In this document: in pieces, positions 1 to 64,000 of the stretch | Numbering within the stretch: position 1 is the stretch's first letter | How the letters are laid out: every line of letters begins with the position of its first letter | IMG/VR virus record: IMGVR_UViG_3300031992_000010 | Strand: one strand, 5' to 3' | Source of the DNA: a virus | Taxonomy: Duplodnaviria > Heunggongvirae > Uroviricota > Caudoviricetes | Length of the DNA: 64,000 nucleotides | The notes under the pieces: model-generated | Databases searched by the model: none | Seen by the model: the letters and a program-made list of their open reading frames with translations, nothing else | What the model was told of the DNA's origin: nothing | Made by a program: the position numbers and the translations under genes

Positions 1-545
1 CTGCCAATACAATTACATTTGGTCCCATTCCATAGTTTTTCATACGACCAACGGTTTGGATTGAATTTGAGTGGGTACACAAGTTTTGCGGCCGCCGGGT
101 TAAACATAAATCCGTTTGTCCACGTATGTTTGTGGGGTGAAACATAGGGGGCGGCAACAACCGGTTCGTTTGTATCACAGACATTGAGGTACCAATCCTT
201 ATGGTTTATGAACTCGGATTTCCACATTTTTCTGACGGTTTTTTGCCAATCAAGTATTGAAACACCTTCGGGTGGGTAACATTCCGGACCTATATACTTG
301 ATTTCGTCCGATTTGGATAATGCCGGGTTACTGTTACCCGCCCCTTTGGTGTGTATGTATAGAACCGGTTCATTTATCCTCACCGATTCCTCAAGGGCAT
401 ATTTTATCGCCGGATATTCATACCGGGAGCCATTATGTACCACCGGGATAATGAAATAATCCTCCTGAAATGACTGTATCAATTCATCCCCTATTTCCAC
501 CCCCCGGGGTGTATCAAGAATACCTATTACACACGTTGGTCTCAT
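1..545 (-). CDS. partial CDS (N-terminal ~181 aa; C-terminus beyond window edge), hypothetical protein of the glycosylation module
   Basis: minus-strand frame open from ATG at 545..543 to position 1 with no stop (translates MRPTCVIGILDTPRG...); ATGA start/stop overlap with the gene at 542..1147; absent from the ORF track because no stop lies inside the window. Confidence 0.5.
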   Translation of the reverse strand, partial: MRPTCVIGILDTPRGVEIGDELIQSFQEDYFIIPVVHNGSRYEYPAIKYALEESVRINEPVLYIHTKGAGNSNPALSKSDEIKYIGPECYPPEGVSILDWQKTVRKMWKSEFINHKDWYLNVCDTNEPVVAAPYVSPHKHTWTNGFMFNPAAAKLVYPLKFNPNRWSYEKLWNGTKCNCIG

Positions 546-1147
546 TTTAAGGATTTGAGTATTTTACTATGTTCCCAAATATATTTTGCCAATGGCACCC
601 CATTCGTTAAAATATCATTTGGGAGTTTTATATATTCCCTGTTTTTGGTATTTATAAATAATATCTGTTCCTTTTGTGCAACAATTATTTTATATTTATT
701 TTTGGATTTGAGAACATCACATATTTGCCTCCGGGTATAGTAATTTTCTCCGGGTTGAACCGATCCGAGTATAAAAATTGGTTCCAAATCACCCATACGT
801 AATAATCTCTCATTATATTTGTTTAATATATATGTTTTAATATTTTTACTTTTAATATTGTGGTCAACATTATTTTCCTCAAAATTTATGGTATTATCGA
901 AAATATAATGAGGATAAAATATTACCACTTTATTGTCTATAATAATATTGAATTTATCCGGATGTGATTTGTTGGGTTCGAGCCGATAATTATTGAAATT
1001 TATTATTTCATAATTGTCAATAAGATATTTTATACTATTATAATCAACAATACAATATGCAAAAGGATTGCATATTTGTTGATTTAGTTTATTTTTATCA
1101 ACCATTATAAAACTTGCCGCACAACTATTACCTATTAAATTATGCAT
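542..1147 (-). CDS. hypothetical protein (201 aa), glycosylation-module member
   Basis: ORF track; translationally coupled to flanking minus-strand genes. Confidence 0.5.
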   Translation of the reverse strand: MHNLIGNSCAASFIMVDKNKLNQQICNPFAYCIVDYNSIKYLIDNYEIINFNNYRLEPNKSHPDKFNIIIDNKVVIFYPHYIFDNTINFEENNVDHNIKSKNIKTYILNKYNERLLRMGDLEPIFILGSVQPGENYYTRRQICDVLKSKNKYKIIVAQKEQILFINTKNREYIKLPNDILTNGVPLAKYIWEHSKILKSLK

Positions 1148-1157
1148 ATGAAATAAT

Positions 1158-1883
1158 TTAATTAAAATTAAAATTTTTATTAATTAATTCATCGATACAA
1201 AAATTATGTTTTTCACATCCATTCGCCTCATTTTGCAAACATAAACCCAAATTAAATACCTCCGGTGTTTGATCCACCACAAATTTATTTGGGTGCGGTA
1301 CATACCGGATAATTATATGATTTTTTAATTCCTTATAAAATAAAAATATATCATCGGTTGTAATATATTTTTTTATGGTTTCGATATCCCCATCACCAAT
1401 ATTTAATATATTTGGGGGATATAAAACACCACCAACACCGGTCGGCATTAATAATCCGGATGGATTATTTGTTTTATAATCACGAATCCAATCCTGATAA
1501 TGTTTCATTTTTTTATTTGAAAATGTTGGTTTATGTACCCGGTATGCGGATATATAATTTGGAAATTCAATATATGATTTCCATAATAATTCAACAAAAT
1601 CCCCCGGGTACCTACAATCATCATCAATTGTAATTATAGGTACATCCGGATACCTTTGCATTGCATAAAAATATTTTAGGTGGGACCTCAAATTATTATC
1701 GGCAACGATCACCTCACATTTATTATATAAATCATTTGGAATATTTACCTCATCATCCCGATATATGGTTAATACAATTTTTTTCGGCGTATACCTACCA
1801 CCCAAAATACAATCGATTGTTTTATAAACATGTTTTAATCTTTCGTGGTGGGATGTTAAAGAAACAATACAATTTACTTCCAT
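1158..1883 (-). CDS. putative glycosyltransferase (DxD-type, ITIDDDCRY motif)
   Basis: ORF track 241 aa; DXD-like IDDD motif typical of nucleotide-sugar transferases; 10-nt overlap with the gene at 1874..3238. Confidence 0.5.
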   Translation of the reverse strand: MEVNCIVSLTSHHERLKHVYKTIDCILGGRYTPKKIVLTIYRDDEVNIPNDLYNKCEVIVADNNLRSHLKYFYAMQRYPDVPIITIDDDCRYPGDFVELLWKSYIEFPNYISAYRVHKPTFSNKKMKHYQDWIRDYKTNNPSGLLMPTGVGGVLYPPNILNIGDGDIETIKKYITTDDIFLFYKELKNHIIIRYVPHPNKFVVDQTPEVFNLGLCLQNEANGCEKHNFCIDELINKNFNFN

Positions 1884-3238
1884 AAATTAATATATTTTGT
1901 TAACCAATCATTAATACCGATTTTCCCCCAACTTCCGGCACCAAAATGAACAATATAATTATTATTTATTATTTTCGACATATTGGATTTTGCGGCAATT
2001 AAAAAATACCCACCGGTATCATATCGTTCACCTTTATCCGATACGTTTAATCCGTGCATATAATTTTCATTAAAATAATGAATCCCATTCTTTTTACATA
2101 AAGGTGTATTTATATAACAAATAAATGGTGATATTCTATCGGTACCCAAACGTTGATGGTGAATAATGTCGGCAACACAATATTTTGTCGGATTAATTAA
2201 TCCGGAAATATCCTTTTTAAGTAAAATATCGGAATCAAGTAATATAAATTCATTTTTAAATATATCCATAAATTTTTCCACAGTCCAACAATGTTTTGCG
2301 GAACCACATTTATTTATTTTAAAACCATATGAATTTATGTGATTTGGATAATTTTTCAACCATTTATCAAAATCAATGATTTGTCCTTTGGTATTATCAA
2401 TATAGTGGATTAAAGGAAATTTTTCATATGGGAATGGCCTTGTGGTACTATTATCAAATATATATACATCCGAATTGGGTGTAAATTTGCATATCGACAT
2501 ATATAGTGCGGTCGTAAGTTCCGGGGTATTAAAATGCACTATGACAAGATTCACCCTTTTTTTATTTCCTTGTCCAATATGTTGGGGATTAATCTCAAAA
2601 TATTCGGAATCCCTCACGATCATTTTTGGAAGGCTGTGAACCCGATAACCGGTTTTCCATATACAATAATTAAACGATAATTGGTCCCGGTGTGAACCGT
2701 TTTTAATCTCATTCCACCACATATCATCCAATTCACAAACCCAATCGACATTATGACGAACCAATAGATTGGTTTCGTTCAGGCCGAAATGTACAGGAAA
2801 CCCCTCATTTTTATAACGTTTTATTTGGGCCTCCGATTCAACACCGTTATCCTTTTTCATCCTCACACACACAACACGTTCGTCATATATACAATTGCGT
2901 TGAGGATGTTGTGGAACCGAAAAGTCCTTATTTTTACATATTTCGTTCACCAACTTCCACATACCCACCTTAATATGAATATTGCCGTCGACATATACCG
3001 ACCATTCGTGGTCGGGTAGAAACCGGTGTGGTTGGGTTTTAATACATCGCTGGCGTTTAACCGGCGAAAGGTCCTTGAGTTCCTCCGGTATTGGGTGGAT
3101 TTCCCAAATATTATTTATTATGTTTTGATCGGTAAAACAAATATACCGCCATCCTTTTGAAATTGTTTTAGGTATTTTTAAGGTATCATACGGTCCACTA
3201 ATTATAGTGTAACATATATTATCCATATTTGAAATCAA
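1874..3238 (-). CDS. putative two-domain glycosyltransferase (N-terminal DUF616/TOD1-like region YTIISGPYD...ICFTDQ)
   Basis: ORF track 454 aa; N-terminal signature resembles the DUF616 glycosyltransferase-like family; first gene of the minus-strand operon. Confidence 0.45.
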   Translation of the reverse strand: MISNMDNICYTIISGPYDTLKIPKTISKGWRYICFTDQNIINNIWEIHPIPEELKDLSPVKRQRCIKTQPHRFLPDHEWSVYVDGNIHIKVGMWKLVNEICKNKDFSVPQHPQRNCIYDERVVCVRMKKDNGVESEAQIKRYKNEGFPVHFGLNETNLLVRHNVDWVCELDDMWWNEIKNGSHRDQLSFNYCIWKTGYRVHSLPKMIVRDSEYFEINPQHIGQGNKKRVNLVIVHFNTPELTTALYMSICKFTPNSDVYIFDNSTTRPFPYEKFPLIHYIDNTKGQIIDFDKWLKNYPNHINSYGFKINKCGSAKHCWTVEKFMDIFKNEFILLDSDILLKKDISGLINPTKYCVADIIHHQRLGTDRISPFICYINTPLCKKNGIHYFNENYMHGLNVSDKGERYDTGGYFLIAAKSNMSKIINNNYIVHFGAGSWGKIGINDWLTKYINLWK

Positions 3239-3282
3239 GTATTTTTCAAATAATAAAATTCAGGACAGACTTATTAAATAAA

Positions 3283-3321
3283 TTCCGGAGATTTTATATA
3301 TTAATGTATAAATTAACGGAT
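3283..3321 (+). promoter_or_regulatory. conserved phage promoter-like motif (TTTATATATTAATGTATAAATTAACGGATATG)
   Basis: matches the TATATATTAATATGTAA...AGGATATG consensus repeated at least 17 times in the window. Confidence 0.5.
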
Positions 3322-3585
3322 ATGAAAAAATATTTTTATAGATTTAAGGTAATCGCCGGTGATTCAATCACCAAATATGACGGTGATTTACTTAACGAGG
3401 CCCAAATGAAACAAATGGAGGGTATCCTGTCGGAACAGGTTATGGAATCCCGTATCCGGGAAAGATTTTCAAAGGTGTATCCCGGTATGAATATCGAGGT
3501 GGAATTAAATTGGTATTCCTGTCTAAATACATACGGTCATTCGGAACGATTGATAAAACATTCTAAAATTAATATAAAATTGTAA
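3322..3585 (+). CDS. hypothetical protein (87 aa; the ORF track starts earlier at 3229)
   Basis: start chosen at the ATG preceded by the conserved GGATATG initiation context and promoter motif. Confidence 0.45.
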   Translation: MKKYFYRFKVIAGDSITKYDGDLLNEAQMKQMEGILSEQVMESRIRERFSKVYPGMNIEVELNWYSCLNTYGHSERLIKHSKINIKL

Positions 3586-3586
3586 T

Positions 3587-3778
3587 ATGGAAAGTATACA
3601 TTTTCTCCCGTGGGCGTGGTTTACAACCATTATCCTCATTTTATTGAAGGCATTCGACCTTATCAACCTGGGTTGGATTTGGGTTTTTGCACCCGTATGG
3701 GCTACCGTGGCCCTTGTGTTGGTATTATTCGTGTTTGCATTCATTATACGCCTAATATTTGCCATATTAACCGACTAA
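3587..3778 (+). CDS. small double-TM membrane protein (paralogue of 51050..51274)
   Basis: GWIWVFAPVWATVALVL versus GWSWWWVLAPIWAPVALVL in the 51050 gene. Confidence 0.45.
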   Translation: MESIHFLPWAWFTTIILILLKAFDLINLGWIWVFAPVWATVALVLVLFVFAFIIRLIFAILTD

Positions 3779-3862
3779 TTTCGTCCACAAAAATCGCGGT
3801 TTTATCGATATTTGAAAAAAATTCCCCGATTTTTGGATATGGTATAATAAAAATTAAATGTT

Positions 3863-4312
3863 ATGAAAAGGTTTATTTTAACGATTGCGATATTTTTGAT
3901 GTCCTTATTTGGATTCTCGCAAAGTATGGTACTTGTAGGTACGTCATTAGGTTTTAACCGGTCGATTATTTGTTCGACATATTCACAGGAACGTTGGTGT
4001 CATTATTGCGAATGGAATGGATGGAGTCATTACCACTATTACGACTACGTATATCCAACACGTGTTGCGACCACGATTCGTGTTTACCATTCGGCACCTG
4101 CCCACCACCCGGCACATCATCATCATTACGTACCTCCGAAACCGAAACCGACACCACAACATACGGGCACGCACAACGTGGCGCCACGTCCAAAATCAAG
4201 TTCGACGGTACGACAATCGGCACCACAACACAAGCCGTCAAGTTCGTCAAGTGTCCGGTCGTCAAGCACCCGTACATCCACACCACGTTCAACCACAAAT
4301 ACGAGGAGGTAA
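3863..4312 (+). CDS. secreted protein with Sec signal peptide and His-rich / Ser-Thr-rich low-complexity C-terminus
   Basis: N-terminal MKRFILTIAIFLMSLFGFSQS; HHPAHHHHY and SSSSSVRSSSTRTST tracts. Confidence 0.45.
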   Translation: MKRFILTIAIFLMSLFGFSQSMVLVGTSLGFNRSIICSTYSQERWCHYCEWNGWSHYHYYDYVYPTRVATTIRVYHSAPAHHPAHHHHYVPPKPKPTPQHTGTHNVAPRPKSSSTVRQSAPQHKPSSSSSVRSSSTRTSTPRSTTNTRR

Positions 4313-4315
4313 ATT

Positions 4316-4501
4316 ATGATAAAAAAATATTATGAAATTTCGTGTGATCATTGCGAATGTGCCATTAGCCACGTGGCCGAACATCCTTCCAGGAGGACAT
4401 TACAGGAATTGGGGGTGATCGTATATAGGGGCAGGCATTTTTGTTCCGAACAATGTAAAGGGGCCTACCGATGGACGATGGGTGAAATAAATATTGGATA
4501 A
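4316..4501 (+). CDS. small zinc-ribbon protein (CDHCEC...CSEQC)
   Basis: ORF track; paired CxxC motifs. Confidence 0.4.
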   Translation: MIKKYYEISCDHCECAISHVAEHPSRRTLQELGVIVYRGRHFCSEQCKGAYRWTMGEINIG

Positions 4502-4506
4502 AAGTA

Positions 4507-4537
4507 GGACCGGGATTAAATTTTCCGGTCCTTTTTT
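4507..4537 (+). terminator. intrinsic terminator hairpin GGACCGGGA-TTAAATTTT-CCGGTCC plus T6
   Basis: perfect 7-bp GC-rich stem and U-tract directly after the stop of 4316..4501. Confidence 0.6.
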
Positions 4538-4570
4538 ATATATTAATATGTAAGTTAAATTAAAAGACAA
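4532..4570 (+). promoter_or_regulatory. conserved promoter-like motif TTTTTTATATATTAATATGTAAGTTAAATTAAAAG
   Basis: repeated motif; its upstream TTAAATTT element lies in the terminator loop. Confidence 0.5.
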
Positions 4571-4601
4571 AGTTATTATTAACAATTAAAATTAAACAGT
4601 T

Positions 4602-4850
4602 ATGAGTCCAGTAGTTCCACATTCGACATATACTCATCACAGTCATCATCAAGACAATTATAAACAAGTTTCGTTCACCTGTGATTCTTGTCATTCAAAA
4701 TGTTATGTAAGCATAAAAGATGATGACAATATTCCAAATGTGTGCAATTATTGTCAGATGACAACCTGTGAAAAAGCTGTATATGGCGGATTTGGAATAT
4801 TTGTTTTTATAATAATCGGAATTCTGATTGTAAAATGGTGCAGAGCATAA
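4602..4850 (+). CDS. Cys-rich small protein with C-terminal TM helix
   Basis: ORF track. Confidence 0.4.
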   Translation: MSPVVPHSTYTHHSHHQDNYKQVSFTCDSCHSKCYVSIKDDDNIPNVCNYCQMTTCEKAVYGGFGIFVFIIIGILIVKWCRA

Positions 4851-4857
4851 GAAAATC

Positions 4858-4920
4858 GGACCCGGGATTAAATTTTCCGGTCCTTTTTTATATATTAATA
4901 TGTAAGTTGAATTAAAAGGA
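4858..4920 (+). promoter_or_regulatory. second copy of the terminator hairpin plus promoter cassette (near-identical to 4507..4570)
   Basis: about 60-bp near-perfect repeat of the upstream cassette. Confidence 0.55.
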
Positions 4921-4927
4921 TAAGGAT

Positions 4928-5200
4928 ATGGCAAAGGTAACATTTGATAATTGCGTAGGTCACACGGTGGTAATCATAAGTAACTATGACGGAAGTGAAC
5001 ACCGGAAATCGGTAATCACCGGGGTGGAGCATTGGCACGGAAAATATGCAATCGATGATAAGATATTATTCTACGGTCCGATGAAGGATCCGTTCACCGG
5101 TGAATCATATATCGGTCAGGTTTTTGCCGGTGATTATAATAAACTGCACGGTAAATCCGAATGTTGTTATAATTGTGTGACCTGGAAAATTATCGACTAA
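4928..5200 (+). CDS. hypothetical protein (90 aa)
   Basis: ORF track; TAAGGATATGG initiation context. Confidence 0.45.
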   Translation: MAKVTFDNCVGHTVVIISNYDGSEHRKSVITGVEHWHGKYAIDDKILFYGPMKDPFTGESYIGQVFAGDYNKLHGKSECCYNCVTWKIID

Positions 5201-5219
5201 AATATAGGGGGATAAGGAT

Positions 5220-5504
5220 ATGGCAAAGGTATTTTATGTGGCAAGTGAACATCGTGGCAGAACCACGGTTTGGGCCGGAACAATCGATCAGTTGGTTAAC
5301 GTGTTTGGATATACATTGGAATGCGGCCACAGCCGGAATCCAAGGATCAACCGTCATCCAAAAACAATAAAGGCATTAATTTCGGCCTTGGATAAGGCCG
5401 TGGATGCAACGCAGGGCGGTTGTTACGATCGTGATTGTTATTATGAAACAACGAGGGAGAATGCCATTGCAAATGGATGGAATATTCGCGAACAAAATGA
5501 TTAA
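5220..5504 (+). CDS. hypothetical protein (94 aa)
   Basis: ORF track; GGATAAGGATATGG context identical to the preceding gene. Confidence 0.45.
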   Translation: MAKVFYVASEHRGRTTVWAGTIDQLVNVFGYTLECGHSRNPRINRHPKTIKALISALDKAVDATQGGCYDRDCYYETTRENAIANGWNIREQND

Positions 5505-5508
5505 GGAT

Positions 5509-5706
5509 ATGGTAAAGTATGTAATTGAATACGACACGGCAAATTCATTATCGTATACATATACCTGCGATACACATTGTACGGAGAAATTTGATGATTT
5601 GGATAAATTCAGGTGTCGTGCAAAAAGAATCCGGGACGATAAGGGTAAACGTAACATTGAATGTTACAAGATAATTAAGGAGTATATTGATATTAAAGCA
5701 TTTTAG
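5509..5706 (+). CDS. hypothetical protein (65 aa; in-frame internal start of track ORF 5404..5706)
   Basis: TTAAGGATATGG context at 5501..5511. Confidence 0.4.
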   Translation: MVKYVIEYDTANSLSYTYTCDTHCTEKFDDLDKFRCRAKRIRDDKGKRNIECYKIIKEYIDIKAF

Positions 5707-5708
5707 AT

Positions 5709-5906
5709 ATGAATGTATACGAATTGAGATATGCCATTCCGGCCGACCCCGAAATGTGCAGGAAATTGTTTGTGGATGATGGGAGTATCGAATATAAGGA
5801 GTTTATGAAACAAGTCAATTTATATTTGATGAATCCATTAATAGCAACAAACTACCATTCGTATAAGGTAATTAAGGATGGAATAAAAATGTTTTCAAAA
5901 AAATAA
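5709..5906 (+). CDS. hypothetical protein (65 aa)
   Basis: ORF track. Confidence 0.4.
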   Translation: MNVYELRYAIPADPEMCRKLFVDDGSIEYKEFMKQVNLYLMNPLIATNYHSYKVIKDGIKMFSKK

Positions 5907-5910
5907 AAAT

Positions 5911-6309
5911 ATGGAAAAATATAACAGTCACGAGGACTACGTAAGTTACGAAATAGGTGAACTCCTACAAATAAGTGGTTTTGAAGGAGATTGGCATAAA
6001 CATTGGTATGGCTATCAGGGTAAGGAACGTGCATTCCTCACCAGCGGACTATATAATTACGAATATGACGTCCCGGCACCGACATTGCAGGTTGCGGTAA
6101 AATGGGTATATGAAACATATAAGGTCCACATCCAGCCGGAGATATATTATTGTGAGGATGGAATGTCGTGGCTTGTGAAGATTTTCAAGGTGGGACCATA
6201 TAATACCACATTAATAAAAACAATCCTTCCAAATAATACAAAACAGGAGGCGATCGAAAAGGCATTGAATTATGTATTGGTAAAGATTAAAATAGAAGGT
6301 GAATTATGA
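5911..6309 (+). CDS. paralogue family A protein (EDYVSxExxxLL...APTLQVAxKW motif)
   Basis: shares motif with 13357, 13777 and 21216. Confidence 0.45.
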   Translation: MEKYNSHEDYVSYEIGELLQISGFEGDWHKHWYGYQGKERAFLTSGLYNYEYDVPAPTLQVAVKWVYETYKVHIQPEIYYCEDGMSWLVKIFKVGPYNTTLIKTILPNNTKQEAIEKALNYVLVKIKIEGEL

Positions 6310-6776
6310 TGCTATATAGTACGGGCAGCAAATGTGCGAAAATATTTGAGGATTATGCCTCGAAACGGAAGGCCTTCAATAAAAAACTAATGGGGCAAGG
6401 TGTAAAGGCATTCCGGCCTAACGATGGGTGGGTAAAACGTGGAAGGTCGTGTGTAATATTTTTCAATACCCGTATTTATGGAAAGGATCCTCGCAGTACC
6501 TCGTATTACCATCCAAATACACCGTTGCAGGCCGGTGACCTGATATTTATAGGTGATTATTCGTGTGGCGGCCGATATGCAAGGATCGAAAAGGTTTGGA
6601 TGAGGAGTGATTCATTTGCATACGAATATTCACCTCTATACGACTACGTGGATGGCCTCGATTATAAATACATAACGAGGAAAAACTATCCCCGCAAGGA
6701 TACACCTCTGTGGGAACGTATTAAATATCGGTTGGGATTATATGAACCGGAGTTTATGACGGATATTTATGAATAA
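6306..6776 (+). CDS. hypothetical protein (156 aa)
   Basis: ORF track; ATGA overlap with upstream gene. Confidence 0.45.
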   Translation: MMLYSTGSKCAKIFEDYASKRKAFNKKLMGQGVKAFRPNDGWVKRGRSCVIFFNTRIYGKDPRSTSYYHPNTPLQAGDLIFIGDYSCGGRYARIEKVWMRSDSFAYEYSPLYDYVDGLDYKYITRKNYPRKDTPLWERIKYRLGLYEPEFMTDIYE

Positions 6777-6789
6777 ATTTTTATAATAT

Positions 6790-7038
6790 ATGGGAAGGAA
6801 TAAACCGAGAACGGCCGTGGGCAGGGTTGTCAATCAAAAACTTGCCGAAAACGGTACCGAATGTGAATGGTGGGATGGTGGATATCCGGAATGTATGTTG
6901 AATTGGGCACATAAAGGGGACAAAGGTTGTAACGGCAATCCATTTGTATGTAGAAAACTTTATTACCAACATCTTGCATCATTAAGTGACGCGGAAAAGG
7001 CAAAAATAGGAGAATTATTTTTACATAAATTTGATTAA
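6790..7038 (+). CDS. hypothetical Cys-containing protein (82 aa)
   Basis: ORF track. Confidence 0.4.
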   Translation: MGRNKPRTAVGRVVNQKLAENGTECEWWDGGYPECMLNWAHKGDKGCNGNPFVCRKLYYQHLASLSDAEKAKIGELFLHKFD

Positions 7039-7044
7039 ACTATT

Positions 7045-7335
7045 ATGAAAGCATTTGATAAATATTATTTAAAAACCGCATTTCGGGGAAATATTGCATT
7101 TAGTAGTAGGGTACAAAGCATATTACAATGGTTCGGCATTGCCGTGCATAATCCCTGGAGGGACGAGTGTTGTGTGGACTTCGCCTGTTGTTCGCCAACC
7201 GGCAAGGAGCGTTGCTGGCTATCAATTCCGGCAAATAAACTACCATATCGCAGGGTTGTATGGTACGAACCTACGGCACCAATTGGGACACCGGGTAGGA
7301 CATTTAAAAAGTGTACAAAATTAGTAAGACAATAA
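7045..7335 (+). CDS. hypothetical Cys-rich protein (96 aa)
   Basis: ORF track. Confidence 0.4.
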   Translation: MKAFDKYYLKTAFRGNIAFSSRVQSILQWFGIAVHNPWRDECCVDFACCSPTGKERCWLSIPANKLPYRRVVWYEPTAPIGTPGRTFKKCTKLVRQ

Positions 7336-7339
7336 CAAT

Positions 7340-7618
7340 ATGAAACCAACAATTGACGACATCAAACGTGCGGAGGCACAATTAAAACCGTGCCCATTTT
7401 GTGGGGCAAAACCAACAATAGTATTATGTGACGATGAGGGAAACATCCACGGGTTCGAATATCTCGAGGACCCATATTCAGGCATTGGATTTATGATATC
7501 ACATCCTAAAAGTCCGAACAGTGACTGCCCGTTGGCAAGTTATTGGGAGGAGACGTTATTCCCTAACATATATGACGATCCCGAACAATTGGCCCGAATT
7601 TGGAACCGTCGACATTAA
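7340..7618 (+). CDS. putative Lar-family restriction alleviation protein
   Basis: N-terminal LKPCPFCGAKPTIV motif as in Lar-like restriction-alleviation proteins; size of 92 aa fits. Confidence 0.4.
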   Translation: MKPTIDDIKRAEAQLKPCPFCGAKPTIVLCDDEGNIHGFEYLEDPYSGIGFMISHPKSPNSDCPLASYWEETLFPNIYDDPEQLARIWNRRH

Positions 7619-7664
7619 ATTTTCCCGGAATCCTTTATATATTAATATATAAAAAATAAAGGAT

Positions 7665-8027
7665 ATGGATACAAGAAATTTTACAACGAAGGAACAAAGT
7701 GAAAGATTGATCGCCTGTGGTATTAACATTGAAACGGCTGATTATACAATCTCCGGAAAAACGATTGTTGACCACGAACAGGGAAATCCCCGTGATAAAA
7801 ATGAAATTCCCTGTTGGTCGATGAATGCATTAATGGATATCGTACCGGAATCGATTATTGAAGGCACCAACCGCATTGAATATCCACTCCACATGACTAA
7901 AAGTGACGGAATGTGGACCGTTGGGTATTTTTCAGGTAATATGAAATTCTCCTCAATCGATCCGATCGATTGTTTGGTTAATATCATCGAAAGATTCAAG
8001 ATTGAAGGGCGTGAGGTAAACGATTAA
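7665..8027 (+). CDS. paralogue family B protein (IPCWSxxAL motif)
   Basis: shared motifs with 24761 and 25808. Confidence 0.45.
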   Translation: MDTRNFTTKEQSERLIACGINIETADYTISGKTIVDHEQGNPRDKNEIPCWSMNALMDIVPESIIEGTNRIEYPLHMTKSDGMWTVGYFSGNMKFSSIDPIDCLVNIIERFKIEGREVND

Positions 8028-8059
8028 TTGTGTGTAGGTAAAAATAGGAGGATAAAACT

Positions 8060-8194
8060 ATGTATAATAAGATTAAGCGTGCAATTTTAAGATTTATACT
8101 TGGCAATAAGTTTTTGGATAAAACTATTGGGCGGACAAAACTATTTATAAAAATATGTGAAAAAGAAGCACATAAAATTATATGGGAATTGTAA
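8060..8194 (+). CDS. small hypothetical protein (44 aa), not in ORF track
   Basis: strong RBS AGGAGGATAAAACTATG; MYNKIKRAILRFILGNKFLDK... Confidence 0.35.
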   Translation: MYNKIKRAILRFILGNKFLDKTIGRTKLFIKICEKEAHKIIWEL

Positions 8195-8231
8195 CTAACG
8201 TAAGTCAATTTAATTTAATCCAAATAAAACT

Positions 8232-8426
8232 ATGAAGGCAAAGGAACTCGCGGAGAAATTATTAGAATATCCCGATTTTGACGTGGAATTTACGGCGTGG
8301 GAAAAAATCGCAAACAATGAAAGTGAAGGAGGATCGTTTCCATACATAATTAAATTCAATAATGTCGAAGTGGGAGATGTGGGGCATTCCGATAAGGTAA
8401 TCCTTCTTACCGGGGAAAGTGATTAA
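8232..8426 (+). CDS. hypothetical protein (64 aa)
   Basis: ORF track. Confidence 0.4.
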   Translation: MKAKELAEKLLEYPDFDVEFTAWEKIANNESEGGSFPYIIKFNNVEVGDVGHSDKVILLTGESD

Positions 8427-8637
8427 AATGAATAAGACTATGAGAACAAATTATAACAAAATGCCAAAGGCTGTTCATAGAGACAACAAACACTATGTCA
8501 ACCAAGGACATAAGTGGAATGACACCATCGGCATAGAGGAATCTGCAAACGATTTTGAATACGGCCGTCCCTGTGAAACGGAGCCCACTTCATTCGAAGA
8601 CTATATTAGCAGAGTTCCGTATTTACGAAAAATTTAA
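8419..8637 (+). CDS. hypothetical protein (72 aa)
   Basis: ORF track. Confidence 0.4.
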   Translation: MIKMNKTMRTNYNKMPKAVHRDNKHYVNQGHKWNDTIGIEESANDFEYGRPCETEPTSFEDYISRVPYLRKI

Positions 8638-8656
8638 AATAAAACGAAAGATAACA

Positions 8657-9076
8657 ATGAAAAAGATACGCACAATATTTAAGCTTATTAATAATTTTGT
8701 ATTAAGAAAACGAGAATTTTCACTATCATTCACGAAAGAAGATAGTAAATGGTACGTGTGTTTTTCAGACTGGGGATTCAAGAAGTCCCAGCTGGAGATG
8801 GTGAGTGGTGCAAACGTCATGCTTGACAAAATGGCAGGTGATGAATTAGAAGTGCACTTGACTGTCAAGATCCCAAAAGATAAAAGTCAGCATTTTGATG
8901 ATTGCATAGAATGCAATAAAGTCGATCAGCTCGGATTGAAGTATGGTGCAACATACAAGACAAATTACGGTGATGAGTTTTGGATTTGTCCAGTGACATT
9001 GTTTGTACTCGGAAGATATCCTGAAGTCATGTACATTTCGAAAACAAGTAAAGATTATTTATATGAAAAAAATTGA
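8657..9076 (+). CDS. hypothetical protein (139 aa; start trimmed from track ORF 8555)
   Basis: first ATG after the stop of the upstream gene. Confidence 0.4.
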   Translation: MKKIRTIFKLINNFVLRKREFSLSFTKEDSKWYVCFSDWGFKKSQLEMVSGANVMLDKMAGDELEVHLTVKIPKDKSQHFDDCIECNKVDQLGLKYGATYKTNYGDEFWICPVTLFVLGRYPEVMYISKTSKDYLYEKN

Positions 9077-9266
9077 ATTTATACAGAATGACCTTTGTGT
9101 TGAAAGTACACCAACAGGAGACAAGTTATATCTCTTCAATAAGATAGAAGGTGATTCCGCTTACTTCCTTGAGACGAATATCTTTGGCGAATCGAAGCAT
9201 GTCACGTTCCCTGTTGAAGGATTAGAAAACAGAATTAGGACGACAAAATACTTAAAAACTTGGTAA
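9063..9266 (+). CDS. hypothetical protein (67 aa; start trimmed from track ORF 9003)
   Basis: ATG MKKIEFIQ with short overlap. Confidence 0.35.
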   Translation: MKKIEFIQNDLCVESTPTGDKLYLFNKIEGDSAYFLETNIFGESKHVTFPVEGLENRIRTTKYLKTW

Positions 9267-9276
9267 TATATAAACT

Positions 9277-9615
9277 ATGACAAACGAGGAAATTGCAGCA
9301 ATGCTGGTGAATGAATTAGGTATTATCTATACTGAATGTAATCGTTCAACGATTAAAAATTTGTTAATTAAAATGGCGGAGCGGAAGGACAAACAGTTTG
9401 CCGAAGAAAACAAATGGATTAGTGTGAAGGATAAATTACCACGAATGGTTACAACGGAATCCGGTATCCGAAGGTCAAAACCGGTCCTTTGCAAAACGAA
9501 AAGTGGTGGGTATTGTGTGGCAAGATGTTTCCAATACAAAAATCAACCTCACTTTTGGCAGGATGATAATTATGAAAAATTGAATGTAAAATTTTGGAGG
9601 GGAATCGATAAATGA
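9277..9615 (+). CDS. DUF551-like phage protein
   Basis: WISVKDKLP...VLC...GYCVA pattern typical of the DUF551 family. Confidence 0.4.
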   Translation: MTNEEIAAMLVNELGIIYTECNRSTIKNLLIKMAERKDKQFAEENKWISVKDKLPRMVTTESGIRRSKPVLCKTKSGGYCVARCFQYKNQPHFWQDDNYEKLNVKFWRGIDK

Positions 9616-9701
9616 ACGAGGTATAATACAAATACGTTTCGACGAATTGGATGCCGCATTTAAAGTGATAATTAAGTTAAACGAATTAGAATATTAAAAT
9701 T

Positions 9702-9905
9702 ATGGAGGTAAAAGGTTCGGTAAAAATGGAGATAATGCCTATTGGTTGTCCGTTGCAAAATATTAACTGTATTGCCTGTAAATATTTGGTCGATACATAT
9801 CTTGAAGAAGATACGAAAGAAAACAAATTAGTGGCAACCATACTTTGTAATTGGAAAGAAGATACGAAAGAAAACAAATTAGTGGCAACCATACTTTGTA
9901 ATTAG
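9702..9905 (+). CDS. small protein containing a perfect 16-aa tandem duplication
   Basis: EEDTKENKLVATILCNWK x2 arising from a 48-50-bp tandem DNA repeat at 9805..9904. Confidence 0.35.
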   Translation: MEVKGSVKMEIMPIGCPLQNINCIACKYLVDTYLEEDTKENKLVATILCNWKEDTKENKLVATILCN

Positions 9906-9930
9906 GGAGAAAAATAAAAATAATAAAACT

Positions 9931-10290
9931 ATGGCAAATTTACCAAAAAATTTTTTTAGCAAGGTATGGGCGATAGATACCTATGGAAAGATAACGGAAT
10001 GTGAAGTTTTGGAGGCCACACAGGAGAAGATTACGGTAAAAAGTTATTGGAGTGACGGAAGTCCTACATCGGATGATTATGTTTTTAATGGGAAAACAAA
10101 TACGTGGGAGTGTTATTCGAGGGTTCTTGTTTTCGACATACACTCCGATGAGGCACAACAATTAATTAACGACCGAATAATCAAGCGTGCGCAGGATGTG
10201 GAAAATTCATATCGTAAGGCGTTTGATAGATACCTGACGGATATGAAGGAAATCGTGGCAATTAAGGAGTCGAATTTGAAATTTAAATAA
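9931..10290 (+). CDS. hypothetical protein (119 aa)
   Basis: ORF track. Confidence 0.45.
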   Translation: MANLPKNFFSKVWAIDTYGKITECEVLEATQEKITVKSYWSDGSPTSDDYVFNGKTNTWECYSRVLVFDIHSDEAQQLINDRIIKRAQDVENSYRKAFDRYLTDMKEIVAIKESNLKFK

Positions 10291-10328
10291 ATCCGGAGGA
10301 CCAACCTTCCCATACGGTAGTATTTGGG

Positions 10329-10355
10329 TTGACAGACATATTGTTTGACTATAAT
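10329..10355 (+). promoter_or_regulatory. consensus sigma70-type promoter hexamers TTGACA-N15-TATAAT
   Basis: perfect -35 and -10 hexamers in a 190-nt intergenic region; spacer is only 15 nt. Confidence 0.35.
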
Positions 10356-10481
10356 AAAACCAAATATCGGTTCGATATACATCAATAACAGGAATTGTGG
10401 GAATAAAATTAAATATTGTGTTTAATTTTTCCATAATCCTTTATATATTAATACATAAGTAAAAAGTAGGAGGATAAAATT

Positions 10482-10943
10482 ATGGAAAAAATACAAATAC
10501 CTAAAGAAATAAAGGATTACATTTTGGATGAGTTCTTTTACGATTCGGATGAAAGGGAATGGGCAAAGAAAGCAATGGACTATATAGAGGGTGGTAATTA
10601 CCCTTACTACTCCCAAGAGAATTATAACATCCAAAAAGTAAAGAGAGGACACTTTATTAGTTTTTCACGTTGTAACACTATTGACGATGCCATTAAGGTT
10701 CTTGAAAACTTAAAGTCACAAGGTTATAAAAGGTTAATACCTGATTATTGTAGTTTGGACGGGGAGGGGGATTTTGCATATAAGTTGGAAAACGAATCCA
10801 AGTACGAATATGCGAGGAGATTATGGGAAATAATCAAGGATGCAATCGAAGCACTAAAACGAAAGGAAAATGATAAAAAGTTGGAAAAGATAAAAGACCT
10901 GGAATCCCAAATAAACGATATAAAGAAAACAATCTATAAATAG
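10482..10943 (+). CDS. hypothetical protein (153 aa)
   Basis: ORF track; strong RBS GTAGGAGGATAAAATTATG. Confidence 0.5.
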   Translation: MEKIQIPKEIKDYILDEFFYDSDEREWAKKAMDYIEGGNYPYYSQENYNIQKVKRGHFISFSRCNTIDDAIKVLENLKSQGYKRLIPDYCSLDGEGDFAYKLENESKYEYARRLWEIIKDAIEALKRKENDKKLEKIKDLESQINDIKKTIYK

Positions 10944-10947
10944 AACC

Positions 10948-11760
10948 ATGGTACAGGATGAACTAAATAAAATTCTTGAAAACCACCTCAAATGGTTAAA
11001 ACATGAGGATGGAGGTGAGTGTGCAGATTTAAGCGATGCCAATTTGTGTGGCGTCAATTTGTGTGGTGCCTGTTTAATCAATGCCAATTTGTGTGGTGCA
11101 TGTTTAAGTGGCGCCGATTTAAGTAAAGCCAATTTAAGGGATGCAAATTTGTATGATGCCGATTTAAGGGATGCAAATTTGTATGGTGCAGATTTAAGTG
11201 GGACCAATTTAAGGCAGGCCAATTTGAAGTTTGCCTACCTGGATGGAGTTAATTTAAAGGATGCAAATTTGTATGGTGCAGATTTGTTTGCCGCCGATTT
11301 AAGTAAGGCGGTTTTGACAGGGGCCAATTTAAAGCAGGCCAATTTATCCGATTCCGTCCTAATTGGAGCAAATTTAACAGGATCCTATATGGATACGGCC
11401 AATTTATCCTGGGCTGTTTTGGATAAAGGTGAGCAGTACCGTTTAGGTATGATTTTAACGGAACCAATAAAGGGTTACAAGAAAACTGCGGAAGGAAATA
11501 TTATAGAGTTGGAAATCCCGGAGGGGGCAATTGTATTCTCCATTAACAACTGCGAATGCCGGGCAAATAAGGCCACCGTAACAAAATGCGAAGGCATCCA
11601 ACATTCGTGGTTTGACCCGGGGTTCGAATACAAGGAGGGGAACACAATTAATATCAAGGAATTTAATTTACAATACAACATGGAATGCGCCGAAGGTATA
11701 CATTTTTTCCGGACAAAGGAGGAGGCGGAAAAATATACAATAGTGGACTTTGGCATATAA
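10948..11760 (+). CDS. pentapeptide-repeat protein (about 30 A(D/N)LxG/C repeats) with a ~100-aa C-terminal globular domain
   Basis: ADLSDANLCGVNLCGACLINANLCGACLSGADLSKANL... quasi-repeats. Confidence 0.7.
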   Translation: MVQDELNKILENHLKWLKHEDGGECADLSDANLCGVNLCGACLINANLCGACLSGADLSKANLRDANLYDADLRDANLYGADLSGTNLRQANLKFAYLDGVNLKDANLYGADLFAADLSKAVLTGANLKQANLSDSVLIGANLTGSYMDTANLSWAVLDKGEQYRLGMILTEPIKGYKKTAEGNIIELEIPEGAIVFSINNCECRANKATVTKCEGIQHSWFDPGFEYKEGNTINIKEFNLQYNMECAEGIHFFRTKEEAEKYTIVDFGI

Positions 11761-11854
11761 CAATAAAACCCGGTTAAATGCAATGACAACCAGGCGTGAA
11801 TATTAAATTTTCCGGGTTTTTTTTGTATGTTAATGTAAATAAAAGGATAAAGTT

Positions 11855-12127
11855 ATGTCAAACAAGGAAAAGGCACAGGAGATTGCCAAAAGATACGGGG
11901 TACCGTGTCACGGAATGGGGGATTGTGAATTTGAAGCGTATCAATCCGCATTGGAAATGGCTCAATGGAAGGACGGGCAAACAAAGGAAACAGTCATTGA
12001 TGTATGGTTGTGCTCCATTATGAGTCAGGACCACGCCATATCAAATAAAGATCGTCAATACATCGATTTGGAGGTGTTAAAAAATATACTGGAGGATTTT
12101 TTCCATATTAAACTTGAAGAGGAATAG
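11855..12127 (+). CDS. hypothetical protein (90 aa)
   Basis: ORF track; promoter motif upstream. Confidence 0.45.
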   Translation: MSNKEKAQEIAKRYGVPCHGMGDCEFEAYQSALEMAQWKDGQTKETVIDVWLCSIMSQDHAISNKDRQYIDLEVLKNILEDFFHIKLEEE

Positions 12128-12183
12128 TTATGTCAAACGAGGAAAAATAACAATATACATACGAATATGCCAAATGTGTTGAT

Positions 12184-12369
12184 GTGGTAAATTCATGTAG
12201 GACGGTCGACCAGTTGATTTCCGCCGGGGGTTTTATTTGGTTGTTTTATGAAAAATGGAAGGGTAAGGCGGACGATGCATATAGGAGATGGGACCTTATC
12301 AATACGTTAAGGGACAAAAAACTGAATATAATTAGCGGTGGTAAGTGGTTTTTTTGGAAGAAAAGGTAA
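12184..12369 (+). CDS. hypothetical protein (61 aa)
   Basis: ORF track. Confidence 0.35.
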   Translation: MVNSCRTVDQLISAGGFIWLFYEKWKGKADDAYRRWDLINTLRDKKLNIISGGKWFFWKKR

Positions 12370-12394
12370 TTTATTTTGAAAATGAATAAATAAT

Positions 12395-12631
12395 ATGAGA
12401 ACAATAAGGGAAATAGAGTACAATCCACTCGTTGAAATTGGAAAATATTATGCGTATGAATCGCACGGGAAACTATGTGTCGGACAGGCAATTAAAAATC
12501 CGGATCCCAATGGATATAGTTGGGCAATGAAAAATCTGAATACCGGAAAAATAAACTACCCATATAGTCAGGAAGTTTTCATCACCGAAGAACCTTGTAA
12601 AAAAATAATTCCTACATACGAAACACTATGA
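12395..12631 (+). CDS. hypothetical protein (78 aa)
   Basis: ORF track. Confidence 0.4.
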   Translation: MRTIREIEYNPLVEIGKYYAYESHGKLCVGQAIKNPDPNGYSWAMKNLNTGKINYPYSQEVFITEEPCKKIIPTYETL

Positions 12632-13050
12632 CAAAAGAGGAACAACAACTTTTAAAAACGGAGGATTTATCTGCGAGATTACCGTATGGGGTATGTGTTG
12701 CAAAGGGTAATATAATATATCCTCTAACAGGAATAAATGTCGCATTGGGATACGTGGAATTGGCGGTATCCGAAAGAATTTCAATCGAGGAGGTAAAATA
12801 TTATCTCCGCCCGATGGAGAGTATGACTGATGAGGAGAAGAAGGAATTTATCCACTGTTCCGGATATGAGGTTGAAGAATCGGTAAATGGAAGACATTAT
12901 GAATATCATTTAAAGGATTATGTTGGAACGCCGGAAAAACCAATTTGCAATTACAATGCAATAGTTTGGCTCATCAAACACCACTTCGACTATCTTGGTC
13001 TTATTAAATTGGGCATCGCATTGGAGGCACCAAAGGGGATGTATGTATAA
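12628..13050 (+). CDS. paralogue family C protein (C-terminal HHFDYLGLIKLGIALEAPKGMY)
   Basis: shared with 14452 and 31165. Confidence 0.45.
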   Translation: MTKEEQQLLKTEDLSARLPYGVCVAKGNIIYPLTGINVALGYVELAVSERISIEEVKYYLRPMESMTDEEKKEFIHCSGYEVEESVNGRHYEYHLKDYVGTPEKPICNYNAIVWLIKHHFDYLGLIKLGIALEAPKGMYV

Positions 13051-13068
13051 TATAATTGATACCATATT

Positions 13069-13293
13069 ATGAATAGATTTCAACTAACGGAAAAATGGGT
13101 GGTAAAACACAGGTTTGAAGAAGAACATCGTGGATATGAGGTCTATATGGAGGATGCGATGAGACGAGGTGAGTACCGCTATCCTGTTAAAAAAGAAGAC
13201 ATACATATTACCGATGAGGAAAAGGAGAAGAAACTGATGGAGACGCTTGGTCCTATTATGTACAAGGATTTAAAGATATATGGACTAATTTAG
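13069..13293 (+). CDS. hypothetical protein (74 aa)
   Basis: ORF track. Confidence 0.4.
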   Translation: MNRFQLTEKWVVKHRFEEEHRGYEVYMEDAMRRGEYRYPVKKEDIHITDEEKEKKLMETLGPIMYKDLKIYGLI

Positions 13294-13356
13294 TTGTGAA
13301 TATTAAATTTCCCAAATTATCTTTGTATATTAAAATGTAATTTTAAATTTAAGGAT

Positions 13357-13770
13357 ATGGGACCAAAAGAAGATTACGTAAGTATTGAAACCGCCCAACT
13401 CCTAAATGAAAAGGGGTTTGATGTTCCCTGTAGGGCTGCATATATATGGAACCAGGGTTATGAATTATGCACATTATTTTCAAAACCCATTCATTTCAAC
13501 CGGGAAGGTGGACTGGAAGATTATGATGATACATCCGTACCAAGAATCTCCGCACCTACATTACAGGTGGTGATGAAATGGTTGAGGGAGATACATAACC
13601 TACACATCACAATAGACCCATATATCACCACTAAAGGAGTTATGTATACCTACAGGATTTATAACCTTGCACGGAATAAGGTATCGTTACTTAAAGCCAA
13701 GGGTGAATTTAAAAATAATGAAAGTGCATGTGAAGATGCAATTAGATATTGTCTTGAAACTCTAATTTAA
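13357..13770 (+). CDS. paralogue family A protein
   Basis: EDYVSIETAQLLNEKGFD...APTLQVVMKWL...CLETLI. Confidence 0.45.
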   Translation: MGPKEDYVSIETAQLLNEKGFDVPCRAAYIWNQGYELCTLFSKPIHFNREGGLEDYDDTSVPRISAPTLQVVMKWLREIHNLHITIDPYITTKGVMYTYRIYNLARNKVSLLKAKGEFKNNESACEDAIRYCLETLI

Positions 13771-13776
13771 ACAACT

Positions 13777-14241
13777 ATGATAACAGAAGATTATGTTTCG
13801 TTAGAAGTAGCGAAATTATTAAAAGAAAAGGGGTTTGACGAAGGATGTTTCAAATATGCCATAAATGATGAGATATATAATAAAGGTGACTACGTCATTT
13901 GCTCTACGGAAGATGTTGTAGTATGTATTCCAACTCTACAAATGGCAATGAAGTGGTTGAGAAATATGGGAATAGTTATAGAAATCGCAACGCGTTGGCC
14001 TTCAAATCCTGATTTTTGTATGATTCCCTATTGCTTCCGCATTGAGGATTATCGAAAAGAAAGGGATTTAACCCGTGAACACGGAAAATATTATACGGGA
14101 TATTGCTCGAACGCAGGAATGGACGTTTTTTTAAAAGAGAATCATTTACTTTTTGACGAACTTGGTTTTGGTGAATTTCCTACCTACGAAATTACCGTCG
14201 AAGCAGCGATCAAATATTGTTTAAATTATATAATTAAATAG
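13777..14241 (+). CDS. paralogue family A protein
   Basis: EDYVSLEVAKLLKEKGFD...PTLQMAMKWL. Confidence 0.45.
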   Translation: MITEDYVSLEVAKLLKEKGFDEGCFKYAINDEIYNKGDYVICSTEDVVVCIPTLQMAMKWLRNMGIVIEIATRWPSNPDFCMIPYCFRIEDYRKERDLTREHGKYYTGYCSNAGMDVFLKENHLLFDELGFGEFPTYEITVEAAIKYCLNYIIK

Positions 14242-14245
14242 AAAT

Positions 14246-14437
14246 ATGGAAAAGTGCAAAACATGCAGGAATTTCGATTTGATGTTCAGGCCATTTTCGT
14301 GTGATCTATGGATGGAGAGACGATTGAAAGAAATGAAGACGAATGATGTCAATAAGGTGAAGGCGTGCAATCAGTTTTGTCACAAATGGGATATAATCTC
14401 AATCTATGATAGGGATAAATTGTGGAAATGGTGTTAA
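14246..14437 (+). CDS. paralogue family D small Cys protein (CKTCRNFDLMFRPFSCDLW)
   Basis: paralogue at 25599..25775. Confidence 0.4.
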   Translation: MEKCKTCRNFDLMFRPFSCDLWMERRLKEMKTNDVNKVKACNQFCHKWDIISIYDRDKLWKWC

Positions 14438-14451
14438 AACAATATAAGACT

Positions 14452-14892
14452 ATGACAAACGAGGAAAAACAACTTTTGTTTAAAGATTTATCGGCGAGAT
14501 CGCCGTATGGGGTTAAAGCCACAACCACCTCAAATAGGTGGAGTGGTGTTTATACCGTGTCCGGGTGTAAGAACAATAGAGTTTATCTTGATTGCCCGGT
14601 CCTTGACGAAGGTGACGATGAATGGTTAATTGAATCTGTAAAACCTTATCTCCGCAAAATATCAAGTATGACGGAGGAGGAAAAAATTGAATTTTCTAAT
14701 ATCTTTAGTAAGTGGTTTGATGAAGAATTGTTCATCTTATCAGAAGAAACTTTTTTGGAGTATGCTTTATCTCGGATAAACTATTCAATTAGTCATGAAT
14801 TATTTGATTGGCTCAACGCACATCACTTTGACTATCGTGGCTTGATTGAAATGGGTCTTGCATTGGAGGCACCAAAGGGAATGTATAACTAA
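14452..14892 (+). CDS. paralogue family C protein (start at the conserved ATGACAAA junction)
   Basis: C-terminal HHFDYRGLIEMGLALEAPKGMYN; conserved junction DNA. Confidence 0.45.
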   Translation: MTNEEKQLLFKDLSARSPYGVKATTTSNRWSGVYTVSGCKNNRVYLDCPVLDEGDDEWLIESVKPYLRKISSMTEEEKIEFSNIFSKWFDEELFILSEETFLEYALSRINYSISHELFDWLNAHHFDYRGLIEMGLALEAPKGMYN

Positions 14893-14906
14893 TAAAAATT
14901 GCAGTT

Positions 14907-15198
14907 ATGAAAACAATGGAATTATTTGGAAATATCTATGAAGAGGTAGAGGACAATAATGTGGAATCCTCGTGTGCATTATGTGCATTTCTTGAGATCT
15001 GTAACGAATCCCATATGTCCATTTTACCGTGCGAAAGAGTGGATGGTAGTTGTAATAGGTATTTTGTCCTTGCCAATGAAAAATCAAATAATGGGAGTAA
15101 TTATGACGAGGTGGTTGATTCCGGCACGCGAATATTTTGATACATATGAAAGTACCTATGAAAATGTCATTAAACATCGTCTTGAAACTCTAATTTAA
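14907..15198 (+). pseudogene. possible frameshifted gene: frame-1 ORF 14907..15140 and frame-2 ORF 14959..15198 whose end carries the family-A C-terminal motif (...RLETLI)
   Basis: two overlapping ORFs; the 3' end CGTCTTGAAACTCTAATTTAA is identical to the end of 13357..13770. Confidence 0.3.
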
Positions 15199-15208
15199 TT
15201 TTATAAAT

Positions 15209-15760
15209 ATGGGACTGGATATTAGTTTACGTAGATTATATGGCACGGCCCAGGATGGGGAGGATGTCGATTATCTTATTCTTGATGAAGAAAGTAAGGA
15301 TTTATTTTCGAAATCCAACCTTATGGATAAGGTATTTCCTCGTATGGAGGAATATTATGATATCGAGGGTTACCTAACAAAAGTCGCCGTGCCGGGTAGC
15401 CGGATGGAGGATTGGGGGTGGAGAATGACATTTTGGCCGGAGGAATTTGATGATATTTGCTGGGTGTTCCGTTATGTCCCCTCCGACATCTGTTATGAGG
15501 TAAGAGGCGCCAATGTGGGAATTTATAAGAAACCGGAGCAGGTGGTGTATTATGAAACCATCGGTTATCAGCGAAAGGGTATGAAATCACGGTTTTATAA
15601 AGATTGTGAGGAGGGTAAACTTAATTATTTCGTGTTGGACAAGGCAACACTCGAAATGTATAAGGAAACCTATGTAGTGGATGACATGAAGGGGTATTTC
15701 CAGGAAAATATCATCGATCAATTCGTGGAAGGGGAGATGGTTGTAACGTTTAGTTGGTAA
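15209..15760 (+). CDS. hypothetical protein (183 aa)
   Basis: ORF track. Confidence 0.45.
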   Translation: MGLDISLRRLYGTAQDGEDVDYLILDEESKDLFSKSNLMDKVFPRMEEYYDIEGYLTKVAVPGSRMEDWGWRMTFWPEEFDDICWVFRYVPSDICYEVRGANVGIYKKPEQVVYYETIGYQRKGMKSRFYKDCEEGKLNYFVLDKATLEMYKETYVVDDMKGYFQENIIDQFVEGEMVVTFSW

Positions 15761-15830
15761 ATTATTTGACCCATATTAAATTTCCCAAATTATCTTTGTA
15801 TATTAAAATATAATTTTAAATTTATATAAT

Positions 15831-16967
15831 ATGGATTATAATGAAAAATTAAGATTGGCAAAAGAGGCATTGGAATCAGGCTCCTATGATACGGAGACAA
15901 TAGAATATATTTTCCCTGAACTCAAAGAGAATACGGATGAACGAATTAAACAAGCACTATTAGAATTCTTTTCAGCCGGGGCAAAGAATAATGAAACGAC
16001 TTGCGGTATTCCTGACTCTAAAATCGTTTCTTGGCTTGAAAAACAAGGAGAAAAGCCGGTAAATAAATTGCAGGTAGGTGATGAATTATATGAACATATA
16101 AGAAACACATGTGCCTGTATTGACGACGCCATTAGTAGTAAGACACTTGCCGATATAAATGATTATCTTTCAATGGCGGAACGTAGTGCAAACAGTGCCT
16201 TTGATATGATTGAAAAACAAGGCGAACATAAAGAAACACCTTGTGATAAATGTAAGGGAGAACAACCTTCTCATTCATGTCAGGATATAACGGAATTAGG
16301 GAGATGTTATCTTGAACATGAAAAACAACGTGAACAGAAACCTGTTACTATTAATAACGTACAGTGGGCTGAATTAACGTGGGAGGATATAAACACTCTT
16401 GAACGTATAATCAACAATGTACATTCCGAGTTCAGAAACGGTATTGGGGAAGAGAGTTTCGGTAAAGAAGTGCTTGAAAAATTTAGGGAGACAAAGGGTG
16501 ATGAATACATGGATGCATGTGGGCAGAAGCCTGCGGATAATGTTGGCCCAAAGTTCAAAGCCGGTGATTGGATTGCAGGTGAGGTAGTTCACGCGGCAAA
16601 GATAATAAATATTGACGATGATGAGTATGAGGTAGAATTTATTGATGGAAGCAAGGGGTTTCACTCTATTGATTTTATGGATAAATTTTATCATCTTTGG
16701 ACCATTGATGATGCAAAGGATGGTGATGTACTTGTAAGTGGTGGTGGCTGCCTGTTTATTTATAAAAATATTAATGATAGATTGTCACTATTTTATTGTT
16801 GTGTAAGTACTGATAATGATTTCCTTATCGGTAATGATAGAAGTTATTGTGGTCCTAAAAAAACAGCCAAGCCTGCAACCAAGGAACAACGGGACTACCT
16901 ATTCCAAAGAATGGAGGAGGCAGGTTATAAATGGGACGCGGACAAAAAGGAATTGCATGCAATATAA
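15831..16967 (+). CDS. modular repeat protein, family E (WLEKQG linkers; GDWIAGE...WTIDDAKDGDVL domain; PATKEQRDYLF..GYKWD module)
   Basis: ORF track; promoter motif upstream; shares modules with 17309 and 21798. Confidence 0.5.
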   Translation: MDYNEKLRLAKEALESGSYDTETIEYIFPELKENTDERIKQALLEFFSAGAKNNETTCGIPDSKIVSWLEKQGEKPVNKLQVGDELYEHIRNTCACIDDAISSKTLADINDYLSMAERSANSAFDMIEKQGEHKETPCDKCKGEQPSHSCQDITELGRCYLEHEKQREQKPVTINNVQWAELTWEDINTLERIINNVHSEFRNGIGEESFGKEVLEKFRETKGDEYMDACGQKPADNVGPKFKAGDWIAGEVVHAAKIINIDDDEYEVEFIDGSKGFHSIDFMDKFYHLWTIDDAKDGDVLVSGGGCLFIYKNINDRLSLFYCCVSTDNDFLIGNDRSYCGPKKTAKPATKEQRDYLFQRMEEAGYKWDADKKELHAI

Positions 16968-17023
16968 TACTACATTAAATTTTCAATACATTTTATCTAT
17001 TTTAATACATAAACTTTAAGATT

Positions 17024-17305
17024 ATGGAAAAAAAATTATTAAATTCAGAAGAAGAATATTTTGACTTGTGCAAAGGAGAAAATATTGGTGACGTATCAAG
17101 AAGATATTGTTCTCAATATTGCTCTATTGAAGATGGTATTCCTTGTGATGTTTCACACGTTTGGAATGACGAAACATTACATATAACAACAAAACCAGCA
17201 TCATATCCGTGTGTGTTTGTATGGCATTTGGAAGAAGATTGTAGGGACCACGATTATTTCATCGGTCAATTTATCTATGAAAAAGATTTTAAAGAGGAGG
17301 AATAG
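17024..17305 (+). CDS. hypothetical Cys-rich protein (93 aa)
   Basis: ORF track. Confidence 0.4.
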   Translation: MEKKLLNSEEEYFDLCKGENIGDVSRRYCSQYCSIEDGIPCDVSHVWNDETLHITTKPASYPCVFVWHLEEDCRDHDYFIGQFIYEKDFKEEE

Positions 17306-17308
17306 ATT

Positions 17309-19465
17309 ATGGAAAGAAAAGAAGCAATAGAAATAGTTAAAAAATATCTACCTAATAATGGTTTTACAATATCGCGTGAGGCATTGGAAACATTAATCCC
17401 CGAACTCCAGGAGAGCGAGGATGAGGATGACGATGACGGAATAAGAAAGGACCTTATTGAGTTTGTTCAACAATATGGTGATAACTATTATGGTCAATTT
17501 TCCAAGGCATCCGCAATTTCCTGGCTTGAAAAACAAGGTAAGAAGCAACATACGAATTTAAAAGAAGATAATACTAACGAAGAGACAAACGCTCCAACAG
17601 AATATGGTAAATATGTGGAAGAATGTCTTAATGAAGCGTCTAAACATTTCTTTTCAGAAGGAGAAGATAAATATTCTGTTGCAGATTTGTTTTATGCTGG
17701 CGTAAGATGTGGAAAGTCTTGGCTTGAAAAACAAGGGGGAATAGATTTGGAACACTATGAAGATAGTGAAAATGAAAAACGGAAATTTGTAGGTTACGGA
17801 TTCCTAAAATGTAAGGGTGATTTTCTTTCCTTCAAAGAGGGAAAAACATATTGGCTTGAGTATGTAGGTAAAGATAATTATAATGTGAGAAGTGATAATC
17901 TTCTTGGACAAACTTTCCACATCAAACCTGTTGAATTATATACAGTTTTTCGTCCTACAACTTGGCTTGAAAAGCAAGGAGTGAATAGTTCAATGCCGCC
18001 TAAAGAAATAGCCAAATCAATAAGCAAAAGCATTACACTTTCACTTATCAATTATCTTGATAATAACAGATACGAGGGTTCCATGAACATGTCAAGCATG
18101 GAATGCGAGGATTTAGAGAACGCAATCCTTGATTTGGATTGGGGGAAAGTGTACCGTTATATGCGGAAGAAGCTTGAAAAACAAGGTGAGCAGAATGGAA
18201 TAAATCTTATCGAAACACTAAAGCACTGCCCAAGAGAAACAGAATTATACTCTCCACTATATGGTAAACTTTGGCTTGCCGAAGTAGATGAAGAGAATGA
18301 AATAATTACATGTTATAAGCATTGTTTAGATGAAGGATGTACAAGGGCGATATTAGAACAAGAAGATACTGTTTCTTTTTACTCTGATGGAACTACAGGG
18401 TTGCCTGATTTTAATGTATCTAAAGATTGTATGTTATTCCTTTATGATATTACAAAGCAAGGTGAACAGAAATCCGCTAATACGATTGAATCAAAGTTTA
18501 AGGTTGGGGATTGGATTGCAGGTGAGGGAGTTTACACGGCAAAGATAATAAACATTGACAATGATAAGTATGAAGTCGAATTTATTGATGGAAGCAAAGG
18601 ACTTTACCTTATTGATTTTATATATAAATTTTACCACCCCTGGACCATCAACGATGCGAAGGATGGTGATGTAGTTGTTGATAAATCCGATGGAGCCATT
18701 GGTATATTTCAAAGTATAGGACATCACCCTGATGGCGGTAGTTATAACGACCCTTCTTATTGTTTCCTGCATTGTCGTTATGATGATGGATTCCTTTATG
18801 CGGATTTTGAAAATGGAAATATGATTGATTCGGATGATTTAATCCCGGCCACCAAGGAACAACGTGACCTACTATTTTCAAAAATGGATAAAGCCGGATA
18901 TGAATGGGATGTCGAAAATAAGGTATTAAGAAAACAAGGAAAACAGGAAACCACCAATAAGGTCGAACCAAAGTTTGAACCAAAGTTCAAGGTTGGTGAT
19001 TGGATTGTTGCCAACGATGGAATTAATACCAACAATGGGACAAACACATTTTTAATAACGAATATCAATTGTAACCACTGTTCATCAGGAGACGTTGGAA
19101 TTATTAGTATATACTGTGCATTAGAAGACACTGAAGGTGTTACCCATTATCCTTGCTTACTATCCGAAAACTTCTTCCATCGATGGACCATTGAGGATGT
19201 GAGGGATGGCGATATACTCGTTGATGAAGATAATAATATAGGCATTTATAAGGAAAAGGATGATTTAAATTTAAATTGGGGTTCCCACATTTATCTTGGT
19301 TGTGATAATCGTCTTCGCGGCTTTAGTATAGGTGGTTATCATAAGATTAAAAATACCAAGCCGGCAACAAAGGAACAACGTAAATTGTTATTCCAAAATT
19401 TGGGGCAGGTGGGTTATGAATGGGATTCCGATGAGAAAAGATTGAAAAATATAATGGAATGGTAA
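17309..19465 (+). CDS. modular repeat protein, family E (718 aa; three GDWI...DGD[IV]LV plus PATKEQR modules, at least five xLEKQG linker motifs)
   Basis: ORF track; 190-bp segment about 85% identical to 16552..16742. Confidence 0.55.
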   Translation: MERKEAIEIVKKYLPNNGFTISREALETLIPELQESEDEDDDDGIRKDLIEFVQQYGDNYYGQFSKASAISWLEKQGKKQHTNLKEDNTNEETNAPTEYGKYVEECLNEASKHFFSEGEDKYSVADLFYAGVRCGKSWLEKQGGIDLEHYEDSENEKRKFVGYGFLKCKGDFLSFKEGKTYWLEYVGKDNYNVRSDNLLGQTFHIKPVELYTVFRPTTWLEKQGVNSSMPPKEIAKSISKSITLSLINYLDNNRYEGSMNMSSMECEDLENAILDLDWGKVYRYMRKKLEKQGEQNGINLIETLKHCPRETELYSPLYGKLWLAEVDEENEIITCYKHCLDEGCTRAILEQEDTVSFYSDGTTGLPDFNVSKDCMLFLYDITKQGEQKSANTIESKFKVGDWIAGEGVYTAKIINIDNDKYEVEFIDGSKGLYLIDFIYKFYHPWTINDAKDGDVVVDKSDGAIGIFQSIGHHPDGGSYNDPSYCFLHCRYDDGFLYADFENGNMIDSDDLIPATKEQRDLLFSKMDKAGYEWDVENKVLRKQGKQETTNKVEPKFEPKFKVGDWIVANDGINTNNGTNTFLITNINCNHCSSGDVGIISIYCALEDTEGVTHYPCLLSENFFHRWTIEDVRDGDILVDEDNNIGIYKEKDDLNLNWGSHIYLGCDNRLRGFSIGGYHKIKNTKPATKEQRKLLFQNLGQVGYEWDSDEKRLKNIMEW

Positions 19466-19489
19466 ACTACGTAAAATAATTATTTAATT

Positions 19490-19717
19490 ATGAAAAACAA
19501 ATGTATAACAATAAAAGGCAGAAAATATGAATTGACCTATCATCAGGATAATTCAGCCCCTTGTTCAAAATGTGCATTTTGGGATAGTTGGAATGTTAAA
19601 TGTCGTTTCCCAAAAAATAGAAAAAGGGGATGCAGAATCGACATAGGGACATCCAAAGGATGGAATACATATGAATACCAGGAAATTCCCAATGAACAAA
19701 AAATAAGTATTGAATAA
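19490..19717 (+). CDS. small zinc-ribbon protein
   Basis: CSKCAFW...CRFPKNRKRGC. Confidence 0.4.
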   Translation: MKNKCITIKGRKYELTYHQDNSAPCSKCAFWDSWNVKCRFPKNRKRGCRIDIGTSKGWNTYEYQEIPNEQKISIE

Positions 19718-19719
19718 AA

Positions 19720-20226
19720 ATGAAAACCATGGAACCAACAAAAAAGACAATAAAGGATTACCCGGTCATTTCCGGCCTGGTTGAAAAATACTTCGGGGAC
19801 TCCCGGTCGGAAAGTGAAAAAGCGGAGAATGAACTCATCAATATATGTGAACCCATTATCAACAGGTATTGCAAGGCGATCGAAAAATATATCGAACAAA
19901 TTGGTGGTGATTTTAGATTAAGGGACGTTTATTTCGATTTTGATTACAGTTGTAGTCGTGGCGGTATCGATGATTTTGAAGGATATGATGAGGAGATCGG
20001 GGCATTGGAGTTTTGGTATAGTGATGGATGTAGGGGTGAAATATACGAATGTGGTGTATATATGCCCTTTGAATGGCTCGATGAGGACAAATTTGATGAT
20101 AATATGGCGACAATCAAGGATGAAATAAAATCCCGCCTAATTGAATATATAACAAATAAAATTACCGAACAGGAAAAAACATTAAATTGTTTGAAGGAAC
20201 ATCTTGAAAAATTAAAAAACAACTAA
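19720..20226 (+). CDS. paralogue family F protein
   Basis: similar to 24273..24746 (INICEPIINRYCKAIEKY versus IDFCEPLIQKYYNAIGEF). Confidence 0.45.
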   Translation: MKTMEPTKKTIKDYPVISGLVEKYFGDSRSESEKAENELINICEPIINRYCKAIEKYIEQIGGDFRLRDVYFDFDYSCSRGGIDDFEGYDEEIGALEFWYSDGCRGEIYECGVYMPFEWLDEDKFDDNMATIKDEIKSRLIEYITNKITEQEKTLNCLKEHLEKLKNN

Positions 20227-20228
20227 TT

Positions 20229-20576
20229 ATGGCGGAATTAATTGACAAACTTAATATTATTGGCAACCTAAAAACGTCAATAAAATGTATCGAGGACAAA
20301 ATTACGGATATTGTAAGGCTATATTTTGATATGCGGTTAAAAGGCCTTGTGGTTGATGGAAAGGCGTATTTCGAAACGTGGTGGATTCGACAGCCGGATA
20401 ACCCGATGTTAAAACAAAACCCATACATCACCATCGAATATTCGATTGAAAATTTCAATTGGTTGAAGAATGATTTTGAAAAACGGGTACTGACGATCGA
20501 CATATTAATTGACGACATCGATAAATTTATGGCGCATAGCAATGACAAACACAAATCATATTTAATAAAAATTTAA
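20229..20576 (+). CDS. hypothetical protein (115 aa)
   Basis: ORF track. Confidence 0.45.
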   Translation: MAELIDKLNIIGNLKTSIKCIEDKITDIVRLYFDMRLKGLVVDGKAYFETWWIRQPDNPMLKQNPYITIEYSIENFNWLKNDFEKRVLTIDILIDDIDKFMAHSNDKHKSYLIKI

Positions 20577-20581
20577 TTGAT

Positions 20582-20797
20582 ATGGATACAAATTTGGAGG
20601 CCGAATTACGTTCGACCATATTTCATCAAAACCGGCGGATCCACGAACTGGAGGAAACCATCCACAGGTATGAAACCGGGCTGGAAACCATCAATACCAC
20701 GTGGTATGCCTGGTGGGCCGATTATATGGATGAGGTTTCCCCGTCAAGGATGGAACGGTTCATCGATTATATTAATGAAAATATGACAAAAAAGTAA
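20582..20797 (+). CDS. hypothetical protein (71 aa)
   Basis: ORF track. Confidence 0.4.
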   Translation: MDTNLEAELRSTIFHQNRRIHELEETIHRYETGLETINTTWYAWWADYMDEVSPSRMERFIDYINENMTKK

Positions 20798-20872
20798 CAA
20801 TCGGGATTAAATCCCCTTGGAGTTTTTTATATATTAATATATAATTTAAAGGATTAAGGATAGGAGGTAATT

Positions 20873-21211
20873 ATGGGTATAAAAAATAATACTGATTTTG
20901 ATATTGATTGGCTGCGAAGTAAAGGATTTGTTGGTAATCGGGATACAGGTGATGAGGTGGATCCTGCCTGCCCGGAGAAATCCGAAACATTCCGTTATCG
21001 GGAATTGATGGATTATGAAGGATACAAGGAAATAAAAATCCTTATAGAGATTGATCTTCGTATTCCTGCAGTAAGTAGTATTTTATATCACTATAATCCG
21101 TTTGGTTCGCTAAAAACTCGTGAATATAATGGCGATATAACCTCAAAGGAAATGCTAATCCTGCTTTTGGAGGCAATTTGTCCTGAATATGTGAAAAAAT
21201 TTAATAATTAA
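20873..21211 (+). CDS. hypothetical protein (112 aa)
   Basis: ORF track; AGGAGG RBS; promoter motif. Confidence 0.45.
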   Translation: MGIKNNTDFDIDWLRSKGFVGNRDTGDEVDPACPEKSETFRYRELMDYEGYKEIKILIEIDLRIPAVSSILYHYNPFGSLKTREYNGDITSKEMLILLLEAICPEYVKKFNN

Positions 21212-21215
21212 GGAT

Positions 21216-21617
21216 ATGTTAAAAGAGGATTACGTAAGTTTCGAAACGGCAAAACTCCTGAAAGATAAAGGGTTTGATGGATGTTGTTTTATGGTATACG
21301 ACAAGTATGGCGCCATTGATTATGCTATGGAATCATATGGTGTGGATGAAGTTTGTAATAGTGAATGTAGTGAGGGCGATGTTGCCGCCCCTACAATACA
21401 AACGGCAATGAGATCAATACGTGAGAAAAAAGGCCTTTGTATTGAACCATATAGAACCGCGGCCGGATATCTTTATACCATAAGCCGTATACCAACAGGT
21501 AGTTGTTTGGCGAATCCTTCGGAAGGCGGTGATGATGAGGATAGCGGTCAATGGACGACGTATGAAGGTGCCTGCGAGGCGGCAATAAAATATAGTTTGG
21601 AACATAAGTTTTATTAA
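21216..21617 (+). CDS. paralogue family A protein
   Basis: EDYVSFETAKLLKDKGFD...APTIQTAMRS. Confidence 0.45.
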   Translation: MLKEDYVSFETAKLLKDKGFDGCCFMVYDKYGAIDYAMESYGVDEVCNSECSEGDVAAPTIQTAMRSIREKKGLCIEPYRTAAGYLYTISRIPTGSCLANPSEGGDDEDSGQWTTYEGACEAAIKYSLEHKFY

Positions 21618-21655
21618 TATATGGATAAACGTGAAAAATATATGGTCGATTAAAA

Positions 21656-21769
21656 ATGGTGGGGGAGTTTGTCCATAAAAATATGCACATTCACACTGAT
21701 TGGACCGGGTCGTATGCGGAGTCGATATCCAAATGTGAGGATCTTGACGAATTTGTTGAAAAATTGTGA
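21656..21769 (+). CDS. possible small protein (37 aa), not in ORF track
   Basis: ATG-initiated ORF in a 180-nt gap. Confidence 0.25.
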   Translation: MVGEFVHKNMHIHTDWTGSYAESISKCEDLDEFVEKL

Positions 21770-21797
21770 AACGATATAAAAAATAAGGAGGAATAAA

Positions 21798-22991
21798 ATG
21801 AAAGGTATAAATTTGGCCAATGCATTATTGAATGCACCAAAGGGGCTGGATGATGGATTAAAATTGTATAGTCCGTATTGTGGGGAATGTATCCTGAAAT
21901 GGGTTGATGTGGTAAACTGCAATGAAATGTCGGTTATTACCGAAAATGGTGATGTTATCATAACCGATGGTGATGGCCGCCTTGCCGAAACCGATTGTAT
22001 CATATTTCCTTCGGAGGACCAAAATTGGAACATACTTGCCCCCATATTTTCACAAACGTGTTGTTTGGGAAAGGTGGTTGTAATCGATGGTGAATTTTAT
22101 ATGGTTGATGGAAAGGGGTTGGTTGATATAAGGGGAGTTCATTGGAAATATACCGATGTTATGTTTGATGTGACGTTTAGATTCGCATCCGAAAAGGAAT
22201 CAACCGATTTTGGGTATCAACTCAAACATTATGGATATCAATTCGATCCGCAAAAAATGGAGGTCGGACGGATTTTCAACGAAGGTGATTGGATCGTGAC
22301 CACTGATGGATTATGTGTGGCGGATGGGGTTCCTTCAAAACTTTATATCGATAATATCACGTGGAGCGGCGACCTGAAGTGTAAATATATTGATTGTTTC
22401 GGTGAGGTGCAGTATTGGACGGTATGTTGCCCGTCGGACCTTGATAAATACCGTTTGTGGACCGTTGATGATATAAAAAATGGCGATATATTGGAATATT
22501 CCGGTACCGGCATTACATTCGTGGCCGATAAGGTTTGTAAGGATTTTATAACGGCGTTGGTATATTACAGTAAACATATGACGGAAATTAATGGTTTTCA
22601 GGTATTTGATATACCCGTGTCATTCTCACGGGATAATGTCAAACCGGTTGGTATAAATGATTATCTTGAGTTTTGCAATAACACCTTGAAATCCTATGGT
22701 TATGGCTGGGATTATTCAAAACGTACACTTTTAAAACTTCAGGAGGAAACCAAACAAGAGGAAACCAAACAGGAAACTCCTCAACTACGGCCATACGATA
22801 AAATCATTGTGGGCACCCATGCCGGGTGGGCGGCCACACATTTTTCACATTTCATAAACGGCAATATAATAACAACCGATGGCCGCACCCGTTCGGAATG
22901 TATCATATACAATGATGAGACCAAACACCTACTCGGTAAATATGGTGATTATACCGGCAAATATGTTGTTCGATATAAAATGGATGATTAA
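21798..22991 (+). CDS. family E-related protein (GDWIVTTDG...WTVDDIKNGDILEY domain)
   Basis: ORF track; AGGAGG RBS; ETKQEETKQET micro-repeat. Confidence 0.5.
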   Translation: MKGINLANALLNAPKGLDDGLKLYSPYCGECILKWVDVVNCNEMSVITENGDVIITDGDGRLAETDCIIFPSEDQNWNILAPIFSQTCCLGKVVVIDGEFYMVDGKGLVDIRGVHWKYTDVMFDVTFRFASEKESTDFGYQLKHYGYQFDPQKMEVGRIFNEGDWIVTTDGLCVADGVPSKLYIDNITWSGDLKCKYIDCFGEVQYWTVCCPSDLDKYRLWTVDDIKNGDILEYSGTGITFVADKVCKDFITALVYYSKHMTEINGFQVFDIPVSFSRDNVKPVGINDYLEFCNNTLKSYGYGWDYSKRTLLKLQEETKQEETKQETPQLRPYDKIIVGTHAGWAATHFSHFINGNIITTDGRTRSECIIYNDETKHLLGKYGDYTGKYVVRYKMDD

Positions 22992-22992
22992 T

Positions 22993-23283
22993 ATGGAAGG
23001 AAAACTATTTGAATGTGATGGGTGTAGACATTTCTCATCGGAGGAAATATGTCAAAGGCGAAAACAGGACCTATCATGTTATGAGGAACAATTTCCAACG
23101 GTATCGTCCATATTCGTGCAATACATCAACGAACATACAGGGGGATGCGGTCTCGATTATGATAAATTGAAGGAAATTGCCAATAATTACGGTCTATATG
23201 TGAGACGTGCGTGTGCAAATGATATTGTTCCACTTGATTTTGAGGGTTGGTGCGAGGAAATGAAAAGAATAACGAATGTATAA
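22993..23283 (+). CDS. hypothetical Cys-rich protein (96 aa; start trimmed from track ORF 22879)
   Basis: ATG overlapping the upstream stop (TAATATGG). Confidence 0.4.
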   Translation: MEGKLFECDGCRHFSSEEICQRRKQDLSCYEEQFPTVSSIFVQYINEHTGGCGLDYDKLKEIANNYGLYVRRACANDIVPLDFEGWCEEMKRITNV

Positions 23284-23319
23284 ATTGGATTATTTATAAA
23301 TTAAAAATTTGAATATATA

Positions 23320-23637
23320 ATGGAAATAACGCTTTTAGTATTGGCAACAGTTTGTATTATAGGTTTGGTGATTTGTTTTTATTTCGCAATGCGCAACAGG
23401 CGGGTATATGGGTTTCGATTAAAGGTAATCGATAATGTATTCGACAAGATCGATAAAAAACTTTGGTCCTATAAAGGTGACGAGGAGTTTACGGCACATT
23501 ATAATGAATACGATGAATACCGGAACAAATTAATGAAAATACAACAAATGTATACCTATGACGAAATGTTATACTCATTAAAGCCACTAAAAATGGAAAA
23601 ATGGTTTACGCCGGAGGAATTGGATTTATTGAAATAA
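23320..23637 (+). CDS. hypothetical protein with N-terminal TM helix
   Basis: ORF track. Confidence 0.4.
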   Translation: MEITLLVLATVCIIGLVICFYFAMRNRRVYGFRLKVIDNVFDKIDKKLWSYKGDEEFTAHYNEYDEYRNKLMKIQQMYTYDEMLYSLKPLKMEKWFTPEELDLLK

Positions 23638-23661
23638 AATACGGTAAAATAGAGGAATAAT

Positions 23662-23997
23662 ATGGATGAGAAACTTTACGATACGCAAACCACAATTCAA
23701 AGGATTCCTGATTCCAAAATATGGGATTTCTGTTCAAGGACATCCCACGAATGGTGGCAAATTGCCATGAATAAATGGAATACCTTATCGGATGAAGAAC
23801 AGAAAAAATATAATCAATTTATAGGGTTTAATGACTTTAGTGATTATTTAATGAATATAATGGCCGGAGCACTTATAAAACTCCGGGACACAGGTAAACT
23901 TGATTACGAAGAAGGTTCATTACTTTTAGAAAAACAAAGGCAAAAACCTTGTGATATTGGAACTTATAATGACGTATCAATGATTTCGCAGGAATAA
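23662..23997 (+). CDS. hypothetical protein (111 aa)
   Basis: ORF track; AGAGGAATAATATG. Confidence 0.45.
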   Translation: MDEKLYDTQTTIQRIPDSKIWDFCSRTSHEWWQIAMNKWNTLSDEEQKKYNQFIGFNDFSDYLMNIMAGALIKLRDTGKLDYEEGSLLLEKQRQKPCDIGTYNDVSMISQE

Positions 23998-24037
23998 CTT
24001 CGGATAAATTGTGGAAATGGTCTTAAACAATACGATA

Positions 24038-24214
24038 ATGACAAAAGAAGAATTTGAAAAATTGCCAAAAGAAGAAAAGGATAAAATACTTTCGAGATAC
24101 AATGAACATATAAACAATCTTGAAAATAGCATATGGGACCACGACCCAGGTGAATATGAATTAGAGTGGTTTTTGCTTTTTAAATGCAGAGACTATGATA
24201 AAGATAAATTGTAG
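24038..24214 (+). CDS. hypothetical protein (58 aa; start at the conserved ATGACAAA junction)
   Basis: junction repeat GATAAATTGTGGAAATGGT.TTAAA. Confidence 0.35.
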   Translation: MTKEEFEKLPKEEKDKILSRYNEHINNLENSIWDHDPGEYELEWFLLFKCRDYDKDKL

Positions 24215-24272
24215 AAATGAATAAACTAATCTTTTGAGTGATTCTATAAATTTATATTAGAAAAATAAAACT

Positions 24273-24746
24273 ATGGAAGAGATGAACATTTCAGACACGA
24301 TCAAGAGGATTGAAGGCGACTCAAAGAGTGACAGTAAGAAAGCATTGCATGAGTTGATTGACTTTTGTGAGCCATTGATTCAGAAGTACTACAATGCGAT
24401 TGGAGAGTTTCTCGATGAAAATGCACATATGGTGTTTGGACACTTTATGAGCATATGGTTCAACAACTACAATTCAAGTGATGACATCAATGAGTTTCTT
24501 GGTTTTGATAAAGAACGTAATGTGTTGAGATTCTATTGCAGCTACAATGATGCAATTGTTGAAATGCCGATTCAGTGGCTCGATGTAGAACAATTCGGGA
24601 TAAACATGAAGAGCATAAAAGAAAAAGTCCTAAATGAGTACATTGAAATACAAAAGAGACAAATTGACGACTATAGGCATTACATGGAAATACACGAAGA
24701 AGAAATCAGGAAGTCTAAAGCAAAATTAGAGGAGTTACATAAATAA
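24273..24746 (+). CDS. paralogue family F protein
   Basis: see 19720. Confidence 0.45.
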   Translation: MEEMNISDTIKRIEGDSKSDSKKALHELIDFCEPLIQKYYNAIGEFLDENAHMVFGHFMSIWFNNYNSSDDINEFLGFDKERNVLRFYCSYNDAIVEMPIQWLDVEQFGINMKSIKEKVLNEYIEIQKRQIDDYRHYMEIHEEEIRKSKAKLEELHK

Positions 24747-24760
24747 GTTAGTTTAACATT

Positions 24761-25213
24761 ATGAAATCATATACGGATTTGGAACAAAGTAGGAAATTGG
24801 CAGAGATATTACCAATTGAAAGTGCAGATATGGAGTATATACTTGAACAATGGAGAGACGAAGAAACGCATCGTCTCAAGAAAGGATATTCAGAATATCC
24901 TGTTGTAAAGGTTGATGATGATGATGACCAATTTCAAGTAATTACACTTCCCTGCTGGAGTCTTGCGGCATTGATGGAACTTTTACCTTCTGAATTGGAA
25001 TTGCACGATACCTTTGAAACTACCAAGTTTGAAATTCGTATAAGAAAATATAATCATATTGTAAATGGACTAAACTTGTATCAAATTGCTTATGGTAACA
25101 ACAAAGGACGTTCCTATAGTTGGCATGATCTATTTAATACATCGGAGCACGAAAACTTACTTGATGCAGTATTTGAAATGGTATGTTATCTTAAAGAAAA
25201 TAAATTTATATAA
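24761..25213 (+). CDS. paralogue family B protein
   Basis: MKSYTDLEQSRKLAEILPIESAD...LPCWSLAALMELL. Confidence 0.45.
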   Translation: MKSYTDLEQSRKLAEILPIESADMEYILEQWRDEETHRLKKGYSEYPVVKVDDDDDQFQVITLPCWSLAALMELLPSELELHDTFETTKFEIRIRKYNHIVNGLNLYQIAYGNNKGRSYSWHDLFNTSEHENLLDAVFEMVCYLKENKFI

Positions 25214-25216
25214 GTT

Positions 25217-25546
25217 ATGGAAAATTTTAACTATACTATGAAGAAAATCAATTTTAAATCTTTACGATGGAGGGTAACAATTCTATGGTATGGTCTAAAA
25301 GATCGATTGCTATATACTATTCGTAAATTGAGGCAAAAATCCATGATATCCGTTATAGGTGATGGAAGTAGACTTTTATGCAAGTTTCCAAATGAGAATC
25401 CATGTATTGTTGTAATTAAGAGAGTATGGGTTGAATTTGGTCATAATGGTGATTATGATAAGTTTTATATTATGGCGGACACGTCATTGGGAATGTCAAC
25501 ATTAAACGCTATACTTCAACATGCGGAGTATGTAGAAATTTTATAA
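25217..25546 (+). CDS. hypothetical protein (109 aa)
   Basis: ORF track. Confidence 0.4.
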   Translation: MENFNYTMKKINFKSLRWRVTILWYGLKDRLLYTIRKLRQKSMISVIGDGSRLLCKFPNENPCIVVIKRVWVEFGHNGDYDKFYIMADTSLGMSTLNAILQHAEYVEIL

Positions 25547-25598
25547 ATTGATATTGAAGTTTCATTTGAGTAAAAAGAAAATAAATTGATATAAGATT

Positions 25599-25775
25599 AT
25601 GGCGAAGAAGTGTAAGTTATGCAGGAATTTCGATTTAATGTTCAGACCATTCTCGTGTGACTTGTGGATAGAACGGCGGCTGAAAGATGGTGGGACTGAT
25701 GACGTCAACAGAGTGAAGGCGTGTAACCGGTTTGTTCACAAAGGAGATTTAATCTATGATGAATCATGGAAGTAA
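25599..25775 (+). CDS. paralogue family D small Cys protein (58 aa), not in ORF track
   Basis: MAKKCKLCRNFDLMFRPFSCDLWIERRLK paralogous to 14246..14437. Confidence 0.4.
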   Translation: MAKKCKLCRNFDLMFRPFSCDLWIERRLKDGGTDDVNRVKACNRFVHKGDLIYDESWK

Positions 25776-25807
25776 AATGAAACGTATAATATAAAATGTT
25801 TGAAGTT

Positions 25808-26209
25808 ATGAAATCATATACGAATTTGGAACAAAGTACAAAATTGGTCGAAATTCTTCCAATTGAAAGTGCGGACCAAACATGGGAAAGAGTAGCAATA
25901 GCCGGGGCAAATCTTGGTATACCGGAGGAATTGCAATATAGACACAATGGAGACCTTCCGTTTGAAGCTTACAGTGGTATTGGAATTCCTTGTTGGTCCT
26001 TGGCCGCATTGATTGAACGGTTGGATGAAACTGTTACCACGGATGATGGTGACTTTGAACTCCATATTTATATAGAAAATGGCGGTTATTATGTCCAATA
26101 TGATGAATCTTATGATGGAAGGATTCTTGTCGAATCCGGATTTCAGGAACGCCTGATAGACGCGGTATATAAGATTGTGCTAAAATTGGGCGAATTAAAA
26201 CTAATATAA
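25808..26209 (+). CDS. paralogue family B protein
   Basis: MKSYTNLEQSTKLVEILPIESAD...IPCWSLAALIERL. Confidence 0.45.
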   Translation: MKSYTNLEQSTKLVEILPIESADQTWERVAIAGANLGIPEELQYRHNGDLPFEAYSGIGIPCWSLAALIERLDETVTTDDGDFELHIYIENGGYYVQYDESYDGRILVESGFQERLIDAVYKIVLKLGELKLI

Positions 26210-26214
26210 ACAAT

Positions 26215-26382
26215 ATGACCATGGAGAATATACAGGAAATAAAAGGGTTGTTTGAGAATGGATTCTATGTGAATACCGGTGTGATTGATTATATCAATAT
26301 GATTTTGGATGCCCCCGGGAATTTGATATGTATAGGGAAATTAAAGGAACCGGTAAGGCGACGTGAGGAGAGGAAAAAGTAA
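26215..26382 (+). CDS. possible small protein (55 aa), not in ORF track
   Basis: ATG-initiated ORF filling the gap. Confidence 0.3.
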   Translation: MTMENIQEIKGLFENGFYVNTGVIDYINMILDAPGNLICIGKLKEPVRRREERKK

Positions 26383-26427
26383 TAAAAAAAACATATGTGA
26401 TTATTATATATAAAAATAGATAAAAAA

Positions 26428-26919
26428 ATGAAGCATTTGGATGAATCGTTATTAAATAATGAAAATTTTGAAAACATAAACGAATCCGCATTAATGTATT
26501 TGGTACAAAATGATTTTAAAAATGGTTTCAGGGATCTTCGATTAAATAAAATGTTCCCGGTATCGGATATAAATAAGGTTACCTGTGAATGTAGATTTAG
26601 ATTATTTGGGAATTTTTTAACAATCTCAAAGGTATTGAATAAAATGATATCCGATAAAACCATTGATTTGGATACCTTTTATAATTTTGTGGTATCACAA
26701 AAAATGGTGGATCCGGAGAAAAAATGGACAGCGTTCGACGACGGTGACAAGAAATGGTTTTTAAATGAAAATACACGTGTGGGTGTTATGTCGGTTGCCC
26801 CTGTAATTGAAAATGTTCCATTAAAATTTGCAACGTATTTTTATGCACCGTGGTGTGGAAAATGGATGTCGGCAAAGGATTGGACGGATGAATTTGTTAA
26901 GGCGGTAACCAAATACTAA
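26428..26919 (+). CDS. hypothetical protein (163 aa)
   Basis: ORF track. Confidence 0.45.
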   Translation: MKHLDESLLNNENFENINESALMYLVQNDFKNGFRDLRLNKMFPVSDINKVTCECRFRLFGNFLTISKVLNKMISDKTIDLDTFYNFVVSQKMVDPEKKWTAFDDGDKKWFLNENTRVGVMSVAPVIENVPLKFATYFYAPWCGKWMSAKDWTDEFVKAVTKY

Positions 26920-26941
26920 ACAATAAATACATACGATATTA

Positions 26942-26973
26942 AAACCACAAACCAAAAGTTTGTGGTTTTTTTA
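26942..26973 (+). terminator. intrinsic terminator AAACCACAAACC-AAAAG-TTTGTGGTTT plus T7
   Basis: perfect 10-bp stem, U-tract. Confidence 0.65.
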
Positions 26974-27030
26974 TTTAATTTTCCGGTATATCTTTATATA
27001 TTAATATGTAAATTTTAAAGGTATAAGGAT
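26971..27030 (+). promoter_or_regulatory. promoter-like motif TTAATTTTCC-N-TATATATTAATATGTAAATTTTAAAGG
   Basis: consensus motif. Confidence 0.5.
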
Positions 27031-27825
27031 ATGAAAAATGTATGTATGAAACCACGTAGTAAATCAGGATTAGTTAAAACATTAAAGGTACTCGTTTCAC
27101 AACGTGGATTGTGTGGTGATTTTAATGACATCGATGTTTCAAAGGTTTTCGATATGTCCGGATTGTTTGGTGAGGATGAGGATTTTATCGGTTTTAATGG
27201 TGATATTTCAAAATGGGACGTATCGAATGTTACTGATATGTCGAGAATGTTTTATGGTTGTGTAAAATTCAATCAGGATATTTCAAAATGGGACGTATCA
27301 AATGTTACCAATATGTGGGGAATGTTTTATGCAGCGTATGAGTTTGATCAGGACATTTCAAAATGGAATGTATCGAATGTTACCGATATGTATCGAATGT
27401 TTTGTTCGGCGATAGAATTCAATCAGGATATTTCAAAATGGGACGTATCAAATGTTACCAATATGTGGGAAATGTTTGCACATACGGACAAATTCGATCA
27501 ACCTATCGGTAAATGGGATGTATCGAATGTAAAAAATATGCAGGAAATGTTCTCTTTCTCCCGCAAATTCAATCAGGATATTTCAAAATGGGACGTATCG
27601 AATGTGAATAGTATGTATGCAATGTTTTCAAATTCCATTTTCAACCGGGATATCTCCGGATGGAACGTATCAAACGTGGAATATATGTCGTGGATGTTTG
27701 CGGATTCAAAGTTTAAAGGCGATATTTCAAAATGGGATTTTAATCCGAAGGTGGATAAGGAATCATTATTTTGGGAATCGTCATATTGTCCGGATGAATT
27801 AAGAAAACCCAAAATAATTGGATAA
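27031..27825 (+). CDS. DUF285-type repeat protein (FNQDISKWDVSNVTxMxxMF repeats)
   Basis: at least 8 tandem ~26-aa repeats matching the DUF285 surface-protein repeat signature. Confidence 0.6.
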   Translation: MKNVCMKPRSKSGLVKTLKVLVSQRGLCGDFNDIDVSKVFDMSGLFGEDEDFIGFNGDISKWDVSNVTDMSRMFYGCVKFNQDISKWDVSNVTNMWGMFYAAYEFDQDISKWNVSNVTDMYRMFCSAIEFNQDISKWDVSNVTNMWEMFAHTDKFDQPIGKWDVSNVKNMQEMFSFSRKFNQDISKWDVSNVNSMYAMFSNSIFNRDISGWNVSNVEYMSWMFADSKFKGDISKWDFNPKVDKESLFWESSYCPDELRKPKIIG

Positions 27826-27832
27826 TAATATT

Positions 27833-27922
27833 AAAACCACAAACCCGAAATTTGTGGTTTTTTTATTTAATTTCCCGGTATATCTTTATATATTAATATG
27901 TAAATTTTAAAGGAGTAAGGAT
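27833..27922 (+). promoter_or_regulatory. second copy of terminator AAAACCACAAACCCGAAATTTGTGGTTTTTTT plus promoter motif (~90-bp near-duplicate of 26941..27030)
   Basis: direct repeat flanking the DUF285 gene. Confidence 0.55.
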
Positions 27923-28123
27923 ATGACAAGGGAACAATTTTTTGAATTACCGCAGGAACAACAATGGGAAATTATTATGGATTACGGCCGTGAATGTTAC
28001 GGTGCAGGTGTGTCCGATACAACGTCATTCGAATGGGGTGTGGGTGATTTTAGTACCAAAGAAACGTTTGAGGATTATATTAGTTGTTACACAGTATATG
28101 CGGATGGAATTGTTGGATATTAA
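27923..28123 (+). CDS. hypothetical protein (66 aa)
   Basis: ORF track; GGAGTAAGGATATG. Confidence 0.4.
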   Translation: MTREQFFELPQEQQWEIIMDYGRECYGAGVSDTTSFEWGVGDFSTKETFEDYISCYTVYADGIVGY

Positions 28124-28134
28124 AATATAAGGAT

Positions 28135-28350
28135 ATGAACAAGGAGAATAAAAAATATACGGCGAAACGATTAGGTAAAGGTCTCTACCTATACCGGGGA
28201 TTCCGGATAGAATGTGTGGGATATTACAACCCCGATCACCGGGTTTGTTGGGAGGCCATTGATGAAAATGGCATAAACGGTTGGGCACATAGTTACACGT
28301 TGAAGGAGGTAAAACGGGAAATTGATGACGAATTGGATAAACAAAAATAA
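28135..28350 (+). CDS. hypothetical protein (71 aa; start trimmed from track ORF 28084)
   Basis: TAAGGATATG context. Confidence 0.4.
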   Translation: MNKENKKYTAKRLGKGLYLYRGFRIECVGYYNPDHRVCWEAIDENGINGWAHSYTLKEVKREIDDELDKQK

Positions 28351-28353
28351 AAA

Positions 28354-28500
28354 ATGATTAAAATAACGGCTACAACACAGGTTATAAACAAAAATACCGG
28401 AAAGGTTGAGCAAACCATTACGGAAACATATACCGGGTATCTTGCCCGTAAATATTTAAATACAACAATAAATATACCAAAATGGCAACGTACAAAATAG
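28354..28500 (+). CDS. possible small protein (48 aa), not in ORF track
   Basis: ATG ORF bridging the gap. Confidence 0.25.
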   Translation: MIKITATTQVINKNTGKVEQTITETYTGYLARKYLNTTINIPKWQRTK

Positions 28501-28688
28501 AGGATTGGCAACTAAAGGAGTTGGAGGAAATTGTCCGGGTTTCCCGGAATGTATACTATGGCCTGGATGCATTGATGAACGACGATGAAATTGCGGCCGC
28601 GATTGCCTCCAAACCGGAAACGTGTTACGTCCGGATGCTAAAGCATTGTAAGAAAATAATCAACGACGTTAAAAATCAAAAGGTATAA
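28482..28688 (+). CDS. hypothetical protein (68 aa)
   Basis: ORF track. Confidence 0.4.
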   Translation: MATYKIEDWQLKELEEIVRVSRNVYYGLDALMNDDEIAAAIASKPETCYVRMLKHCKKIINDVKNQKV

Positions 28689-28692
28689 TACC

Positions 28693-29154
28693 ATGGATCA
28701 AAAGAAAATACAGGAGATTCGTGATCGAATTGATCAACTAAACCGCAAATTACAGGCAAATCACGAGGCGTTCATTAAAAAAATGCACAAATTAAATGAA
28801 TGCAAACAGGAGTTGGAGGATGAGATCTTTAATGATATCCTCAACCAAATGAAGGAAAAATATCTTTGTAAGGCAATAAAGGTTGTTTCCCCCTTCGGAA
28901 CGAAATATTATTTCATCGTCGATATTCAAAAGGAGTATTCGGTGGAACAATGCAATTTCAAGTTAACCGGCCGCCTTGTTTCCGATTATAATAATGGTTC
29001 CATTAATTTGGAGTCGCCGAATGAATTGGAGGACATATACCCGGTGGAATGTACCGAGTTGAATTACGAACTTGCGACAAAGGATGAATTATTGGAATTG
29101 AAGGCCAAAATGAATAAAACATTCGACACCATATTTTCCGGGCTCCTTAATTAA
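28693..29154 (+). CDS. hypothetical coiled-coil protein (153 aa)
   Basis: ORF track. Confidence 0.45.
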   Translation: MDQKKIQEIRDRIDQLNRKLQANHEAFIKKMHKLNECKQELEDEIFNDILNQMKEKYLCKAIKVVSPFGTKYYFIVDIQKEYSVEQCNFKLTGRLVSDYNNGSINLESPNELEDIYPVECTELNYELATKDELLELKAKMNKTFDTIFSGLLN

Positions 29155-29207
29155 ATTTTTCGGTATATCTTCGTATATTAATATGTAAATTTTAAAGGAG
29201 TACGGAT

Positions 29208-29429
29208 ATGAATAGAACGGTTTACGATGTAATTTTGGCCGATACAAAAGGCCGTTGGAACGCGGTTAAAAATGCATTATGTGCATTGGATTCCTACGAG
29301 GATATACCCGGTGTAACACCGGCACAGGTTGTCGCCGCCATGAGGGGATATCTTACAACACTGGCATCCGAGTTGGAAAAGGATTACATCCACGACGAAA
29401 CGATGGCCAAAATGCATAGAAACATATGA
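29208..29429 (+). CDS. hypothetical protein (73 aa)
   Basis: ORF track; promoter motif. Confidence 0.4.
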   Translation: MNRTVYDVILADTKGRWNAVKNALCALDSYEDIPGVTPAQVVAAMRGYLTTLASELEKDYIHDETMAKMHRNI

Positions 29430-29617
29430 AGGTAAAAATTAGACATAATGACGACATCGAGGTGGAGGGTTTTTATATTGAAAGTAACGACACCCTCTAC
29501 CTCATAAAGGAACAGGCGGATGGAATCCACATAATCGAGTGTACCGATAAGGTGATTTTCATCCAGCCTCAAACGGCAAATTCATTGGTTTTAATCGATA
29601 AAAATAAATTGAAATGA
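29426..29617 (+). CDS. hypothetical protein (63 aa)
   Basis: ORF track; ATGA overlap. Confidence 0.4.
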   Translation: MKVKIRHNDDIEVEGFYIESNDTLYLIKEQADGIHIIECTDKVIFIQPQTANSLVLIDKNKLK

Positions 29618-29838
29618 CAACAACGATGGCCTTAATTTTAGCAACACTTTTTCTTGGATTGATGCTTTGCGCCATTTTTTCGGCGGTGGAACTATTCCGG
29701 GACATACAACCGACGTCATTCCAGCCGGAAATGAGAATAAAACACCAGGTTCTAAAAATCAACCTAATAAAATTGGTATTATATGCCATCCTGTTTGGGT
29801 TGTATGTGGGAATAGGTATAGGTTTAATTTTGGTATAA
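29614..29838 (+). CDS. small double-TM membrane protein
   Basis: ORF track; hydrophobic. Confidence 0.4.
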   Translation: MTTTMALILATLFLGLMLCAIFSAVELFRDIQPTSFQPEMRIKHQVLKINLIKLVLYAILFGLYVGIGIGLILV

Positions 29839-29839
29839 T

Positions 29840-30154
29840 ATGAGGACATTTTATAATTGTGATCATACATACCTTATCCTTGAAATCCATCAAACCGGCG
29901 AGGTGAGATCCATATGGGTTAAATCGGTGGTGGATAATGCCGGTTGGCTTGAACTCTTCGACGAACACGATGAGTTGATAATAATGGTGGATCCATGGGA
30001 TAAATTTGCCGATACCACATTTGATGATCAAATACGTTACTACGTCGGTTGGGAGGTATATTCCAAATATCATCAGGGTCAGGAAACCCCTGAGGTTTTC
30101 CACGCGCGTACCGTAACGGAATTTCATACAGGTTGTAGAACAATAAAAGAATAA
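29840..30154 (+). CDS. hypothetical protein (104 aa)
   Basis: ORF track. Confidence 0.4.
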   Translation: MRTFYNCDHTYLILEIHQTGEVRSIWVKSVVDNAGWLELFDEHDELIIMVDPWDKFADTTFDDQIRYYVGWEVYSKYHQGQETPEVFHARTVTEFHTGCRTIKE

Positions 30155-30158
30155 TATT

Positions 30159-30440
30159 ATGGTTGATAAAATGGAGCGGCAATTTAATTCGGTAAAGGAT
30201 GCACTTTATACCGTATGGCAAAATGGATATGACGAGGCCTGCCACGATATGTCGGCAAAAAACGGCTGGCATAATGCCGACGAAAAACCGGATAACGGCA
30301 AGAAAATCATCGTGGCATCATTGGATCCCGAATGGAATGGATGGGATTACTACGTAATCGATGTCGATACGAATGGGTATGCGTCATTGATGCCATCCGG
30401 CAACGATAAGTGGATGTATATATTTGAACCTAAACTATAA
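30159..30440 (+). CDS. hypothetical protein (93 aa)
   Basis: ORF track. Confidence 0.4.
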   Translation: MVDKMERQFNSVKDALYTVWQNGYDEACHDMSAKNGWHNADEKPDNGKKIIVASLDPEWNGWDYYVIDVDTNGYASLMPSGNDKWMYIFEPKL

Positions 30441-30455
30441 ATCATAACCAATGTT

Positions 30456-30486
30456 ATAATCCCGGTTCGAGTCCGGGTTGGGGGTC
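30456..30486 (+). other. tRNA-like 3' fragment (T-arm CCCGG-TTCGAGT-CCGGG plus TTGGGGG acceptor 3' strand); no matching 5' half
   Basis: GGTTCGAGTCC T-loop consensus with a 5-bp stem; the complementary CCCCCAA is absent within 100 nt. Confidence 0.35.
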
Positions 30487-30577
30487 GTATGAAAGTACCG
30501 TCATAAATGGTTGGCGGCAAACCTCGATTAACAATTGGAAGGTTCCTCATTGGTTGTGATTTTTAAAATTTTTATAT

Positions 30578-30886
30578 ATGGAAAAAACGGATTTTTTACA
30601 AACATTGGAAGGTGATTTATGCAAGGTAACCGGGAAGCCGGTGGAGGTAATTTTGGACGATGGTAATAAGGCCGAGGTAACACCTACCGTACCGGACGCC
30701 CCTGTTATTATGGCCCCTATTATTGTGGATACCACACATCTCACAAAAACGGCTCCACTCACACCCATCTATACCGATCATCGGCCAGGTAAAAACCGCG
30801 GCCCGCAGGAGCCAAAATATACACATAAACAATACCAAAAGGCACGTACAAAAAAACGTAAGGCACGCCGAAAAGGCCGTCGATAA
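30578..30886 (+). CDS. hypothetical protein with highly basic C-terminus (KKRKARRKGRR)
   Basis: ORF track. Confidence 0.4.
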   Translation: MEKTDFLQTLEGDLCKVTGKPVEVILDDGNKAEVTPTVPDAPVIMAPIIVDTTHLTKTAPLTPIYTDHRPGKNRGPQEPKYTHKQYQKARTKKRKARRKGRR

Positions 30887-30924
30887 ATATATTATTAATT
30901 TAGAATATTAAAAAAATATCAACA

Positions 30925-31134
30925 ATGATGACCCCGGAGGATAAAAAATATTTGGAAACCCATAAGGATTCCATCGTGGCAATAACACAGGTAGGCAATT
31001 CCATCATATTAATCCACGATGATGGTGAAACCCATAAGATTGAATGCGATGATATCGAGGCGACATATAAGGAGGTATGTTCAATAAAAAATTTCAGACC
31101 TCATTTAATTTCCCCCGAAACTTATATATATTAA
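30925..31134 (+). CDS. hypothetical protein (69 aa)
   Basis: ORF track. Confidence 0.4.
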   Translation: MMTPEDKKYLETHKDSIVAITQVGNSIILIHDDGETHKIECDDIEATYKEVCSIKNFRPHLISPETYIY

Positions 31135-31164
31135 TACATAACAAACATATAGGATAAAACCATA

Positions 31165-31545
31165 ATGGATGCGAAATTAAAAAATATATTGGTCAGGGAA
31201 GTTTCCATGCGGCTCCCGTTTGCCACCTGGTTGGAATTTGATGGTACAATATCCGGTCGCATTGGGAATATTGAGGTTGTACCTCATTTTAATAATACTG
31301 ATTTTCCACAGGAATTGGATGCATGGGTGGATTTATTCGGTGATGGGGATAAATTAAATATCGCCTATTTTAAACTCCTATTGCGCCCCACGTCGGACCT
31401 AACGGAGATGGAGCGTAAGGAATTGGAAGGATTAAAAACGGCCCGGGAACGCCACATGTTTTATCTTTCGCATCATATCGACGACGGTGAATTGATCCGA
31501 ATGGGTCTTGCCAAACCGGTAACATATACATATTATTTCGCATAA
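31165..31545 (+). CDS. paralogue family C-related protein
   Basis: C-terminal HHIDDGELIRMGLAKP. Confidence 0.4.
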   Translation: MDAKLKNILVREVSMRLPFATWLEFDGTISGRIGNIEVVPHFNNTDFPQELDAWVDLFGDGDKLNIAYFKLLLRPTSDLTEMERKELEGLKTARERHMFYLSHHIDDGELIRMGLAKPVTYTYYFA

Positions 31546-31597
31546 AAACCCGAATATAAAATCAAAACAATTTATAAACATTTAAAAATCAATAAAT

Positions 31598-32419
31598 ATG
31601 AAGAAAATTTTTCAAAAAATGGTGCTCCTTATGAGCGTGGTGGTTATGATGGCAAGTTGTGCCGCAGTGGATTCCGGTGAGGTGGGAATCAAATTCAAAA
31701 AATTCAGTGTTGACGAACAGGGCGAACTTGTGGCAACCCCTTGTAGTGGGTGGAACGTTTACAACCCTTTCACGACAAGTGTTTATAAGTATCCGGTGTT
31801 TGTCCAACGAAAGGACTATGAATCATTCGATGTAACGTCCAAGGATGCGGCCGTATTTAAAATGGACCCGAACATTGCATATCAGTTGGATAAATCCAAG
31901 GCGGTTGATATATTTAAGAAATACCGTGTAAATCTACAGGACATTGAGGACGGATTTATGCGTACGGTCATAAAGGATGCGTACCGTATTACCGCCAATA
32001 GATATTCATCCGACTCGTTGATGTCCAACCGGGCACGTTTTGAAGGTGAGGTTCGTATTATGCTTGATTCATCCCTTGCAAAAGAAGGATTTATCGTTAC
32101 GGAATTTACCTCACAAATTGATCCGCCCGAGTCCCTATCGAAGATGATCGAGGAGAAAAATGCGGCAATACAATCGGCATTGAAGGCTGAAAATGAGGTA
32201 AAAGAAGCGGAGGCCAATGCAAAAATAAAAATCGCAAGGGCTGAAGGTGATGCGCGTGCGATGAAAATTAAGGCCGATGCGGAGGCGTACTACAACCGGA
32301 CAATATCGGCGTCCCTATCCCCTATGATAGTACAGGAGGACTGGATAGAAAAGTGGGATGGAAAATTACCCCACTATCAGGCCGGACAAAATGGGTCGAT
32401 TATGATGAATTTTAAATAA
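31598..32419 (+). CDS. SPFH/band-7 (prohibitin/HflC-like) domain lipoprotein
   Basis: signal peptide with lipobox-like VMMASC; GEVGIKFKKF SPFH-type N-terminal region; Ala/Glu/Lys-rich coiled-coil tail. Confidence 0.55.
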   Translation: MKKIFQKMVLLMSVVVMMASCAAVDSGEVGIKFKKFSVDEQGELVATPCSGWNVYNPFTTSVYKYPVFVQRKDYESFDVTSKDAAVFKMDPNIAYQLDKSKAVDIFKKYRVNLQDIEDGFMRTVIKDAYRITANRYSSDSLMSNRARFEGEVRIMLDSSLAKEGFIVTEFTSQIDPPESLSKMIEEKNAAIQSALKAENEVKEAEANAKIKIARAEGDARAMKIKADAEAYYNRTISASLSPMIVQEDWIEKWDGKLPHYQAGQNGSIMMNFK

Positions 32420-32474
32420 TATTATATAACACATCGAGGTGGGTATTTACCCACCTCATTAATCAACAATACAT

Positions 32475-32771
32475 ATGAATATTTTTGCAATAGTAATACC
32501 GGGGATTCTTAATTTCCTATGTTGGTTCCTACACCTGAATGCAACACATAGAATGAGTGTATTAAAGTTCCTTATGATTGTGTTGACATCAATATGTCCT
32601 ATATTAAACTTTATAACATTGGTGGCATTCATAATTTGTGCGTGTGTGCGCGCCGGCGATATCGACAATTGCCGGGAAATAGGTTCAAATCATCCTTGGG
32701 GGTTTGGGGAGGAATATGACTATACCACATTCTGCGGAAGGATACTGTTATTTTTCACCCTGGATAGATAA
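32475..32771 (+). CDS. small polytopic membrane protein
   Basis: ORF track. Confidence 0.4.
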   Translation: MNIFAIVIPGILNFLCWFLHLNATHRMSVLKFLMIVLTSICPILNFITLVAFIICACVRAGDIDNCREIGSNHPWGFGEEYDYTTFCGRILLFFTLDR

Positions 32772-32859
32772 TACAAGGATAATATCAAATAATGACCTTC
32801 GGAATTAAATTTCCCGGGGTTTTTTTATATATTAATATGTAAATTAAAAGGAGGTAAAT

Positions 32860-32985
32860 ATGAAAACGATGGTTGAAATTTGGAAATCAATGGACAGGAA
32901 CGAACGTGTCGAATATGTAATGTCAACGGTATGTTTCGTTGGAGCCGGATTCTTTATGTATGTAATGAGTTGGATTTTTTGTTAA
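32860..32985 (+). CDS. possible 41-aa TM peptide, not in ORF track
   Basis: promoter motif plus AAGGAGGTAAATATG RBS. Confidence 0.35.
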   Translation: MKTMVEIWKSMDRNERVEYVMSTVCFVGAGFFMYVMSWIFC

Positions 32986-32998
32986 AATATAAATAATT

Positions 32999-33451
32999 AT
33001 GGATCAAATTGCCAAAAACATTGTGGGCATCGCCGTGGATTTTATAAAAAGCGGCATCTACGTATTTGAAATCAACGACACGGCCGGTAATAACATTCTT
33101 ACCGCCGATGGATTCCTTGACACCTCATACACAAACTCCGACGAGGATTATTTCGACCATTATGTTGGTATCGGTATGGCCTGGAATCAAACCTGCTCGA
33201 ATGAAGGTGTATGGGATGAGTTTGAGGAAAAGTTTTGTAAACATATACCCGACGAGAACGTACAACCCATACTTAATCCGGATGCATTCAAGGAACCGTA
33301 CGAGGCAAAAAAGGCAACGTGTGTGGTTGATACCGATGGAAATATCCTGGGCGATGTTAAAATAAAATCGACATATATTGTCGTTGATGAACACGGGGAG
33401 ATTTGTTATCTGCCTGATGGAATGTATCACAATTTAACAAAGGAAAACTAA
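32999..33451 (+). CDS. hypothetical acidic protein (150 aa)
   Basis: ORF track. Confidence 0.45.
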   Translation: MDQIAKNIVGIAVDFIKSGIYVFEINDTAGNNILTADGFLDTSYTNSDEDYFDHYVGIGMAWNQTCSNEGVWDEFEEKFCKHIPDENVQPILNPDAFKEPYEAKKATCVVDTDGNILGDVKIKSTYIVVDEHGEICYLPDGMYHNLTKEN

Positions 33452-33753
33452 TGGCTAAAAAAATTAAACCAATATTACTACCAAATCGATACGGGGATAA
33501 GAATTATCTTGTCCCGTTACAGGAATGGAAAGGTGATGCCATCACCAAAGGCGCATATAAATTCGAAGGTGATAAAAACGCCGGGGATACAATGCGTTTC
33601 ATTTTGGGTGACGATAATAAATCCATCGAGGCATTCGATCCATCCGGCGGTCCTATGTTGGGCATCGGCGATGAGGTAAGACCCGGTGAAAAAATAACCG
33701 GTATTGTATTTAAAAAAGGTGAAGGATTAATAATTTATACAACGATTGATTAA
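33451..33753 (+). CDS. hypothetical protein (100 aa)
   Basis: ORF track. Confidence 0.45.
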   Translation: MAKKIKPILLPNRYGDKNYLVPLQEWKGDAITKGAYKFEGDKNAGDTMRFILGDDNKSIEAFDPSGGPMLGIGDEVRPGEKITGIVFKKGEGLIIYTTID

Positions 33754-34843
33754 AATGTACGGGACTGTGGAAAATATATGGGATGCATTGAATAAACTTC
33801 GTGACGAAGGATTAATAAGTATTCGCCGTCACCCGGTATATCCAATAAGTGTCATCAAATACACCGCGGAGGCAATGTATGATGGATGGCTGAAAGGACC
33901 TGAATCCCATAATTATCCTTATACATTATTGCCATACCTGCGTGGTATTGTAATCGACGACAAAGGTAAAATTGTCAGCGGTTGTTTGAAAAAATTCTTC
34001 AACGTGGAGGAATTACCGGAAAACGAGGCCGATTATATTATGGCACACGCCAACGCCATTACCGAGAAGTTTGATGGTACCTGTATGTTATTGTCGGAAT
34101 ATGACGGTGAAAAATTCTTCCGTACATTGGGATCGTTTGATTCCGGGCAGGCCTTAAATTCAAATAAACTATTTCTCACCACCGTTTCCAACCTGAACAC
34201 CCGGAAATATACATATATGTTTGAATATATATCACCGGAGGACCGTAAGGTGGTAAACTATGGTAACGAAACACAACTTGTATTTATATGTCGAATCGAT
34301 AACGAAACAGGCCGGGATGAATTTTTTGAGGAGATTAATGATGATGATATATTTTCATTAATGGATTTTAAACACGTCATAATTCAACACCTGGATAAAA
34401 ATATATCGGCATTAAAAGGTCTTGATATCGATAATGCGGAGGGATTTGTTATCCGTGCGGAGAATGGGGCACGTATGAAAATCAAATTCGAAAACTACCT
34501 TGAAAAATTCCGTTCAAAGTTCCAATATACCATCAACGATGCACGGATGGATTGGCTTGAAAATGCCGGCGGAGATTATGATAAACTTGCCGCCGAATAT
34601 AAGTGGGACGAGGAAATGGCGACATATGTTAAAGGATTGTTTGCCCGCTGGGATGACCAATATGAGGCAACCCGGAAGGTGATATATGATATTTATGCAC
34701 AATATAAGGATCTTCCAACGATAAAGGATTTCGCCATGGCGGTAAATGAAAATCCATATCGCGCGGCCTTGATAATGTTATATAAAAACAAAAACCGGGA
34801 CTGTATGGGGTGGATAAAAAAATTCGTCATAAAATCAAAATAA
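33746..34843 (+). CDS. rnlA: RNA ligase 1 (T4 RnlA-like)
   Basis: nucleotidyltransferase motif I TEKFDGT; N-terminal stretch YLRGIVIDDKGKIVSGCLKKFFNVEE parallels T4 Rnl1 [30 protein letters not shown]; C-terminal MKIKFENY parallels FKIKSDWY. Confidence 0.6.
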   Translation: MIKMYGTVENIWDALNKLRDEGLISIRRHPVYPISVIKYTAEAMYDGWLKGPESHNYPYTLLPYLRGIVIDDKGKIVSGCLKKFFNVEELPENEADYIMAHANAITEKFDGTCMLLSEYDGEKFFRTLGSFDSGQALNSNKLFLTTVSNLNTRKYTYMFEYISPEDRKVVNYGNETQLVFICRIDNETGRDEFFEEINDDDIFSLMDFKHVIIQHLDKNISALKGLDIDNAEGFVIRAENGARMKIKFENYLEKFRSKFQYTINDARMDWLENAGGDYDKLAAEYKWDEEMATYVKGLFARWDDQYEATRKVIYDIYAQYKDLPTIKDFAMAVNENPYRAALIMLYKNKNRDCMGWIKKFVIKSK

Positions 34844-34894
34844 TATTAAATTTTCAATTCAATAGGAATATATTAATAAAAAATTATTTATAAT

Positions 34895-35980
34895 ATGAGA
34901 AAATTGGCAAGTATAAGAACAATTAGTTCAACCTACCCAATTAAAGGTAAGGATCGTGTTGAAATGGCCGTTGTCGACGGTTGGACCTGTATGGTAAGCA
35001 AGGCTGACAATTTTAAGCCGGGTAGTCCATGTGTATTTTGTGAACCCGATTCGGTTTTTCCACAAACGGAAAGATGGGAGTTCCTAAAAAAATACAACTA
35101 CCGCATCAAAACACAAAAATTCAAGGATGAGGATGGCAACGCCATTTATTCACAAGGTTTGGTACTCCCAATGAGTGCGGTAACCGGTGGAAAGGTGGGC
35201 GACGACGTAACGGAACAATTAGGTATCACCCAATACGAGAAAACCATGGATATCGAAAAGGATGAACCGGTTAAATCAAAAAATCCTTTGATGAGATACA
35301 AATGGTTCCGTAACCTTAATGCCAAACTATTCGGCAACGTGGTTACCCGCGAACGATTCCCGGAGGAGGTATCAAAAACCGACGAGGAACGTATCCAAAA
35401 CTGTCCTAACAAACCGGCATTGTCCGCGATTTGGACCATGACCGAGAAGGTTGACGGCCAATCGGGCACATTCCTATTGAGAAAACATAAGGGGTTGTTT
35501 GGTACCAAATATGAGTTTGTTGTTTGTTCGCGTAACTTTAAGACCAATAATAAAAATACCTCATATTGGAAATGTGCGGAAAAATACCACATTGAGGAGG
35601 CATTAAAAAATATTATTGGCGATAACGAATGGATTTGCCTTCAAGGTGAATGTCTTGGTCCTGGCATTCAAGGCAATAAGTATAAGTTTACCGACTATGA
35701 ATTTCGTGGGTTTAATTTGATTACACCAAAGAAACGTTTGGGTAGTGGATATTCGGCGGAATTAATGGCGGAACAAAACATTCCGTGGGTACCAATACTT
35801 GGTGAAATTTCAGGTGATCAATTAATGGAATTGGGTGTTGATGGTATATTAAGGGCGGCAAATGGACCTTCCAAATTAAATCCGAATACCAAACGTGAAG
35901 GTATTGTATTTAGAAGTACCAATGGTACACTATCATTCAAGGCGGTTTCACCGGAATTTTTGATCAAATATAACGAATAA
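34895..35980 (+). CDS. ATP-dependent RNA ligase of the NgrRnl/DraRnl type (Rnl5-like)
   Basis: N-terminal MRKLASIRTISSTYPIKGKDRVEMAVVDGWTCMV...FKPGSPCVFCEPDSVFP signature domain; lysyl-AMP motif TEKVDGQS. Confidence 0.5.
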   Translation: MRKLASIRTISSTYPIKGKDRVEMAVVDGWTCMVSKADNFKPGSPCVFCEPDSVFPQTERWEFLKKYNYRIKTQKFKDEDGNAIYSQGLVLPMSAVTGGKVGDDVTEQLGITQYEKTMDIEKDEPVKSKNPLMRYKWFRNLNAKLFGNVVTRERFPEEVSKTDEERIQNCPNKPALSAIWTMTEKVDGQSGTFLLRKHKGLFGTKYEFVVCSRNFKTNNKNTSYWKCAEKYHIEEALKNIIGDNEWICLQGECLGPGIQGNKYKFTDYEFRGFNLITPKKRLGSGYSAELMAEQNIPWVPILGEISGDQLMELGVDGILRAANGPSKLNPNTKREGIVFRSTNGTLSFKAVSPEFLIKYNE

Positions 35981-35981
35981 T

Positions 35982-36359
35982 ATGGAGACACAAAATAAAA
36001 TTAGTGTTGAGGCAAAATATACCATTGCAGGATTAATGAAGGCGGAGGAGACCACCGCCCTTCATTTCCATCTTAAACCGGTATACATATATGTTGACGA
36101 CGATACGTATGATATTATTAAGGAGATTGCAAATTTACCGAATGATCCCATACGTTCATCATTACGTAACAGTTTTAAGGTTGAAAATAATTTGGTATAT
36201 TTTAATGATATAATTGTGATTCCGATTGAGAACCAAACGATAACGTCACCGGTCATGTATGCGGTGGGAAGGGTCAACGAAGTGTATGTACACCTCACAA
36301 AACTAACCGATGGCAAGTGGACGGTTGTATATGTAAACGAGGCATATAAACAAAAATAA
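35982..36359 (+). CDS. hypothetical protein (125 aa)
   Basis: ORF track; ATAATATGG overlap. Confidence 0.45.
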   Translation: METQNKISVEAKYTIAGLMKAEETTALHFHLKPVYIYVDDDTYDIIKEIANLPNDPIRSSLRNSFKVENNLVYFNDIIVIPIENQTITSPVMYAVGRVNEVYVHLTKLTDGKWTVVYVNEAYKQK

Positions 36360-36443
36360 AATTAAATATTATGGAATTTTTCGAACTGTTTTTTACGATT
36401 GCATTTATTATTGGATTTCCAATATGTGTATCAGGTAAGGTGT

Positions 36444-36764
36444 ATGAATTATATACAAAATTGTATGGAAAAATTAGGAATATCGCCTGTTGATATAAAA
36501 CAATTCATTTCCCGGTTCGGCGATAACAATTGGACGAGCGGTAACTGTTATTGGTTCGCGGTAATATTAAAGGAAAGGTTTGGGGGTGAAATATATTACG
36601 AATTATATAATGGTCACTTTATAACCAAAATCGGCGACAGGTACTACGATTATAATGGCGAATATTGTATTAAATATTTGGAAAATGAATTGGTACCGTG
36701 GGATAACTTCAAGGAATATGACGAACTGCAGTACGAAAGAATAATAAGGGATTGTATTAAATAA
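36444..36764 (+). CDS. hypothetical protein (106 aa; start trimmed from track ORF 36399)
   Basis: in-frame ATG MNYIQNCMEKLG. Confidence 0.4.
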   Translation: MNYIQNCMEKLGISPVDIKQFISRFGDNNWTSGNCYWFAVILKERFGGEIYYELYNGHFITKIGDRYYDYNGEYCIKYLENELVPWDNFKEYDELQYERIIRDCIK

Positions 36765-36774
36765 ATTATATATT

Positions 36775-37032
36775 ATGGAACGCGAGGAGATACTTAATAA
36801 ATGCGATGGGGGGGCCGTAATATTGGAGCCCTCATATTTGGATGAGGCCATCGTTGGGGTTAATAACGAAGGTAAACTAATCTACGACTATGACCGATTG
36901 GTCAAGGCAAACATCGAACACGGAGGTATGACGTATAATGAGGCGGTCGAATGGATTGAATTTAATACCATACGTTCCCTACCGCATATGGGACGTTTAC
37001 ATCCGGAGGTTATGTATAAAATTGAGGATTAA
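36775..37032 (+). CDS. hypothetical protein (85 aa)
   Basis: ORF track. Confidence 0.4.
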   Translation: MEREEILNKCDGGAVILEPSYLDEAIVGVNNEGKLIYDYDRLVKANIEHGGMTYNEAVEWIEFNTIRSLPHMGRLHPEVMYKIED

Positions 37033-37049
37033 TTATATACTAATAAAAT

Positions 37050-37562
37050 TTGAATATTATGAAAGGTTGTAAAAATTTTTACATCGACGGGAGACAAATA
37101 TTTCTCGATGGAAAGGCAATCCCACAAGGTGGTGATAAGCCAACAAAAGGAAAGGTAATTATTTGTAAATTGGCGTGGTCATTGGATTCCCACTACCAAT
37201 GGTTTAGTGGTACGGAAATCGGACGTGCGGAGGTTCACGATGATGACAATTTCGATTTCGACAAGGGATGTGATATCGCCTACGAACGTGCAAAACGTGC
37301 GGCCATCACAAAATGTATGCAAATTGTTGATAAACAATGCGGCAGGTTGTGTGAATTGTATAATGAATTGGGTGACGTAAAGGATTACTGTAACTACATC
37401 CTCACCGCCCTGGAGGCACGACGTGAACAAACGGAGGATTCGTCACAAATTAAGACAATCGCCACGACAAGATTGTTCTCATTGTTATCCAACATTTCAA
37501 AAACGGAGGACGAGGAACTCGAACGTATGCTGGCCGTGTTGGAACGTGAAAATTTCATTTAA
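37050..37562 (+). CDS. hypothetical protein (170 aa)
   Basis: ORF track. Confidence 0.45.
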   Translation: MNIMKGCKNFYIDGRQIFLDGKAIPQGGDKPTKGKVIICKLAWSLDSHYQWFSGTEIGRAEVHDDDNFDFDKGCDIAYERAKRAAITKCMQIVDKQCGRLCELYNELGDVKDYCNYILTALEARREQTEDSSQIKTIATTRLFSLLSNISKTEDEELERMLAVLERENFI

Positions 37563-37583
37563 ACCAAAAATATTTTTATTATA

Positions 37584-37766
37584 ATGGAAATGAATTTATC
37601 GAAACTAATTGATGTTTTATCTCAATTGGAATATGATATTCAAAAGGAGGCCGGGGATGGTGTGGAGGTGGCCATCCCCGTTATAGGCTCCCACGGAAAG
37701 CCCGTAACAATAAAATTGTTGAAGGATCCGGAGACCTCCAAATTGGTAAAAATAATGTTGGTATGA
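37584..37766 (+). CDS. hypothetical protein (60 aa)
   Basis: ORF track. Confidence 0.35.
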   Translation: MEMNLSKLIDVLSQLEYDIQKEAGDGVEVAIPVIGSHGKPVTIKLLKDPETSKLVKIMLV

Positions 37767-37939
37767 ACGAACTAAAACTATTTTTCGAAGGATGCGAAAT
37801 TGTGGCGATCGGCAATAAGGCCGTCAAAAAGGCCCAAAACGAATCACGTCAAAAAGGTGTACCAAATGTTTATTCAAACGATGGGAAAATCTTTTACGAA
37901 TTGCCGTCAGGTAAAATTACCAAAAAGTCGCCATTTTAA
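37763..37939 (+). CDS. possible small protein (58 aa), not in ORF track
   Basis: ATGA overlap with the upstream gene. Confidence 0.3.
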   Translation: MNELKLFFEGCEIVAIGNKAVKKAQNESRQKGVPNVYSNDGKIFYELPSGKITKKSPF

Positions 37940-38101
37940 TTTTTCATTTTAAGGCGGTTTTAAGGCGAGATCTCAAAAAAGATATATAATTATATTATTT
38001 TTGCAAGATCTCTTGTTAAATCGAAGAAAAATGCGAAAAAATCGGATGTTTAAATTAAATATCCGATTTTATTTTTATATATTATCCAAAATCGGCAAAA
38101 A
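37940..38101. promoter_or_regulatory. long intergenic regulatory region (candidate origin/ncRNA)
   Basis: contains TTAAGGCGGTTTT, palindrome GAGATCTC-N31-AGATCTC around an AT palindrome, and the inverted repeat AAAATCGGAT-N13-ATCCGATTTT. Confidence 0.45.
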
Positions 38102-38611
38102 ATGAAAAAAAATATTACATTCGAATATCTCCCGGTACACGGCGATCCTGCAACGGTTGGTATTGAAATCGTGTTTCCTGATTTTGAGGAATATACCGAT
38201 GAGGTTGTTTTAAATGGACAATGCCTGTCCATAACAATCACGGTCGAGGATCAAATTATGGAATACCTCGACGATATGGATAAATCCGATATTATGGCAA
38301 AATATGATATGGAAATTATTATGGATTACCATATTACCCCACCGCCGGTGGATGAAATGGAGGACTTTAAAACATTCCTTTACTATTGGTGCAAGGTATG
38401 TCATATTGGCCCGGAAATGTTAATGTTGGTAATTGAATACGCCGCAAATTCAAAAACAATATTTGGATGCGGCAAGACCAATATTCAAAAACTTGCGGAT
38501 ATACTTGACGGTATCAACCTTTGTTTCAGATCGAAGGATGCCGCATATAAGGAGGCGATCCAAATAATGCGTGGTGGGGATAAAAAACCGGCCGGGATGT
38601 TAAATTTTTGA
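38102..38611 (+). CDS. hypothetical acidic protein (169 aa)
   Basis: ORF track. Confidence 0.45.
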   Translation: MKKNITFEYLPVHGDPATVGIEIVFPDFEEYTDEVVLNGQCLSITITVEDQIMEYLDDMDKSDIMAKYDMEIIMDYHITPPPVDEMEDFKTFLYYWCKVCHIGPEMLMLVIEYAANSKTIFGCGKTNIQKLADILDGINLCFRSKDAAYKEAIQIMRGGDKKPAGMLNF

Positions 38612-38659
38612 CCGGGTTTTTATATATTAAATTGTAAATTAAATTAAAAGGATATTGAT

Positions 38660-39049
38660 ATGGAAATAAAAACAAAATTTAATCTTGGGCAAATGGTTTA
38701 TGTGGTTCAACCATCGACGGAGGATATTTGGGAGGATTGCCCGATCTGCGGTGGCACCGGGTATGTGGACATAAAAGGTAAAAAATATGAATGCCCGGAT
38801 TGGGACTGTCGTCAAGGTAAGGTGTTTAAAGACACGAGGTATAACCAATACAAAATCGCGTGTCATTCAAAAATTGGACAGGTACGTGTTGAAATTAATA
38901 AGGATTCATATACGGAATGCTATATGCTTGTTGCAACCGGTATAGGAACAGGTGCACTGTGGTATGATGACGAGGAACATGGAAGTAGAATGTTCGCCAC
39001 AAAACAGGAGGCCGAGGAATATTGTAATGAAAAAAATAATAAAAAATAA
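38660..39049 (+). CDS. zinc-finger protein (CPICGGTGY...CPDWDC); C-terminal ATKQEAEEY motif
   Basis: ORF track; promoter motif upstream. Confidence 0.45.
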   Translation: MEIKTKFNLGQMVYVVQPSTEDIWEDCPICGGTGYVDIKGKKYECPDWDCRQGKVFKDTRYNQYKIACHSKIGQVRVEINKDSYTECYMLVATGIGTGALWYDDEEHGSRMFATKQEAEEYCNEKNNKK

Positions 39050-39055
39050 TGAATT

Positions 39056-39475
39056 ATGATTAGCGAGATTACTTATGATGGTGGAAAATATGGGTTTCAA
39101 GCGTTGTCACACGTTGAATACCAACCAATGGAACCCAGCGGAATTAAACGTATCTATAAAAAAGGTGACCGTATCCACTATCGTGGCCTATTTGGTACCG
39201 AAAAGGTAAGCAAGGACAAGGTTTATGAGGAGGATGGATATACCGTTTATAATAGCGAATTGGAACGTATATGTCCGTATACCATCAAACAGTTGTTTGA
39301 AATCGGCCATATTGATTGGGATACACATATTATAATCGACGGGGAAATATACCTGAAACCATATATTGTAGTTTACTTTTTGAATGGTGATAAATTGATA
39401 TCACACTTTAATACAGATGAGGAGGCGCAGGAAAAATATTACGAAACATTAAAATCAATGGAAACCAATGAATAA
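39056..39475 (+). CDS. hypothetical protein (139 aa)
   Basis: ORF track. Confidence 0.45.
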   Translation: MISEITYDGGKYGFQALSHVEYQPMEPSGIKRIYKKGDRIHYRGLFGTEKVSKDKVYEEDGYTVYNSELERICPYTIKQLFEIGHIDWDTHIIIDGEIYLKPYIVVYFLNGDKLISHFNTDEEAQEKYYETLKSMETNE

Positions 39476-39866
39476 AAATTTAATCATATTACGAGGCCTG
39501 CCCGGGGCAGGAAAAAGTACCTTCGCGGAACTTATTTCCGGGGGCAATGCGGATATCGTTTGTACCGCGGACGATTACTTTATGGTCGATGGTGAATATA
39601 AATTCGACCCGGCAAAACTTGCCACGGTTCATTCATTATGCCGGGAAAAGTGTGAAAACCTTATGAAAAAGGATGCGCCGCTTGTTATTGTCGCCAATAC
39701 AAACGTACGTGAACAACACTTCGAGGAGTATATCAATATGGCGAAAAAATATGGGTACCGATGGTTTTCCATCGTGGTTGAAAACCGCCACGGGGGTAAA
39801 AGTATCCACAATGTACCTGCCGAAAAGGTGAATTTATTAGGACAAATATTTAACATAAACCTATGA
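39468..39866 (+). CDS. polynucleotide 5'-kinase (T4 Pnk kinase-domain-like, P-loop)
   Basis: ILRGLPGAGKSTFAE Walker A; ...CTADDYFM follows like the T4 Pnk N-terminal domain; 132 aa stand-alone kinase domain. Confidence 0.5.
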   Translation: MNKNLIILRGLPGAGKSTFAELISGGNADIVCTADDYFMVDGEYKFDPAKLATVHSLCREKCENLMKKDAPLVIVANTNVREQHFEEYINMAKKYGYRWFSIVVENRHGGKSIHNVPAEKVNLLGQIFNINL

Positions 39867-40414
39867 AAAATCAAAGTCAGTGGAAATATTTTAAGGATGG
39901 GTTACCAAAAGAGGGCAGTTATATTGAGGTTGCAAAATATTTTGATGGCGACCCTGAACCTGAAATAATCACATATACGTGCATTGACCGGGATGAAATA
40001 GAAAAATTAAGAAATGACGCCCGTAACAAGTGGTGTTCACTGGTAAATACGGAGGGAATAGACCCATATGGCATACGGAATGTATGTTTTTCACTAATCG
40101 ACCCAAAGAATGCTGCTTGGGAACAATCCAAGAATGACCGTCTCAAACATGGGTTCGACCAAAGCGAGACATGGAGCCTTGACCGCACCATTATCAGATT
40201 CATACTCCCCCGCCTTAAAATGTTCCGGGAATGTACCATAGGCCATCCGACAAACTACACAGGGGAAGAATGGGATGAAATATTGGGTAAGATGATATTT
40301 TGGATGGAAAACTACGACATATGTCCTATGTATTTGCCTAATCCGGAACTGTTGTCAAAAATGGAGGAGGGTAAGAAATTGTTTTTCGAAAACTTCGAGC
40401 ATCTTTGGTGGTAG
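39863..40414 (+). CDS. hypothetical protein (183 aa), DUF551-like N-terminus
   Basis: ORF track. Confidence 0.4.
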   Translation: MKNQSQWKYFKDGLPKEGSYIEVAKYFDGDPEPEIITYTCIDRDEIEKLRNDARNKWCSLVNTEGIDPYGIRNVCFSLIDPKNAAWEQSKNDRLKHGFDQSETWSLDRTIIRFILPRLKMFRECTIGHPTNYTGEEWDEILGKMIFWMENYDICPMYLPNPELLSKMEEGKKLFFENFEHLWW

Positions 40415-40471
40415 AAAAATAAACAAACGTATATTAAATTTTTGGCCCATATTGCCCATATTAAATCATTA

Positions 40472-40540
40472 AAGGAATGCGGTACAGGCATTCACTTTTT
40501 CAAAACGAAAACGGAGGCGGAGGAATATGATTATTTTTAA
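40472..40540 (+). pseudogene. gene remnant encoding ...ECGTGIHFFKTKTEAEEYDYF*, homologous to the C-terminus of the pentapeptide-repeat protein (10948..11760)
   Basis: no in-frame ATG; matches MECAEGIHFFRTKEEAEKY of 11680..11740. Confidence 0.4.
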
Positions 40541-40566
40541 TGGATTATTTTTAATGGATTATTTAT

Positions 40567-40749
40567 ATGGAAAAAGAAGGAAAATGTTGCTTTTGTGGCA
40601 GTAAATATACCAACTATGGCAATTCAACGTGGGGATGCTGGTCCAGGGAGGAGGAAATGTTGGGTGTGGGTGAGAAAAAGAGATGTTGCAATAAATGTAA
40701 TATTGAGGTTGTGATCCCCTCAAGAATTGCAATGAGGAATAAATTTTAA
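40567..40749 (+). CDS. small Cys-rich zinc-finger-like protein
   Basis: ORF track. Confidence 0.35.
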   Translation: MEKEGKCCFCGSKYTNYGNSTWGCWSREEEMLGVGEKKRCCNKCNIEVVIPSRIAMRNKF

Positions 40750-40769
40750 CATAAAACAATAAGGATATT

Positions 40770-40970
40770 ATGAATGAGCGGGATAAACTTATAATAAAGG
40801 TTGCAAACGTTATAATTTCGTTACAGGAATTAAATTTTGATTTTTCCTTTAATATATTAAAAACACTTGTTGATATGGACCGGGATAAATTGCAGCAATT
40901 TTATAAGGATGTCAAATCCATACCACTTAATGATGTATATGAAAAATATAATTTAACAAAACCATTATAG
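40770..40970 (+). CDS. hypothetical protein (66 aa)
   Basis: ORF track. Confidence 0.4.
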   Translation: MNERDKLIIKVANVIISLQELNFDFSFNILKTLVDMDRDKLQQFYKDVKSIPLNDVYEKYNLTKPL

Positions 40971-40974
40971 AATT

Positions 40975-41232
40975 ATGTATAAAATAGGCGAGGAAAAAAA
41001 ATCAAAATACAATGTCGGTGATTTCCTAACATTCACACGATTGGATGGTACAACCGGGTATATAAAGGTTACAAAAATCTCGAAATATCCCAACGAGCCA
41101 ATATGGTACGAGGATTATGATGGTGATTACGTTGAGGAAAACGATATCGATGGCAAACTCGAAGGTAAGGAACTTGAGGAAATTGAAAATGAATATAAAC
41201 TATATTTGAAATTAAAAACTAAATTTGAATAA
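40975..41232 (+). CDS. hypothetical protein (85 aa)
   Basis: ORF track. Confidence 0.4.
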   Translation: MYKIGEEKKSKYNVGDFLTFTRLDGTTGYIKVTKISKYPNEPIWYEDYDGDYVEENDIDGKLEGKELEEIENEYKLYLKLKTKFE

Positions 41233-41234
41233 TT

Positions 41235-41753
41235 ATGGAACCGGTGGAAATAATTTTAGATAAAAATACAAATCCAATAAACCAGGAGATACATATAGAA
41301 GTGCCGGCCGGATATGAGATAGACCGGGAAAACAGCACGTTTGAGTGCATTAAGTTAAAACCGGTTAAAAAATCCAAATTCAGCGACTATGATGGTACAT
41401 ATGAAATGATGGGATACTATTTAAATAATGATAAAGTTGATCCCCTACCAACCCACAACCGTGTTACCAGTAAGGATGTATTTGCCACCGAAAAATATGC
41501 CAAATCGGCATTGGCAATGGCCCAAATCAGCCAAATTATGGCTAATGATGAAAGGTTTGGTGGTGCCATCACTGACGGGGATTGGGAAGATGAAACTATA
41601 ATAAAACATTGTATTTTTAAATATAACAATAAATTAACTATTGATTCATTACAAAACACATATCATCTCCTTGCTTTTTATACAAGGAATCAACGTGACC
41701 TGTTCCTAAAAGAGAACGAACAATTGGTTAAGGATTATTTAATGATAGACTAA
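41235..41753 (+). CDS. hypothetical protein (172 aa)
   Basis: ORF track. Confidence 0.45.
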   Translation: MEPVEIILDKNTNPINQEIHIEVPAGYEIDRENSTFECIKLKPVKKSKFSDYDGTYEMMGYYLNNDKVDPLPTHNRVTSKDVFATEKYAKSALAMAQISQIMANDERFGGAITDGDWEDETIIKHCIFKYNNKLTIDSLQNTYHLLAFYTRNQRDLFLKENEQLVKDYLMID

Positions 41754-41837
41754 TGATTTCAAATTATATGACGTTGACATTTGAATTGTCACCGGAGGAT
41801 GATGAGGTTAAAATTTTAACATTAAAAGGAATTAAAA

Positions 41838-42329
41838 ATGAATGTTAGGGAACAATTAGAAGAGATTTATGCCAAGAACAGCAAGGAAAAGACTGCCGAG
41901 GATGTTCTTGAGGAACTTTACGACGAATTGATGTCGTTGCCAGTCACTACGATAAATGACGATAGCGACCCGAACACCACGATTATGTTGAACTGGTCCG
42001 GCAAGAACATACACCTACAGCATACGCTGGTCTTATTTGTATCAGACATAATTTACTACGAAAATGATGGAACACCAGCGAACCGTAGCTGGTCTGTATA
42101 TTGGGAAAGTACATATACTCCGACGTTCGAAGACTTCAAAAAATGGTGTGGAAAGCATATTGAAGGAATTGTCAACAATAAAAAATGCTACATACCACGG
42201 AAAGTTTTGGAACAAGCCAAGTTCATCCATATATGCCAATTATGGGGTGACAAGTCGAAACAAATTCCCGTAAACTGTGGCAAGGGTGTTGACTTATGTG
42301 AGTATTTAAAAGATTTAAAAAATTTATAA
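41838..42329 (+). CDS. hypothetical protein (163 aa)
   Basis: ORF track. Confidence 0.45.
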   Translation: MNVREQLEEIYAKNSKEKTAEDVLEELYDELMSLPVTTINDDSDPNTTIMLNWSGKNIHLQHTLVLFVSDIIYYENDGTPANRSWSVYWESTYTPTFEDFKKWCGKHIEGIVNNKKCYIPRKVLEQAKFIHICQLWGDKSKQIPVNCGKGVDLCEYLKDLKNL

Positions 42330-42345
42330 ATATTTATAAATCACT

Positions 42346-42579
42346 ATGACAAAGGAATTTATTAAAAATAGGGACTCGTTCATACAAGAATTGTCGACAA
42401 TTATAAATCGGTATTGTATGGACACTTTCACTGAAATGCCGGATTTCATATTGGCCGATTATCTTTGGCGACAAATTGAGTTGATAGAAAATTTTAACGA
42501 CCTGAAGAATTGGTGGTCGGGAAAAAAGACCCAACATGGGAGGCCGGCAAATGCAGGTAACACTATAAACACAATATAA
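42346..42579 (+). CDS. hypothetical protein (77 aa)
   Basis: ORF track. Confidence 0.4.
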   Translation: MTKEFIKNRDSFIQELSTIINRYCMDTFTEMPDFILADYLWRQIELIENFNDLKNWWSGKKTQHGRPANAGNTINTI

Positions 42580-42612
42580 ACATACCATAAATACATTTAT
42601 AACGATAAGATT

Positions 42613-42993
42613 ATGAACGAATATCCAAAACAGGTAAAGATAGGTGGGCAAACCATTAATGTAAAGGAGGTCAATTATAGTGATAATAGTGAAACCGATA
42701 TGGGTAACGCCTATATGGGTGAAGGCCTTTTGACAATTAGTAAAAACTATAAAAGCGGCGGGGTACCGGTGGCACAATGTCACGATTCGAAGGTAAACAC
42801 ATTTTACCACGAACTTACCCACCTCATATTGATAGTGATGGGACGTTTCGATCTTAATGATGATGAGGTGTTTGTAAGTTGTTTTGGTAGTTTTCTTTGT
42901 GAGGCAATGCGCTCGGCCGGGGCAAAATTCCCGGATATGGACGGCGTTAAAAAACTAAAGGAACCAATCGATACACAAATAATCAATGAATAA
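42613..42993 (+). CDS. small HExxH zinc metallopeptidase-like protein
   Basis: FYHELTHLIL motif; 126 aa. Confidence 0.45.
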   Translation: MNEYPKQVKIGGQTINVKEVNYSDNSETDMGNAYMGEGLLTISKNYKSGGVPVAQCHDSKVNTFYHELTHLILIVMGRFDLNDDEVFVSCFGSFLCEAMRSAGAKFPDMDGVKKLKEPIDTQIINE

Positions 42994-43004
42994 AAATATA
43001 TAAT

Positions 43005-43667
43005 ATGGGAAAACAATGTATTGATAGGATTAAGGCAATCCTCAAAAAAATTTGGGACGCCAAATGGAAAATTTTACTTGGTATAATTTTTGGGACAATA
43101 TTAGGGGCGGTTTGTTGCGGTAGCGCCATTATGTTCCCGGTTTATAACCTTACTGCCGGGGTAATTGGATGTATATATGGTATCGCCATTTTCGTCACAT
43201 ACCTTGTGGCCGCGTGGTGGCTTTTTGGTGTAACACGGTCAATATCAATTACATACTACTATGTAAATCCCCGATGGTTATTTCAAATGTTTATGTGGGG
43301 GGCGATTTTTAGTATCCTTATTATAGGGCAATGCTGGTGGAGTGCCGTGGTAGGATTTTTATTTGGAGTAATGACAATGAACCCAAGCGTAAATGGAGGT
43401 AATATATATTTTATCCCCCATATGGTATCGGCCATTTCGGCAATAGCCATTGGTAATATAAGTTTAGGTGTTATGTATGGTTTGTGGTGGATGGTTGGGT
43501 TGCTTGCATTGATATTAGGACTTATTTTCATCATTACCCAAAATCGCAACCATGAGGAACATCCCCTGTTTAATAAGGAGAATCGACTATATTGGATTGA
43601 GGTGGTATCAATTTCATTCTATATCATTGGCCTAATTTTAGGTAATATTGTACCTTTCATTATATAA
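43005..43667 (+). CDS. polytopic inner-membrane protein (at least 6 TM helices)
   Basis: ORF track; hydrophobic throughout. Confidence 0.5.
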   Translation: MGKQCIDRIKAILKKIWDAKWKILLGIIFGTILGAVCCGSAIMFPVYNLTAGVIGCIYGIAIFVTYLVAAWWLFGVTRSISITYYYVNPRWLFQMFMWGAIFSILIIGQCWWSAVVGFLFGVMTMNPSVNGGNIYFIPHMVSAISAIAIGNISLGVMYGLWWMVGLLALILGLIFIITQNRNHEEHPLFNKENRLYWIEVVSISFYIIGLILGNIVPFII

Positions 43668-43696
43668 AAGTAACGAATAAAAAAATATATAATATT

Positions 43697-43879
43697 ATGG
43701 CAACAAAGGTAAAAACATTCAAAACATCATATATTGGTGATTTGGAAAATACGATTAATAATTTTTTGGGCGGTCTAACGGAACAATCCGAATTGGTTGA
43801 TATTAAATATACATCGGAGGTGACAAATATGGTTCCAACCGGAATCGTATATACCGCAATGGTTATATATAAGGAATAA
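43697..43879 (+). CDS. hypothetical protein (60 aa)
   Basis: ORF track. Confidence 0.35.
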   Translation: MATKVKTFKTSYIGDLENTINNFLGGLTEQSELVDIKYTSEVTNMVPTGIVYTAMVIYKE

Positions 43880-43948
43880 CCGGTCCAAAACCCTAATTAA
43901 ATTTTTGGTAATTTTTTTATATATTAAATCAAATAAAAAATTTATATT

Positions 43949-44485
43949 ATGAAGATAGGATTAAGAATGAAACAAAAACCGGTGTATGATGTCAAATATC
44001 TCATCGCCGAATTTGATCCCCGTTATTGGGAGGATACCGATGTCGAGAATCCTGAAACAGGTGAATTGGAACAGGAACCGGAGGAATTTGAAAAGGCAAG
44101 AATTTCCGGCAAGGTGGATATCAACGATGTGGCCGAAAAACCTCATTTTTGTGACAAATACGCCAAAGGTTTTATCCATTGGAAAATTGATTTGGAGGAG
44201 GGCAGAATCCTCGACTGGAATGGATTGGCCGCAAACGTATATTACAAACCTTGTGACTGTGGCCTTTACACCATCCTCGACGTGGATAATAACGTCATAT
44301 TCGAATCGAAATCATATGTACCAGGCATATTGAGTATTGATGATCAAGGTTATGGGGATTATCTTTATATAACGGTTGACAAGGATGGTTATATTAAGGA
44401 TTGGGTATGTAATGAACGTCTTGTTCAGGATATATATAATAATGGATCCGGTCACGATATGAATAACGATGATGACGATTATTAA
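43949..44485 (+). CDS. hypothetical acidic protein (178 aa)
   Basis: ORF track; promoter motif upstream. Confidence 0.45.
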   Translation: MKIGLRMKQKPVYDVKYLIAEFDPRYWEDTDVENPETGELEQEPEEFEKARISGKVDINDVAEKPHFCDKYAKGFIHWKIDLEEGRILDWNGLAANVYYKPCDCGLYTILDVDNNVIFESKSYVPGILSIDDQGYGDYLYITVDKDGYIKDWVCNERLVQDIYNNGSGHDMNNDDDDY

Positions 44486-44537
44486 TCGTTAAATTTTCGG
44501 TAAAAATTATATATATTATTTCAAATCAAAAAATGAC

Positions 44538-45203
44538 ATGTCAACTACTGTAAATTACGTTGTGGAGGTTAAAAAGAATGGGGAATGGCAACCGGCCGTT
44601 CCCCTTTCATTCAAGGAAAACCCATACGATAATAATTGGATCCTTGAATGTGGAGGTACCATATATGAAATATTGAGGGAACATACCGCCAATTTAAAGG
44701 CATTCCCGGAGGATTCACCCATAATTTCCCAACTTGAGTTTATGTATCCAAGTGTCAATCCGCCTAAATGGGTAACCGGATTGAGAAACACCTGTATGGC
44801 CGCATACCAAAAGGTACCGGGAAAAATTGTCGGCAAGCCATTAATAAAGGCAATCAATAAACTCCGTGGGATGGAAAATGGTTGTAAGGGGATATTTGAC
44901 GGTATATATGCATATTCATATATAACCATTTCCGAACTACAAAAAATTGGCGATGGTTTATTAAATGAATTGACTGATTCGATTGATACCTACGCCAACG
45001 AAAACAAACTAATTCAAATGGTCCGCGAGGCCATTGGAAAACCGGCGGATGATGGTTATTATATGACGATGGATGATATTACCGATTTTCCACTATATCG
45101 ATATGGATTATGGCGGAGTTTATTGGCATCCGCATATACGTTGGCCGCAATTAACGGCATTTATGAACCTGATGATATTAGAATTATTTGGTGGGTGGAA
45201 TAA
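44538..45203 (+). CDS. hypothetical protein (221 aa)
   Basis: ORF track. Confidence 0.5.
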   Translation: MSTTVNYVVEVKKNGEWQPAVPLSFKENPYDNNWILECGGTIYEILREHTANLKAFPEDSPIISQLEFMYPSVNPPKWVTGLRNTCMAAYQKVPGKIVGKPLIKAINKLRGMENGCKGIFDGIYAYSYITISELQKIGDGLLNELTDSIDTYANENKLIQMVREAIGKPADDGYYMTMDDITDFPLYRYGLWRSLLASAYTLAAINGIYEPDDIRIIWWVE

Positions 45204-45547
45204 TGAAAAACAAGGATAAATATACACCAATAACATACGTATTCGATTGTGCATTCAACCTTGACATTCACAATGAATGGCTGGGGGAGAATACGTGGAT
45301 GATTTGGGATAATTATTTTAAATGTTTCCGGTATTGGATTACCCACCAAAATGCGGATAATTTCCCATATGTTATTTTTGAATTTGATGATATAAGAATA
45401 AAATTATACTTTCGCAAGGAGGAGTTTACACATTGTTTTTCCATGTCCACGTTATATTTTATTGGTCAGGAGGATTATGAAATGTGCGCATATATCCGGG
45501 ATCTTGCGAAGGAATTTAATATTGAATTAAAATTGGAGGATAAATAA
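45203..45547 (+). CDS. hypothetical protein (114 aa; start trimmed from track ORF 45188)
   Basis: TAATG stop/start overlap. Confidence 0.4.
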   Translation: MKNKDKYTPITYVFDCAFNLDIHNEWLGENTWMIWDNYFKCFRYWITHQNADNFPYVIFEFDDIRIKLYFRKEEFTHCFSMSTLYFIGQEDYEMCAYIRDLAKEFNIELKLEDK

Positions 45548-45982
45548 ATGTATATAGCGGTTGATTTTGATGGGACGTGCGTAACACACGCATATCCGGA
45601 AATAGGAAAGGATATCGGTGCGGTTCCTATATTAAAACGTATTGTGGAACGAGGTCATAAATTAATATTATTGACTATGCGTTCCCATCCAAAAAACGGT
45701 CAGGATTCACCTAACCTTAAACAACAAGGCCTTACGCCTATACCAAAAACCCGTGACACCTTAAACGAGGCGATCGAATGGTTTAGGAATAATGGTGTGG
45801 AATTATATGCGGTGAATGGAAATCCATCACAATATGGGTGGACCAATTCAAAAAAGGTATATGCAAATCTTTATATCGACGATGCCGCATTGGGTGTACC
45901 ATTAAAATTCGATGAAACCGGACGTGGATATGTCGATTGGGAAACGGTTGAACGTGTTTTGGAATTATATGGAATAATATGA
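45548..45982 (+). CDS. HAD-family phosphatase resembling the T4 Pnk 3'-phosphatase domain
   Basis: motif I AVDFDGT (T4 FDVDGT); HKLILLTMRS versus T4 YQIVVVSGRE; LYIDDAAL versus T4 LAIDDRTQ. Confidence 0.5.
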   Translation: MYIAVDFDGTCVTHAYPEIGKDIGAVPILKRIVERGHKLILLTMRSHPKNGQDSPNLKQQGLTPIPKTRDTLNEAIEWFRNNGVELYAVNGNPSQYGWTNSKKVYANLYIDDAALGVPLKFDETGRGYVDWETVERVLELYGII

Positions 45983-46569
45983 TGATAATACAATACATAC
46001 GAAATTTTTTCGGCCACCTGGGAACAATACTCAAACATAAGTATTATGTGGGCAAATATTGTTTCAAGGCCGGATTATATTTACAGGGGATTACCCACGA
46101 CCTATCAAAGTTCCACCCGGTGGAATTTTTTGAATCCGTCCGCTGGTATGATGGTCACATATCGCCCATAGATAAATGTAAGAAGGCAAAAGGTTACTCC
46201 AATGCCTGGTTCCACCATCGCGGTAGAAATAAACATCACTATGAATTTTGGTGCGATAATTTCGAAAAGGGGATCACGTGTGTGGATATGCCATATAAAT
46301 ATGCGTTGGAAATGTTATGCGATTATATAGGTGCCGGGAGAGCATATATGGGTGGAAAGTTTTCATTTTCAAAGGAATATGAGTGGTGGTCAAAAACAAA
46401 ACAGCCGGTTGCAAAAATGTCGGATAATACAAAACAATTTATTGATTCCTGTTTATTTTCATTGGCGCAGTTGGAGGAAAGATGGCCGGATGAGATTGAT
46501 AATTTTTGGAAAAATAAAACATATAAAACAATTTGGAATTTAACAAATAAACAACAAAAGAATGGATAA
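45979..46569 (+). CDS. hypothetical protein, weak HD-like His/Asp signature (GHLG...ITHDLSKFH)
   Basis: ORF track. Confidence 0.3.
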   Translation: MMIIQYIRNFFGHLGTILKHKYYVGKYCFKAGLYLQGITHDLSKFHPVEFFESVRWYDGHISPIDKCKKAKGYSNAWFHHRGRNKHHYEFWCDNFEKGITCVDMPYKYALEMLCDYIGAGRAYMGGKFSFSKEYEWWSKTKQPVAKMSDNTKQFIDSCLFSLAQLEERWPDEIDNFWKNKTYKTIWNLTNKQQKNG

Positions 46570-47170
46570 AAGTAACGTTTTTAGATTGGAATTGGTACAA
46601 ATCAAAAACACCGAATTACGGAACGCCATTATCGGTTATTTCGAGAATTGCGTGCCCGAATATTTTTGGACTATGCCTGCATCGTCGACAGGTAAATACC
46701 ATCCGGATCAGGACTCCGGTGAGGGTGGCCTGGTAAGACATTCGCGTATGGTAACACAGGTGGCGATTGCGTTGTTGCAGTTGGAAATGTGGTCGACATT
46801 GAAACCTTATGAGGACGACATATATGCTGCCTGTTTAATCCACGATACGTGGAAGTTGGGTGATATGGTAACCGAATACGAACAAGGTAAAACATACTCG
46901 GTTCACGACCACCCATTATTTGCAAGCCACAAATTCTATGGATTTGTGCAGACGTGGCCCAACGCAAGCGATGAATTGAAAAAACATTGTCAAACAATAT
47001 GTCAATGTGTGGAAACACATATGGGTCAATGGAACAAGCCAAAGTTTCCCGGTGCCGGGCAGGTATTGAAAAAACCGGAATCGGCAATACAAAAATTCGT
47101 CCATTTATGTGATTATATCGCCTCACGGAATTTTATAGGCAATTTGGATAAGATTGATGGTAAAATATAA
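46562..47170 (+). CDS. HD-domain 5'-deoxynucleotidase (YfbR-like)
   Basis: LVRHSRMVTQVAIALL parallels YfbR NVSEHSLQVAMVAHALA; ACLIHDTWKLGDMVTE parallels LAMYHDASEVLTGDLPT. Confidence 0.5.
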   Translation: MDKSNVFRLELVQIKNTELRNAIIGYFENCVPEYFWTMPASSTGKYHPDQDSGEGGLVRHSRMVTQVAIALLQLEMWSTLKPYEDDIYAACLIHDTWKLGDMVTEYEQGKTYSVHDHPLFASHKFYGFVQTWPNASDELKKHCQTICQCVETHMGQWNKPKFPGAGQVLKKPESAIQKFVHLCDYIASRNFIGNLDKIDGKI

Positions 47171-47237
47171 TCGTAAATAATTAAAAATCATTACCATAAA
47201 TTTATTTTTATATAAATAACAAAAATTTAATAATTTT

Positions 47238-48011
47238 ATGTATAAGTATATAGGAATACGAGGTCATCGTGGGTCGGGGAAATCCTCGATCGCATTGTTG
47301 ATTGCATCCATTCTCGACACCTTAAAAACCGGTGGCAATGTGGATGAGGTTTATGGTAATGTGGTTGATTGTATCCACACCGGCAAGGATTGCGGCAGTT
47401 TCCATAACGTTTATATTGAAACATTCTCCGACACGCCAATAACATTAATTCATATGATATTTGGAATACCAATGGAGGATTGTTATGATGATTGGAAGAA
47501 GGATAATATGTTTATAAACCTGAAAACATATGAATATACCGACACGGTTCCGGAGGAAAGGTGGAATGCCACCGAATATTTCGAAAAACGATGTAACGAG
47601 GTGGATTGTGAGGCATCCCCCCATAAAATCAAGGACGATGTGTGGTTTTCGTTGCGTGAGTTGATATCATATTACGGCAACTATGTGATGAAATATTTTT
47701 TCGGCGCCAACGTATGGATAAAATCGATGAATGTATTTGAATCCGAAATGGAGGAATTTTATACCGGCGATGAGGTTGTATGGAAAATTTACTCGGACGT
47801 GAAGTTTACGTCGGAGGTGGATTTCATCAAAAAACGTGGCGGCATAATCATCAATCTAAAGCGCCCGCACAAGGATAAGGGGAACCTCGATACGTCCACC
47901 AACCTCAAATACGACAAACGTATTGACTTTGAATTGGAATATGATGAGATAGGTTCCGAAAGTACAATGAATAAAATCAAGGAAATTTCAACTAAAATTT
48001 ATGAAGGTTAA
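47238..48011 (+). CDS. deoxynucleoside monophosphate kinase (T4 gp1-like)
   Basis: N-terminal MYKYIGIRGHRGSGKSSIALLIA parallels T4 gp1 MKLIFLSGVKRSGKDTTADFIM; length of 257 aa matches. Confidence 0.5.
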   Translation: MYKYIGIRGHRGSGKSSIALLIASILDTLKTGGNVDEVYGNVVDCIHTGKDCGSFHNVYIETFSDTPITLIHMIFGIPMEDCYDDWKKDNMFINLKTYEYTDTVPEERWNATEYFEKRCNEVDCEASPHKIKDDVWFSLRELISYYGNYVMKYFFGANVWIKSMNVFESEMEEFYTGDEVVWKIYSDVKFTSEVDFIKKRGGIIINLKRPHKDKGNLDTSTNLKYDKRIDFELEYDEIGSESTMNKIKEISTKIYEG

Positions 48012-49632
48012 GAAAATAGCCATCGATGGTTTCAAGTCCTTTTATAAAAGAACGGAAATCGATTTCGATGATGTGAAAGGTTTGTGGAGAATTTCCGGTG
48101 ATGTAGGTGCCGGAAAAACAACCATTGGCGAGGCGATAATGTATGGATTATTCGGTGATGTTAAAGGTAAGAATAACGCCGCCCTTGTCTCGTGGGGCTT
48201 AAAAAAAGGATTTATAGAGGTATGGTGTGAAAGCGCCGGCCGGGACATATATATCAAACGTGAGTTTCGACTTCAAGGTCAGGCGTCATTATATGTAACC
48301 GTGGATGGTGAGGAATTAATATTCACCAACAAACGTGATGCGCAAGGCCAACTCGAAAGTGATTACTACGATATTTCCCGGATGACGTTGGAATTGTTGT
48401 GTATAGTAAGTTTTAATAACTTCAAGTCAATCACCACATTAAACGCGGCGGATACCAAAAAGTTCCTCGACCAGGTATTTGGTTTTTATATTATAACCCA
48501 ATATGCGGACGCCACAAAGGATCTCCGGAATGAATCGATTGAATTGGAGGGGGAAATAAAACAATCCATTAATAACATCCAAATGCAAATCAATAAGATT
48601 ATTGAGATGTCCAATAAAACCAAAATTGAGGGTGATATGGATAAAACCTTTGCCGATATGAAATCCCAAATATCATTGCAAAAACAGGCGAAGGAAAAAT
48701 TCATTAAATTCCAAACCGAACAAAATAAAATACTCCGGGAACTCCAATCAAAATTGTCGGAAATTAAGACGTTGGGTCTGAATAAGAAAAAGGAAATTGA
48801 TTTCATCAAACAAGGCATATGTCCTACCTGCGGTGCCCCGATAGACCAATCACAGTTGCCTATAAAGGAAAAGGAAAAGGAAATGTTGGGTGAACAATAT
48901 AAGGAGGTAAATGAAAAATACCAAACGGTTTCCGGCAGAATCACGGACCAACAAACCAAGTGGAGTAAAATTGATACCGAGTATGGCAGTAAGATAGTGG
49001 AATTGAGTTCGTTATATAATCGTCTTTTGGATCAATCAAAACGCACAAAAATCAATACGTCCGAGATAGATAAGTTAAATGGCGATATAAAGGATTTACA
49101 GGATAAACTCCTACTTGCGGAAAAGGATACGGAGGAATGGAATCAATTATTCGATTTGTTTACAACAAACATGAGGACGAATACCCTATCGAACTTCATT
49201 CCTATCCTAAATCAAAACATTGCGCGGTATATGTCGCAATTGCACCAACCTTACGAATTGAAGTTTTCAAACGACTTCAAAAGCGAGTTGATAATCTTTG
49301 GAGTCGACCGGCCAATACCGGTGAGTTCACTTTCGACCGGTCAATTAAAAACGGTGGATATGACCGCGATGTTGGGTGTGTTGAGTGTTATTATGCATAA
49401 TGTAAATTTTAATATAATGTTTTTGGATGAGTTAATTTCCAATATGCATAGTGACCTACGTGATATGGTTTGTGAGGTGTTGCGTTCATCCTTACATAAG
49501 GATCAAACAATATTCCTCATTTCCCATACCGACCTAAACAATACATACCTCGATGGCGAGATTGAGGCCAAAATGGAAATGACTAAAAAATTCAGTAGGG
49601 AAACCACAATAAAAATCAATAAGTTTAATTAA
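48001..49632 (+). CDS. Rad50/SbcC-like SMC-type ATPase (T4 gp46-like) with zinc hook
   Basis: N-terminal KIAIDGFKSFYKRTEIDF...GDVGAGKTTIGEAI Walker A; central coiled coils with CPTCG hook; C-terminal LSTGQ signature and MFLDE Walker B. Confidence 0.6.
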   Translation: MKVKKIAIDGFKSFYKRTEIDFDDVKGLWRISGDVGAGKTTIGEAIMYGLFGDVKGKNNAALVSWGLKKGFIEVWCESAGRDIYIKREFRLQGQASLYVTVDGEELIFTNKRDAQGQLESDYYDISRMTLELLCIVSFNNFKSITTLNAADTKKFLDQVFGFYIITQYADATKDLRNESIELEGEIKQSINNIQMQINKIIEMSNKTKIEGDMDKTFADMKSQISLQKQAKEKFIKFQTEQNKILRELQSKLSEIKTLGLNKKKEIDFIKQGICPTCGAPIDQSQLPIKEKEKEMLGEQYKEVNEKYQTVSGRITDQQTKWSKIDTEYGSKIVELSSLYNRLLDQSKRTKINTSEIDKLNGDIKDLQDKLLLAEKDTEEWNQLFDLFTTNMRTNTLSNFIPILNQNIARYMSQLHQPYELKFSNDFKSELIIFGVDRPIPVSSLSTGQLKTVDMTAMLGVLSVIMHNVNFNIMFLDELISNMHSDLRDMVCEVLRSSLHKDQTIFLISHTDLNNTYLDGEIEAKMEMTKKFSRETTIKINKFN

Positions 49633-49677
49633 ATTTTTTCCGGTTTCACAATATATTAATCCATAAAAATTCAATAT

Positions 49678-50490
49678 ATGCAAATAAATAGTGAGTTACC
49701 ATTATGTATGTTAAATATAGGAACGGCATTAAATGACTATGATTTTGTCCTCCTACATTTAATGGATAATGAAAAATACCTCAATTGGGTATTACGTCAA
49801 CGCCGGGAATGGCCGGATCGTTTGATGATAATGGATAATAGTGCATACGAATATTTTGTAAAAGGTGAGGAATTTAATCCAAAGTGGTATGCCGAAATGA
49901 TTGGTATTGTCAAACCGGACTATTATATTCTTCCGGATAAATTAATGGATAAGGATGTCACGTTGGAAAGATCCATCGAATATTTAAAAAAATATTCAAC
50001 GCGAGGCCTCGAACGACCACTTGCGGTGGCACAAGGCAATTCGGAGGAGGATTTGGTGGAATGTATCCTAAAATACAAGGAAATTGGTATTGAATACTTG
50101 GGTATTCCATTCCATCTAAAGTTCTACACCAAAATGGAACACGACTTCGATATTATAAAGGTTTTCAAGTCAAAATATCCGGAAATATCGGAGGATATAT
50201 TATATGCCATGGGCAGGGTACAATTCGTCCGCAATCATATGGATATAATAAATGAATTTCCAAAGGTTCATTTTCTTGGATCACATTGTCCGCTCGAAAA
50301 GGTTTTTTACAAATGGGGCAATGCCACGATGGATACCGGTTATCCGGTCAAGTTGGCGATGGAAGGTATAAAGTTATTCAAGGAGACCAAAAAACCGGAA
50401 ATTATCATTGATGATTTCCTATATAATAAATTAACGGACGAACAACAAGGTTTAATTATAAATAACGTAATGAAATTCAAATTGTTATGA
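49678..50490 (+). CDS. hypothetical protein; possible TGT/DpdA-like 7-deazaguanine DNA transglycosylase (speculative, based on position next to queC)
   Basis: 270 aa, Asp-rich conserved stretches; no motif verified. Confidence 0.25.
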   Translation: MQINSELPLCMLNIGTALNDYDFVLLHLMDNEKYLNWVLRQRREWPDRLMIMDNSAYEYFVKGEEFNPKWYAEMIGIVKPDYYILPDKLMDKDVTLERSIEYLKKYSTRGLERPLAVAQGNSEEDLVECILKYKEIGIEYLGIPFHLKFYTKMEHDFDIIKVFKSKYPEISEDILYAMGRVQFVRNHMDIINEFPKVHFLGSHCPLEKVFYKWGNATMDTGYPVKLAMEGIKLFKETKKPEIIIDDFLYNKLTDEQQGLIINNVMKFKLL

Positions 50491-51050
50491 GAATAATATT
50501 TACAGGGGCACAAGGAACCGGGAAAACAACGATTCTAAATCACTTTCAAGGCAAGCAACCTATTATAACGAATGTATGTAGAACGTTGGCAAAAAATGGG
50601 GTAAAAATAAATGAAATGGGCGATGACGAATCACAGGCGGCAATTTTTGATGTATATTACGACCTATTATCCCGAAAGAATTATATCAGCGACCGTGGTC
50701 TAACGGATGTGATGGCATATAGTAAGTGGTTATTTGAACACGGCCGTTTGAGTGAAAAGGAATGGAACCGTGAACAACGTATATTCAAAACATTCATCAA
50801 GGCATATCCGGCGATATACTTTTATTTCCCAATAGAATTTAGGATTGAGGATGATGGCGTCCGTTCCACGGATGAGGACTTCCGTAAGGAAATCGATACA
50901 AACATTCTAAAATCATTACAGGATAATCCGGAAATTCCGGGTCTTACGGTACACGGTAGTGTGGAGGAACGACTTGAATTTATCAACCGGATGCTACAAT
51001 TTTCAACAAGATTAATTAACGCATTTTCAATAAATGGAAAAATTATATAA
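50487..51050 (+). CDS. P-loop NTPase/kinase (AAA_28/NadR-C-like nucleoside or nucleotide kinase)
   Basis: IIFTGAQGTGKTTIL Walker A at the extreme N-terminus; ~185 aa. Confidence 0.45.
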   Translation: MRIIFTGAQGTGKTTILNHFQGKQPIITNVCRTLAKNGVKINEMGDDESQAAIFDVYYDLLSRKNYISDRGLTDVMAYSKWLFEHGRLSEKEWNREQRIFKTFIKAYPAIYFYFPIEFRIEDDGVRSTDEDFRKEIDTNILKSLQDNPEIPGLTVHGSVEERLEFINRMLQFSTRLINAFSINGKII

Positions 51051-51274
51051 TGAAAAATAATATGGAAAAGGAAACAACGGAAAAAACAACAACAGGCGGA
51101 ATCTCATTTTGTGGATTACTTACAATTGTATTTATAGTATTAAAATTAACCGGATTTATCGGTTGGAGTTGGTGGTGGGTATTGGCACCAATATGGGCTC
51201 CGGTGGCATTGGTCCTAACCTGTTGGATAATATTATGGACAATTGTTGGCATAAAAATTGGAATGAAAAAATAA
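51050..51274 (+). CDS. small double-TM membrane protein (paralogue of 3587..3778)
   Basis: see 3587. Confidence 0.45.
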   Translation: MKNNMEKETTEKTTTGGISFCGLLTIVFIVLKLTGFIGWSWWWVLAPIWAPVALVLTCWIILWTIVGIKIGMKK

Positions 51275-51286
51275 ATATTAAATAAT

Positions 51287-52021
51287 ATGGAAAAAAAGGT
51301 AGTTTTAAGTTTAAGTGGTGGGTTGGATTCCACGTGTCTTTTGATGACCTATTTGGCGAAAGGTGCGGAGGTCAAGGCCTATTCATTTAAGTATGGACAA
51401 AAACATTCCATCGAATTGGAGAAGGTTGTAAAAAACATCAAATTTCTTCAGGAAAAAGGTTTCAAGGTCGAACATCACATTATTGACCTAACGTCGGTAT
51501 TCAACGAAAGTTCAAGTTCATTATGCGGTGATGGGGGTGATATCCCGGAAGGCCATTATGCGGATGAAAATATGAAGTCCACCGTGGTTGAAAATCGTAA
51601 CGTAATCTTTAGTTCGATTATATTCGGTAAGGCATTAAGTTGGGCAAAACATACTGATTCGAATGTGGTAATTTCACTTGGCATCCACGCAGGCGACCAC
51701 GCCATCTATCCGGATTGTACACCACAATCACAACAGGCGGCCGAACATTTGTTTAAGATTTCAAACTGGGAATCGGAACGTGTATCCTATATGGCGCCGT
51801 TTGTAAATGTGGATAAAGGTGAGGTTCTTGGATTTGGATTGGAGGCAATGAAACAATTGAACTTTACGGAGGATGAAATCAACTTCGTATTGGGTAATAC
51901 CCACACCTGCTATAATCCCAACGAAAAAGGTGAAAGTTGTGGTAAATGTGGATCCTGCACGGAACGTTTGGAGGCATTCGAACATAACCATATCAAGGAT
52001 CCGGTACCTTATCAAAAGTAA
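51287..52021 (+). CDS. queC: 7-cyano-7-deazaguanine synthase QueC
   Basis: SLSGGLDS PP-loop, YGQKH, ENRNVIF (VPGRN), YPDC, C-terminal zinc cluster CGKCGSC; 244 aa. Confidence 0.8.
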   Translation: MEKKVVLSLSGGLDSTCLLMTYLAKGAEVKAYSFKYGQKHSIELEKVVKNIKFLQEKGFKVEHHIIDLTSVFNESSSSLCGDGGDIPEGHYADENMKSTVVENRNVIFSSIIFGKALSWAKHTDSNVVISLGIHAGDHAIYPDCTPQSQQAAEHLFKISNWESERVSYMAPFVNVDKGEVLGFGLEAMKQLNFTEDEINFVLGNTHTCYNPNEKGESCGKCGSCTERLEAFEHNHIKDPVPYQK

Positions 52022-52040
52022 TAACAAACAATTAAACAAT

Positions 52041-52313
52041 ATGGAACAACAGGATAACAAACAAAAAATGGTATGGTTTTCCATACCAAAGGAGGCGATC
52101 AAAAATAAAACGGCAAAGGCGGTATTGATAGCATTTGGCGGACCGGAAATATATTCCCACAAGGATATTCCATTACAATATAAGTGTTGGCTTCCATTTT
52201 CGAGGGTGACCGTAACGTCAATGAATGCGAATATGATGAAGGTTGAGTTGCCATTATGGCTGGCCGAAAAAAGTATTGTATCACAATATGCAACTTTACA
52301 GGGCCTGAATTAA
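52041..52313 (+). CDS. hypothetical protein (90 aa; start trimmed from track ORF 51873)
   Basis: first ATG after the queC stop. Confidence 0.4.
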   Translation: MEQQDNKQKMVWFSIPKEAIKNKTAKAVLIAFGGPEIYSHKDIPLQYKCWLPFSRVTVTSMNANMMKVELPLWLAEKSIVSQYATLQGLN

Positions 52314-52354
52314 ATTTTTTGATACAACCGTATATTTTAATAAAATTTTATATT

Positions 52355-52864
52355 ATGCAATTAACAGGAAAACAAATAACCGAAAAACAAATAATCACCA
52401 ACGTAGGCGAAAAATCCATCCAGCAACAAGGGGTGGATCTCCGCCTCAAACGTATAGGCCGCATTGACTATCGAGGCGATATGGGTGAAATGGGCTTCAT
52501 TCCTGCGGATGGCAGGACATCAACGCCTAAAACCGAATGGTATGAATCCGAATTTGAACAATACTCCATAACACTAATACCCGGATATTACGAGGTTGAA
52601 TTTATGGAGGGTTGCAATATCCCGGTAAATTGTTCCTTACAATTAAAATCACGTTCGTCGGTGGTGCGATGCGGCGGTGAGATTCGTAGTGGTCAATTTG
52701 ATGCGGGATTTAAGACCGACAATATCGGATGTTTTCTAAAGGTGGAGATACCAATGAGTGTGGAAATCGGTGCGAGAATGGCGCAGGCGTTGGTATTTGA
52801 ATCCTACCCGGTGGAAAACCTATATGATGGCCAATGGCAGGGGGATAAACAAAGAAAATCATAA
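52355..52864 (+). CDS. dCTP deaminase/dUTPase-superfamily protein
   Basis: GVDLRL (Dcd VDVRLG-like) and FDAGFKT (IDPGW/IDAGYRG-like) motifs. Confidence 0.45.
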   Translation: MQLTGKQITEKQIITNVGEKSIQQQGVDLRLKRIGRIDYRGDMGEMGFIPADGRTSTPKTEWYESEFEQYSITLIPGYYEVEFMEGCNIPVNCSLQLKSRSSVVRCGGEIRSGQFDAGFKTDNIGCFLKVEIPMSVEIGARMAQALVFESYPVENLYDGQWQGDKQRKS

Positions 52865-52987
52865 AAAATCCCCGGAATTATTAACAAAAAGGAGGTTGAA
52901 AACATATTATTTATATGAATTTAATTTCCAAGTCAGTAAACAATTTTAATTAACAATATTATCAACTTTTAAAAAATTTTTAACATT

Positions 52988-54082
52988 ATGGCACAAAATC
53001 AAAATGCAAACGATGATTTCGTAAACTCGTTAATGGATTTCGATCCACAAAACCTTTCAGTTTTCAAGGAACCGGAGAAAAAGGATTACAATGTAAACAT
53101 CTACAAAACCAATCCGGTTAAGTTCTCAAAATCCGAAGATGGACACTACCGCTCAAAGGTACGTATTATTTACAATCCATTCAGTACGGAACAATCAATT
53201 GTACGTAAGGTCTCATACGCATTAACGGATGCAAATGGTTTCTTTATGGCCGATTCAAAATTGTCAACCGGCGACCGTTCCTGCCCTATATTCACGGCCT
53301 GGAAAAAGGTATGGTTCAATAAAAACAAACCGGAGGACGAACGTAAGGCATTCTGCAAGGAGGTTTTCCAGCAAAATGATGAAAACTATGTATTGGTGCA
53401 AATTTTGGAGGATGAAAACCAACCTGATCTTGTAGGTCAATTCAAGGTATGGAAATTACCAAAGGCCGTTTACGACATTATGGAGGCAAAAATGAATCCA
53501 AAGCCTGAATCAAAGAAGAAACCGGTTGCGATTATGGACTACCTATTCGGTAAACCATTGGAAATCGACGTTGCACCAGGACCTGACGATCCAAAACATC
53601 CTGAACGTAAACAACGTGAGATTTCATACTCATTATGTTCATTCGCGGACGACAGCGAGCCAATCCGTAAGATTGATAATACCCCATTATTTACGGAGGA
53701 TGAACTTGAGTTGATCGAAACGTATATGGATGCGAAGGCAAAATACGAAAAGGCAAAGGAGGCCGATAAGGCAAAGAAATTGGCCGCCGCACAGGAATTG
53801 GTACCACAGGTGCGTGAGTTGTACAAAAAGGCGTTGGATTACCTACGTGAAAATTGCCTTGACATTGTTGAGGAGGTTGGATACAAGGAATGGTCTCCTG
53901 AATTGAGTCAACGTGTGGCAAAATTCATTGCAAATGCGGTACAATTCATCGATCCAAAAACGGTAATTGACAACCCATTACTACAAGGTGCGCCTGCATC
54001 GCCGGAGGAAACAAAACAGGTTGTTGAGGAAATGCAACCGACGGTTGTATCCGGAGGTGAAACCGACGACCTTCCATTCTAA
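52988..54082 (+). CDS. single-stranded DNA-binding protein (T4 gp32-like fold) with acidic C-terminal tail ending DDLPF
   Basis: basic/aromatic N-terminal region, Cys/His cluster; acidic tail with SSB-Ct-like DDLPF; 364 aa. Confidence 0.45.
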   Translation: MAQNQNANDDFVNSLMDFDPQNLSVFKEPEKKDYNVNIYKTNPVKFSKSEDGHYRSKVRIIYNPFSTEQSIVRKVSYALTDANGFFMADSKLSTGDRSCPIFTAWKKVWFNKNKPEDERKAFCKEVFQQNDENYVLVQILEDENQPDLVGQFKVWKLPKAVYDIMEAKMNPKPESKKKPVAIMDYLFGKPLEIDVAPGPDDPKHPERKQREISYSLCSFADDSEPIRKIDNTPLFTEDELELIETYMDAKAKYEKAKEADKAKKLAAAQELVPQVRELYKKALDYLRENCLDIVEEVGYKEWSPELSQRVAKFIANAVQFIDPKTVIDNPLLQGAPASPEETKQVVEEMQPTVVSGGETDDLPF

Positions 54083-54139
54083 CAAGTAACAAACGAACCG
54101 GGTGGGAAACCATCCGGTTTAAAAAAAATATGTATTAAT

Positions 54140-54664
54140 ATGACATTTAGTGAATTAAAGGCAAAAATAATTAGAGCCTGCGGTACAACCGTTTTAAATC
54201 GCCAATTGATTGAAAAACCAACGGATGCCGGATTTAGGAAAATATTGAGGTCCTGTACAATTCCGGGATTTCAAAAATACATCCGTCAATATTTTGAAAC
54301 GGTACTTGGTAAAATACAACCCGATCCACTTTCGGAAGTAAAAATTGTAACGGAGGATGAACCTGTTGAGGTTGAGGAAATTCCTACGGAGGAACCTGTA
54401 ACCGTAACGGAGGATGAACCTGTTAAGGTTGAGGAAACCATTGAGGAACAAACGGAGGAAACAACCGAACAACCCGAACCTGTTGATGATCAGGCAGCGG
54501 ATGTGGTTGAACAACCTACGGAGGTGATAATCCCCGACGAATCAATCGAGGAGCAACCCGAACCTGTTGATGATCAGGCAGCGGATGTAGTTGAACAACC
54601 TACGGAGGAACCTGTTGAGGCCGTTGAGGCAAAACCTAAAAAGAGAAAGGGACGTAAAAAATAA
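54140..54664 (+). CDS. acidic tandem-repeat protein with basic C-terminal tag (KPKKRKGRKK)
   Basis: EEPVEVEE / EQPEPVDDQAADVVEQPTE repeats from ~81-bp DNA repeats. Confidence 0.45.
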   Translation: MTFSELKAKIIRACGTTVLNRQLIEKPTDAGFRKILRSCTIPGFQKYIRQYFETVLGKIQPDPLSEVKIVTEDEPVEVEEIPTEEPVTVTEDEPVKVEETIEEQTEETTEQPEPVDDQAADVVEQPTEVIIPDESIEEQPEPVDDQAADVVEQPTEEPVEAVEAKPKKRKGRKK

Positions 54665-54675
54665 TCGTCATCATT

Positions 54676-54755
54676 AAAAAAAAAGGTCCGGGAATTAAAT
54701 TTTTCGGACCTTTTTTATATATTAATATGTAAGTTAAATTTAAAGGATTAAGGAT
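54676..54755 (+). promoter_or_regulatory. terminator hairpin AAAGGTCCGGGAATTAAATTTTTCGGACCTTTTTT plus promoter motif cassette
   Basis: near-identical to the cassettes at 4507..4570 and 4858..4920. Confidence 0.55.
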
Positions 54756-55076
54756 ATGAAAACAATATTTACATTCGGCGAAATAACAGGTGTTGATCTT
54801 TATATGAAAATTATACCAACGGATGAGTTCCGCTCGGTATGGGTTAAAAAGGTTGTTCGCAACGGCAATATGGTAACGTTGTATGACGCCCGCGATAAGG
54901 AATTGGTAACGGTTCCGGCCGATGCGACAAGCCATATCGGCAACAACTGCATCTTCTACTCGACCTACGGGGAAATCAATCAGGATAATCCAAAATATCA
55001 GGATGAATTCGGATATATTCGGGTTGCACGTTACCGTAACGGGGAGGAATTTTGGTCAGGCAAGTATTCATTTTAA
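54756..55076 (+). CDS. hypothetical protein (106 aa)
   Basis: ORF track; TAAGGATATG. Confidence 0.45.
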   Translation: MKTIFTFGEITGVDLYMKIIPTDEFRSVWVKKVVRNGNMVTLYDARDKELVTVPADATSHIGNNCIFYSTYGEINQDNPKYQDEFGYIRVARYRNGEEFWSGKYSF

Positions 55077-55096
55077 TAAAATAAAGGAGGATAAAT

Positions 55097-55339
55097 ATGG
55101 ATGTGGAACCTAATTTTTTGGAAATACCATATGTGGACGGAATCTCATACATTCGAATGTGTAAGGTTTCAAAGATTGAGTTTGAGGTGGATGAAAATAT
55201 TAACGGTGTAAACTACCGCATCACCATTCGATACGACGACGGAGGCATTGAGAGATTTTGCCTCCACGATGAAAACAAATGGAAAAAAATACGTGACAAA
55301 TTTTTGGATTATTGTGAGAAGTTAAATTCAAATGCATAA
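55097..55339 (+). CDS. hypothetical protein (80 aa)
   Basis: ORF track; AAGGAGGATAAATATG. Confidence 0.45.
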   Translation: MDVEPNFLEIPYVDGISYIRMCKVSKIEFEVDENINGVNYRITIRYDDGGIERFCLHDENKWKKIRDKFLDYCEKLNSNA

Positions 55340-55562
55340 TACAATGTGGCAGGCGGATAAGGTAAAAATTTTCGATTTCAAACTCGATGATACATCGGCC
55401 GTACATAATCAAACGGAGTTAAATGATTTTATTGAAAAACATACGGTCACAAACGTCCTCGCAAATACATATACCATAACCATCCGCTCGGCGGTGTTCA
55501 CATACATCCGCTATACGGTTTTTTATGAGGATAATTATTATACTCCGGAAAGTGACGAATAA
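55332..55562 (+). CDS. hypothetical protein (76 aa)
   Basis: ORF track. Confidence 0.4.
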   Translation: MHNTMWQADKVKIFDFKLDDTSAVHNQTELNDFIEKHTVTNVLANTYTITIRSAVFTYIRYTVFYEDNYYTPESDE

Positions 55563-55753
55563 TCGAAAATAAAATTTCAAAATTAAGGCGGTTTTTCTTG
55601 AGTTTAACAGGAGATCCGCCTTAACATAATAAATTATAAATGCCATGATGAGATCTCGCGGTAGGGCTCAAATAAATGGCAAAAAATTTTTTAAGGAAAA
55701 TATTAAATATTTTTCAAATTCTAAATATATTATGTTTAAATTTGTAAAATAAT
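55563..55753. promoter_or_regulatory. long intergenic regulatory region (candidate origin/ncRNA) sharing TTAAGGCGGTTTT and GAGATCTC with 37940..38101
   Basis: 9-bp stem hairpin TTAAGGCGG-N25-CCGCCTTAA; GAGATCTC palindrome; AT-rich run before the replication gene. Confidence 0.45.
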
Positions 55754-58700
55754 ATGAACGTTTCGTTAGAGCAAAGTTTGCAGGCATATAGGGTTTACCA
55801 TACTCCGGTAAATTTGACGTGGAAGCAGCATTATGTTACGGAACGATTTTCAAACGACAATATATTACTATGTCCGAAGGATGAGAGGGATAAATTCCTG
55901 GGCCGTTTGATGGAAGGTAATATAATGATAGCACCTAATATTAAGGCGCGTGAGGGTCAGGTATGTCATTTAAAGGATTTGATAAACACCGTGGTGAATC
56001 CGGCCAATAAAAATATATTGAAGGCAAACCGTAAGGTGGTATATAGTTCATCAACCACGGCACGTCCTATTGGTAAGGCCGCATTCGATTTATGGAATGG
56101 ATTTCAGGTAATCGATATGGATATCAAGGATGCCGGGATTTCCAACCGATTGAAGTCGGCGTTGTTTGAACGATTAAAAAAATTCAATTGGTTTTTGGGC
56201 ATCGCATTATCATCATCCGGGAAAGGCCTACACATATATACAAAAATACAAATACCGGAAAATGAAACCGACCCGGTTCAAAAACGTATATTATTCTTTA
56301 CCAATTTCCGTCATAAATATTCATTTGTATACCTTGCATGTATGAAATTGCAGGATGAAATTGGTTTTAATACGGATCAACTCATTCATTGGATGGACCT
56401 TGCGATGTTTAAGCCACAGCAAGGTGCATTTATTGGTTATGATGAAAATATATTGGTTAACTCCAACTTTTTTGAGGATTTTATTTATGTCAACTTCGAT
56501 AATATCGAGGATATTGGATACGATGGGGTAATCGATTGGGTTACGTATCCGGATTTAAAGGAGTTATTCAAACGTTGGGAATGGTTTGCGGAGGATAAGG
56601 ATGAGGAGATAGAGATTAATGTTAAGGAGGCCAGGCCATTGGAGGTGGATACCCATAATAAATTCCACTATAAACACCACGAACGTTGGAGGCTGGCAAA
56701 TACGCTGGTTAAACTTTATGGCCTACAAACAGGTACAAGATACCTTCGTATGATTTGTACCAACGATATTCCGACAAAGGAAATACAGGCCGACTGTGTT
56801 ACCGCCTCGCGTCACCAAAAGCCAATAGATGTTTGGGCCGTAAACCGTTTGAATACACAACACGGTTTCAAAATCAAACTTGACGTTGATTCCGCGGAGG
56901 AAAAAAAAGATGAGGATGATGCGATGTCGGTGATGGGGAAGGTTGAGTTGATAGATTCGCCCACGGCGATCAAATCATCCAAATTTTATAAGGAATTTCA
57001 TATAACAAAGGATCAATATTTGGGCGATATTAAAGGGGATTTATTAAAAAACGTGGGGAGGGTCACATTAATTGAGGCCGGGGCTGGTGTGGGTAAAACC
57101 GAAATGGTTAAGTCCCTCGTACGTGATGGAAAAAAGGTCATTATGGTGATGCCATTCACCTCGACGATTAAATCGAAGGTGGAAAATGTGGATGATTGGT
57201 ATTATTCATATGGTAACCGCAAGGTAAAACTCGATGGCAGCAAGGGGTTGGCAATGACAATAGATAAATTTTCCCGCCTGAATCTTATGGATGTCAAGGA
57301 GTGGGGATTTGATTATATATTTATTGATGAGTCCCACCTTCTATTTCAATCCGAATACCGGCCTATTATGCCAAAGGTAATCGAAATGATTTGTAATACG
57401 GAGGTACCGATTATATTAATGTCGGGAACCCCTGTTGGTGAAACCATTTTCTTTGAAAATCTTATACATTTAAAGGTTATAAAGGAGGAAACAAGACAAA
57501 AGGAGTTCCGGGTACATATTACGGATAATCCCGGTCACCAATTGTTTTACCTATGTAATGCGATGGCGGAGGATATAGTTAACGGCCGCCGTGTATTATT
57601 TCCGACAAATAAGGGAACCGCATTTAAGGAACAGGTCGAGGCCGGGTTGAAGGAAATACTTGAATCCAAATATGCGTGGTTTGAGGACCTGAATGTAAAC
57701 TATTATAAAAAATCAAACGTGGGTGAGGAGTTTATGAATAAGATAAATGTGGACAAAACAATCAAGGATACCCACGTACTTATGTGCTCGACATACCTAT
57801 CCGTAGGTGTGGATATTTTGGATAAATATAAATTTAATATATATTTCGACGAATTATGGATGCCACAGGAGGTGGAACAGTTCGCCAATAGATTGAGGGC
57901 AAACGATTTGTTCATAAATCTATTTATAGCAAAAAATACCAACGAAGGTGAGTCCCGGAATATATATACATATCGTAAACTTGACCTTAATCTCGACCCT
58001 AATGAGGTAAAGGATGCCCACGCCCTGGTTCAATTGGCAAACGCCTCAATACAACGTTCTCCGCTTGAATATCGGTATAATACGTTGGTGTCCAATATTA
58101 TTAAGGCAAGTAAGTTTATTGAATATGATGATGTGGATAATCGTTATAGAATCAACGCAATAGCATATAAGGTAATAAATTTTGAACATCGTTATCGGGA
58201 TTATGTACAGCAACTTATGGTCCTCATCCGTGGGATGCAGGATTATGGATACCAATATTCCATCACCGATAAATCCGGTGAAAACCTCAATAGTGATGCT
58301 TGGCAGGCCTTCAATGTGGTAACACACGCGGCGAAGGATGAACGTGAACGTATCAATGCCAAACATATTGATGAGTTATTGGATATTATTACCGACGACC
58401 GCCTGGGTATATACAAATCGGTTTTGTCCGGTGAGTTTGATATCAAAAAGGGTGCGGATTGGACCGAGAATATTAGAAAACGGGAAATGACCGTAAAAAA
58501 TATTGAAATATTTGAAAAGGTTATTCCGTTATTTGTGTCCATGACGAAAATGTATTCGGTGGATGATGTGAAGGAAATATTTTACTTTTGTCGAAAAGGT
58601 AATTTATACAATTTCGCCGCAATTAGAAGATTGAGAACATTAATTAACATATTTTATTATAACAAACAAAAAAGATTGGATATACCATTTGCCGATTATA

Positions 58701-59032
58701 TGAAGGATGTATATGAATTGGCGGAGGAGCCGAGAACCAAACAGGAGATGTTTGATTTCCTCGAAAATGAAACCAATAAGTATGCCAAAAATGATTCCAC
58801 GGAGGATATTGATATAACGAAATCACCGTTAACGATGGAAGGAATCAAAAAGGCGTTGGATGGTATATTAAAATGTTTATGTACCGTAAAAAGAAAAAAT
58901 AAAAAATTTATATTGGAAAAAAATGAATTAATATGGAAGGAAAAGGAAACGGACTCCGAGTTTATAAATAAAAAATTCGAATTGAGTGAGTTCCTCGACG
59001 ACCTGATTGTAACTATGGAGGAGGCAAAGTAA
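55754..59032 (+). CDS. putative primase-helicase: N-terminal AEP/PrimPol-like domain fused to a DExH-box helicase
   Basis: IDMDIKD (hhhDhD), GKGLHIYTK (sGxGxH), GAGVGKTE Walker A, IFIDESHLLF DExH box; 1092 aa. Confidence 0.5.
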   Translation: MNVSLEQSLQAYRVYHTPVNLTWKQHYVTERFSNDNILLCPKDERDKFLGRLMEGNIMIAPNIKAREGQVCHLKDLINTVVNPANKNILKANRKVVYSSSTTARPIGKAAFDLWNGFQVIDMDIKDAGISNRLKSALFERLKKFNWFLGIALSSSGKGLHIYTKIQIPENETDPVQKRILFFTNFRHKYSFVYLACMKLQDEIGFNTDQLIHWMDLAMFKPQQGAFIGYDENILVNSNFFEDFIYVNFDNIEDIGYDGVIDWVTYPDLKELFKRWEWFAEDKDEEIEINVKEARPLEVDTHNKFHYKHHERWRLANTLVKLYGLQTGTRYLRMICTNDIPTKEIQADCVTASRHQKPIDVWAVNRLNTQHGFKIKLDVDSAEEKKDEDDAMSVMGKVELIDSPTAIKSSKFYKEFHITKDQYLGDIKGDLLKNVGRVTLIEAGAGVGKTEMVKSLVRDGKKVIMVMPFTSTIKSKVENVDDWYYSYGNRKVKLDGSKGLAMTIDKFSRLNLMDVKEWGFDYIFIDESHLLFQSEYRPIMPKVIEMICNTEVPIILMSGTPVGETIFFENLIHLKVIKEETRQKEFRVHITDNPGHQLFYLCNAMAEDIVNGRRVLFPTNKGTAFKEQVEAGLKEILESKYAWFEDLNVNYYKKSNVGEEFMNKINVDKTIKDTHVLMCSTYLSVGVDILDKYKFNIYFDELWMPQEVEQFANRLRANDLFINLFIAKNTNEGESRNIYTYRKLDLNLDPNEVKDAHALVQLANASIQRSPLEYRYNTLVSNIIKASKFIEYDDVDNRYRINAIAYKVINFEHRYRDYVQQLMVLIRGMQDYGYQYSITDKSGENLNSDAWQAFNVVTHAAKDERERINAKHIDELLDIITDDRLGIYKSVLSGEFDIKKGADWTENIRKREMTVKNIEIFEKVIPLFVSMTKMYSVDDVKEIFYFCRKGNLYNFAAIRRLRTLINIFYYNKQKRLDIPFADYMKDVYELAEEPRTKQEMFDFLENETNKYAKNDSTEDIDITKSPLTMEGIKKALDGILKCLCTVKRKNKKFILEKNELIWKEKETDSEFINKKFELSEFLDDLIVTMEEAK

Positions 59033-59033
59033 A

Positions 59034-59951
59034 ATGGAATCAACCGACAAAAACATTATTCAAATTTATTTCAAGGAAATAAATGACATCTACACGGCAA
59101 ATAATAACGACTATGATATAGAGTATTGTGCCGAGAATCGTGAGAAACTAATTCAAATGAACCTAAAATCGGTAATACATATTGCCAAAAAATATGTGGG
59201 TTTGGGTGTACCGTTGGAGGATCTTATATCCGCGGGCAATGTGGGATTATGTATAGCATACGATCACTATGACCCTAACCGCAATACATTAAAACAACAG
59301 GTTCTAAAAATCCTGAAGGAAAAGGACGATTTTATTCCATATGATGAAATGGGTGAGGTATTCACATTGATATCGTATGGTGCGTTGAGTAAAAAGTTTG
59401 CGGCCGATTTTCCGGAGGAGGGAATGTATAACAAACAAAAACTAATTGATTGGGTGCATAAGAATGTATTCTCCGCAAAATTTAATTCGATTGCGGCTAT
59501 GTGGATTCGTGCCCATATAATGCAGGAAATTGATAATAACTCCCGCCTTGTAAGAAAACCGAAGGTGATAATTTATAAGGATAAACAGGAATCCAATACA
59601 TATCAAACGGAAATACTTACGGACCTGACCGGGTTGGATAAGGATGATGATTATGCAGTGGATGGTAATACAATCCCGGAGGTAAAGGAATCATACAAAA
59701 CATTCAAGGCAAACCTGAACCTGTTATTGGACGGTGTTTGTTCCCGCGATAGGGGAATATTGTTGAAAAAATTTGGTATTGGCCTTCCACGTCCAATGTT
59801 ACCAAAGGAGATAGCGGATCAGGAGGGATTATCAATTGCCCGTATATCGCAAATCATCCAAAATACCACCGAAAAAATGATTGTGAATAGTAAAAAATAC
59901 AATATAAATAGTAAACAGATGTATGACGATTTACAAAATATGACGTTCTAA
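59034..59951 (+). CDS. sigma-70-family RNA polymerase sigma factor
   Basis: region 2 LIQMNLKSVIHIAKKYVGLGVPLEDLISAGNVGLCIAYDHYDP; region 4 HTH LPKEIADQEGLSIARISQIIQNTTEKM. Confidence 0.7.
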   Translation: MESTDKNIIQIYFKEINDIYTANNNDYDIEYCAENREKLIQMNLKSVIHIAKKYVGLGVPLEDLISAGNVGLCIAYDHYDPNRNTLKQQVLKILKEKDDFIPYDEMGEVFTLISYGALSKKFAADFPEEGMYNKQKLIDWVHKNVFSAKFNSIAAMWIRAHIMQEIDNNSRLVRKPKVIIYKDKQESNTYQTEILTDLTGLDKDDDYAVDGNTIPEVKESYKTFKANLNLLLDGVCSRDRGILLKKFGIGLPRPMLPKEIADQEGLSIARISQIIQNTTEKMIVNSKKYNINSKQMYDDLQNMTF

Positions 59952-59954
59952 AAA

Positions 59955-59981
59955 AATAACGGGGCTCACGCCCCGTTTTTT
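59955..59981. terminator. bidirectional intrinsic terminator AAAAAATAACGGGGC-TCAC-GCCCCGTTTTTTAT between convergent genes
   Basis: 8-bp GC stem flanked by A-tract and T-tract. Confidence 0.7.
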
Positions 59982-62900
59982 ATGCATTTGGTTTATATTG
60001 AACCTTAACGCCATCGGCAATAAGTGTATTATTAATATCCGAAAGTTCCTCAAGAATATCCTTAAATACCTGCATTTGTTCCTCGTCATATTCCTTACGT
60101 TCCTTTTTCTCGGCATCACTTTCACCACCTGCAACAAAATCAACGGCGTCGCCGATAAAGCCACCAATACCCGATTTAACCCTACCGGCCATGGCACTGA
60201 TCTTTGCACCCAAACCTTCACTGCCACCATTCGCATCCTCAAGGGCGCCGGAAAGTCTTTCAAGGGCGTTTATAAGTCTATCGCTTATGGCATCCGCAAG
60301 TTTATCAAAATTACCATCGATGGTATCGCTGAATTTTGTAAGTTTATCAAGAACACCGGCCAATGCATTTGCCTTACTTGTATCTATCTTATTGATACTT
60401 TCAATAAATTTGGTATTATTATCAATAAATTCCGGGAATCCATCACCGAACTCGGCATCACTTACATTTTCAACAACCCTACTTAAATCCTTTGATATAT
60501 CGACCAATTTACCGGAAATATCGGCGGCCTTTTCAATATTATTAAAATCAACCTTTCCAACCCAATCGGATATACCGAGAACCATATTGGCCACATTTGT
60601 TGAAAGTAAAGGTAACTCCGACCGAAGCGAACCCTCATTGAATGCATCACAAATTGTTTGACAACCTTCCAACACGGCCATCAATCCCTCCATAACATCA
60701 GGAACCTCATCAAGCCCATCCTTCGCGGCATCCATATACTCCTCAAATACATCATCCCACCAATCCTCCGCCTCACTTAACTGCATACCCATTGCCATCG
60801 CATCCATAAAGCCAAGTATAAGTTGTTGGATTGTATATGTAATCATACCTTGATTTCCGTGTACCCAATCAATAAGATTGATGGTTTCACCATTAACCTC
60901 GATGGTACCCTCGGCAAAGTTTTTAACCATATCAATCAGGTCATAAACAGGACCGACACATTCACCCAATTCCTCCATAAAATCAACACGGTGGGCGACA
61001 CGTTTACACGTTTGCCAGTCGATTGAGGATATGGCATTTGCAAAACCTGTTATTAATGTGGTAAGATTATCACCTATTTTATCCAACATACCATTATTGA
61101 ACATTTCAATAATGTTATACTCAACCTCCCGGCCATCCCTTGTAAATGTAAATCTACCATCGGCCATATCCTTAATGACACCAATCATTTGGGCCAATGC
61201 CGCGGACGCAGGACCTATTGTCATCGCAATTAAATTTGCCTTAACAATGGCCTTTCCGAGGGATGCCAATGGAACCGAAAGGATTGCATCAACAAATGAT
61301 GTTATCAATGTAGGAATATTTGCCATCGCCTCCGTAACCTTTTCCTTATTGGATGCAACTTCGACGATTATTTGAATTGCCTCCACAATCGTTTTTATGG
61401 CGGTTGCCAACATTAACGCCGCCGCTCCAATGGAAATAAATGCGGCAATTGCCAATGCTATTACCACCCCGCCTACCCCGGATGCACAAAATGTTCCCAC
61501 GGCGATAAACATTCCAACCAACATCATTGCGGTAACAACAAACGAACCTACGGCAACAAGGGCCATACCACTATCCACCGATTCGGTTACAATTTTAATC
61601 GCATATGCTATCGCCAATACACCAACGGAAAGTGCAAGAATGGAGAATATTGTCCCCATATCAATATTGGCCTCCTGAATGGCCTTTTCCATAAATATCA
61701 CGGCGGCCACAACACCTCCTAATATTAACATATCAATAAGGATTTGCCCGATTGAAATACCCTCAAACATCCAATTAATAATCCACAATACACCGGCAAG
61801 TAATAATGTGGCGGCGGTAACCGTTATAAGATTTTTGGCAATTTCCGCCCATCCGCCCAATACGTCATTTACACCAAATTGAACGAATTTTAATAATATT
61901 AACATACCAATGGTGATAAGAAGTAATCCGCCAAGACCCAACAAGGCCTTTCCAATATGTTTGGTATTTATCTCACCAAGTATATACAATACCCCTGTCA
62001 ATAATAATAATGCACCGGATAATATCAATAACGATAACATTGGTTTTGTAAGGTCCTCCGGTTTAAGGAATTTACCTATCAGCCAAAATATTCCAACAAC
62101 AATACCCATTATAAGGATGACCGCCCCAAGTCCAAGCATAATATCCTTGAAGTTTTCCTTTACGGTTAAACTCATAACCGATATAAGGAATAACGAGGTT
62201 GTAAATGAAAGGAATACAACACTAATCAATGCCATACTCTTTAATGCATTCCAAAGGCCTTTGTTGAACTTCTCATCGTTTAATGCCCCGCATAATTTTT
62301 CAACCGACCAAATTACCAAACGGAATACCCACACAAATCCTGCAAATACCAACGCTGCAGGGATGGCCACGATTGATAACAACCCCATAACAATCATTGT
62401 GGTCGTCATACTTGTAATTAGGGATTTAAATGAACCCCAACTTTTCTCAAATTCCTTTTGTTTTTTGGTCCAACGATTTGAAAATACGGTAAGTGTTGCA
62501 ACCACCTTTTTAATGACATCAAATAAATTATCGATTGTTTTATATACCAATTTTGCGGCGATATTAACCGCAATTGATTTCTTACCCAATCCAATTACCG
62601 TTTGGGCAATATCCTTCATTGATGACATAATAATGGCAAGTTCCTTGAATGCACCTCCGGTTCCCGGCTCGATCCATTTTTTCTCCTCCGTTTTTTGTTT
62701 ATTACCCACTATTTCGGTAACAACGGCATTCATAACCTTTTCGGTTTTTATGGTGGATAAAAATTCCTTGTTATCCTTCAAAATTTTATCCATCCCCTTG
62801 AATATATCCTTGAAAACAAGTTGAAGTTTCTTCATATATACCGGCATCAAAAATACCGTTTTCCAATCAACCAACTTCAACATTTCCATCGTACCGCTCA

Positions 62901-63234
62901 CAATACTTACAAATGGTGATATAATGGATGCGATATTTCCTTTTTCATCGACCACAAATTTACCTTGTCCGTCCCGAAGGGCAAGATTTTTAACAAATTC
63001 GTTTACATCCAAAATACTTTTGGTATCAATTTCATTACATATATCCTTGAGTGAGCCAATGGCCGACATCAAACTTGTAACAATAATCGGAAATGTTCTT
63101 CCAAAGTTTATTGCATCCTTCACCTTTATACTTTTATTGAAGGATGTTACCAATTCCGATATGTTTGGTAACATTTTTTGGGTGAGATTGACAAGTTCGG
63201 TTATATCCTCAACTTTGGGTAAGTTTAATGCCAT
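59980..63234 (-). CDS. large membrane-spanning virion protein (tape-measure-like or ejection protein), 1084 aa
   Basis: ORF track; at least 8 predicted TM helices in the central third; long helical N-terminal and C-terminal regions; strand switch suggests a structural module. Confidence 0.45.
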   Translation of the reverse strand: MALNLPKVEDITELVNLTQKMLPNISELVTSFNKSIKVKDAINFGRTFPIIVTSLMSAIGSLKDICNEIDTKSILDVNEFVKNLALRDGQGKFVVDEKGNIASIISPFVSIVSGTMEMLKLVDWKTVFLMPVYMKKLQLVFKDIFKGMDKILKDNKEFLSTIKTEKVMNAVVTEIVGNKQKTEEKKWIEPGTGGAFKELAIIMSSMKDIAQTVIGLGKKSIAVNIAAKLVYKTIDNLFDVIKKVVATLTVFSNRWTKKQKEFEKSWGSFKSLITSMTTTMIVMGLLSIVAIPAALVFAGFVWVFRLVIWSVEKLCGALNDEKFNKGLWNALKSMALISVVFLSFTTSLFLISVMSLTVKENFKDIMLGLGAVILIMGIVVGIFWLIGKFLKPEDLTKPMLSLLILSGALLLLTGVLYILGEINTKHIGKALLGLGGLLLITIGMLILLKFVQFGVNDVLGGWAEIAKNLITVTAATLLLAGVLWIINWMFEGISIGQILIDMLILGGVVAAVIFMEKAIQEANIDMGTIFSILALSVGVLAIAYAIKIVTESVDSGMALVAVGSFVVTAMMLVGMFIAVGTFCASGVGGVVIALAIAAFISIGAAALMLATAIKTIVEAIQIIVEVASNKEKVTEAMANIPTLITSFVDAILSVPLASLGKAIVKANLIAMTIGPASAALAQMIGVIKDMADGRFTFTRDGREVEYNIIEMFNNGMLDKIGDNLTTLITGFANAISSIDWQTCKRVAHRVDFMEELGECVGPVYDLIDMVKNFAEGTIEVNGETINLIDWVHGNQGMITYTIQQLILGFMDAMAMGMQLSEAEDWWDDVFEEYMDAAKDGLDEVPDVMEGLMAVLEGCQTICDAFNEGSLRSELPLLSTNVANMVLGISDWVGKVDFNNIEKAADISGKLVDISKDLSRVVENVSDAEFGDGFPEFIDNNTKFIESINKIDTSKANALAGVLDKLTKFSDTIDGNFDKLADAISDRLINALERLSGALEDANGGSEGLGAKISAMAGRVKSGIGGFIGDAVDFVAGGESDAEKKERKEYDEEQMQVFKDILEELSDINNTLIADGVKVQYKPNA

Positions 63235-63305
63235 TATAATTTTACATATTTTCTTTAATAATAACGATAAAAATATTTATTATAAAAGAAAATAATTCAA
63301 CACAA

Positions 63306-64000
63306 ATGATTTTTTCGAAAATTCAAACTTATAATTCGATGCCGGTATTTGAATCACGGCCGGTAAATGAATTTTTGGGATTGGCATCCATATTTTTATT
63401 GATGTATTTTTCAAAAATGTTTGATAAGGACTCCGACAAAGGAAAGGAAAACGGCAAGGAAAGTGGTAAAGGTGAGGATGAAAAAACCGCAGGAACCGCA
63501 AAGGAACCAAAGGAGGTAGGAACCGTTGATCTTAATGATCAGGATTCGTTGGCATCGATGTTTGCCGCTATGCAAAAAAATATTGACAAAGGTGGTGAAC
63601 TTTCTGATGAGGAACAAACCGAATATGACCTTATGACATCATCGGTATTCGATGAGAAAGGAAATATGCGTTCGAAGGAGGCACAGGAGGCCGCCTTAAA
63701 GGAAAATCCATATTTTAAAAATGCCGATGGTGAATTTGATGAGGAGAAGTTCAATAAATTTAACGAAAATATAAACACCAAATACAAACAGGCGGCGGAC
63801 GATGGTTCATTGACAAAAGCGGAGGATGAGGCCTCAAAAATAACTCCGGAGGAACGCAAGGCCGCGTTGGATAAGGCAAAGGATCACGCCGCCGCGGTAC
63901 ACGAAACCGATAAACAAATCGCGGAGGAAATAAAATCATATTCCGAAAATAAAGAACAAAAGAAAAAGGAATTTGAGGATATGGTCGATCCTGAAAAGAT
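63306..64000 (+). CDS. partial CDS (N-terminal 231 aa; continues beyond window end), Lys/Glu-rich protein with N-terminal hydrophobic segment
   Basis: open frame from ATG 63306 (MIFSKIQTYNSMPVFESRPVNEFLGLASIFLLMYFSK...) to window end; not in track because no stop lies inside the window. Confidence 0.5.
   Translation, partial: MIFSKIQTYNSMPVFESRPVNEFLGLASIFLLMYFSKMFDKDSDKGKENGKESGKGEDEKTAGTAKEPKEVGTVDLNDQDSLASMFAAMQKNIDKGGELSDEEQTEYDLMTSSVFDEKGNMRSKEAQEAALKENPYFKNADGEFDEEKFNKFNENINTKYKQAADDGSLTKAEDEASKITPEERKAALDKAKDHAAAVHETDKQIAEEIKSYSENKEQKKKEFEDMVDPEK

Follow-up and report, generated by a model that had tools for sequence, protein, structure and literature searches.

A two-box element with the geometry TTAAAT-N17-TATATT, about 40 bases long overall, is repeated about 26 times in the window (the whole 64,000-nucleotide stretch analysed) with groups of + strand genes downstream, and it is probably the consensus promoter of one phage transcription class, read by a sigma-70-family holoenzyme and overlaid by a terminator at a minority of copies. 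This uncultured giant phage is a jumbo myovirus related to T4, and its detectable relatives all infect Bacteroidota. The element is the dominant dispersed repeat within the window, with the consensus 5'-A-TTAAAT-TTyCCGG-N6-7-TTTA-TATATT-AATATGTAAaTT-3'. The sites are given below with their scores in bits on the 52-nt weight matrix (PWM) used for the site scan at a cut-off of 15 bits, together with a stand-alone terminator and a sigma factor gene.

3273..3311, + strand: promoter-like, box TTAAATAA, TATATT at 3297 (PWM 26.3 bits; constrained fold -1.0 kcal/mol); opens the + strand block in a divergent region, without a hairpin
4506..4553, + strand: composite, hairpin GGACCGGGA/TTTCCGGTCC around TTAAAT, then T6 and TATATTAATATGTAA (PWM 58.3; -17 kcal/mol, z -4.13); ranks top among the terminator-like matches
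4858..4905, + strand: composite, near-copy of 4506-4553 (PWM 55.7; -12.5 kcal/mol, z -1.72; repeat family D6)
7614..7652, + strand: promoter-like, hairpin-free, upstream stop codon within the box (PWM 53.4; fold -0.8 kcal/mol)
10420..10458, + strand: promoter-like, box TTTAATTT (PWM 44.7)
11802..11840, + strand: promoter-like, T8 run (PWM 37.6; 60-nt fold -13.1 kcal/mol); box region enclosed by the long-range stem AAACCCGG...CCGGGTTT
13302..13340, + strand: promoter-like, hairpin-free (PWM 45.4); overlaps TTG-N19-TATCTTTG, a match to the Bacteroidota host-type promoter
15775..15813, + strand: promoter-like, hairpin-free, 98% copy of the 13302 site (PWM 48.9; repeat family D4)
16974..17012, + strand: promoter-like, hairpin-free (PWM 37.9)
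20806..20844, + strand: promoter-like, variant box TTAAATCC (PWM 43.1; -5.3 kcal/mol, z 0.04); the box itself folds weakly as GGGAT-TAA-ATCCC, then T6
26943..27011, + strand: canonical terminator AACCACAAAC...GTTTGTGGTT with T7, then promoter-like box TTTAATTT (PWM 54.3; hairpin -11.9 kcal/mol)
27835..27903, + strand: terminator-then-promoter layout as at 26943-27011 (PWM 53.8; repeat family D11)
29150..29188, + strand: promoter-like, hairpin-free (PWM 52.4; fold 0 kcal/mol)
31103..31141, + strand: promoter-like, overlapping the preceding ORF at its 3' end (PWM 42.3)
32795..32842, + strand: composite, stem ACCTTCGGAA/TTCCCGGGGT around TTAAAT, then T7 (PWM 58.2); hairpin -8.4 kcal/mol, z -0.65, constrained fold -10.1, plausible but not significant against shuffles
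34845..34883, + strand: promoter-like, hairpin-free, upstream of an RNA ligase gene (PWM 26.0)
38054..38092, + strand: weak promoter-like, box TTAAATAT inside hairpin AAAATCGGAT...ATCCGATTTT (PWM 16.0; -15.5 kcal/mol)
38588..38637, + strand: composite, stem CCGG.CCGGG/..GACCGG around GTTAAAT, then T5 (PWM 37.4; -9.2 kcal/mol, z -0.95); the upstream ORF terminates within the hairpin
40433..40471, + strand: weak promoter-like (PWM 18.2)
40829..40867, + strand: weak site within a called 66-aa ORF (PWM 21.4)
43896..43934, + strand: promoter-like, T7 run, weak CCAAAA/TTTTGG stem around the box (PWM 42.3)
44488..44526, + strand: promoter-like, hairpin-free (PWM 29.0)
49628..49666, + strand: promoter-like, stop codon of an SbcC-like gene within the box (PWM 32.5)
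52309..52347, + strand: promoter-like, upstream of a dCTP-deaminase-like gene (gene call in L121) (PWM 28.6)
54684..54732, + strand: composite, strongest hairpin, GGTCCGGGAA-TTAAAT-TTTTCGGACC, then T6 (PWM 54.3; -18.9 kcal/mol, z -5.05)
55702..55740, + strand: weak, exact TTAAAT-N17-TATATT upstream of the helicase-sigma operon (PWM 14.8), followed by TAAATTTG at 55737
59034..59951, + strand: sigma-70-family factor, regions 2 and 4 (Pfam Sigma70_r2), candidate recognition factor
59958..59981, both strands: stand-alone intrinsic terminator, bidirectional, closing the block at its convergent end, 4-nt loop (-15.4 kcal/mol, z -4.14)

With at most one mismatch, TTAAATTT-N15-TATATT is matched 24 times in the window, in all 24 cases on the + strand, against a chance expectation of 0.66 (sd 0.87, largest 3). 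The weight matrix returned 25 sites above 15 bits on the + strand and none on the - strand (0.02 in shuffles), and three further copies lie beyond the window, two before its start and one near 65.5 kb. The motif is present, at the coordinates given, in all 15 example sites listed in the initial annotation, whose count of at least 17 was an undercount for the motif, given the roughly 26 copies in the window, and too high for the hairpin-loop pattern discussed below. The spacing is rigid, as had been proposed: N15 alone is populated for TTAAATTT/TATATT, the apparent N13 matches being the N15 sites read over again through TATATATT, and both boxes are kept at hairpin-free copies, including that at 3297, which has no co-directional gene upstream. 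Non-coding DNA makes up 7.3% of the block and holds 22 of the 26 motif cores. The -10-like box lies a median of 33 nt from the next start codon, and the operons downstream comprise one to about ten small + strand genes. IMG/VR contigs whose only gene in common with the window is a sigma-like ORF also carry the motif, together with the leader GTAAGTTAAATTTAAAGGAT. The strand bias, intergenic placement, start-codon distance, sigma-70-like geometry and retention of the boxes without a hairpin argue for the two-box promoter originally suggested.

The upstream box and the -10-like box, 17 bp apart, would suit bacterial core RNA polymerase in complex with a sigma-70-family factor, with each of the approximately 26 copies heading one + strand operon. 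Transcription would start about 7 nt past TATATT, leaving predicted 5' UTRs of approximately 12-30 nt. At the minority of copies with a hairpin (three clear, up to about nine on lenient reading), the preceding operon's intrinsic terminator would overlie the promoter, with the upstream box held in the loop, the 3' stem arm and U-tract filling the 17-bp spacer and termination occurring at the T-tract, so that stop, restart and leader would be packed into about 75 nt. As the loop would be the upstream box and the stem arm and U-tract the spacer, the constrained parts of each signal would occupy the unconstrained parts of the other.

The hairpin is a minority feature of the motif. When the hexamer is forced into the loop, folding energies of -8 kcal/mol or lower are obtained at five of the 26 sites and of -5 kcal/mol or lower at seven, and the GC hairpin with the box as its loop, which had been ascribed to at least 17 sites, is accordingly present at five to seven on lenient energy cut-offs. 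By z-score, only the box-enclosing hairpins at 4539 (-4.1) and 54718 (-5.05) are clearly non-random, with that at 4891 being moderate (-1.7) and those at 32828, 38623 and 20830 no better than shuffles, while a separate canonical terminator lies upstream of the box at 26997 and 27889. About half of the copies lack any hairpin. At a subset of sites, the superposition of a predicted intrinsic terminator whose loop holds the upstream box is supported by longer T-runs at hairpin sites than at non-hairpin sites (5.9 vs 3.1 nt, p=0.001) and by covariation across the window and related contigs. While the TTAAAT loop stays constant, both partners differ in nine of the ten stem pairs (equalled in 0 of 500 shuffles), in a set whose percentage paired is inflated because it was selected for hairpin presence. 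Among the + strand terminator-like hairpins between genes, six lie inside motif copies and two just upstream of one. The proposed embedding of the box in the preceding terminator thus holds at a subset of sites but not at most copies, and the description of a genome-wide cassette insulating each small-gene unit was overstated, most copies being predicted promoters without a terminator ahead of operons averaging 4-5 genes. The terminator at 59958-59981 shows, for comparison, what an unconstrained terminator of this phage looks like.

Several copies are near-identical, as had been noted, with identities of 84-93% over 74-102 nt (93% over 102 nt between 26936-27037 and 27828-27929, repeat family D11; 84-86% among 4496-4569, 4848-4921 and 54675-54748). 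It is conceivable, at perhaps one chance in four, that the element is also a mobile cassette akin to the promoter-early stem-loops (PeSLs), in which a 50-100-nt element doubles as a preferred substrate for homologous recombination that shuffles, inserts or deletes the flanking small genes (PMC2839356, PMC4122927). In strain L176, a 1.57-kb cassette at window positions 7661-9228 is swapped for 535 nt, with the left breakpoint in the 5' UTR about 20 nt past the -10 box of the promoter at 7638, while strain L130 carries, after the promoter at 40457, a 284-aa pentapeptide-repeat gene that is absent from the window from the leader onwards. Several short contigs furthermore begin at 54677, 54719 and 27915, marking assembly breaks at the repeat. 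Across the approximately 50 kb and few strains compared, one breakpoint falls in the leader just past a promoter copy in two of the four real strain-level indels, but none of the four is flanked by two motif copies and two (at window positions 26354 and 7045) lie away from any motif copy. The remaining apparent strain differences are N runs in scaffolds, and selection favours breakpoints between genes anyway. The suggestion that the copies favour cassette shuffling by recombination is only weakly supported.

Candidates for the factor recognising the putative promoter are the sigma encoded at 59034-59951, other phage sigmas and host factors. The ORF at 59034..59951 scores 67.3 bits against TIGR02937 (cut-off 42.9) and aligns to SigA structures, and group 2 jumbo phages have been reported to encode sigma factors and to lack an RNA polymerase. 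The Bacteroidota sigma-A promoter (TTTG/TAnnTTTG) is not matched by the consensus, and a generic TTGACA/TATAAT scan found 90 matches where 84 were expected, without enrichment. The phage sigma gene lies downstream of a weak motif copy, which is awkward if the 59034-59951 factor is needed for recognition. T4-type phages also use an activator in combination with sigma, of the MotA kind employed at T4 middle promoters. A corresponding arrangement, in which the box ATTAAATTT is bound by a phage activator and sigma reads the -10-like box only, is considered unlikely here. The box is longer than a hexamer, at 9 nt, and differs wholly among relatives (TTAAATTT here, ACTGAAACT in PAU and ACATGTC in MA9V-1), PAU has box-less TTAGTATAAT sites as well, and the PmSLs of nt-1 count in support of a T4-type activator strategy (PMC4122927). 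The rigid 17-bp spacing would, however, suit sigma region 4 equally well, and no MotA/AsiA-like gene was found among the window ORFs screened, which were part of the total.

A constant loop with covarying stems also resembles protein-bound RNA hairpins, and the conserved-loop hairpin could be an mRNA protein-binding or processing signal (antitermination or an RNase site) with TATATT as its U/A-rich tail. This is very improbable, as in 17-19 of the 26 copies the two boxes are exactly spaced although no hairpin is present, no transcript runs into the first copy from upstream, and the motif keeps a set distance from the start codon. Even less probable is a promoter like those of the N4 virion polymerase, in which a DNA hairpin extruded as a cruciform would expose the box in single-stranded form to a phage polymerase: the box-in-loop layout recurs in this phage and PAU, but the inverted repeat is missing at most copies, the hairpins accompany T-runs as in RNA terminators, the phage group is reported to lack its own RNA polymerase, and no polymerase gene was found among the large ORFs screened.

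As a putative promoter of sigma-70 type, the element departs from the Bacteroidota primary-sigma promoter (-33 TTTG / -7 TAnnTTTG) in its spacing of 17 bp vs approximately 19-21 and in lacking TAnnTTTG, an octamer with no coding-strand excess (42 copies on +, 53 on -). The window genes do share the Bacteroidota trait of mostly lacking a Shine-Dalgarno sequence and having A-rich upstream regions. In MA9V-1 and PTm1, TATATTTG promoters of the Bacteroidota sigma-A type occupy the equivalent intergenic positions, and in PTm1 terminator hairpins adjoin the -7 box. Phage-encoded sigma-70-family factors, among them SPO1 gp28, also read phage promoters. Promoters of this kind are known from phiEco32/7-11 (PMC8948821). 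Like these phages, the window phage encodes a full-length sigma and has a phage-specific consensus unlike that of its presumed host. In phiEco32/7-11 and SPO1, the phage sigma serves middle or late genes, whereas the window motif precedes mostly small early-type genes, its link to the sigma is putative and a motif copy precedes the sigma gene itself.

In the distantly related Sphingobacterium phage PAU, for whose intergenic elements no published description was found in the literature, a hairpin whose stems covary and whose loop is a conserved upstream box likewise precedes + strand operons, with a -10-like box at a sigma-70-like distance past the hairpin. The PAU box (ACTGAAACT) and -10 region (GTAGTATAAT) differ, the hairpin occurs at five of six box sites vs a minority in the window, and the T-tract after the stem is just 3 nt, making a terminator function less obvious. 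The arrangement, which had been regarded as unusual, has a precedent in the PeSLs of T4-type myoviruses, composite promoter/terminator motifs in which some stem-loops overlap the -35 box and which lie close to inter-strain indels (PMC2839356, PMC4122927). Both PeSLs and the window motif are composite intergenic elements of approximately 50-100 nt that combine, in the window by prediction, a strong two-box promoter with N17, a stem-loop terminating upstream transcription and a ribosome-binding region, and each recurs tens of times where small ORFan early genes are densely packed. The PeSL stem-loop varies in position, with five subclasses, and is most commonly found between -35 and -10 or over -10, whereas the register is fixed in the window motif and PAU, with the upstream box as the loop. 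The window motif further differs in having a hairpin at a minority of copies only, in a promoter that is not of the host consensus type and in showing no two-copy recombination among the four strain-level indels. In its compact promoter/terminator layout, it nevertheless closely resembles these elements of T4-like phages.

Among the dispersed repeats of the window, a two-box, promoter-like motif, TTAAAT-N17-TATATT, is dominant; about 26 copies of it were found, each named here by the start of its TATATT box. The 15 sites listed in the initial annotation all match the description given there, including the constant spacing between the boxes; a single spacing is populated. A search for TTAAATTT-N15-TATATT with at most one mismatch retrieved 24 matches where 0.66 were expected, every one of them on the + strand. 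Similarly, a 52-nt weight matrix derived from 23 sites identified 25 sites scoring above the 15-bit threshold on the + strand and none on the - strand, with 0.02 matches in shuffled sequence. The copies are associated with a + strand block (3,300-59,951) of ~120 mostly small ORFs, which is 93% coding and has small groups of - strand genes on both sides. Twenty-two of the 26 cores are localised in non-coding DNA, which makes up 7.3% of the block. The distance from the start of the -10-like box to the next start codon has a median of 33 nt, and certain copies share 84-93% identity across 74-102 nt. Three more copies occur just beyond the window, each in the same orientation as the genes downstream of it, and no convincing separate motif was recovered in front of the - strand genes. 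The fixed spacing of ~17 bp, single orientation and location upstream of genes are those of a sigma-70-family two-box promoter, and the motif is most likely a promoter for a core polymerase with a factor of this family. Several short public contigs begin at or beside motif copies (L124, L125 and L126 at 54677-54719, L133 at 27915, L130 and L131 at 27959); the repeat evidently breaks metagenome assemblies.

The window forms part of a 210,090-bp contig (ENA ERZ27257202:k141_6601392), and near-identical strains are present in several other assemblies, each protein being found on 13-15 contigs. These contigs derive from ENA ERZ27257202, ERZ27256871 and ERZ28612940 and from NCBI AUXO01, probably rumen data sets. 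Recognisable genes code for two RNA ligases, an SbcC-like ATPase, QueC, a dCTP deaminase, a gp32-like protein, a 1,092-aa helicase and a sigma-70-family factor (59034-59951). No DNA-level match to deposited phages was obtained with the 20 kb of the window searched, and relatives are detectable at the protein level alone, with 25-28% identity. The helicase shows this level of identity to those of phage PAU, the Chryseobacterium phages MA9V-1/2 and the Tenacibaculum phages PTm1, PTm5 and pT24. As the host of PAU is actually a Sphingobacterium (PMC3738902), all detectable relatives infect Bacteroidota. They are members of the T4-related 'group 2' jumbo phages, which encode sigma factors but no RNA polymerase of their own (PMC7824862). 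Across the whole window, Rfam yielded nothing at the gathering score and a tRNA search found none. The 137-nt gap at 30441-30577 includes CCCGGTTCGAGTCCGGG, a string similar to a tRNA T-arm, but neither ARAGORN nor Rfam identifies a tRNA there, the sole match being a chance miRNA. Paralogous small-gene families occur within the block (5911-6309, 13357-13770, 13777-14241 and 21216-21617), as do the pairs 16519-16735 and 18462-18678, and 14252-14399 and 25608-25755 (dispersed repeat families D10, D14-D17 and D20), which indicates repeated gene duplication in this early-type region.

The initial annotation placed the -35-like element in a terminator loop genome-wide. This holds for a minority of the copies and fails as a general pattern. 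When the hexamer was forced into the loop, five of the 26 sites reached -8 kcal/mol or lower and seven reached -5 kcal/mol or lower. Compared with dinucleotide shuffles, these hairpins vary considerably in significance:

Site 4539, + strand: hairpin of -17 kcal/mol, z -4.1, clearly significant
Site 54718, + strand: hairpin of -18.9 kcal/mol, z -5.05, clearly significant
Site 4891, + strand: hairpin of -12.5 kcal/mol, z -1.7, moderate
Site 32828, + strand: hairpin of -8.4 kcal/mol, z -0.65, indistinguishable from shuffles
Site 38623, + strand: hairpin of -9.2 kcal/mol, z -0.95, indistinguishable from shuffles
Site 20830, + strand: hairpin of -5.3 kcal/mol, z 0.04, indistinguishable from shuffles

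The arrangement of an intrinsic terminator, a G+C-rich stem-loop with a T-tract directly behind it where a unit ends, is found at 4506-4538, 4858-4890 and 54684-54717, plausibly at 32795-32827 and 38588-38622, and is lacking at ~17 of the 26 copies. At sites 26997 and 27889 a separate canonical terminator is instead located directly upstream of the box, and about half of the copies have neither feature. Site 3297, the first promoter copy of the block, has no hairpin and no co-directional gene upstream to terminate.

Where a hairpin is present it is predicted to act as an intrinsic terminator, to which three results point. Within the 10 nt ahead of TATATT, hairpin sites have a longest T-run of 5.9 on average and the other sites one of 3.1 (Mann-Whitney p=0.001; Spearman rho -0.65), so that the T-tract belongs to the hairpin module rather than to the promoter consensus. 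The TTAAAT loop is constant and the stems around it are variable, as exemplified by GGACCGGGA/TTTCCGGTCC and GGTCCGGGAA/TTTTCGGACC in the window, GGTTTCCAA/TTGGAAACC 1.5 kb past its end, GGTCCATAA/TTATGGACC and GGACCGGAAA/TTTTCGGTCC in IMG/VR contig 3300021387_000593 and ACCCGGGAA/TTTCCGGGT in contig 3300028833_000283. Among nine sites, which were picked for folding so that their compensatory diversity is informative rather than the percentage paired, nine of ten stem pairs are altered on both sides and 78.9% of cells are paired, as against 62.5% in shuffles (0/500 as good). The chosen stem register outscores every slid register at these sites. The terminator-like hairpins in intergenic DNA on the + strand of the block comprise six inside motif copies and two just upstream of one. 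At its convergent end (59958-59981) the block has a textbook terminator, bidirectional and with a loop of 4 nt, which shows the form that an unconstrained terminator takes in this phage.

Comparison of the motif with TTGACA/TATAAT gives three of six and five of six matches, respectively. The generic sigma-70 consensus is not enriched in a scan (90 found, 84.2 expected), and the motif would therefore represent a distinct specificity class. The element of the Bacteroidota sigma-A promoter (TAnnTTTG, with a -33 TTTG/TTG ~19-21 bp upstream) is absent from the consensus, and the octamer shows no enrichment. Among the motif copies, an element of this type occurs solely at the duplicated sites 13326 and 15799, where it overlaps the phage motif; these near-identical copies (13294-13331 and 15765-15804) contain TTG or TTTG and, ~19-20 nt further on, TATCTTTG, a full -33/-7 match. 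The sequence TAAATTTG is found at 55737, 10 nt upstream of the helicase start.

The phage-encoded sigma factor passes the sigma-70 family model, with regions 2 and 4. In regions 2.4 and 4.2 its DNA-contact positions do not match SigA, and its specificity is thus not predictable from sequence. Exact TTAAAT-N17-TATATT hexamers, though in a weak context, lie in front of the helicase-sigma operon itself, which argues against simple dependence of the motif on that sigma, and no homologue of the factor was detected in PAU, MA9V-1 or PTm1 by tblastn at 1e-3. IMG/VR contigs carrying the same motif have no genes in common with the window except a sigma-like ORF of 31% identity, and may represent different regions of related genomes. 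Since a promoter common to unrelated phages would point to a host sigma factor, IMG/VR was scanned with the extended -10 17-mer, and the two-box motif was recovered in the same three related contigs only. Across 185,579 genomes the extended motif gave one chance match, in a Methanosphaera MAG without homology to the window. A DNA-hairpin promoter of the N4 type does not fit, as the inverted repeat is missing at about two thirds of the copies, no polymerase was found among the large ORFs and an RNA polymerase is reportedly absent from the group (PMC7824862).

The majority of the genes have no Shine-Dalgarno sequence and are preceded by A-rich regions, as is typical of Bacteroidota (PMC6847099, PMC7366714). 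The first gene behind a promoter copy usually has tandem purine boxes, AAAGGA-N2-3-AAGGAT, abutting the ATG (4905-4927, 27011-27030, 27903-27922, 29188-29207, 54732-54755 and other promoter-proximal leaders), and approximately ten other genes have a canonical GGAGG at normal spacing (e.g. 4316, 8060, 10482, 17309, 21798, 55097 and 59034), which is odd for a presumed Bacteroidota phage. A conserved AATATGTAA is located just past TATATT at ~13 sites (e.g. 4545-4553 and 54724-54732). In the predicted start region ATG is directly followed by TAA, forming a start-stop pair. This pair is not obligatory, since other copies carry ATATAA or ACATAA in its position.

The similarity among copies had also led to the proposal that they favour cassette shuffling. 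Four real indels were identified in a strain comparison covering ~50 kb:

Window 7661-9228, + strand block: replaced by 535 nt in L176, a contig of a near-identical strain; left breakpoint in the 5' UTR, ~20 nt past the -10 box of promoter 7638
Window 40457, + strand promoter: a pentapeptide-repeat gene directly after it in L130, a second such contig, is lost in the window by a deletion from the leader onwards
Window 26354, + strand block: indel with no nearby motif
Window 7045, + strand block: indel with no nearby motif

Thus one breakpoint falls within a promoter leader in two of the four indels, and no indel is flanked by motif copies on both sides, which leaves a role of the motif in cassette shuffling weakly supported at best. 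Apparent cassette swaps at 54505-54676 and 40352 are runs of N in the scaffold, and an apparent gene replacement near 43949 (178 vs 139 aa) is a small indel instead. The repeat-containing genes (window 10948-11760 and 27031-27825; L130 12707-13561) are one for pentapeptide repeats, with a period of 15 nt; one with seven repeats of 75 nt (25 aa), whose length differs among strains (264 vs 214 aa); and a second pentapeptide-repeat gene, the one present or absent after promoter 40457 depending on the strain. Segment 62177-62605, inside a 1,084-aa - strand ORF (59980-63234) without a Pfam or PHROG match, is replaced or highly diverged in strains otherwise 99% identical, with flanks of 79-90% identity and a middle that does not align, a pattern typical of a receptor-binding or host-range domain.

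A comparable layout is present in PAU. In the 43 kb examined (JQ362498 23018-66260), six intergenic sites contain ACTGAAACT followed by (T)TTCGTAGTATAAT, which read as cTGAAAc-N17-TATAAT. In the coordinates of the PAU sequence used here (L117), the layout, with ACTGAAACT as the loop and then TTTCGTAGTATAAT, was noted at 2449-2512, 3261-3406, 7895-7982, 12742-12821, 15919-15981 and 16336-16435. Hairpins of -14 to -19 kcal/mol form at five of the six intergenic sites, where the stems differ yet are complementary, and the box is the hairpin loop in four of these five. The layout thus recurs, with another box, in a phage with 28% identity in the helicase; no published description of it in PAU was found. 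A second class of PAU sites, TTAGTATAAT, lacks the box. Unlike the window motif, the promoters of MA9V-1 and PTm1 have a canonical Bacteroidota -7 element (TATATTTG), and at five of 18 such sites in PTm1 a terminator hairpin adjoins the -7 box and covers the -33 region. A conserved ACATGTC occurs ~14 nt upstream of TATATTTG in MA9V-1 (L118 10537-10642, 18402-18499, 25035-25135 and 29724-29819) and forms the terminator loop at one PTm1 site (L119 33416-33578); it may be an activator site common to this phage group.

Promoter activity, start point and termination at the motif are predictions from sequence. At certain operon junctions the promoter would be overlaid by the terminator of the unit before it, in the only conflict-free register: the loop, free for the terminator, would carry the upstream box, and the 17-bp spacer, free for the promoter, would carry the 3' arm (7-10 nt) and U-tract (5-8 nt). 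Stop, restart and leader occupy ~75 nt when overlaid (e.g. 4851-4927), as against ~110 nt with a separate terminator (e.g. 26920-27030). It is conceivable, though we consider it improbable, that the box in the terminator loop is a design under selection throughout the lineage of T4-related jumbo phages that infect Bacteroidota, and not a packing accident, since it is seen with TTAAAT here and with ACTGAAACT in PAU, with stems covarying in both. The layout would then serve a phage-encoded sigma or activator system orthogonal to the unusual sigma-A of the host. A single stretch of 45 bp would physically link the end of one unit to the start of the next, for instance through hand-off of the polymerase, or through read-through transcription or folding of the hairpin governing access to the box.

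The motif provides a testable promoter consensus and an operon map for an uncultured giant phage (>210 kb) recurring in several public metagenomes. The consensus is unlike the usual Bacteroidota promoter, whereas related phages rely on the host type, and promoter specificity may therefore be supplied by the phage itself both here and in PAU. This putative non-host-type specificity, which would be common to both in design and not in sequence, appears worth following. If it is real, the stop-and-restart module of 45 nt would offer a compact, ready-made expression part for Bacteroidota, whereas reading of the motif by the host sigma would make it ordinary phage gene organisation.

The closest described system is the promoter-early stem-loop (PeSL) of T4-type phages, in which an early promoter (N17), a stem-loop terminator and a ribosome-binding region are combined in a motif repeated across ORFan-rich regions; it has five subclasses of stem-loop position, one overlapping the -35 box, and has been implicated in modular shuffling (PMC2839356; PMC4122927). 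The window element fits this description and is a composite motif as defined for PeSLs (PMC2839356, PMC4122927), with the stem-loop at a minority of the copies. It differs from the PeSL in this restriction of the hairpin, in its fixed register, with the box as the loop, and in a promoter unlike the consensus of the host (TTTG/TAnnTTTG), itself presumed to be a member of the Bacteroidota. Composite promoter/terminator motifs, so far described from T4-type coliphages and vibriophages, would thus extend to distant jumbo phages of Bacteroidota.

Follow-up and report, generated by a model that had tools for sequence, protein, structure and literature searches.

The window, which is the whole stretch of 64,000 nucleotides of viral DNA that was analysed, contains three genes whose products are built from repeated units joined by a recurring peptide. 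The question raised by this locus is what kind of proteins these are, and why the peptide and a few motifs inside the units should be conserved. The reading that we prefer, with a probability of roughly 0.65 for the explanation as a whole, is that they are cassette proteins in which the conserved motifs serve as in-frame recombination joints, and that their products are multivalent binders. All three ORFs were verified on the plus strand (378, 718 and 397 aa, named here A378, B718 and C397); their positions and those of their cassettes are presented in Table 1.

Table 1. Genes, cassettes and joints of the window proteins, and two further genes related to a cassette of the family; positions are those of the window
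Feature	Position	Strand	Residues	Description
Gene A378	15831..16967	+		N, unique cassette, T (Cys-rich), unique cassette, M
A378 N (head) cassette	15834..16049	+	2-73	N profile, E 3e-21
A378 joint WLEKQG	16032-16049	+	68	closes the N cassette
A378 joint MIEKQG	16206..16223	+	126-131	
A378 T cassette	16224..16328	+	132-166	CxxC...C...C; profile E 8e-25
A378 module M	16542..16964	+	238-378	profile E 8e-51
A378 M1 sub-cassette	16551..16739	+		arm 1 of the 189-bp repeat, bounded by KFK...DGDV
Gene B718	17309..19465	+		N-P-Q-R-S-M-M
B718 N cassette	17312..17539	+	2-77	closing joint LEKQG at 17525-17539
B718 P cassette	17549..17737	+	81-143	helical, NAPTEYGKYV...; closing joint LEKQG at 17723-17737
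B718 Q cassette	17741..17953	+	145-215	beta-rich, YWLEYVG...; followed by joint LEKQG at 17966-17980
B718 R cassette	18005..18187	+	233-293	three predicted helices; closing joint LEKQG at 18173-18187, predicted disordered
B718 S cassette	18191..18466	+	295-386	beta-rich; closing joint ITKQGE
B718 module M, copy 1	18485..18940	+	393-544	unit modelled
B718 M1 sub-cassette	18494..18682	+		arm 2 of the DNA repeat
B718 module M, copy 2	18974..19456	+	556-716	M1 and M2 alleles differ from those of copy 1
Gene C397	21798..22991	+		alternative head, divergent M, QEETKQEETKQE linker, small C-terminal cassette
C397 divergent module M	22263..22742	+	156-315	without PATKEQR; profile E 5e-21
Free-standing gene	12628..13050	+		homologue of the C-terminal cassette of family protein P0017, E 4e-14
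Paralogue of 12628-13050	14428..14892	+		also a homologue of the P0017 C-terminal cassette, E 6e-25

Each window protein comprises five to seven cassettes. The signatures reported in the initial annotation are present: GDWI is found at residue 245 of A378, 400 and 563 of B718 and 163 of C397, WTIxDAKDGD (as WT[IV]xDxxxGD) at 290, at 445 and 626 and at 221 of the same proteins, and PATKEQR at 348 of A378 and at 513 and 685 of B718, the last signature being absent from C397. Its counts of the [W/L]LEKQG-type linker were also verified, with six joints in B718 (WLEKQG at residues 72, 138 and 219, KLEKQG at 288, ITKQG at 383 and LRKQG at 542) and three in A378 (WLEKQG at 68, MIEKQG at 126 and HEKQRE at 162, the last being part of the degenerate joint EHEKQR with which the T cassette closes). 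The repeats are far above chance, based on both blastp among the window proteins (E 6e-40, 8e-18 and 1e-6) and an M-unit profile against the four window copies (E 3e-56, 3e-40, 8e-51 and 5e-21). According to these matches, the beta and helical units which had been described as separate are the two ends of one composite module of about 147 aa, here called M, with one copy in A378, two in B718 and one in C397. The N-terminus of C397 gives a marginal match to the S cassette (5 bits, E 3e-4 in a single-sequence search). The two smaller genes listed last in Table 1 are, judged by their sequence, members of the cassette pool.

The three genes belong to a very large family of phage cassette proteins which has so far gone without annotation. 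An exhaustive search found 7,204 clusters at 50% identity, with up to six M per protein; the carriers are mostly viral contigs of 100-670 kb from ruminant-type samples. Among 123 proteins examined, 121 contain M (191 copies, one to four in each) and 121 have the N cassette first, and seven cassette types form 48 distinct architectures. Variable module counts in related phages, a point raised initially, are indeed seen, and both the number and the order of the modules differ. All cassette types, although unrelated to one another, share the ending [LI]EKQGEQK, and the tripeptide EKQ occurs 295 times in the 123 proteins versus 27 expected by composition. The types were set by seed-based profiles; single-linkage clustering of the inter-joint segments fused nearly everything.

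Concerning known families, no domain was found in the three window proteins in the curated libraries Pfam, PHROGs, NCBIfam and PADLOC, in line with the initial view that the modular architecture is undescribed. There was also no match for the window region in megablast against deposited phages, nor for module M and the family member from Prevotella sp. tc2-28 in tblastn against 50,697 deposited phages, and a literature search for the motif strings found none. The Pfam family DUF4250 was rejected as a candidate: it scores 15.9 bits on residues 508-537 of B718 (the PATKEQR helix), below its gathering threshold of 27 bits. In Pfam searches of 73 members with large unassigned regions, an enzyme domain (GNAT) is found in two and a weak DUF4250 in three.

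Based on the AlphaFold2 model of M (pLDDT 92.5, pTM 0.85), the module would start with a variable Tudor/SH3-like barrel (M1), continue through the conserved connector HLWTIxDAKDGDVL into a variable second beta unit (M2), and close with a conserved helix and hairpin cap, PATKEQRDLLFxKMKEAGYEWD; the conserved motifs are located at the sub-domain boundaries of the model. With five antiparallel strands in a strongly bent barrel of about 50-60 residues, M1 has the characteristics of Tudor/SH3-like folds. In a model of R-S-M both joints have a pLDDT below 50 and M is above 90; the overall pTM of 0.49 is as would be expected for independent beads, cassettes R and S being modelled at moderate or low confidence only. 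The fold search of the PDB returns only Tudor/SH3-like matches (top 7egs_B, 5dma_A and 4l5g_A), a resemblance which, at 13-15% identity, is generic and weighs against a firm claim of function. Only uncharacterised proteins with TM of 0.5 or less are found in the viral model library, and the second beta unit and the helix-hairpin cap have no counterpart in the PDB or among the annotated viral models. The C-terminal Tudor domains of UvrD/PcrA and the RNA-polymerase-interacting domain of CarD are small barrels, whereas the barrel of M is embedded in a larger unit. For homology to the Tudor 'royal family' or to UvrD-PcrA-CarD there is no Pfam match, and the sequence profile search of the PDB gave a chance match (E 0.1). 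Binding of RNA polymerase by the M barrel, which this analogy may suggest, is a lead and not a result.

Shuffling of these units is read from comparative patterns. The identities of M1 and M2 are uncorrelated (r = 0.01 over 14,878 pairs): in 101 of the 113 pairs with M1 identity of at least 70%, M2 is below 35%, and 268 of the 329 pairs with M2 identity of at least 70% have M1 below 35%. The S+M1 block of B718 matches a gene of another phage over 501 nt at 93.6%, exactly from LEKQGEQ to TINDAKDGDV; A378 matches another phage over 167 nt at 88%, ending at DAKDGDVL, and the P cassette over 178 nt at 81%, ending at SWLEKQG. The arms of the repeat within the window are bounded by motifs likewise. 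These alignments indicate that cassettes and sub-cassettes combine independently of one another, and that blocks of DNA identity between phages start and stop at the conserved motifs. The domain shuffling proposed in the initial annotation therefore stands on the independence of M1 and M2 and on the motif-bounded blocks; the 'very recent' duplication which had been taken as its sign does not.

The repeat of about 190 bp exists, and its identity, first given as about 85%, was measured as 82.5% (156 of 189 nt, 16551-16739 versus 18494-18682). Because of this value, and because 13 of the 48 codons that specify the same amino acid in both arms have a synonymous-only difference, the repeat is not 'very recent'. 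The closest copy of the repeated segment is found in another phage (nucleotide identity 88% to the arm in A378 and 93.6% to that in B718), and the identities point to an older shared cassette allele instead of a recent internal duplication. The 33 mismatches between the arms include 27 transitions, run in both directions and are not adenine-specific, for which reason an origin of the repeat as a DGR template/variable pair was rejected. Most of the sequences come from short-read metagenome assemblies, and the mosaic could for that reason be suspected of being an assembly artefact across repeats, or the repeat of being such a DGR pair. Apart from the pattern of mismatches, the exact shared runs at joints, of at most 35 nt, fall well short of the last k-mer that the contig name k141 implies, the identical 718-aa protein recurs on three contigs (JGI and ENA sources), and a member is found in the cultured isolate genome of Prevotella sp. 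tc2-28; either origin can scarcely be credited.

There is also a signal in the codons of the joints. A tally of 65 distinct WLEKQG sites shows CTT for Leu at 88% of them, GAA for Glu at 100%, CAA for Gln at 95% and AAG for Lys at 74%, where the background frequencies are 29%, 66%, 57% and 42%, respectively. Within M, codon choice deviates from the family genes' own usage at the junction motifs only, where rare codons are favoured (motif versus background: GTG 0.62/0.13, CGT 0.84/0.18, ACC 0.65/0.16 and TTG 0.61/0.15; ATC is also among those preferred), whereas interior residues of equal conservation take background codons (KL ~0). Joints with unrelated flanks share exact runs with a median of 12 nt, versus 3 nt in controls, and a maximum of 35 nt; the core conserved at synonymous sites is about 28 nt. 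From their codons, the linker and the two motifs inside M are conserved as DNA and not as protein alone.

These data bear on the possibility that the motifs are conserved purely at the protein level, as a spacer, a protease site or a recognised peptide, the shuffling being ordinary tolerated phage mosaicism. The joints are predicted to be disordered and lie between folded units, the motifs of M fall at sub-domain boundaries in the model and the linker shows strong conservation of its amino acids, all of which would suit such a role. We consider it improbable, because synonymous positions are conserved with a preference for rare codons (GTG, CGT, ACC, TTG and ATC), because this preference is limited to the motifs while conserved interior residues lack it, and because the identity blocks stop exactly at the motifs. 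Protein-level roles alone are insufficient to explain the synonymous conservation of the linker DNA, and the earlier proposal of a processing site or interaction peptide at the linker gains no support.

The synonymous conservation could alternatively reflect a function of the joint at the nucleic-acid level, such as a DNA or RNA hairpin which is a target for a nuclease or recombinase or causes a translational pause. The consensus joint folds with -8.2 kcal/mol (z = -3.5), and actual joints are more stable than their synonymous recodings (-7.6 versus -4.3 kcal/mol); however, the sites share a single consensus, so that this stability test is effectively one observation. Covariation is absent over 74 sites (paired cells 77.6%, versus 77.9% in shuffles), every measure lying within the shuffle distribution. 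With covariation wholly negative, a functional hairpin is not claimed, and we regard it as very unlikely indeed.

We infer from the sequence patterns that the motifs act as recombination joints. Each protein would be a chain of small domains, non-enzymatic and folding independently of each other, typically with the helical head N first, then optional P, Q, R, S, T and many other cassettes, and then one to six M, connected by disordered linkers with the core [W/L]LEKQGEQKP. The conserved motifs would offer 12-35 nt of shared sequence, at which short-homology recombination between paralogues and co-infecting phages would swap whole folding units with the frame intact, yielding a combinatorial repertoire. 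The homology at the joints (median 12 nt, core about 28 nt) is below the requirement of many homologous-recombination systems. A stronger form of this mechanism, in which the EKQG joint together with both motifs inside M is a dedicated in-frame 'domain shuffling code', a conserved DNA signal selected for recombinability and used by the recombination machinery of these large phages to make combinatorial libraries of multivalent binders, is conceivable but rather doubtful; if true, it would amount to programmed diversification of whole protein domains against variable host defences.

Concerning the function of the products, the genomic context is that of accessory genes. The window comes from a large, uncultivated phage of rumen type, on a contig of about 210 kb which encodes T4-like RNA ligases, an SbcC/gp46-like protein, an SSB and a sigma factor, and the window genes are embedded among at least seven paralogous small-gene families. 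The neighbours in other phages are also accessory (Tad3 family, pentapeptide/DUF5758, TnpB and a methyltransferase); both the window and three other phages show a non-structural setting, with small accessory genes and genes of replication, recombination and nucleotide metabolism. Several family paralogues are found per genome, and the proteins have a pI of 4.8 and contain no hydrophobic segment. The products would be acidic proteins of the cytoplasm which act as multivalent binders or adaptors and are expressed from an accessory ('hyperplastic') genome region; host factors that vary would be the probable targets of their variable barrels, for instance in host takeover or counter-defence. Multivalent binding of host factors can reasonably be inferred, and the most likely function, held with less certainty than the joint mechanism, is that the binders work in the cytoplasm to take over the host or counter its defences.

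The build of these acidic and soluble proteins, with a constant head and then small beta domains in varying number on flexible linkers, would also be compatible with virion decoration or adhesin proteins similar to Hoc of T4, in which N would anchor the protein to the capsid or tail and the barrels would project to bind environmental or cell-surface ligands. The module count differs among related phages, and Hoc-type proteins show similar variation in module number. This reading is unlikely, given that neither in the window nor in the three other phages do the genes lie in a structural block, and that one genome carries several paralogues; searches for Ig-like, BACON or other known decoration domains were negative, and the tandem Ig-like domains plus capsid-binding domain of Hoc are not seen.

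Polyvalent proteins contain enzymatic and anti-restriction effectors and a processing metallopeptidase, and are delivered with the DNA (PMC5512222). The cassette proteins resemble them in being phage proteins of many domains (within the range of 2-15) with highly variable architectures, a conflict-type neighbourhood and a role thought to be anti-host, and could be polyproteins of this class (Iyer et al. 2017), delivered with the DNA and cut at EKQG into effectors. This is highly improbable: searches of the window proteins (Pfam, PHROG, NCBIfam and PADLOC) gave neither a zincin-like peptidase or other enzymatic effector nor a packaging 'header' domain, the GNAT enzyme domain occurs in only two of the 73 members mentioned above, lengths of 378-718 aa are small for the class, and the position among non-structural genes speaks against delivery with the DNA.

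The proposed binders with recombination joints can also be compared with two known systems of exchange. PeSLs are intergenic promoter/terminator stem-loops which move whole genes in T4-type phages (Arbiol et al. 2010, PMC2839356; Comeau et al. 2014, PMC4122927). In both cases the exchangeable units, found in the plastic accessory region of large T4-like genomes, are bordered by short conserved DNA motifs, and it is at these motifs that relatives begin or cease to differ. Unlike PeSLs, the joints are coding, in frame and inside genes, with domains and sub-domains being exchanged; the intergenic early promoter and terminator stem-loop of PeSLs are not found, and the stem-loop of the joint lacks covariation support. 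The gp38 adhesins of T-even phages have hypervariable segments between conserved glycine-rich motifs (Trojet et al. 2011, PMC3157838). This alternation of short conserved motifs with exchangeable variable segments, read as a design for easy specificity swaps, is shared by the cassette proteins. However, gp38 has a single tail-fibre-tip domain with Gly-rich structural motifs, whereas here whole folded domains would be the units, the motif sequences differ, there is no tail-fibre context and several paralogues occur per genome.

According to Botstein's modular theory, phage genomes reportedly trade modules at conserved linker sequences; to our knowledge, clear cases of linker-based exchange are few, namely the intergenic PeSLs and the tail-fibre motifs. 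The present family would extend this logic into genes, at the level of domains and sub-domains, and carries a quantitative DNA signature, the synonymous-site conservation confined to the junction motifs. It comprises more than 7,000 clusters at 50% identity and is named in no database, and it offers a concrete, testable example of phages building combinatorial protein repertoires. Thousands of phage proteins of the 'dark matter', from gut samples of ruminant type, now have defined domain boundaries, and the element in Prevotella sp. tc2-28 (contig NZ_FNRE01000014.1) provides a cultivable entry point. If the modules prove to be host-factor binders, small and stable binding scaffolds would be available here as a natural library.

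The three ORFs of the initial annotation (A378, B718 and C397, named after their lengths) are all present on the plus strand, and the signatures quoted from them are all found where they had been placed. The linker motifs, here called joints, number six in B718 (WLEKQG three times, KLEKQG, ITKQG and LRKQG) and three in A378 (WLEKQG, MIEKQG and a degenerate HEKQRE). GDWI occurs once, twice and once in A378, B718 and C397, respectively, as does WT[IV]xDxxxGD; the counts for PATKEQR are 1, 2 and 0. Outside these genes, a small ORF (23662-23997) ending '...LLLEKQRQKPCD...' contains a joint-like peptide and is possibly either a remnant or a lone cassette.

Positions of the family genes, their M modules, joint DNA sites and paralogous genes in the window
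Feature	Position	Strand	Remark
A378	15831..16967	+	ORF, 378 aa
B718	17309..19465	+	ORF, 718 aa
C397	21798..22991	+	ORF, 397 aa
M copy, A378	aa 238-378
M copies, B718	aa 393-544 and 556-716
M copy, C397	aa 156-315		divergent
Joint DNA sites	16032-16049, 17525-17539, 17723-17737, 17966-17980, 18173-18187		also in related loci
Paralogous families in 5900-26300	{5911, 13357, 13777, 21216}, {7665, 24761, 25796}, {12628, 14428}, {14246, 25599}, {19720, 24273}, others	+

The beta and helical units, previously described as separate, are on pairwise comparison the two ends of one composite module of ~147 amino acids (M), in which they always occur together. The window copies of M are recovered at E-values of 6e-40 to 1e-6 by blastp and of 3e-56 to 5e-21 by profile. 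The order within M is EPKF-KVGDWI, a variable part (M1), HLWTIxDAKDGDVL, a second variable part (M2) and PATKEQRDLLFxKMKEAGYEWDxEKKELKKI. The AlphaFold2 model of M, based on an alignment of 51 diverse copies (pLDDT 92.5, pTM 0.85), consists of a small barrel (residues 10-52), the short WTIxDAKDGD connector, a second beta unit (63-121), a helix (124-136) and a hairpin. The earlier 'SH3/Tudor-like' guess holds at the level of the fold and goes no further: a viral model library returned uncharacterised phage proteins only, and the barrel's likeness to Tudor domains that bind RNA polymerase is no more than a lead. When cassettes R and S are modelled together with M (B718 225-544), M is again above 90 pLDDT, R forms three helices (about 60-68) and S a domain rich in beta structure (core about 80), the last two with modest confidence. 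Both joints fall below 50 and the pTM is 0.49, so the model has the pattern of independent beads between flexible linkers, which are predicted to be disordered.

Based on profiles made from each segment of B718 and A378, the family is a set of cassettes. The homologous N-termini of A378 and B718 form a helical head cassette (N), which carries FPELKESEDERIRK, with WLEKQG at its end, and is detected 148 times; beyond M, the remaining cassettes also recur in other proteins (P in 41, Q in 54, R in 24, S in 34 and T in 8). Seven cassette types form 48 distinct strings among 123 proteins, 121 of which begin with N. Module counts vary, a point raised by the initial annotation, with one to four copies of M in these proteins and as many as six stretches matching M in a single protein in the wider search of cluster representatives. 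B718 reads N-P-Q-R-S-M-M and A378 N-x-T-x-M; C397 has a different head and tail, each common to other M-containing proteins. Two free-standing neighbour genes, 12628-13050 and 14428-14892, have a homologue in the C-terminal cassette (~165 residues) of P0017, a family protein outside the window (E 4e-14 and 6e-25); what is fused in P0017 is encoded separately here, so the cassette pool includes stand-alone genes. All cassette types, mutually unrelated in sequence, share the terminal peptide [LI]EKQGEQK. EKQ is eleven-fold over-represented (295 observed, 27 expected), and the motif is so dominant that MAFFT stacked unrelated fragments on it. Many members outside the window (P0005, P0030, P0091, P0105, P0115; L084 5638-7377) contain C-terminal WSEEDE ...(30-40 aa)... 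WLKSLKDR repeats, whose unit ends are similar by eye to the N-cassette half 'ESEDERIRK ... WLEKQG' and which perhaps form another helical-hairpin cassette that has a joint of its own. Known domains are rare as inserted cassettes: Pfam WDGH (PF25311, E 1e-38) lies in P0056 (aa 139-237), and a GNAT acetyltransferase in two of the 73 members checked against Pfam.

Cassettes and sub-cassettes assort independently, in agreement with the domain shuffling proposed initially. For 173 copies of M cut at both internal motifs, the identities of M1 and M2 are uncorrelated (r = 0.01, 14,878 pairs): M2 is below 35% identity in 101 of the 113 pairs with M1 at ≥70%, and M1 is below 35% in 268 of the 329 pairs with M2 at ≥70%. 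The cap helix of M is uniformly conserved across copies. The DNA repeat within the window exists, at slightly lower identity than the roughly 85% reported: in codon register, 16551-16739 and 18494-18682 share 156 of 189 nucleotides (82.5%) and 48 of 63 residues, with 13 codons differing only synonymously and 15 non-synonymously. It is exactly one M1 allele common to A378 and B718, whose nucleotide identity is 0.8-0.9 from KFK to DGDV and 0.33-0.6 on both flanks. The repeat had been taken for a very recent internal duplication; closer copies of the allele are found in another phage, in the gene of P0002, which argues for a cassette allele exchanged among phages and not a recent duplication in place. 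A378 is 88% identical to this gene along a 167-nt stretch that runs up to DAKDGDVL, and B718 is 93.6% identical to it over a 501-nt block, which starts at LEKQGEQ, ends at TINDAKDGDV and is unalignable beyond. Similarly, the P cassette has an 81% match in a third phage that runs up to SWLEKQG. Identity blocks therefore stop at the motifs. The signature of a diversity-generating retroelement is absent from the DNA repeat of the window.

Nucleotide-level conservation is seen in the motifs alone. Among 65 distinct WLEKQG sites, drawn from about a hundred loci, the codons CTT (88% vs 29% background), GAA (100% vs 66%), CAA (95% vs 57%), AAG (74% vs 42%) and GGT (66% vs 36%) are enriched. Within M (138 distinct copies, measured against the codon usage of the family genes themselves), per-column codon divergence is high at four motifs only: EPKFKV (CCA, 0.84 observed vs 0.42 background; AAG, 0.83 vs 0.37), LWTIxDAKDGDVL (ATC, 0.57 vs 0.16; GTG, 0.62 vs 0.13; CTT, 0.87 vs 0.35), PATKEQRD (ACC, 0.65 vs 0.16; CGT, 0.84 vs 0.18; GAC, 0.74 vs 0.26) and KKELKKI (TTG, 0.61 vs 0.15). 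Equally conserved residues in the cassette interior (Tyr, Gly, Cys, Phe; Gly-Tyr-Glu and Asp of GYEWD) use background codons (KL about 0). Translational selection is ruled out as the cause, because several of the favoured codons are rare. The EKQG joint spans ~28 nt (aTTgCTTGGCTTGAAAAGCAAGGTGAgcAnAA); where the flanks are unrelated on both sides, the exact shared run has a median of 12 nt, a 90th percentile of 18 and a maximum of 35, compared with 3 nt in controls. An assembly artefact is unlikely: to judge by the contig name, the final k-mer of the assembly was far longer than these runs, three contigs from two sources encode an identical B718 protein, and a family member is present in an isolate genome. 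As an imperfect inverted repeat, the joint consensus (ATTGCTTGGCTTGAAAAGCAAGGTGAGCAA) could form a hairpin (-8.2 kcal/mol, z = -3.5), and synonymous recoding of real joints lowers their stability (from -7.6 to -4.3 kcal/mol). We do not claim a functional hairpin, since all sites share one consensus and covariation over 74 sites is flat (paired cells 77.6%, shuffles 77.9%).

From these sequence patterns we infer that the conserved linkers and the motifs within modules serve as joints for in-frame recombination. In the models, all three motif classes lie at boundaries of folding units, so exchange there would be expected to give foldable chimeras. The DNA shared at joints is short; as for the pathway, our guess is short-homology recombination carried out by machinery that the phage itself encodes. 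The closest known logic is that of the PeSL motifs, which mediate gene shuffling in T4-type plastic regions (PMC2839356, PMC4122927), and of the gp38 adhesins, in which conserved motifs alternate with hypervariable segments (PMC3157838); here, in contrast, the motif is coding and the exchanged unit is a protein domain.

The family is very large and unnamed and, as the initial annotation had supposed, new. No match was found in Pfam, PHROGs, NCBIfam, PADLOC, PDB sequences or 50,697 deposited phage genomes, and the motif strings are absent from the searchable literature. A search with B718 gave 974 proteins. Hardly any of them has a name, and where the source supplies one it is 'hypothetical protein'; many are encoded on contigs of 200-370 kb. 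The M profile matched 7,204 proteins at E ≤1e-3 and 3,760 at ≤1e-30 among 1.84 billion cluster representatives. In IMG/VR, M occurs on viral contigs of up to 673 kb, frequently several times per contig. Among species-representative genomes it is found mainly in MAGs from ruminants (RUG, water buffalo rumen, red deer). Bins of Prevotellaceae and of Bacteroidales are among them, as are some 'genomes' that consist of a single ~400-kb contig and are probably huge phages binned as bacteria. Contigs of this kind labelled Erysipelotrichaceae or Firmicutes are L080/L095 (CADBGE010000001.1, 400 kb) and L081 (ONIZ01000001.1, 410 kb), one of which has the same length and coordinates as a viral contig of IMG/VR. 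M is also present in one cultured isolate, Prevotella sp. tc2-28, on an 82-kb contig also listed as viral by IMG/VR, where the family gene is next to genes whose translations, read by eye, look like an SMC/SbcC-type ATPase, a RecT-type recombinase and a metallo-beta-lactamase-fold protein. Host assignment is based on this isolate and on MAG labels.

The window is a section of a ~210-kb metagenomic contig, with no near relative found among deposited phages. Its T4-like functions comprise RNA ligases of the Rnl1 and Rnl2 types, proteins resembling SbcC/gp46 and the SSB gp32, a sigma factor, nucleotide kinases and an enzyme similar to QueC. The two ligases are adjacent (33746-34843, Rnl1/gp63-like; 34895-35980, Rnl2-like with a PHA02142 OB domain). 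The QueC-like gene (51287-52021) lies amid nucleotide-metabolism genes (dNMP kinase, thymidylate kinase, dCTP deaminase-like) and hints at 7-deazaguanine modification of the phage DNA. A 264-aa protein (27031-27825) consists almost wholly of repeats of DUF285 (Pfam E 1e-124), a family originally reported from Mycoplasma. Two ORFs of ~1,090 aa (55754-59032, plus; 59980-63234, minus) have no Pfam or PHROG match, and gene orientation and GC skew switch at about 60 kb. The family genes lie in a plastic accessory region (5900-26300) of small plus-strand genes with at least seven paralogous families. The 24761/25796 gene type ('...LEQSRKLAEILPIESAD') apparently also adjoins the family gene of the Prevotella contig, by eye (L084 5264-5641). 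A pentapeptide-repeat protein with a DUF5758 C-terminus is found a few kb from family genes both here (10948-11760) and in a related phage (L099 17169-17818), which suggests local synteny of accessory genes.

Concerning function, the proteins are acidic (pI 4.8) and without a hydrophobic segment; the absence of a signal or membrane segment points to a cytoplasmic location, and they appear to be non-enzymatic and built of binding-type folds. Several copies occur per genome, in accessory regions, and in other phages the neighbours are of conflict type (a Tad3-family gene, pentapeptide/DUF5758, TnpB and a methyltransferase). Taken together, these traits lead us to favour multivalent binders or adaptors that would act in host takeover or counter-defence; that the proteins decorate the virion seems rather improbable. 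Polyvalent proteins sensu Iyer et al. do not fit, as the family has neither effector enzymes nor a processing peptidase. The observations of the initial annotation thus stood, and its interpretation did so in part. Modular exchange at conserved linkers is a known principle, which this family of domain-shuffled phage proteins follows in a new form and with an unusually clean quantitative signature.

Follow-up and report, generated by a model that had tools for sequence, protein, structure and literature searches.

Two intergenic regions within the plus-strand gene array of an uncultivated phage, located at positions 37940-38101 (R1) and 55563-55753 (R2) of a stretch of 64,000 nucleotides (the window), share short sequence motifs and dyad symmetry, which raises the question of the function served by these gaps. 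In the initial annotation they had been considered as candidate replication origins, as binding sites of a phage regulator or as loci for small structured RNAs. The underlying observation was confirmed in part and its interpretation is partly supported. It is highly likely that each gap constitutes a boundary between transcription units, where promoter and terminator signals are combined with a phage-specific palindrome that occurs in two inverted copies.

The window contains about 100 mostly small plus-strand genes between approximately 3.3 and 59.9 kb and minus-strand genes at both ends. In agreement with the earlier description, R2 is located directly 5' of the gene for a primase-helicase (55754-59032, plus strand, 1092 aa). 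This protein combines a primase-like N-terminus with a DExH helicase core. Its family matches comprise a weak one to primases as well as DEAD/ResIII, and its invariant residues comprise D121/D123 (D-x-D), G158-H160 (G-x-H), a GAGVGKT Walker A motif and DESH; on these grounds it can reasonably be called a primase-helicase. The gene is directly followed by one for a sigma factor (59034-59951, plus strand; Sigma70_r2, phrog_351), and because this order is found in all relatives examined (L002-L006 and L036-L043), the two genes probably form one operon downstream of R2. After the sigma factor gene, a convergent ORF of approximately 1084-1180 aa without family match is present in the window as well as in relatives, and upstream of the helicase gene the relatives carry QueC, dCTP-deaminase-like and AAA_28 genes. 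The 1092-aa protein has more than 800 metagenome homologs, residing on contigs of 200-240 kb, and its nearest cultured relatives (25-28% identity) stem from the jumbo phages Sphingomonas PAU, Chryseobacterium MA9V-1/2 and Tenacibaculum PTm1/PTm5/pT24. The source of the window can be assigned to the jumbo phages, as an uncultivated relative of PAU and PTm1. The latter is a T4-core "group 2.2" jumbo phage that lacks an RNA polymerase of its own and encodes sigma factors (PMC7824862), a trait with which the sigma factor gene 3' of the helicase gene agrees.

With regard to transcription signals, both gaps end in TTAAAT-N17-TATATT, located at 38055-38083 on the plus strand in R1, 19 nt 5' of the ATG at 38102, and at 55703-55731 on the plus strand in R2, 23 nt 5' of the ATG at 55754. 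A search for TTAAAT-N{16,18}-TATATT yielded 18 matches in the window, all of them on the plus strand and with N=17, while 0.67 are expected by chance. TTAAAT (-35), a spacer of 17 nt and TATATT (-10) are predicted to be the standard promoter of this phage, i.e., an ordinary transcription signal among features that had been offered as signs of an origin or a non-coding RNA. The perfect 10-bp inverted repeat AAAATCGGAT-N13-ATCCGATTTT reported for R1 is indeed present (38038-38070, plus strand). It is followed by a T-run, its loop holds the -35 box of the promoter and a terminator scan scored it as terminator-like. A listing of all gaps revealed a family of cassettes composed of a hairpin with the loop ATTAAATTT, a T-run, TATATATTAATATGTAA and a ribosome-binding site, of which about 20 occur on the plus strand between 3255 and 54738 in front of small ORFs (e.g., 4498-4559, 4845-4911, 32786-32849 and 54676-54738). 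A cassette profile built without R1 and R2 found about 20 copies in the window and matched 38034-38084 (E=1.8e-4). Because of this match, with which the terminator scan agrees, the inverted repeat is assigned as the terminator hairpin forming the 5' part of such a cassette: together with the T-run and TATATATTA it represents one of about 20 terminator-promoter cassettes and does not qualify as evidence for an origin or a non-coding RNA. The R2 promoter gave no significant match to the cassette profile, and only a weak AT hairpin is found there. The R1 cassette is nearly identical in the relative L009, in which the rest of the gap has diverged, and this may hint at recombination or indels between unrelated genes by way of the cassettes. 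Distant relatives, too, have a TATATATTA-like box 5' of the helicase gene. The gene downstream of R1 (38102-38611, plus strand, 169 aa) has no family match and is followed by another cassette at 38581-38644. In a relative with 71% helicase identity (L005) that has no palindrome upstream of the helicase gene, positions 3194-3639 contain a tandem duplication of approximately 190 nt that includes a terminator-promoter cassette.

Composite terminator/promoter motifs known as PeSLs have been described for T4-type phages (Arbiol et al., 2010, PMC2839356; Comeau et al., 2014, PMC4122927). The cassettes resemble them in the fusion of a stem-loop and T-run to a promoter and in their about 20 occurrences, all on one strand, between the small ORFs of a long early-type array. 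On the other hand, they differ in their consensus (loop TTAAAT, -10 TATATATTAAT), in belonging to a phage lineage that is only distantly T4-like and in that the R2 promoter lacks a clear hairpin. They are best classified as a new example of an already known signal type, the PeSL-type composite cassette. Though ordinary, they are useful for annotation as they provide a promoter consensus and a map of transcription units for an uncultivated jumbo phage.

The statement that R1 and R2 are the two longest gaps of the plus array does not hold, as others of 204, 191, 267 and 227 nt occur at 8028, 10291, 12128 and 32772, with all lengths referring to a rough ATG-only ORF set, such that some gaps may contain small ORFs. 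Other non-coding stretches have peculiarities of their own. At 9616-9930, inside a gap of this rough ORF set, approximately 50 nt are directly duplicated in tandem (GAAGAAGATACGAAAGAAAACAAATTAGTGGCAACCATACTTTGTAATT, twice), and the gap 40415-40566 carries short tandem repeats (TAATGGATTATTTT and GCCCATATT, two copies each) just 5' of the gene at 40567. In the gap 30441-30577, CCGGTTCGAGTCCGGG resembles the T-arm of a tRNA and may be a tRNA remnant; ARAGORN calls no tRNA there, and searches of the window for tRNAs (ARAGORN) and tmRNAs were negative.

Besides the promoter, each gap contains one copy of an imperfect palindrome, positioned away from the gene, that comprises approximately 80 bp, or up to approximately 110 bp when a conserved flank is included. 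Two arms of approximately 20 bp each (consensus approximately GATTTAACAAGAGATC and GATCTCTTGTTAAATC), with GATC at the inner end of each, enclose a spacer of 34 or 35 bp with an AT-rich centre and a TAnAAT-like hexamer on both strands, approximately 13 bp from each GAGATC. In R1, the left, "short" and degenerate arm (37951-37972, plus strand) ends in GAGATC (37967-37972) and is overlapped by a direct repeat of TTTTAAGGCG (37947-37956 and 37958-37967). The AT-rich 34-bp spacer (37973-38006) has the centre ATATAATTATAT with TATAAT at 37985-37990 and a similar hexamer on the opposite strand, and the right, "long" arm (38007-38028, plus strand; GATCTCTTGTTAAATCGAAGAA) is the best-conserved block of the palindrome family. 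In R2, the long arm with its conserved extension lies on the minus strand at 55585-55616 (the plus strand reads AAGGCGGTTTTTCTTGAGTTTAACAGGAGATC), the 35-bp spacer (55617-55651) features ATTATA at 55633-55638, equivalent to TATAAT on the minus strand, as well as TAAATT at 55630-55635 on the plus strand, and the degenerate short arm (55652-55673, minus strand) begins with GATCTC (55652-55657), its minus-strand sequence GCGAGATCTCA matching that of R1. Full nhmmer matches to the element profile extend from 37944 to 38054 on the plus strand and from 55680 to 55569 on the minus strand. In both window copies, 27-30 bp separate the end of the palindrome from the -35 box of the standard promoter that follows it, and the two copies have opposite orientations relative to their downstream genes.

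Alignment of R1 with the reverse complement of R2 resulted in a score of 51, compared to 18.1±2.7 for shuffled sequences, none of which reached it in 1000 trials, and extends over approximately 70 nt in the form GCGAGATCTCA..TATAATT.TATTAT..GATCTCYTGTTAAA..AAGAAAAA. As judged by this alignment, R2 is an inverted paralog of R1. The two regions are thus related in inverted orientation, while their similarity on the same strand is weak, with a score of 26 that is reached by 19 of 1000 shuffles. The shared 13-mer TTAAGGCGGTTTT was recovered exactly at 37949 and 55583 and at no other place in the window; the 8-bp palindrome GAGATCTC occurs solely at 37967 and 55650, with 0.2 occurrences expected. 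Both are pieces of the larger palindrome. The 13-mer belongs to the outer arm. Its R2 copy (55583-55595) falls for the most part into the long arm with its extension, while in R1 it is contained in the direct repeat that overlaps the short arm, and it is common to both regions on the same strand only because the element itself is palindromic. Chance thus does not explain the shared motifs, which identify a specific cis-element in the form of a conserved DNA palindrome whose centre is AT-rich. Some details of the initial annotation require correction. Its extended palindrome in R1 is present (arms 37959-37989 and 37990-38020, 71% complementary), with AAGATCTC rather than GAGATCTC as second arm, and the R2 hairpin TTAAGGCGG/CCGCCTTAA is found at 55583-55591 and 55616-55624 with a loop of 24 instead of 25 nt and is missing from the orthologs L002 and L038. 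The alleged third half-site, AAAATCGG, is a common 8-mer that occurs 12 times in the window, reads AAAATCGA in relatives and is not conserved. A small ORF in R2 (ATC start, approximately 16 codons) that seemed conserved in three relatives was discarded, as it has a non-canonical start and an in-frame stop just 5' and is also broken in L009, L036 and L003.

In a scan allowing up to one mismatch, exact GAGATC-N34/35-GATCTC was encountered only in R1 and R2 within the window and in their orthologs, and a profile derived from nine copies detected just R1 and R2 in the 64 kb. Conservation in related genomes, proposed as a check for the candidate loci, is evident for the palindrome, which is kept at the same sites in related phages. 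The regions upstream of helicase orthologs with 81-88% protein identity retain AAGGCGGTTTTTCTTGAGTTTAACAGGAGATC ... GATCTC, R1 orthologs retain GAGATC-N34-GATCTC, and the nine-copy profile recovers L009, which was outside the training set, in the R1 orientation (E=8e-9). Between the window and these relatives the long arm is approximately 80-85% identical, while identity at third codon positions of the helicase gene amounts to only 47-56%, which shows a conservation of the palindrome above the neutral level. Because orthologous copies keep arms, centre and spacing despite divergence in the remainder of the spacer and at synonymous sites, the element appears to be under purifying selection. Upstream of the helicase gene, the palindrome is confined to the clade with at least 81% identity; none of 27 more distant relatives has an element within 3 kb of this gene.

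Pattern scans of IMG/VR and JGI/ENA metagenomes, followed by searches with the element profile, uncovered about 20 further distinct copies on metagenomic contigs with phage-type genes, where they are located between unrelated genes. Most copies of the family have two "long" arms, and the family consensus reads AAAAATCTTyGATTTAACArGAGATC - N34/35 - GATCTCyTGTTAnAyyrAAGAAAAyCGC. The left-arm consensus is the reverse complement of the right arm, even though the left arm was outside the search pattern, and the conserved extension on the right side is asymmetric. Among 24 distinct elements, spacer measurements gave 34 or 35 bp for 19, and R2 falls into this range too. By inspection, the centre is AT-rich throughout the family and features one TAnAAT-like hexamer per strand (TATAAT, TACATT, TATAAG and others) approximately 13 bp from GAGATC. 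Words within the centre that differ between elements are repeated at an offset of 7 or 8 nt (109 matches vs. 95±4, reached by 2 of 2000 shuffles), a result that is only suggestive because the sequences compared are related. Apart from the two copies in the 64-kb window there is one copy per contig, and no second copy was present in approximately 100 kb of sequence flanking other copies. DNA searches of GenBank phages with both regions and their flanks returned nothing, and no full copy is found among these phages. In GTDB, 596 Gb of bacterial and archaeal genomes contained no full copy but only partial pattern matches, on which grounds a host site was rejected. These searches show the element to be restricted to phage-like contigs. 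The arm sequence is absent from the searchable literature, in which only unrelated primers matched; the palindromes represent an undescribed element family, although the kinds of element that come into question (operator, origin) are already known. A different unit of approximately 90 nt, ending in GAGATCTCTTGTTAGAGCGAAAATAA, is present twice on contig ODKB01000016.1 (163 kb; L072, 1-110, and L110, 4470-4580). Both copies match only the right arm of the element profile and may constitute a second, related repeat family.

The genomic context was judged for 19 independent loci from their listed flanks. The element has the direction of both flanking genes in six and the opposite direction in seven of these loci, five copies are situated between convergent gene ends and a single one between divergent starts. 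The arms are usually no more than approximately 25 nt from stop codons on one or both sides, and in five loci a start codon follows 19-28 nt past the arm. The proteins encoded next to independent loci are unrelated to one another, and no recurrent neighbor gene that could specify a binding protein was detected among them. Neighbors of other copies include a T4-type (family-B) DNA polymerase, an SF2 helicase, an Mre11-like phosphoesterase and TnpB. The TnpB-like ORF (47-1027 of L075, contig JAEIGA010217624.1) has the orientation of the element, is located approximately 1.3 kb from the palindrome and encodes a protein with OrfB_IS605 and a Cas12f-like TNB domain.

Among the functions that can be envisaged for the palindrome, we rank a transcription-control site first and a replication origin next, while roles at the RNA level or as a selfish element are less likely. 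The proposal of a protein-bound control site at the boundaries of transcription units is tentative, and its chance of being correct is put at somewhat below even. It is placed first because of the position of the element just 5' of promoters and gene starts, its nested arm dyads, its conserved -10-like centre and a geometry similar to that of T4 middle promoters. A sequence-specific protein encoded by the phage, dimeric or tetrameric, would span the two arms of the palindrome. It would control transcription by occupying an operator or activator box that flanks a symmetric promoter, or else by forming a roadblock or insulator, and at R2 it would gate the operon of primase-helicase and sigma factor. 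The earlier suggestion of binding sites for a phage regulator is, as far as the palindrome is concerned, the interpretation that we infer and favor. Activator-dependent (MotA) middle promoters of T4 likewise have a conserved box approximately 12-13 bp from a TAnnnT-type -10 element and lack a proper -35 element, and a link to replication genes, the phage's own sigma factor and a T4-like core add to the resemblance with middle promoters and oriF/oriG. In contrast to MotA-dependent promoters, the palindrome is symmetric, having a box in either half, and infrequent (about one per 30 kb or less); its box is unrelated to the MotA box, and some copies reside at convergent ends. The latter, five of 19 loci against one between divergent starts, offer no gene to which a promoter or operator could belong, and together with the opposite orientations of the two window copies toward their downstream genes they speak against a control site; the low copy number would suit any special site including an origin equally well. 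Furthermore, the -35-like TTAACA of the arm lies approximately 20 nt from the best-conserved TAnAAT hexamer of the family, which by inspection is 13 nt from GAGATC, and this distance would be too large for a normal sigma-70-type promoter, in which 16-18 nt separate the two hexamers. By eye, TTAACA of the long arm is approximately 15 nt from CATAAT. A promoter scan reported TTAACA-16-TAATAT on the minus strand of the R1 palindrome; for that of R2 it reported only TTAACA-17-CATGAT on the plus strand, with the -35 element in the spacer and at a frequency expected by chance. In some copies (R2, L071, L052 and L036) the right flank agrees with a promoter of the Bacteroidota type (TTG ... TAnnTTTG), which was dropped as a general explanation, since many copies as well as the about 20 cassettes of the phage itself lack it. 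If an operator is present, it would stand for a regulatory switch and, via the binding protein, a regulator common to the lineage.

Replication origins are a possible yet doubtful alternative. The arms would then be inverted initiator sites, for example for the adjacent PrimPol-like/DExH protein, and unwinding would take place in a core formed by the AT-rich 34/35-bp spacer together with the T- and A-runs that border it. T4 oriF and oriG are built on MotA-dependent middle promoters and consist of a promoter and an unwinding element; because T4 origins have this composition, control site and origin overlap there, and the palindrome would be similar if its centre also acted as promoter. On the level of sequence, the inverted 20-bp arms, whose palindromic sequence is conserved, the twofold TTTTAAGGCG repeat and the AT-rich spacer of strictly maintained length would be compatible with initiator sites next to an unwinding region. 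Each arm contains GATC although GATC is depleted in the window (123 vs. approximately 214 expected), the copy number is low, the element is phage-restricted, and positions at convergent gene ends are compatible with an origin. R2 directly precedes the primase-helicase gene, and other copies are found beside the family-B DNA polymerase, SF2 helicase and Mre11-like phosphoesterase genes; many, however, neighbor genes without link to replication or without family match, and the 27 more distant relatives lack the element near the helicase gene. A conserved TAnAAT-like hexamer also exceeds the needs of an unwinding element. In the GC-skew analysis suggested earlier, neither 38.0 nor 55.6 kb coincides with an inflection: values stay positive throughout both sites, and the sign switches only at approximately 3.2 and 59.9 kb together with the gene strand. 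Because skew follows the direction of transcription it is uninformative for origins here, and in phages of this type it is a weak test. Palindromic origins in which initiator sites flank an AT-rich spacer are represented by HSV oriS/oriL and the SV40 core origin. Common traits are the inverted conserved arms around an AT-rich spacer of fixed length, few intergenic copies by replication genes and, in the case of the palindrome, a neighbor encoding an SF2-type helicase; in the phage element the spacer is twice as long and the centre has a -10-like hexamer, and the comparison of sequence architecture spans eukaryotic viruses and a bacteriophage. That the 80-bp palindromes serve as origins of a large uncultivated T4-core jumbo lineage and are recognized by the PrimPol-DExH fusion encoded beside R2 is rather unlikely. 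Origins, if confirmed, would offer a first handle on how these phages start replication and, from sequence alone, an example of herpesvirus-like origin architecture in bacteriophages. An RNA-level element is unlikely. Such an element would be transcribed within the mRNAs of its flanking genes, in either orientation, and fold into a long hairpin acting as bidirectional terminator, 3'-end stabilizer or RNase site, or would give rise to a small RNA extending from the centre of the palindrome to the next terminator. Single sequences fold better than shuffles (z -3.1 to -3.6), as any palindrome does, in most loci a stop codon shortly precedes the element on one side or on both, a U-rich UCUUGUU follows the inner stem on both strands, and a canonical terminator approximately 10-30 nt after the element in R1, L099 and L052 would bound a transcript of approximately 80-90 nt starting at the centre. 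Yet the arms do not covary: among 21 sequences, pairing was found in 72.3% of cells vs. 71.3±0.9% when the 3' partners were permuted among sequences (reached by 88 of 500 shuffles), and the covariation score was 0.114 vs. 0.103 (reached by 90 of 500). A quarter of the arm positions are non-pairing mismatches, with G-U (38) not in excess of A-C (29), so that neither strand is favored, and complementarity within the spacer is at chance level (115 vs. 112±7). At the gathering threshold, Rfam gave no match in the window, and at permissive thresholds only chance-level matches (E at least 0.34) in the two regions. The fixed spacer length and the conserved centre would be superfluous for a hairpin, and the hairpin of R2 is not conserved in orthologs. 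Intrinsic terminators within the palindromes were not called by the scan, and such a structure would have a loop of 34-35 nt and, in UCUUGUUA, a tail that consists of U only in part. A long-range helix AAGGCGGTTTT/AAAATCGC in single-sequence folds was unsupported by the family alignment. The small structured RNA considered earlier is thus disfavored by Rfam, by arm covariation and by the G-U/A-C comparison alike. Since covariation is absent, the arms are kept as palindromic sequence, and their conservation points to recognition of DNA and not to an RNA defined by structure only, with sequence-specific recognition of nucleic acid in general fitting as well.

Finally, a selfish MITE- or REP-like palindrome without function for the phage, mobilized in trans by a transposase that uses the arms as terminal inverted repeats, is very unlikely. 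It would account for the occurrence in both orientations between unrelated genes, the tight packing between stop and start codons, the A-runs on both outer sides and the patchy distribution, in which copies preceding the helicase gene are confined to the clade that shares at least 81% identity. Near-identical copies of the MITE type were not found; instead, there are two strongly diverged copies in 64 kb, which argues against a recent burst, and one per contig elsewhere. This very low copy number, the purifying selection on arms, centre and spacing in orthologous copies and the asymmetric extension on the right are at odds with such an element, and it has no associated transposase, the sole TnpB being encoded 1.3 kb from a single copy. 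Correia/REP/ERIC-type elements are small palindromic intergenic repeats, and the palindrome is similar to them in its size of approximately 80-110 bp, its inverted arms and its intergenic location in either orientation, often in 3' untranslated regions. It differs in that copies are very few and diverged, in the selection on arms and centre, in the restriction to phages and in its absence from the 596 Gb of prokaryotic genomes. Having set these alternatives against the transcription-control site that we favor, we note that the palindromes form a conserved, phage-restricted family of cis-elements with strict geometry and without match in Rfam or GenBank phages, one copy of which fronts the operon of primase-helicase and phage sigma factor. 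Whichever function is true, the element is a compact, testable target of 79 bp with two conserved arms.

Two further observations concern the window beyond the two gaps. Two neighboring RNA-ligase genes, noted for 33746-35980 of the window and 5657-7882 of the close relative L007, are annotated in the latter as RNA_lig_T4_1 followed by RNA_ligase/PHA02142. In addition, several palindromic tetranucleotides are rarer than expected from base composition (212 each) or from a Markov model: CTAG is absent (24 expected by the Markov model), AGCT occurs eight times (15), CATG 62 times (236) and GATC 123 times (214). This avoidance of 4-base palindromes looks like the avoidance of restriction sites. 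CCGG, on the other hand, is over-represented with 331 occurrences (73 expected from base composition and 267 from the Markov model).
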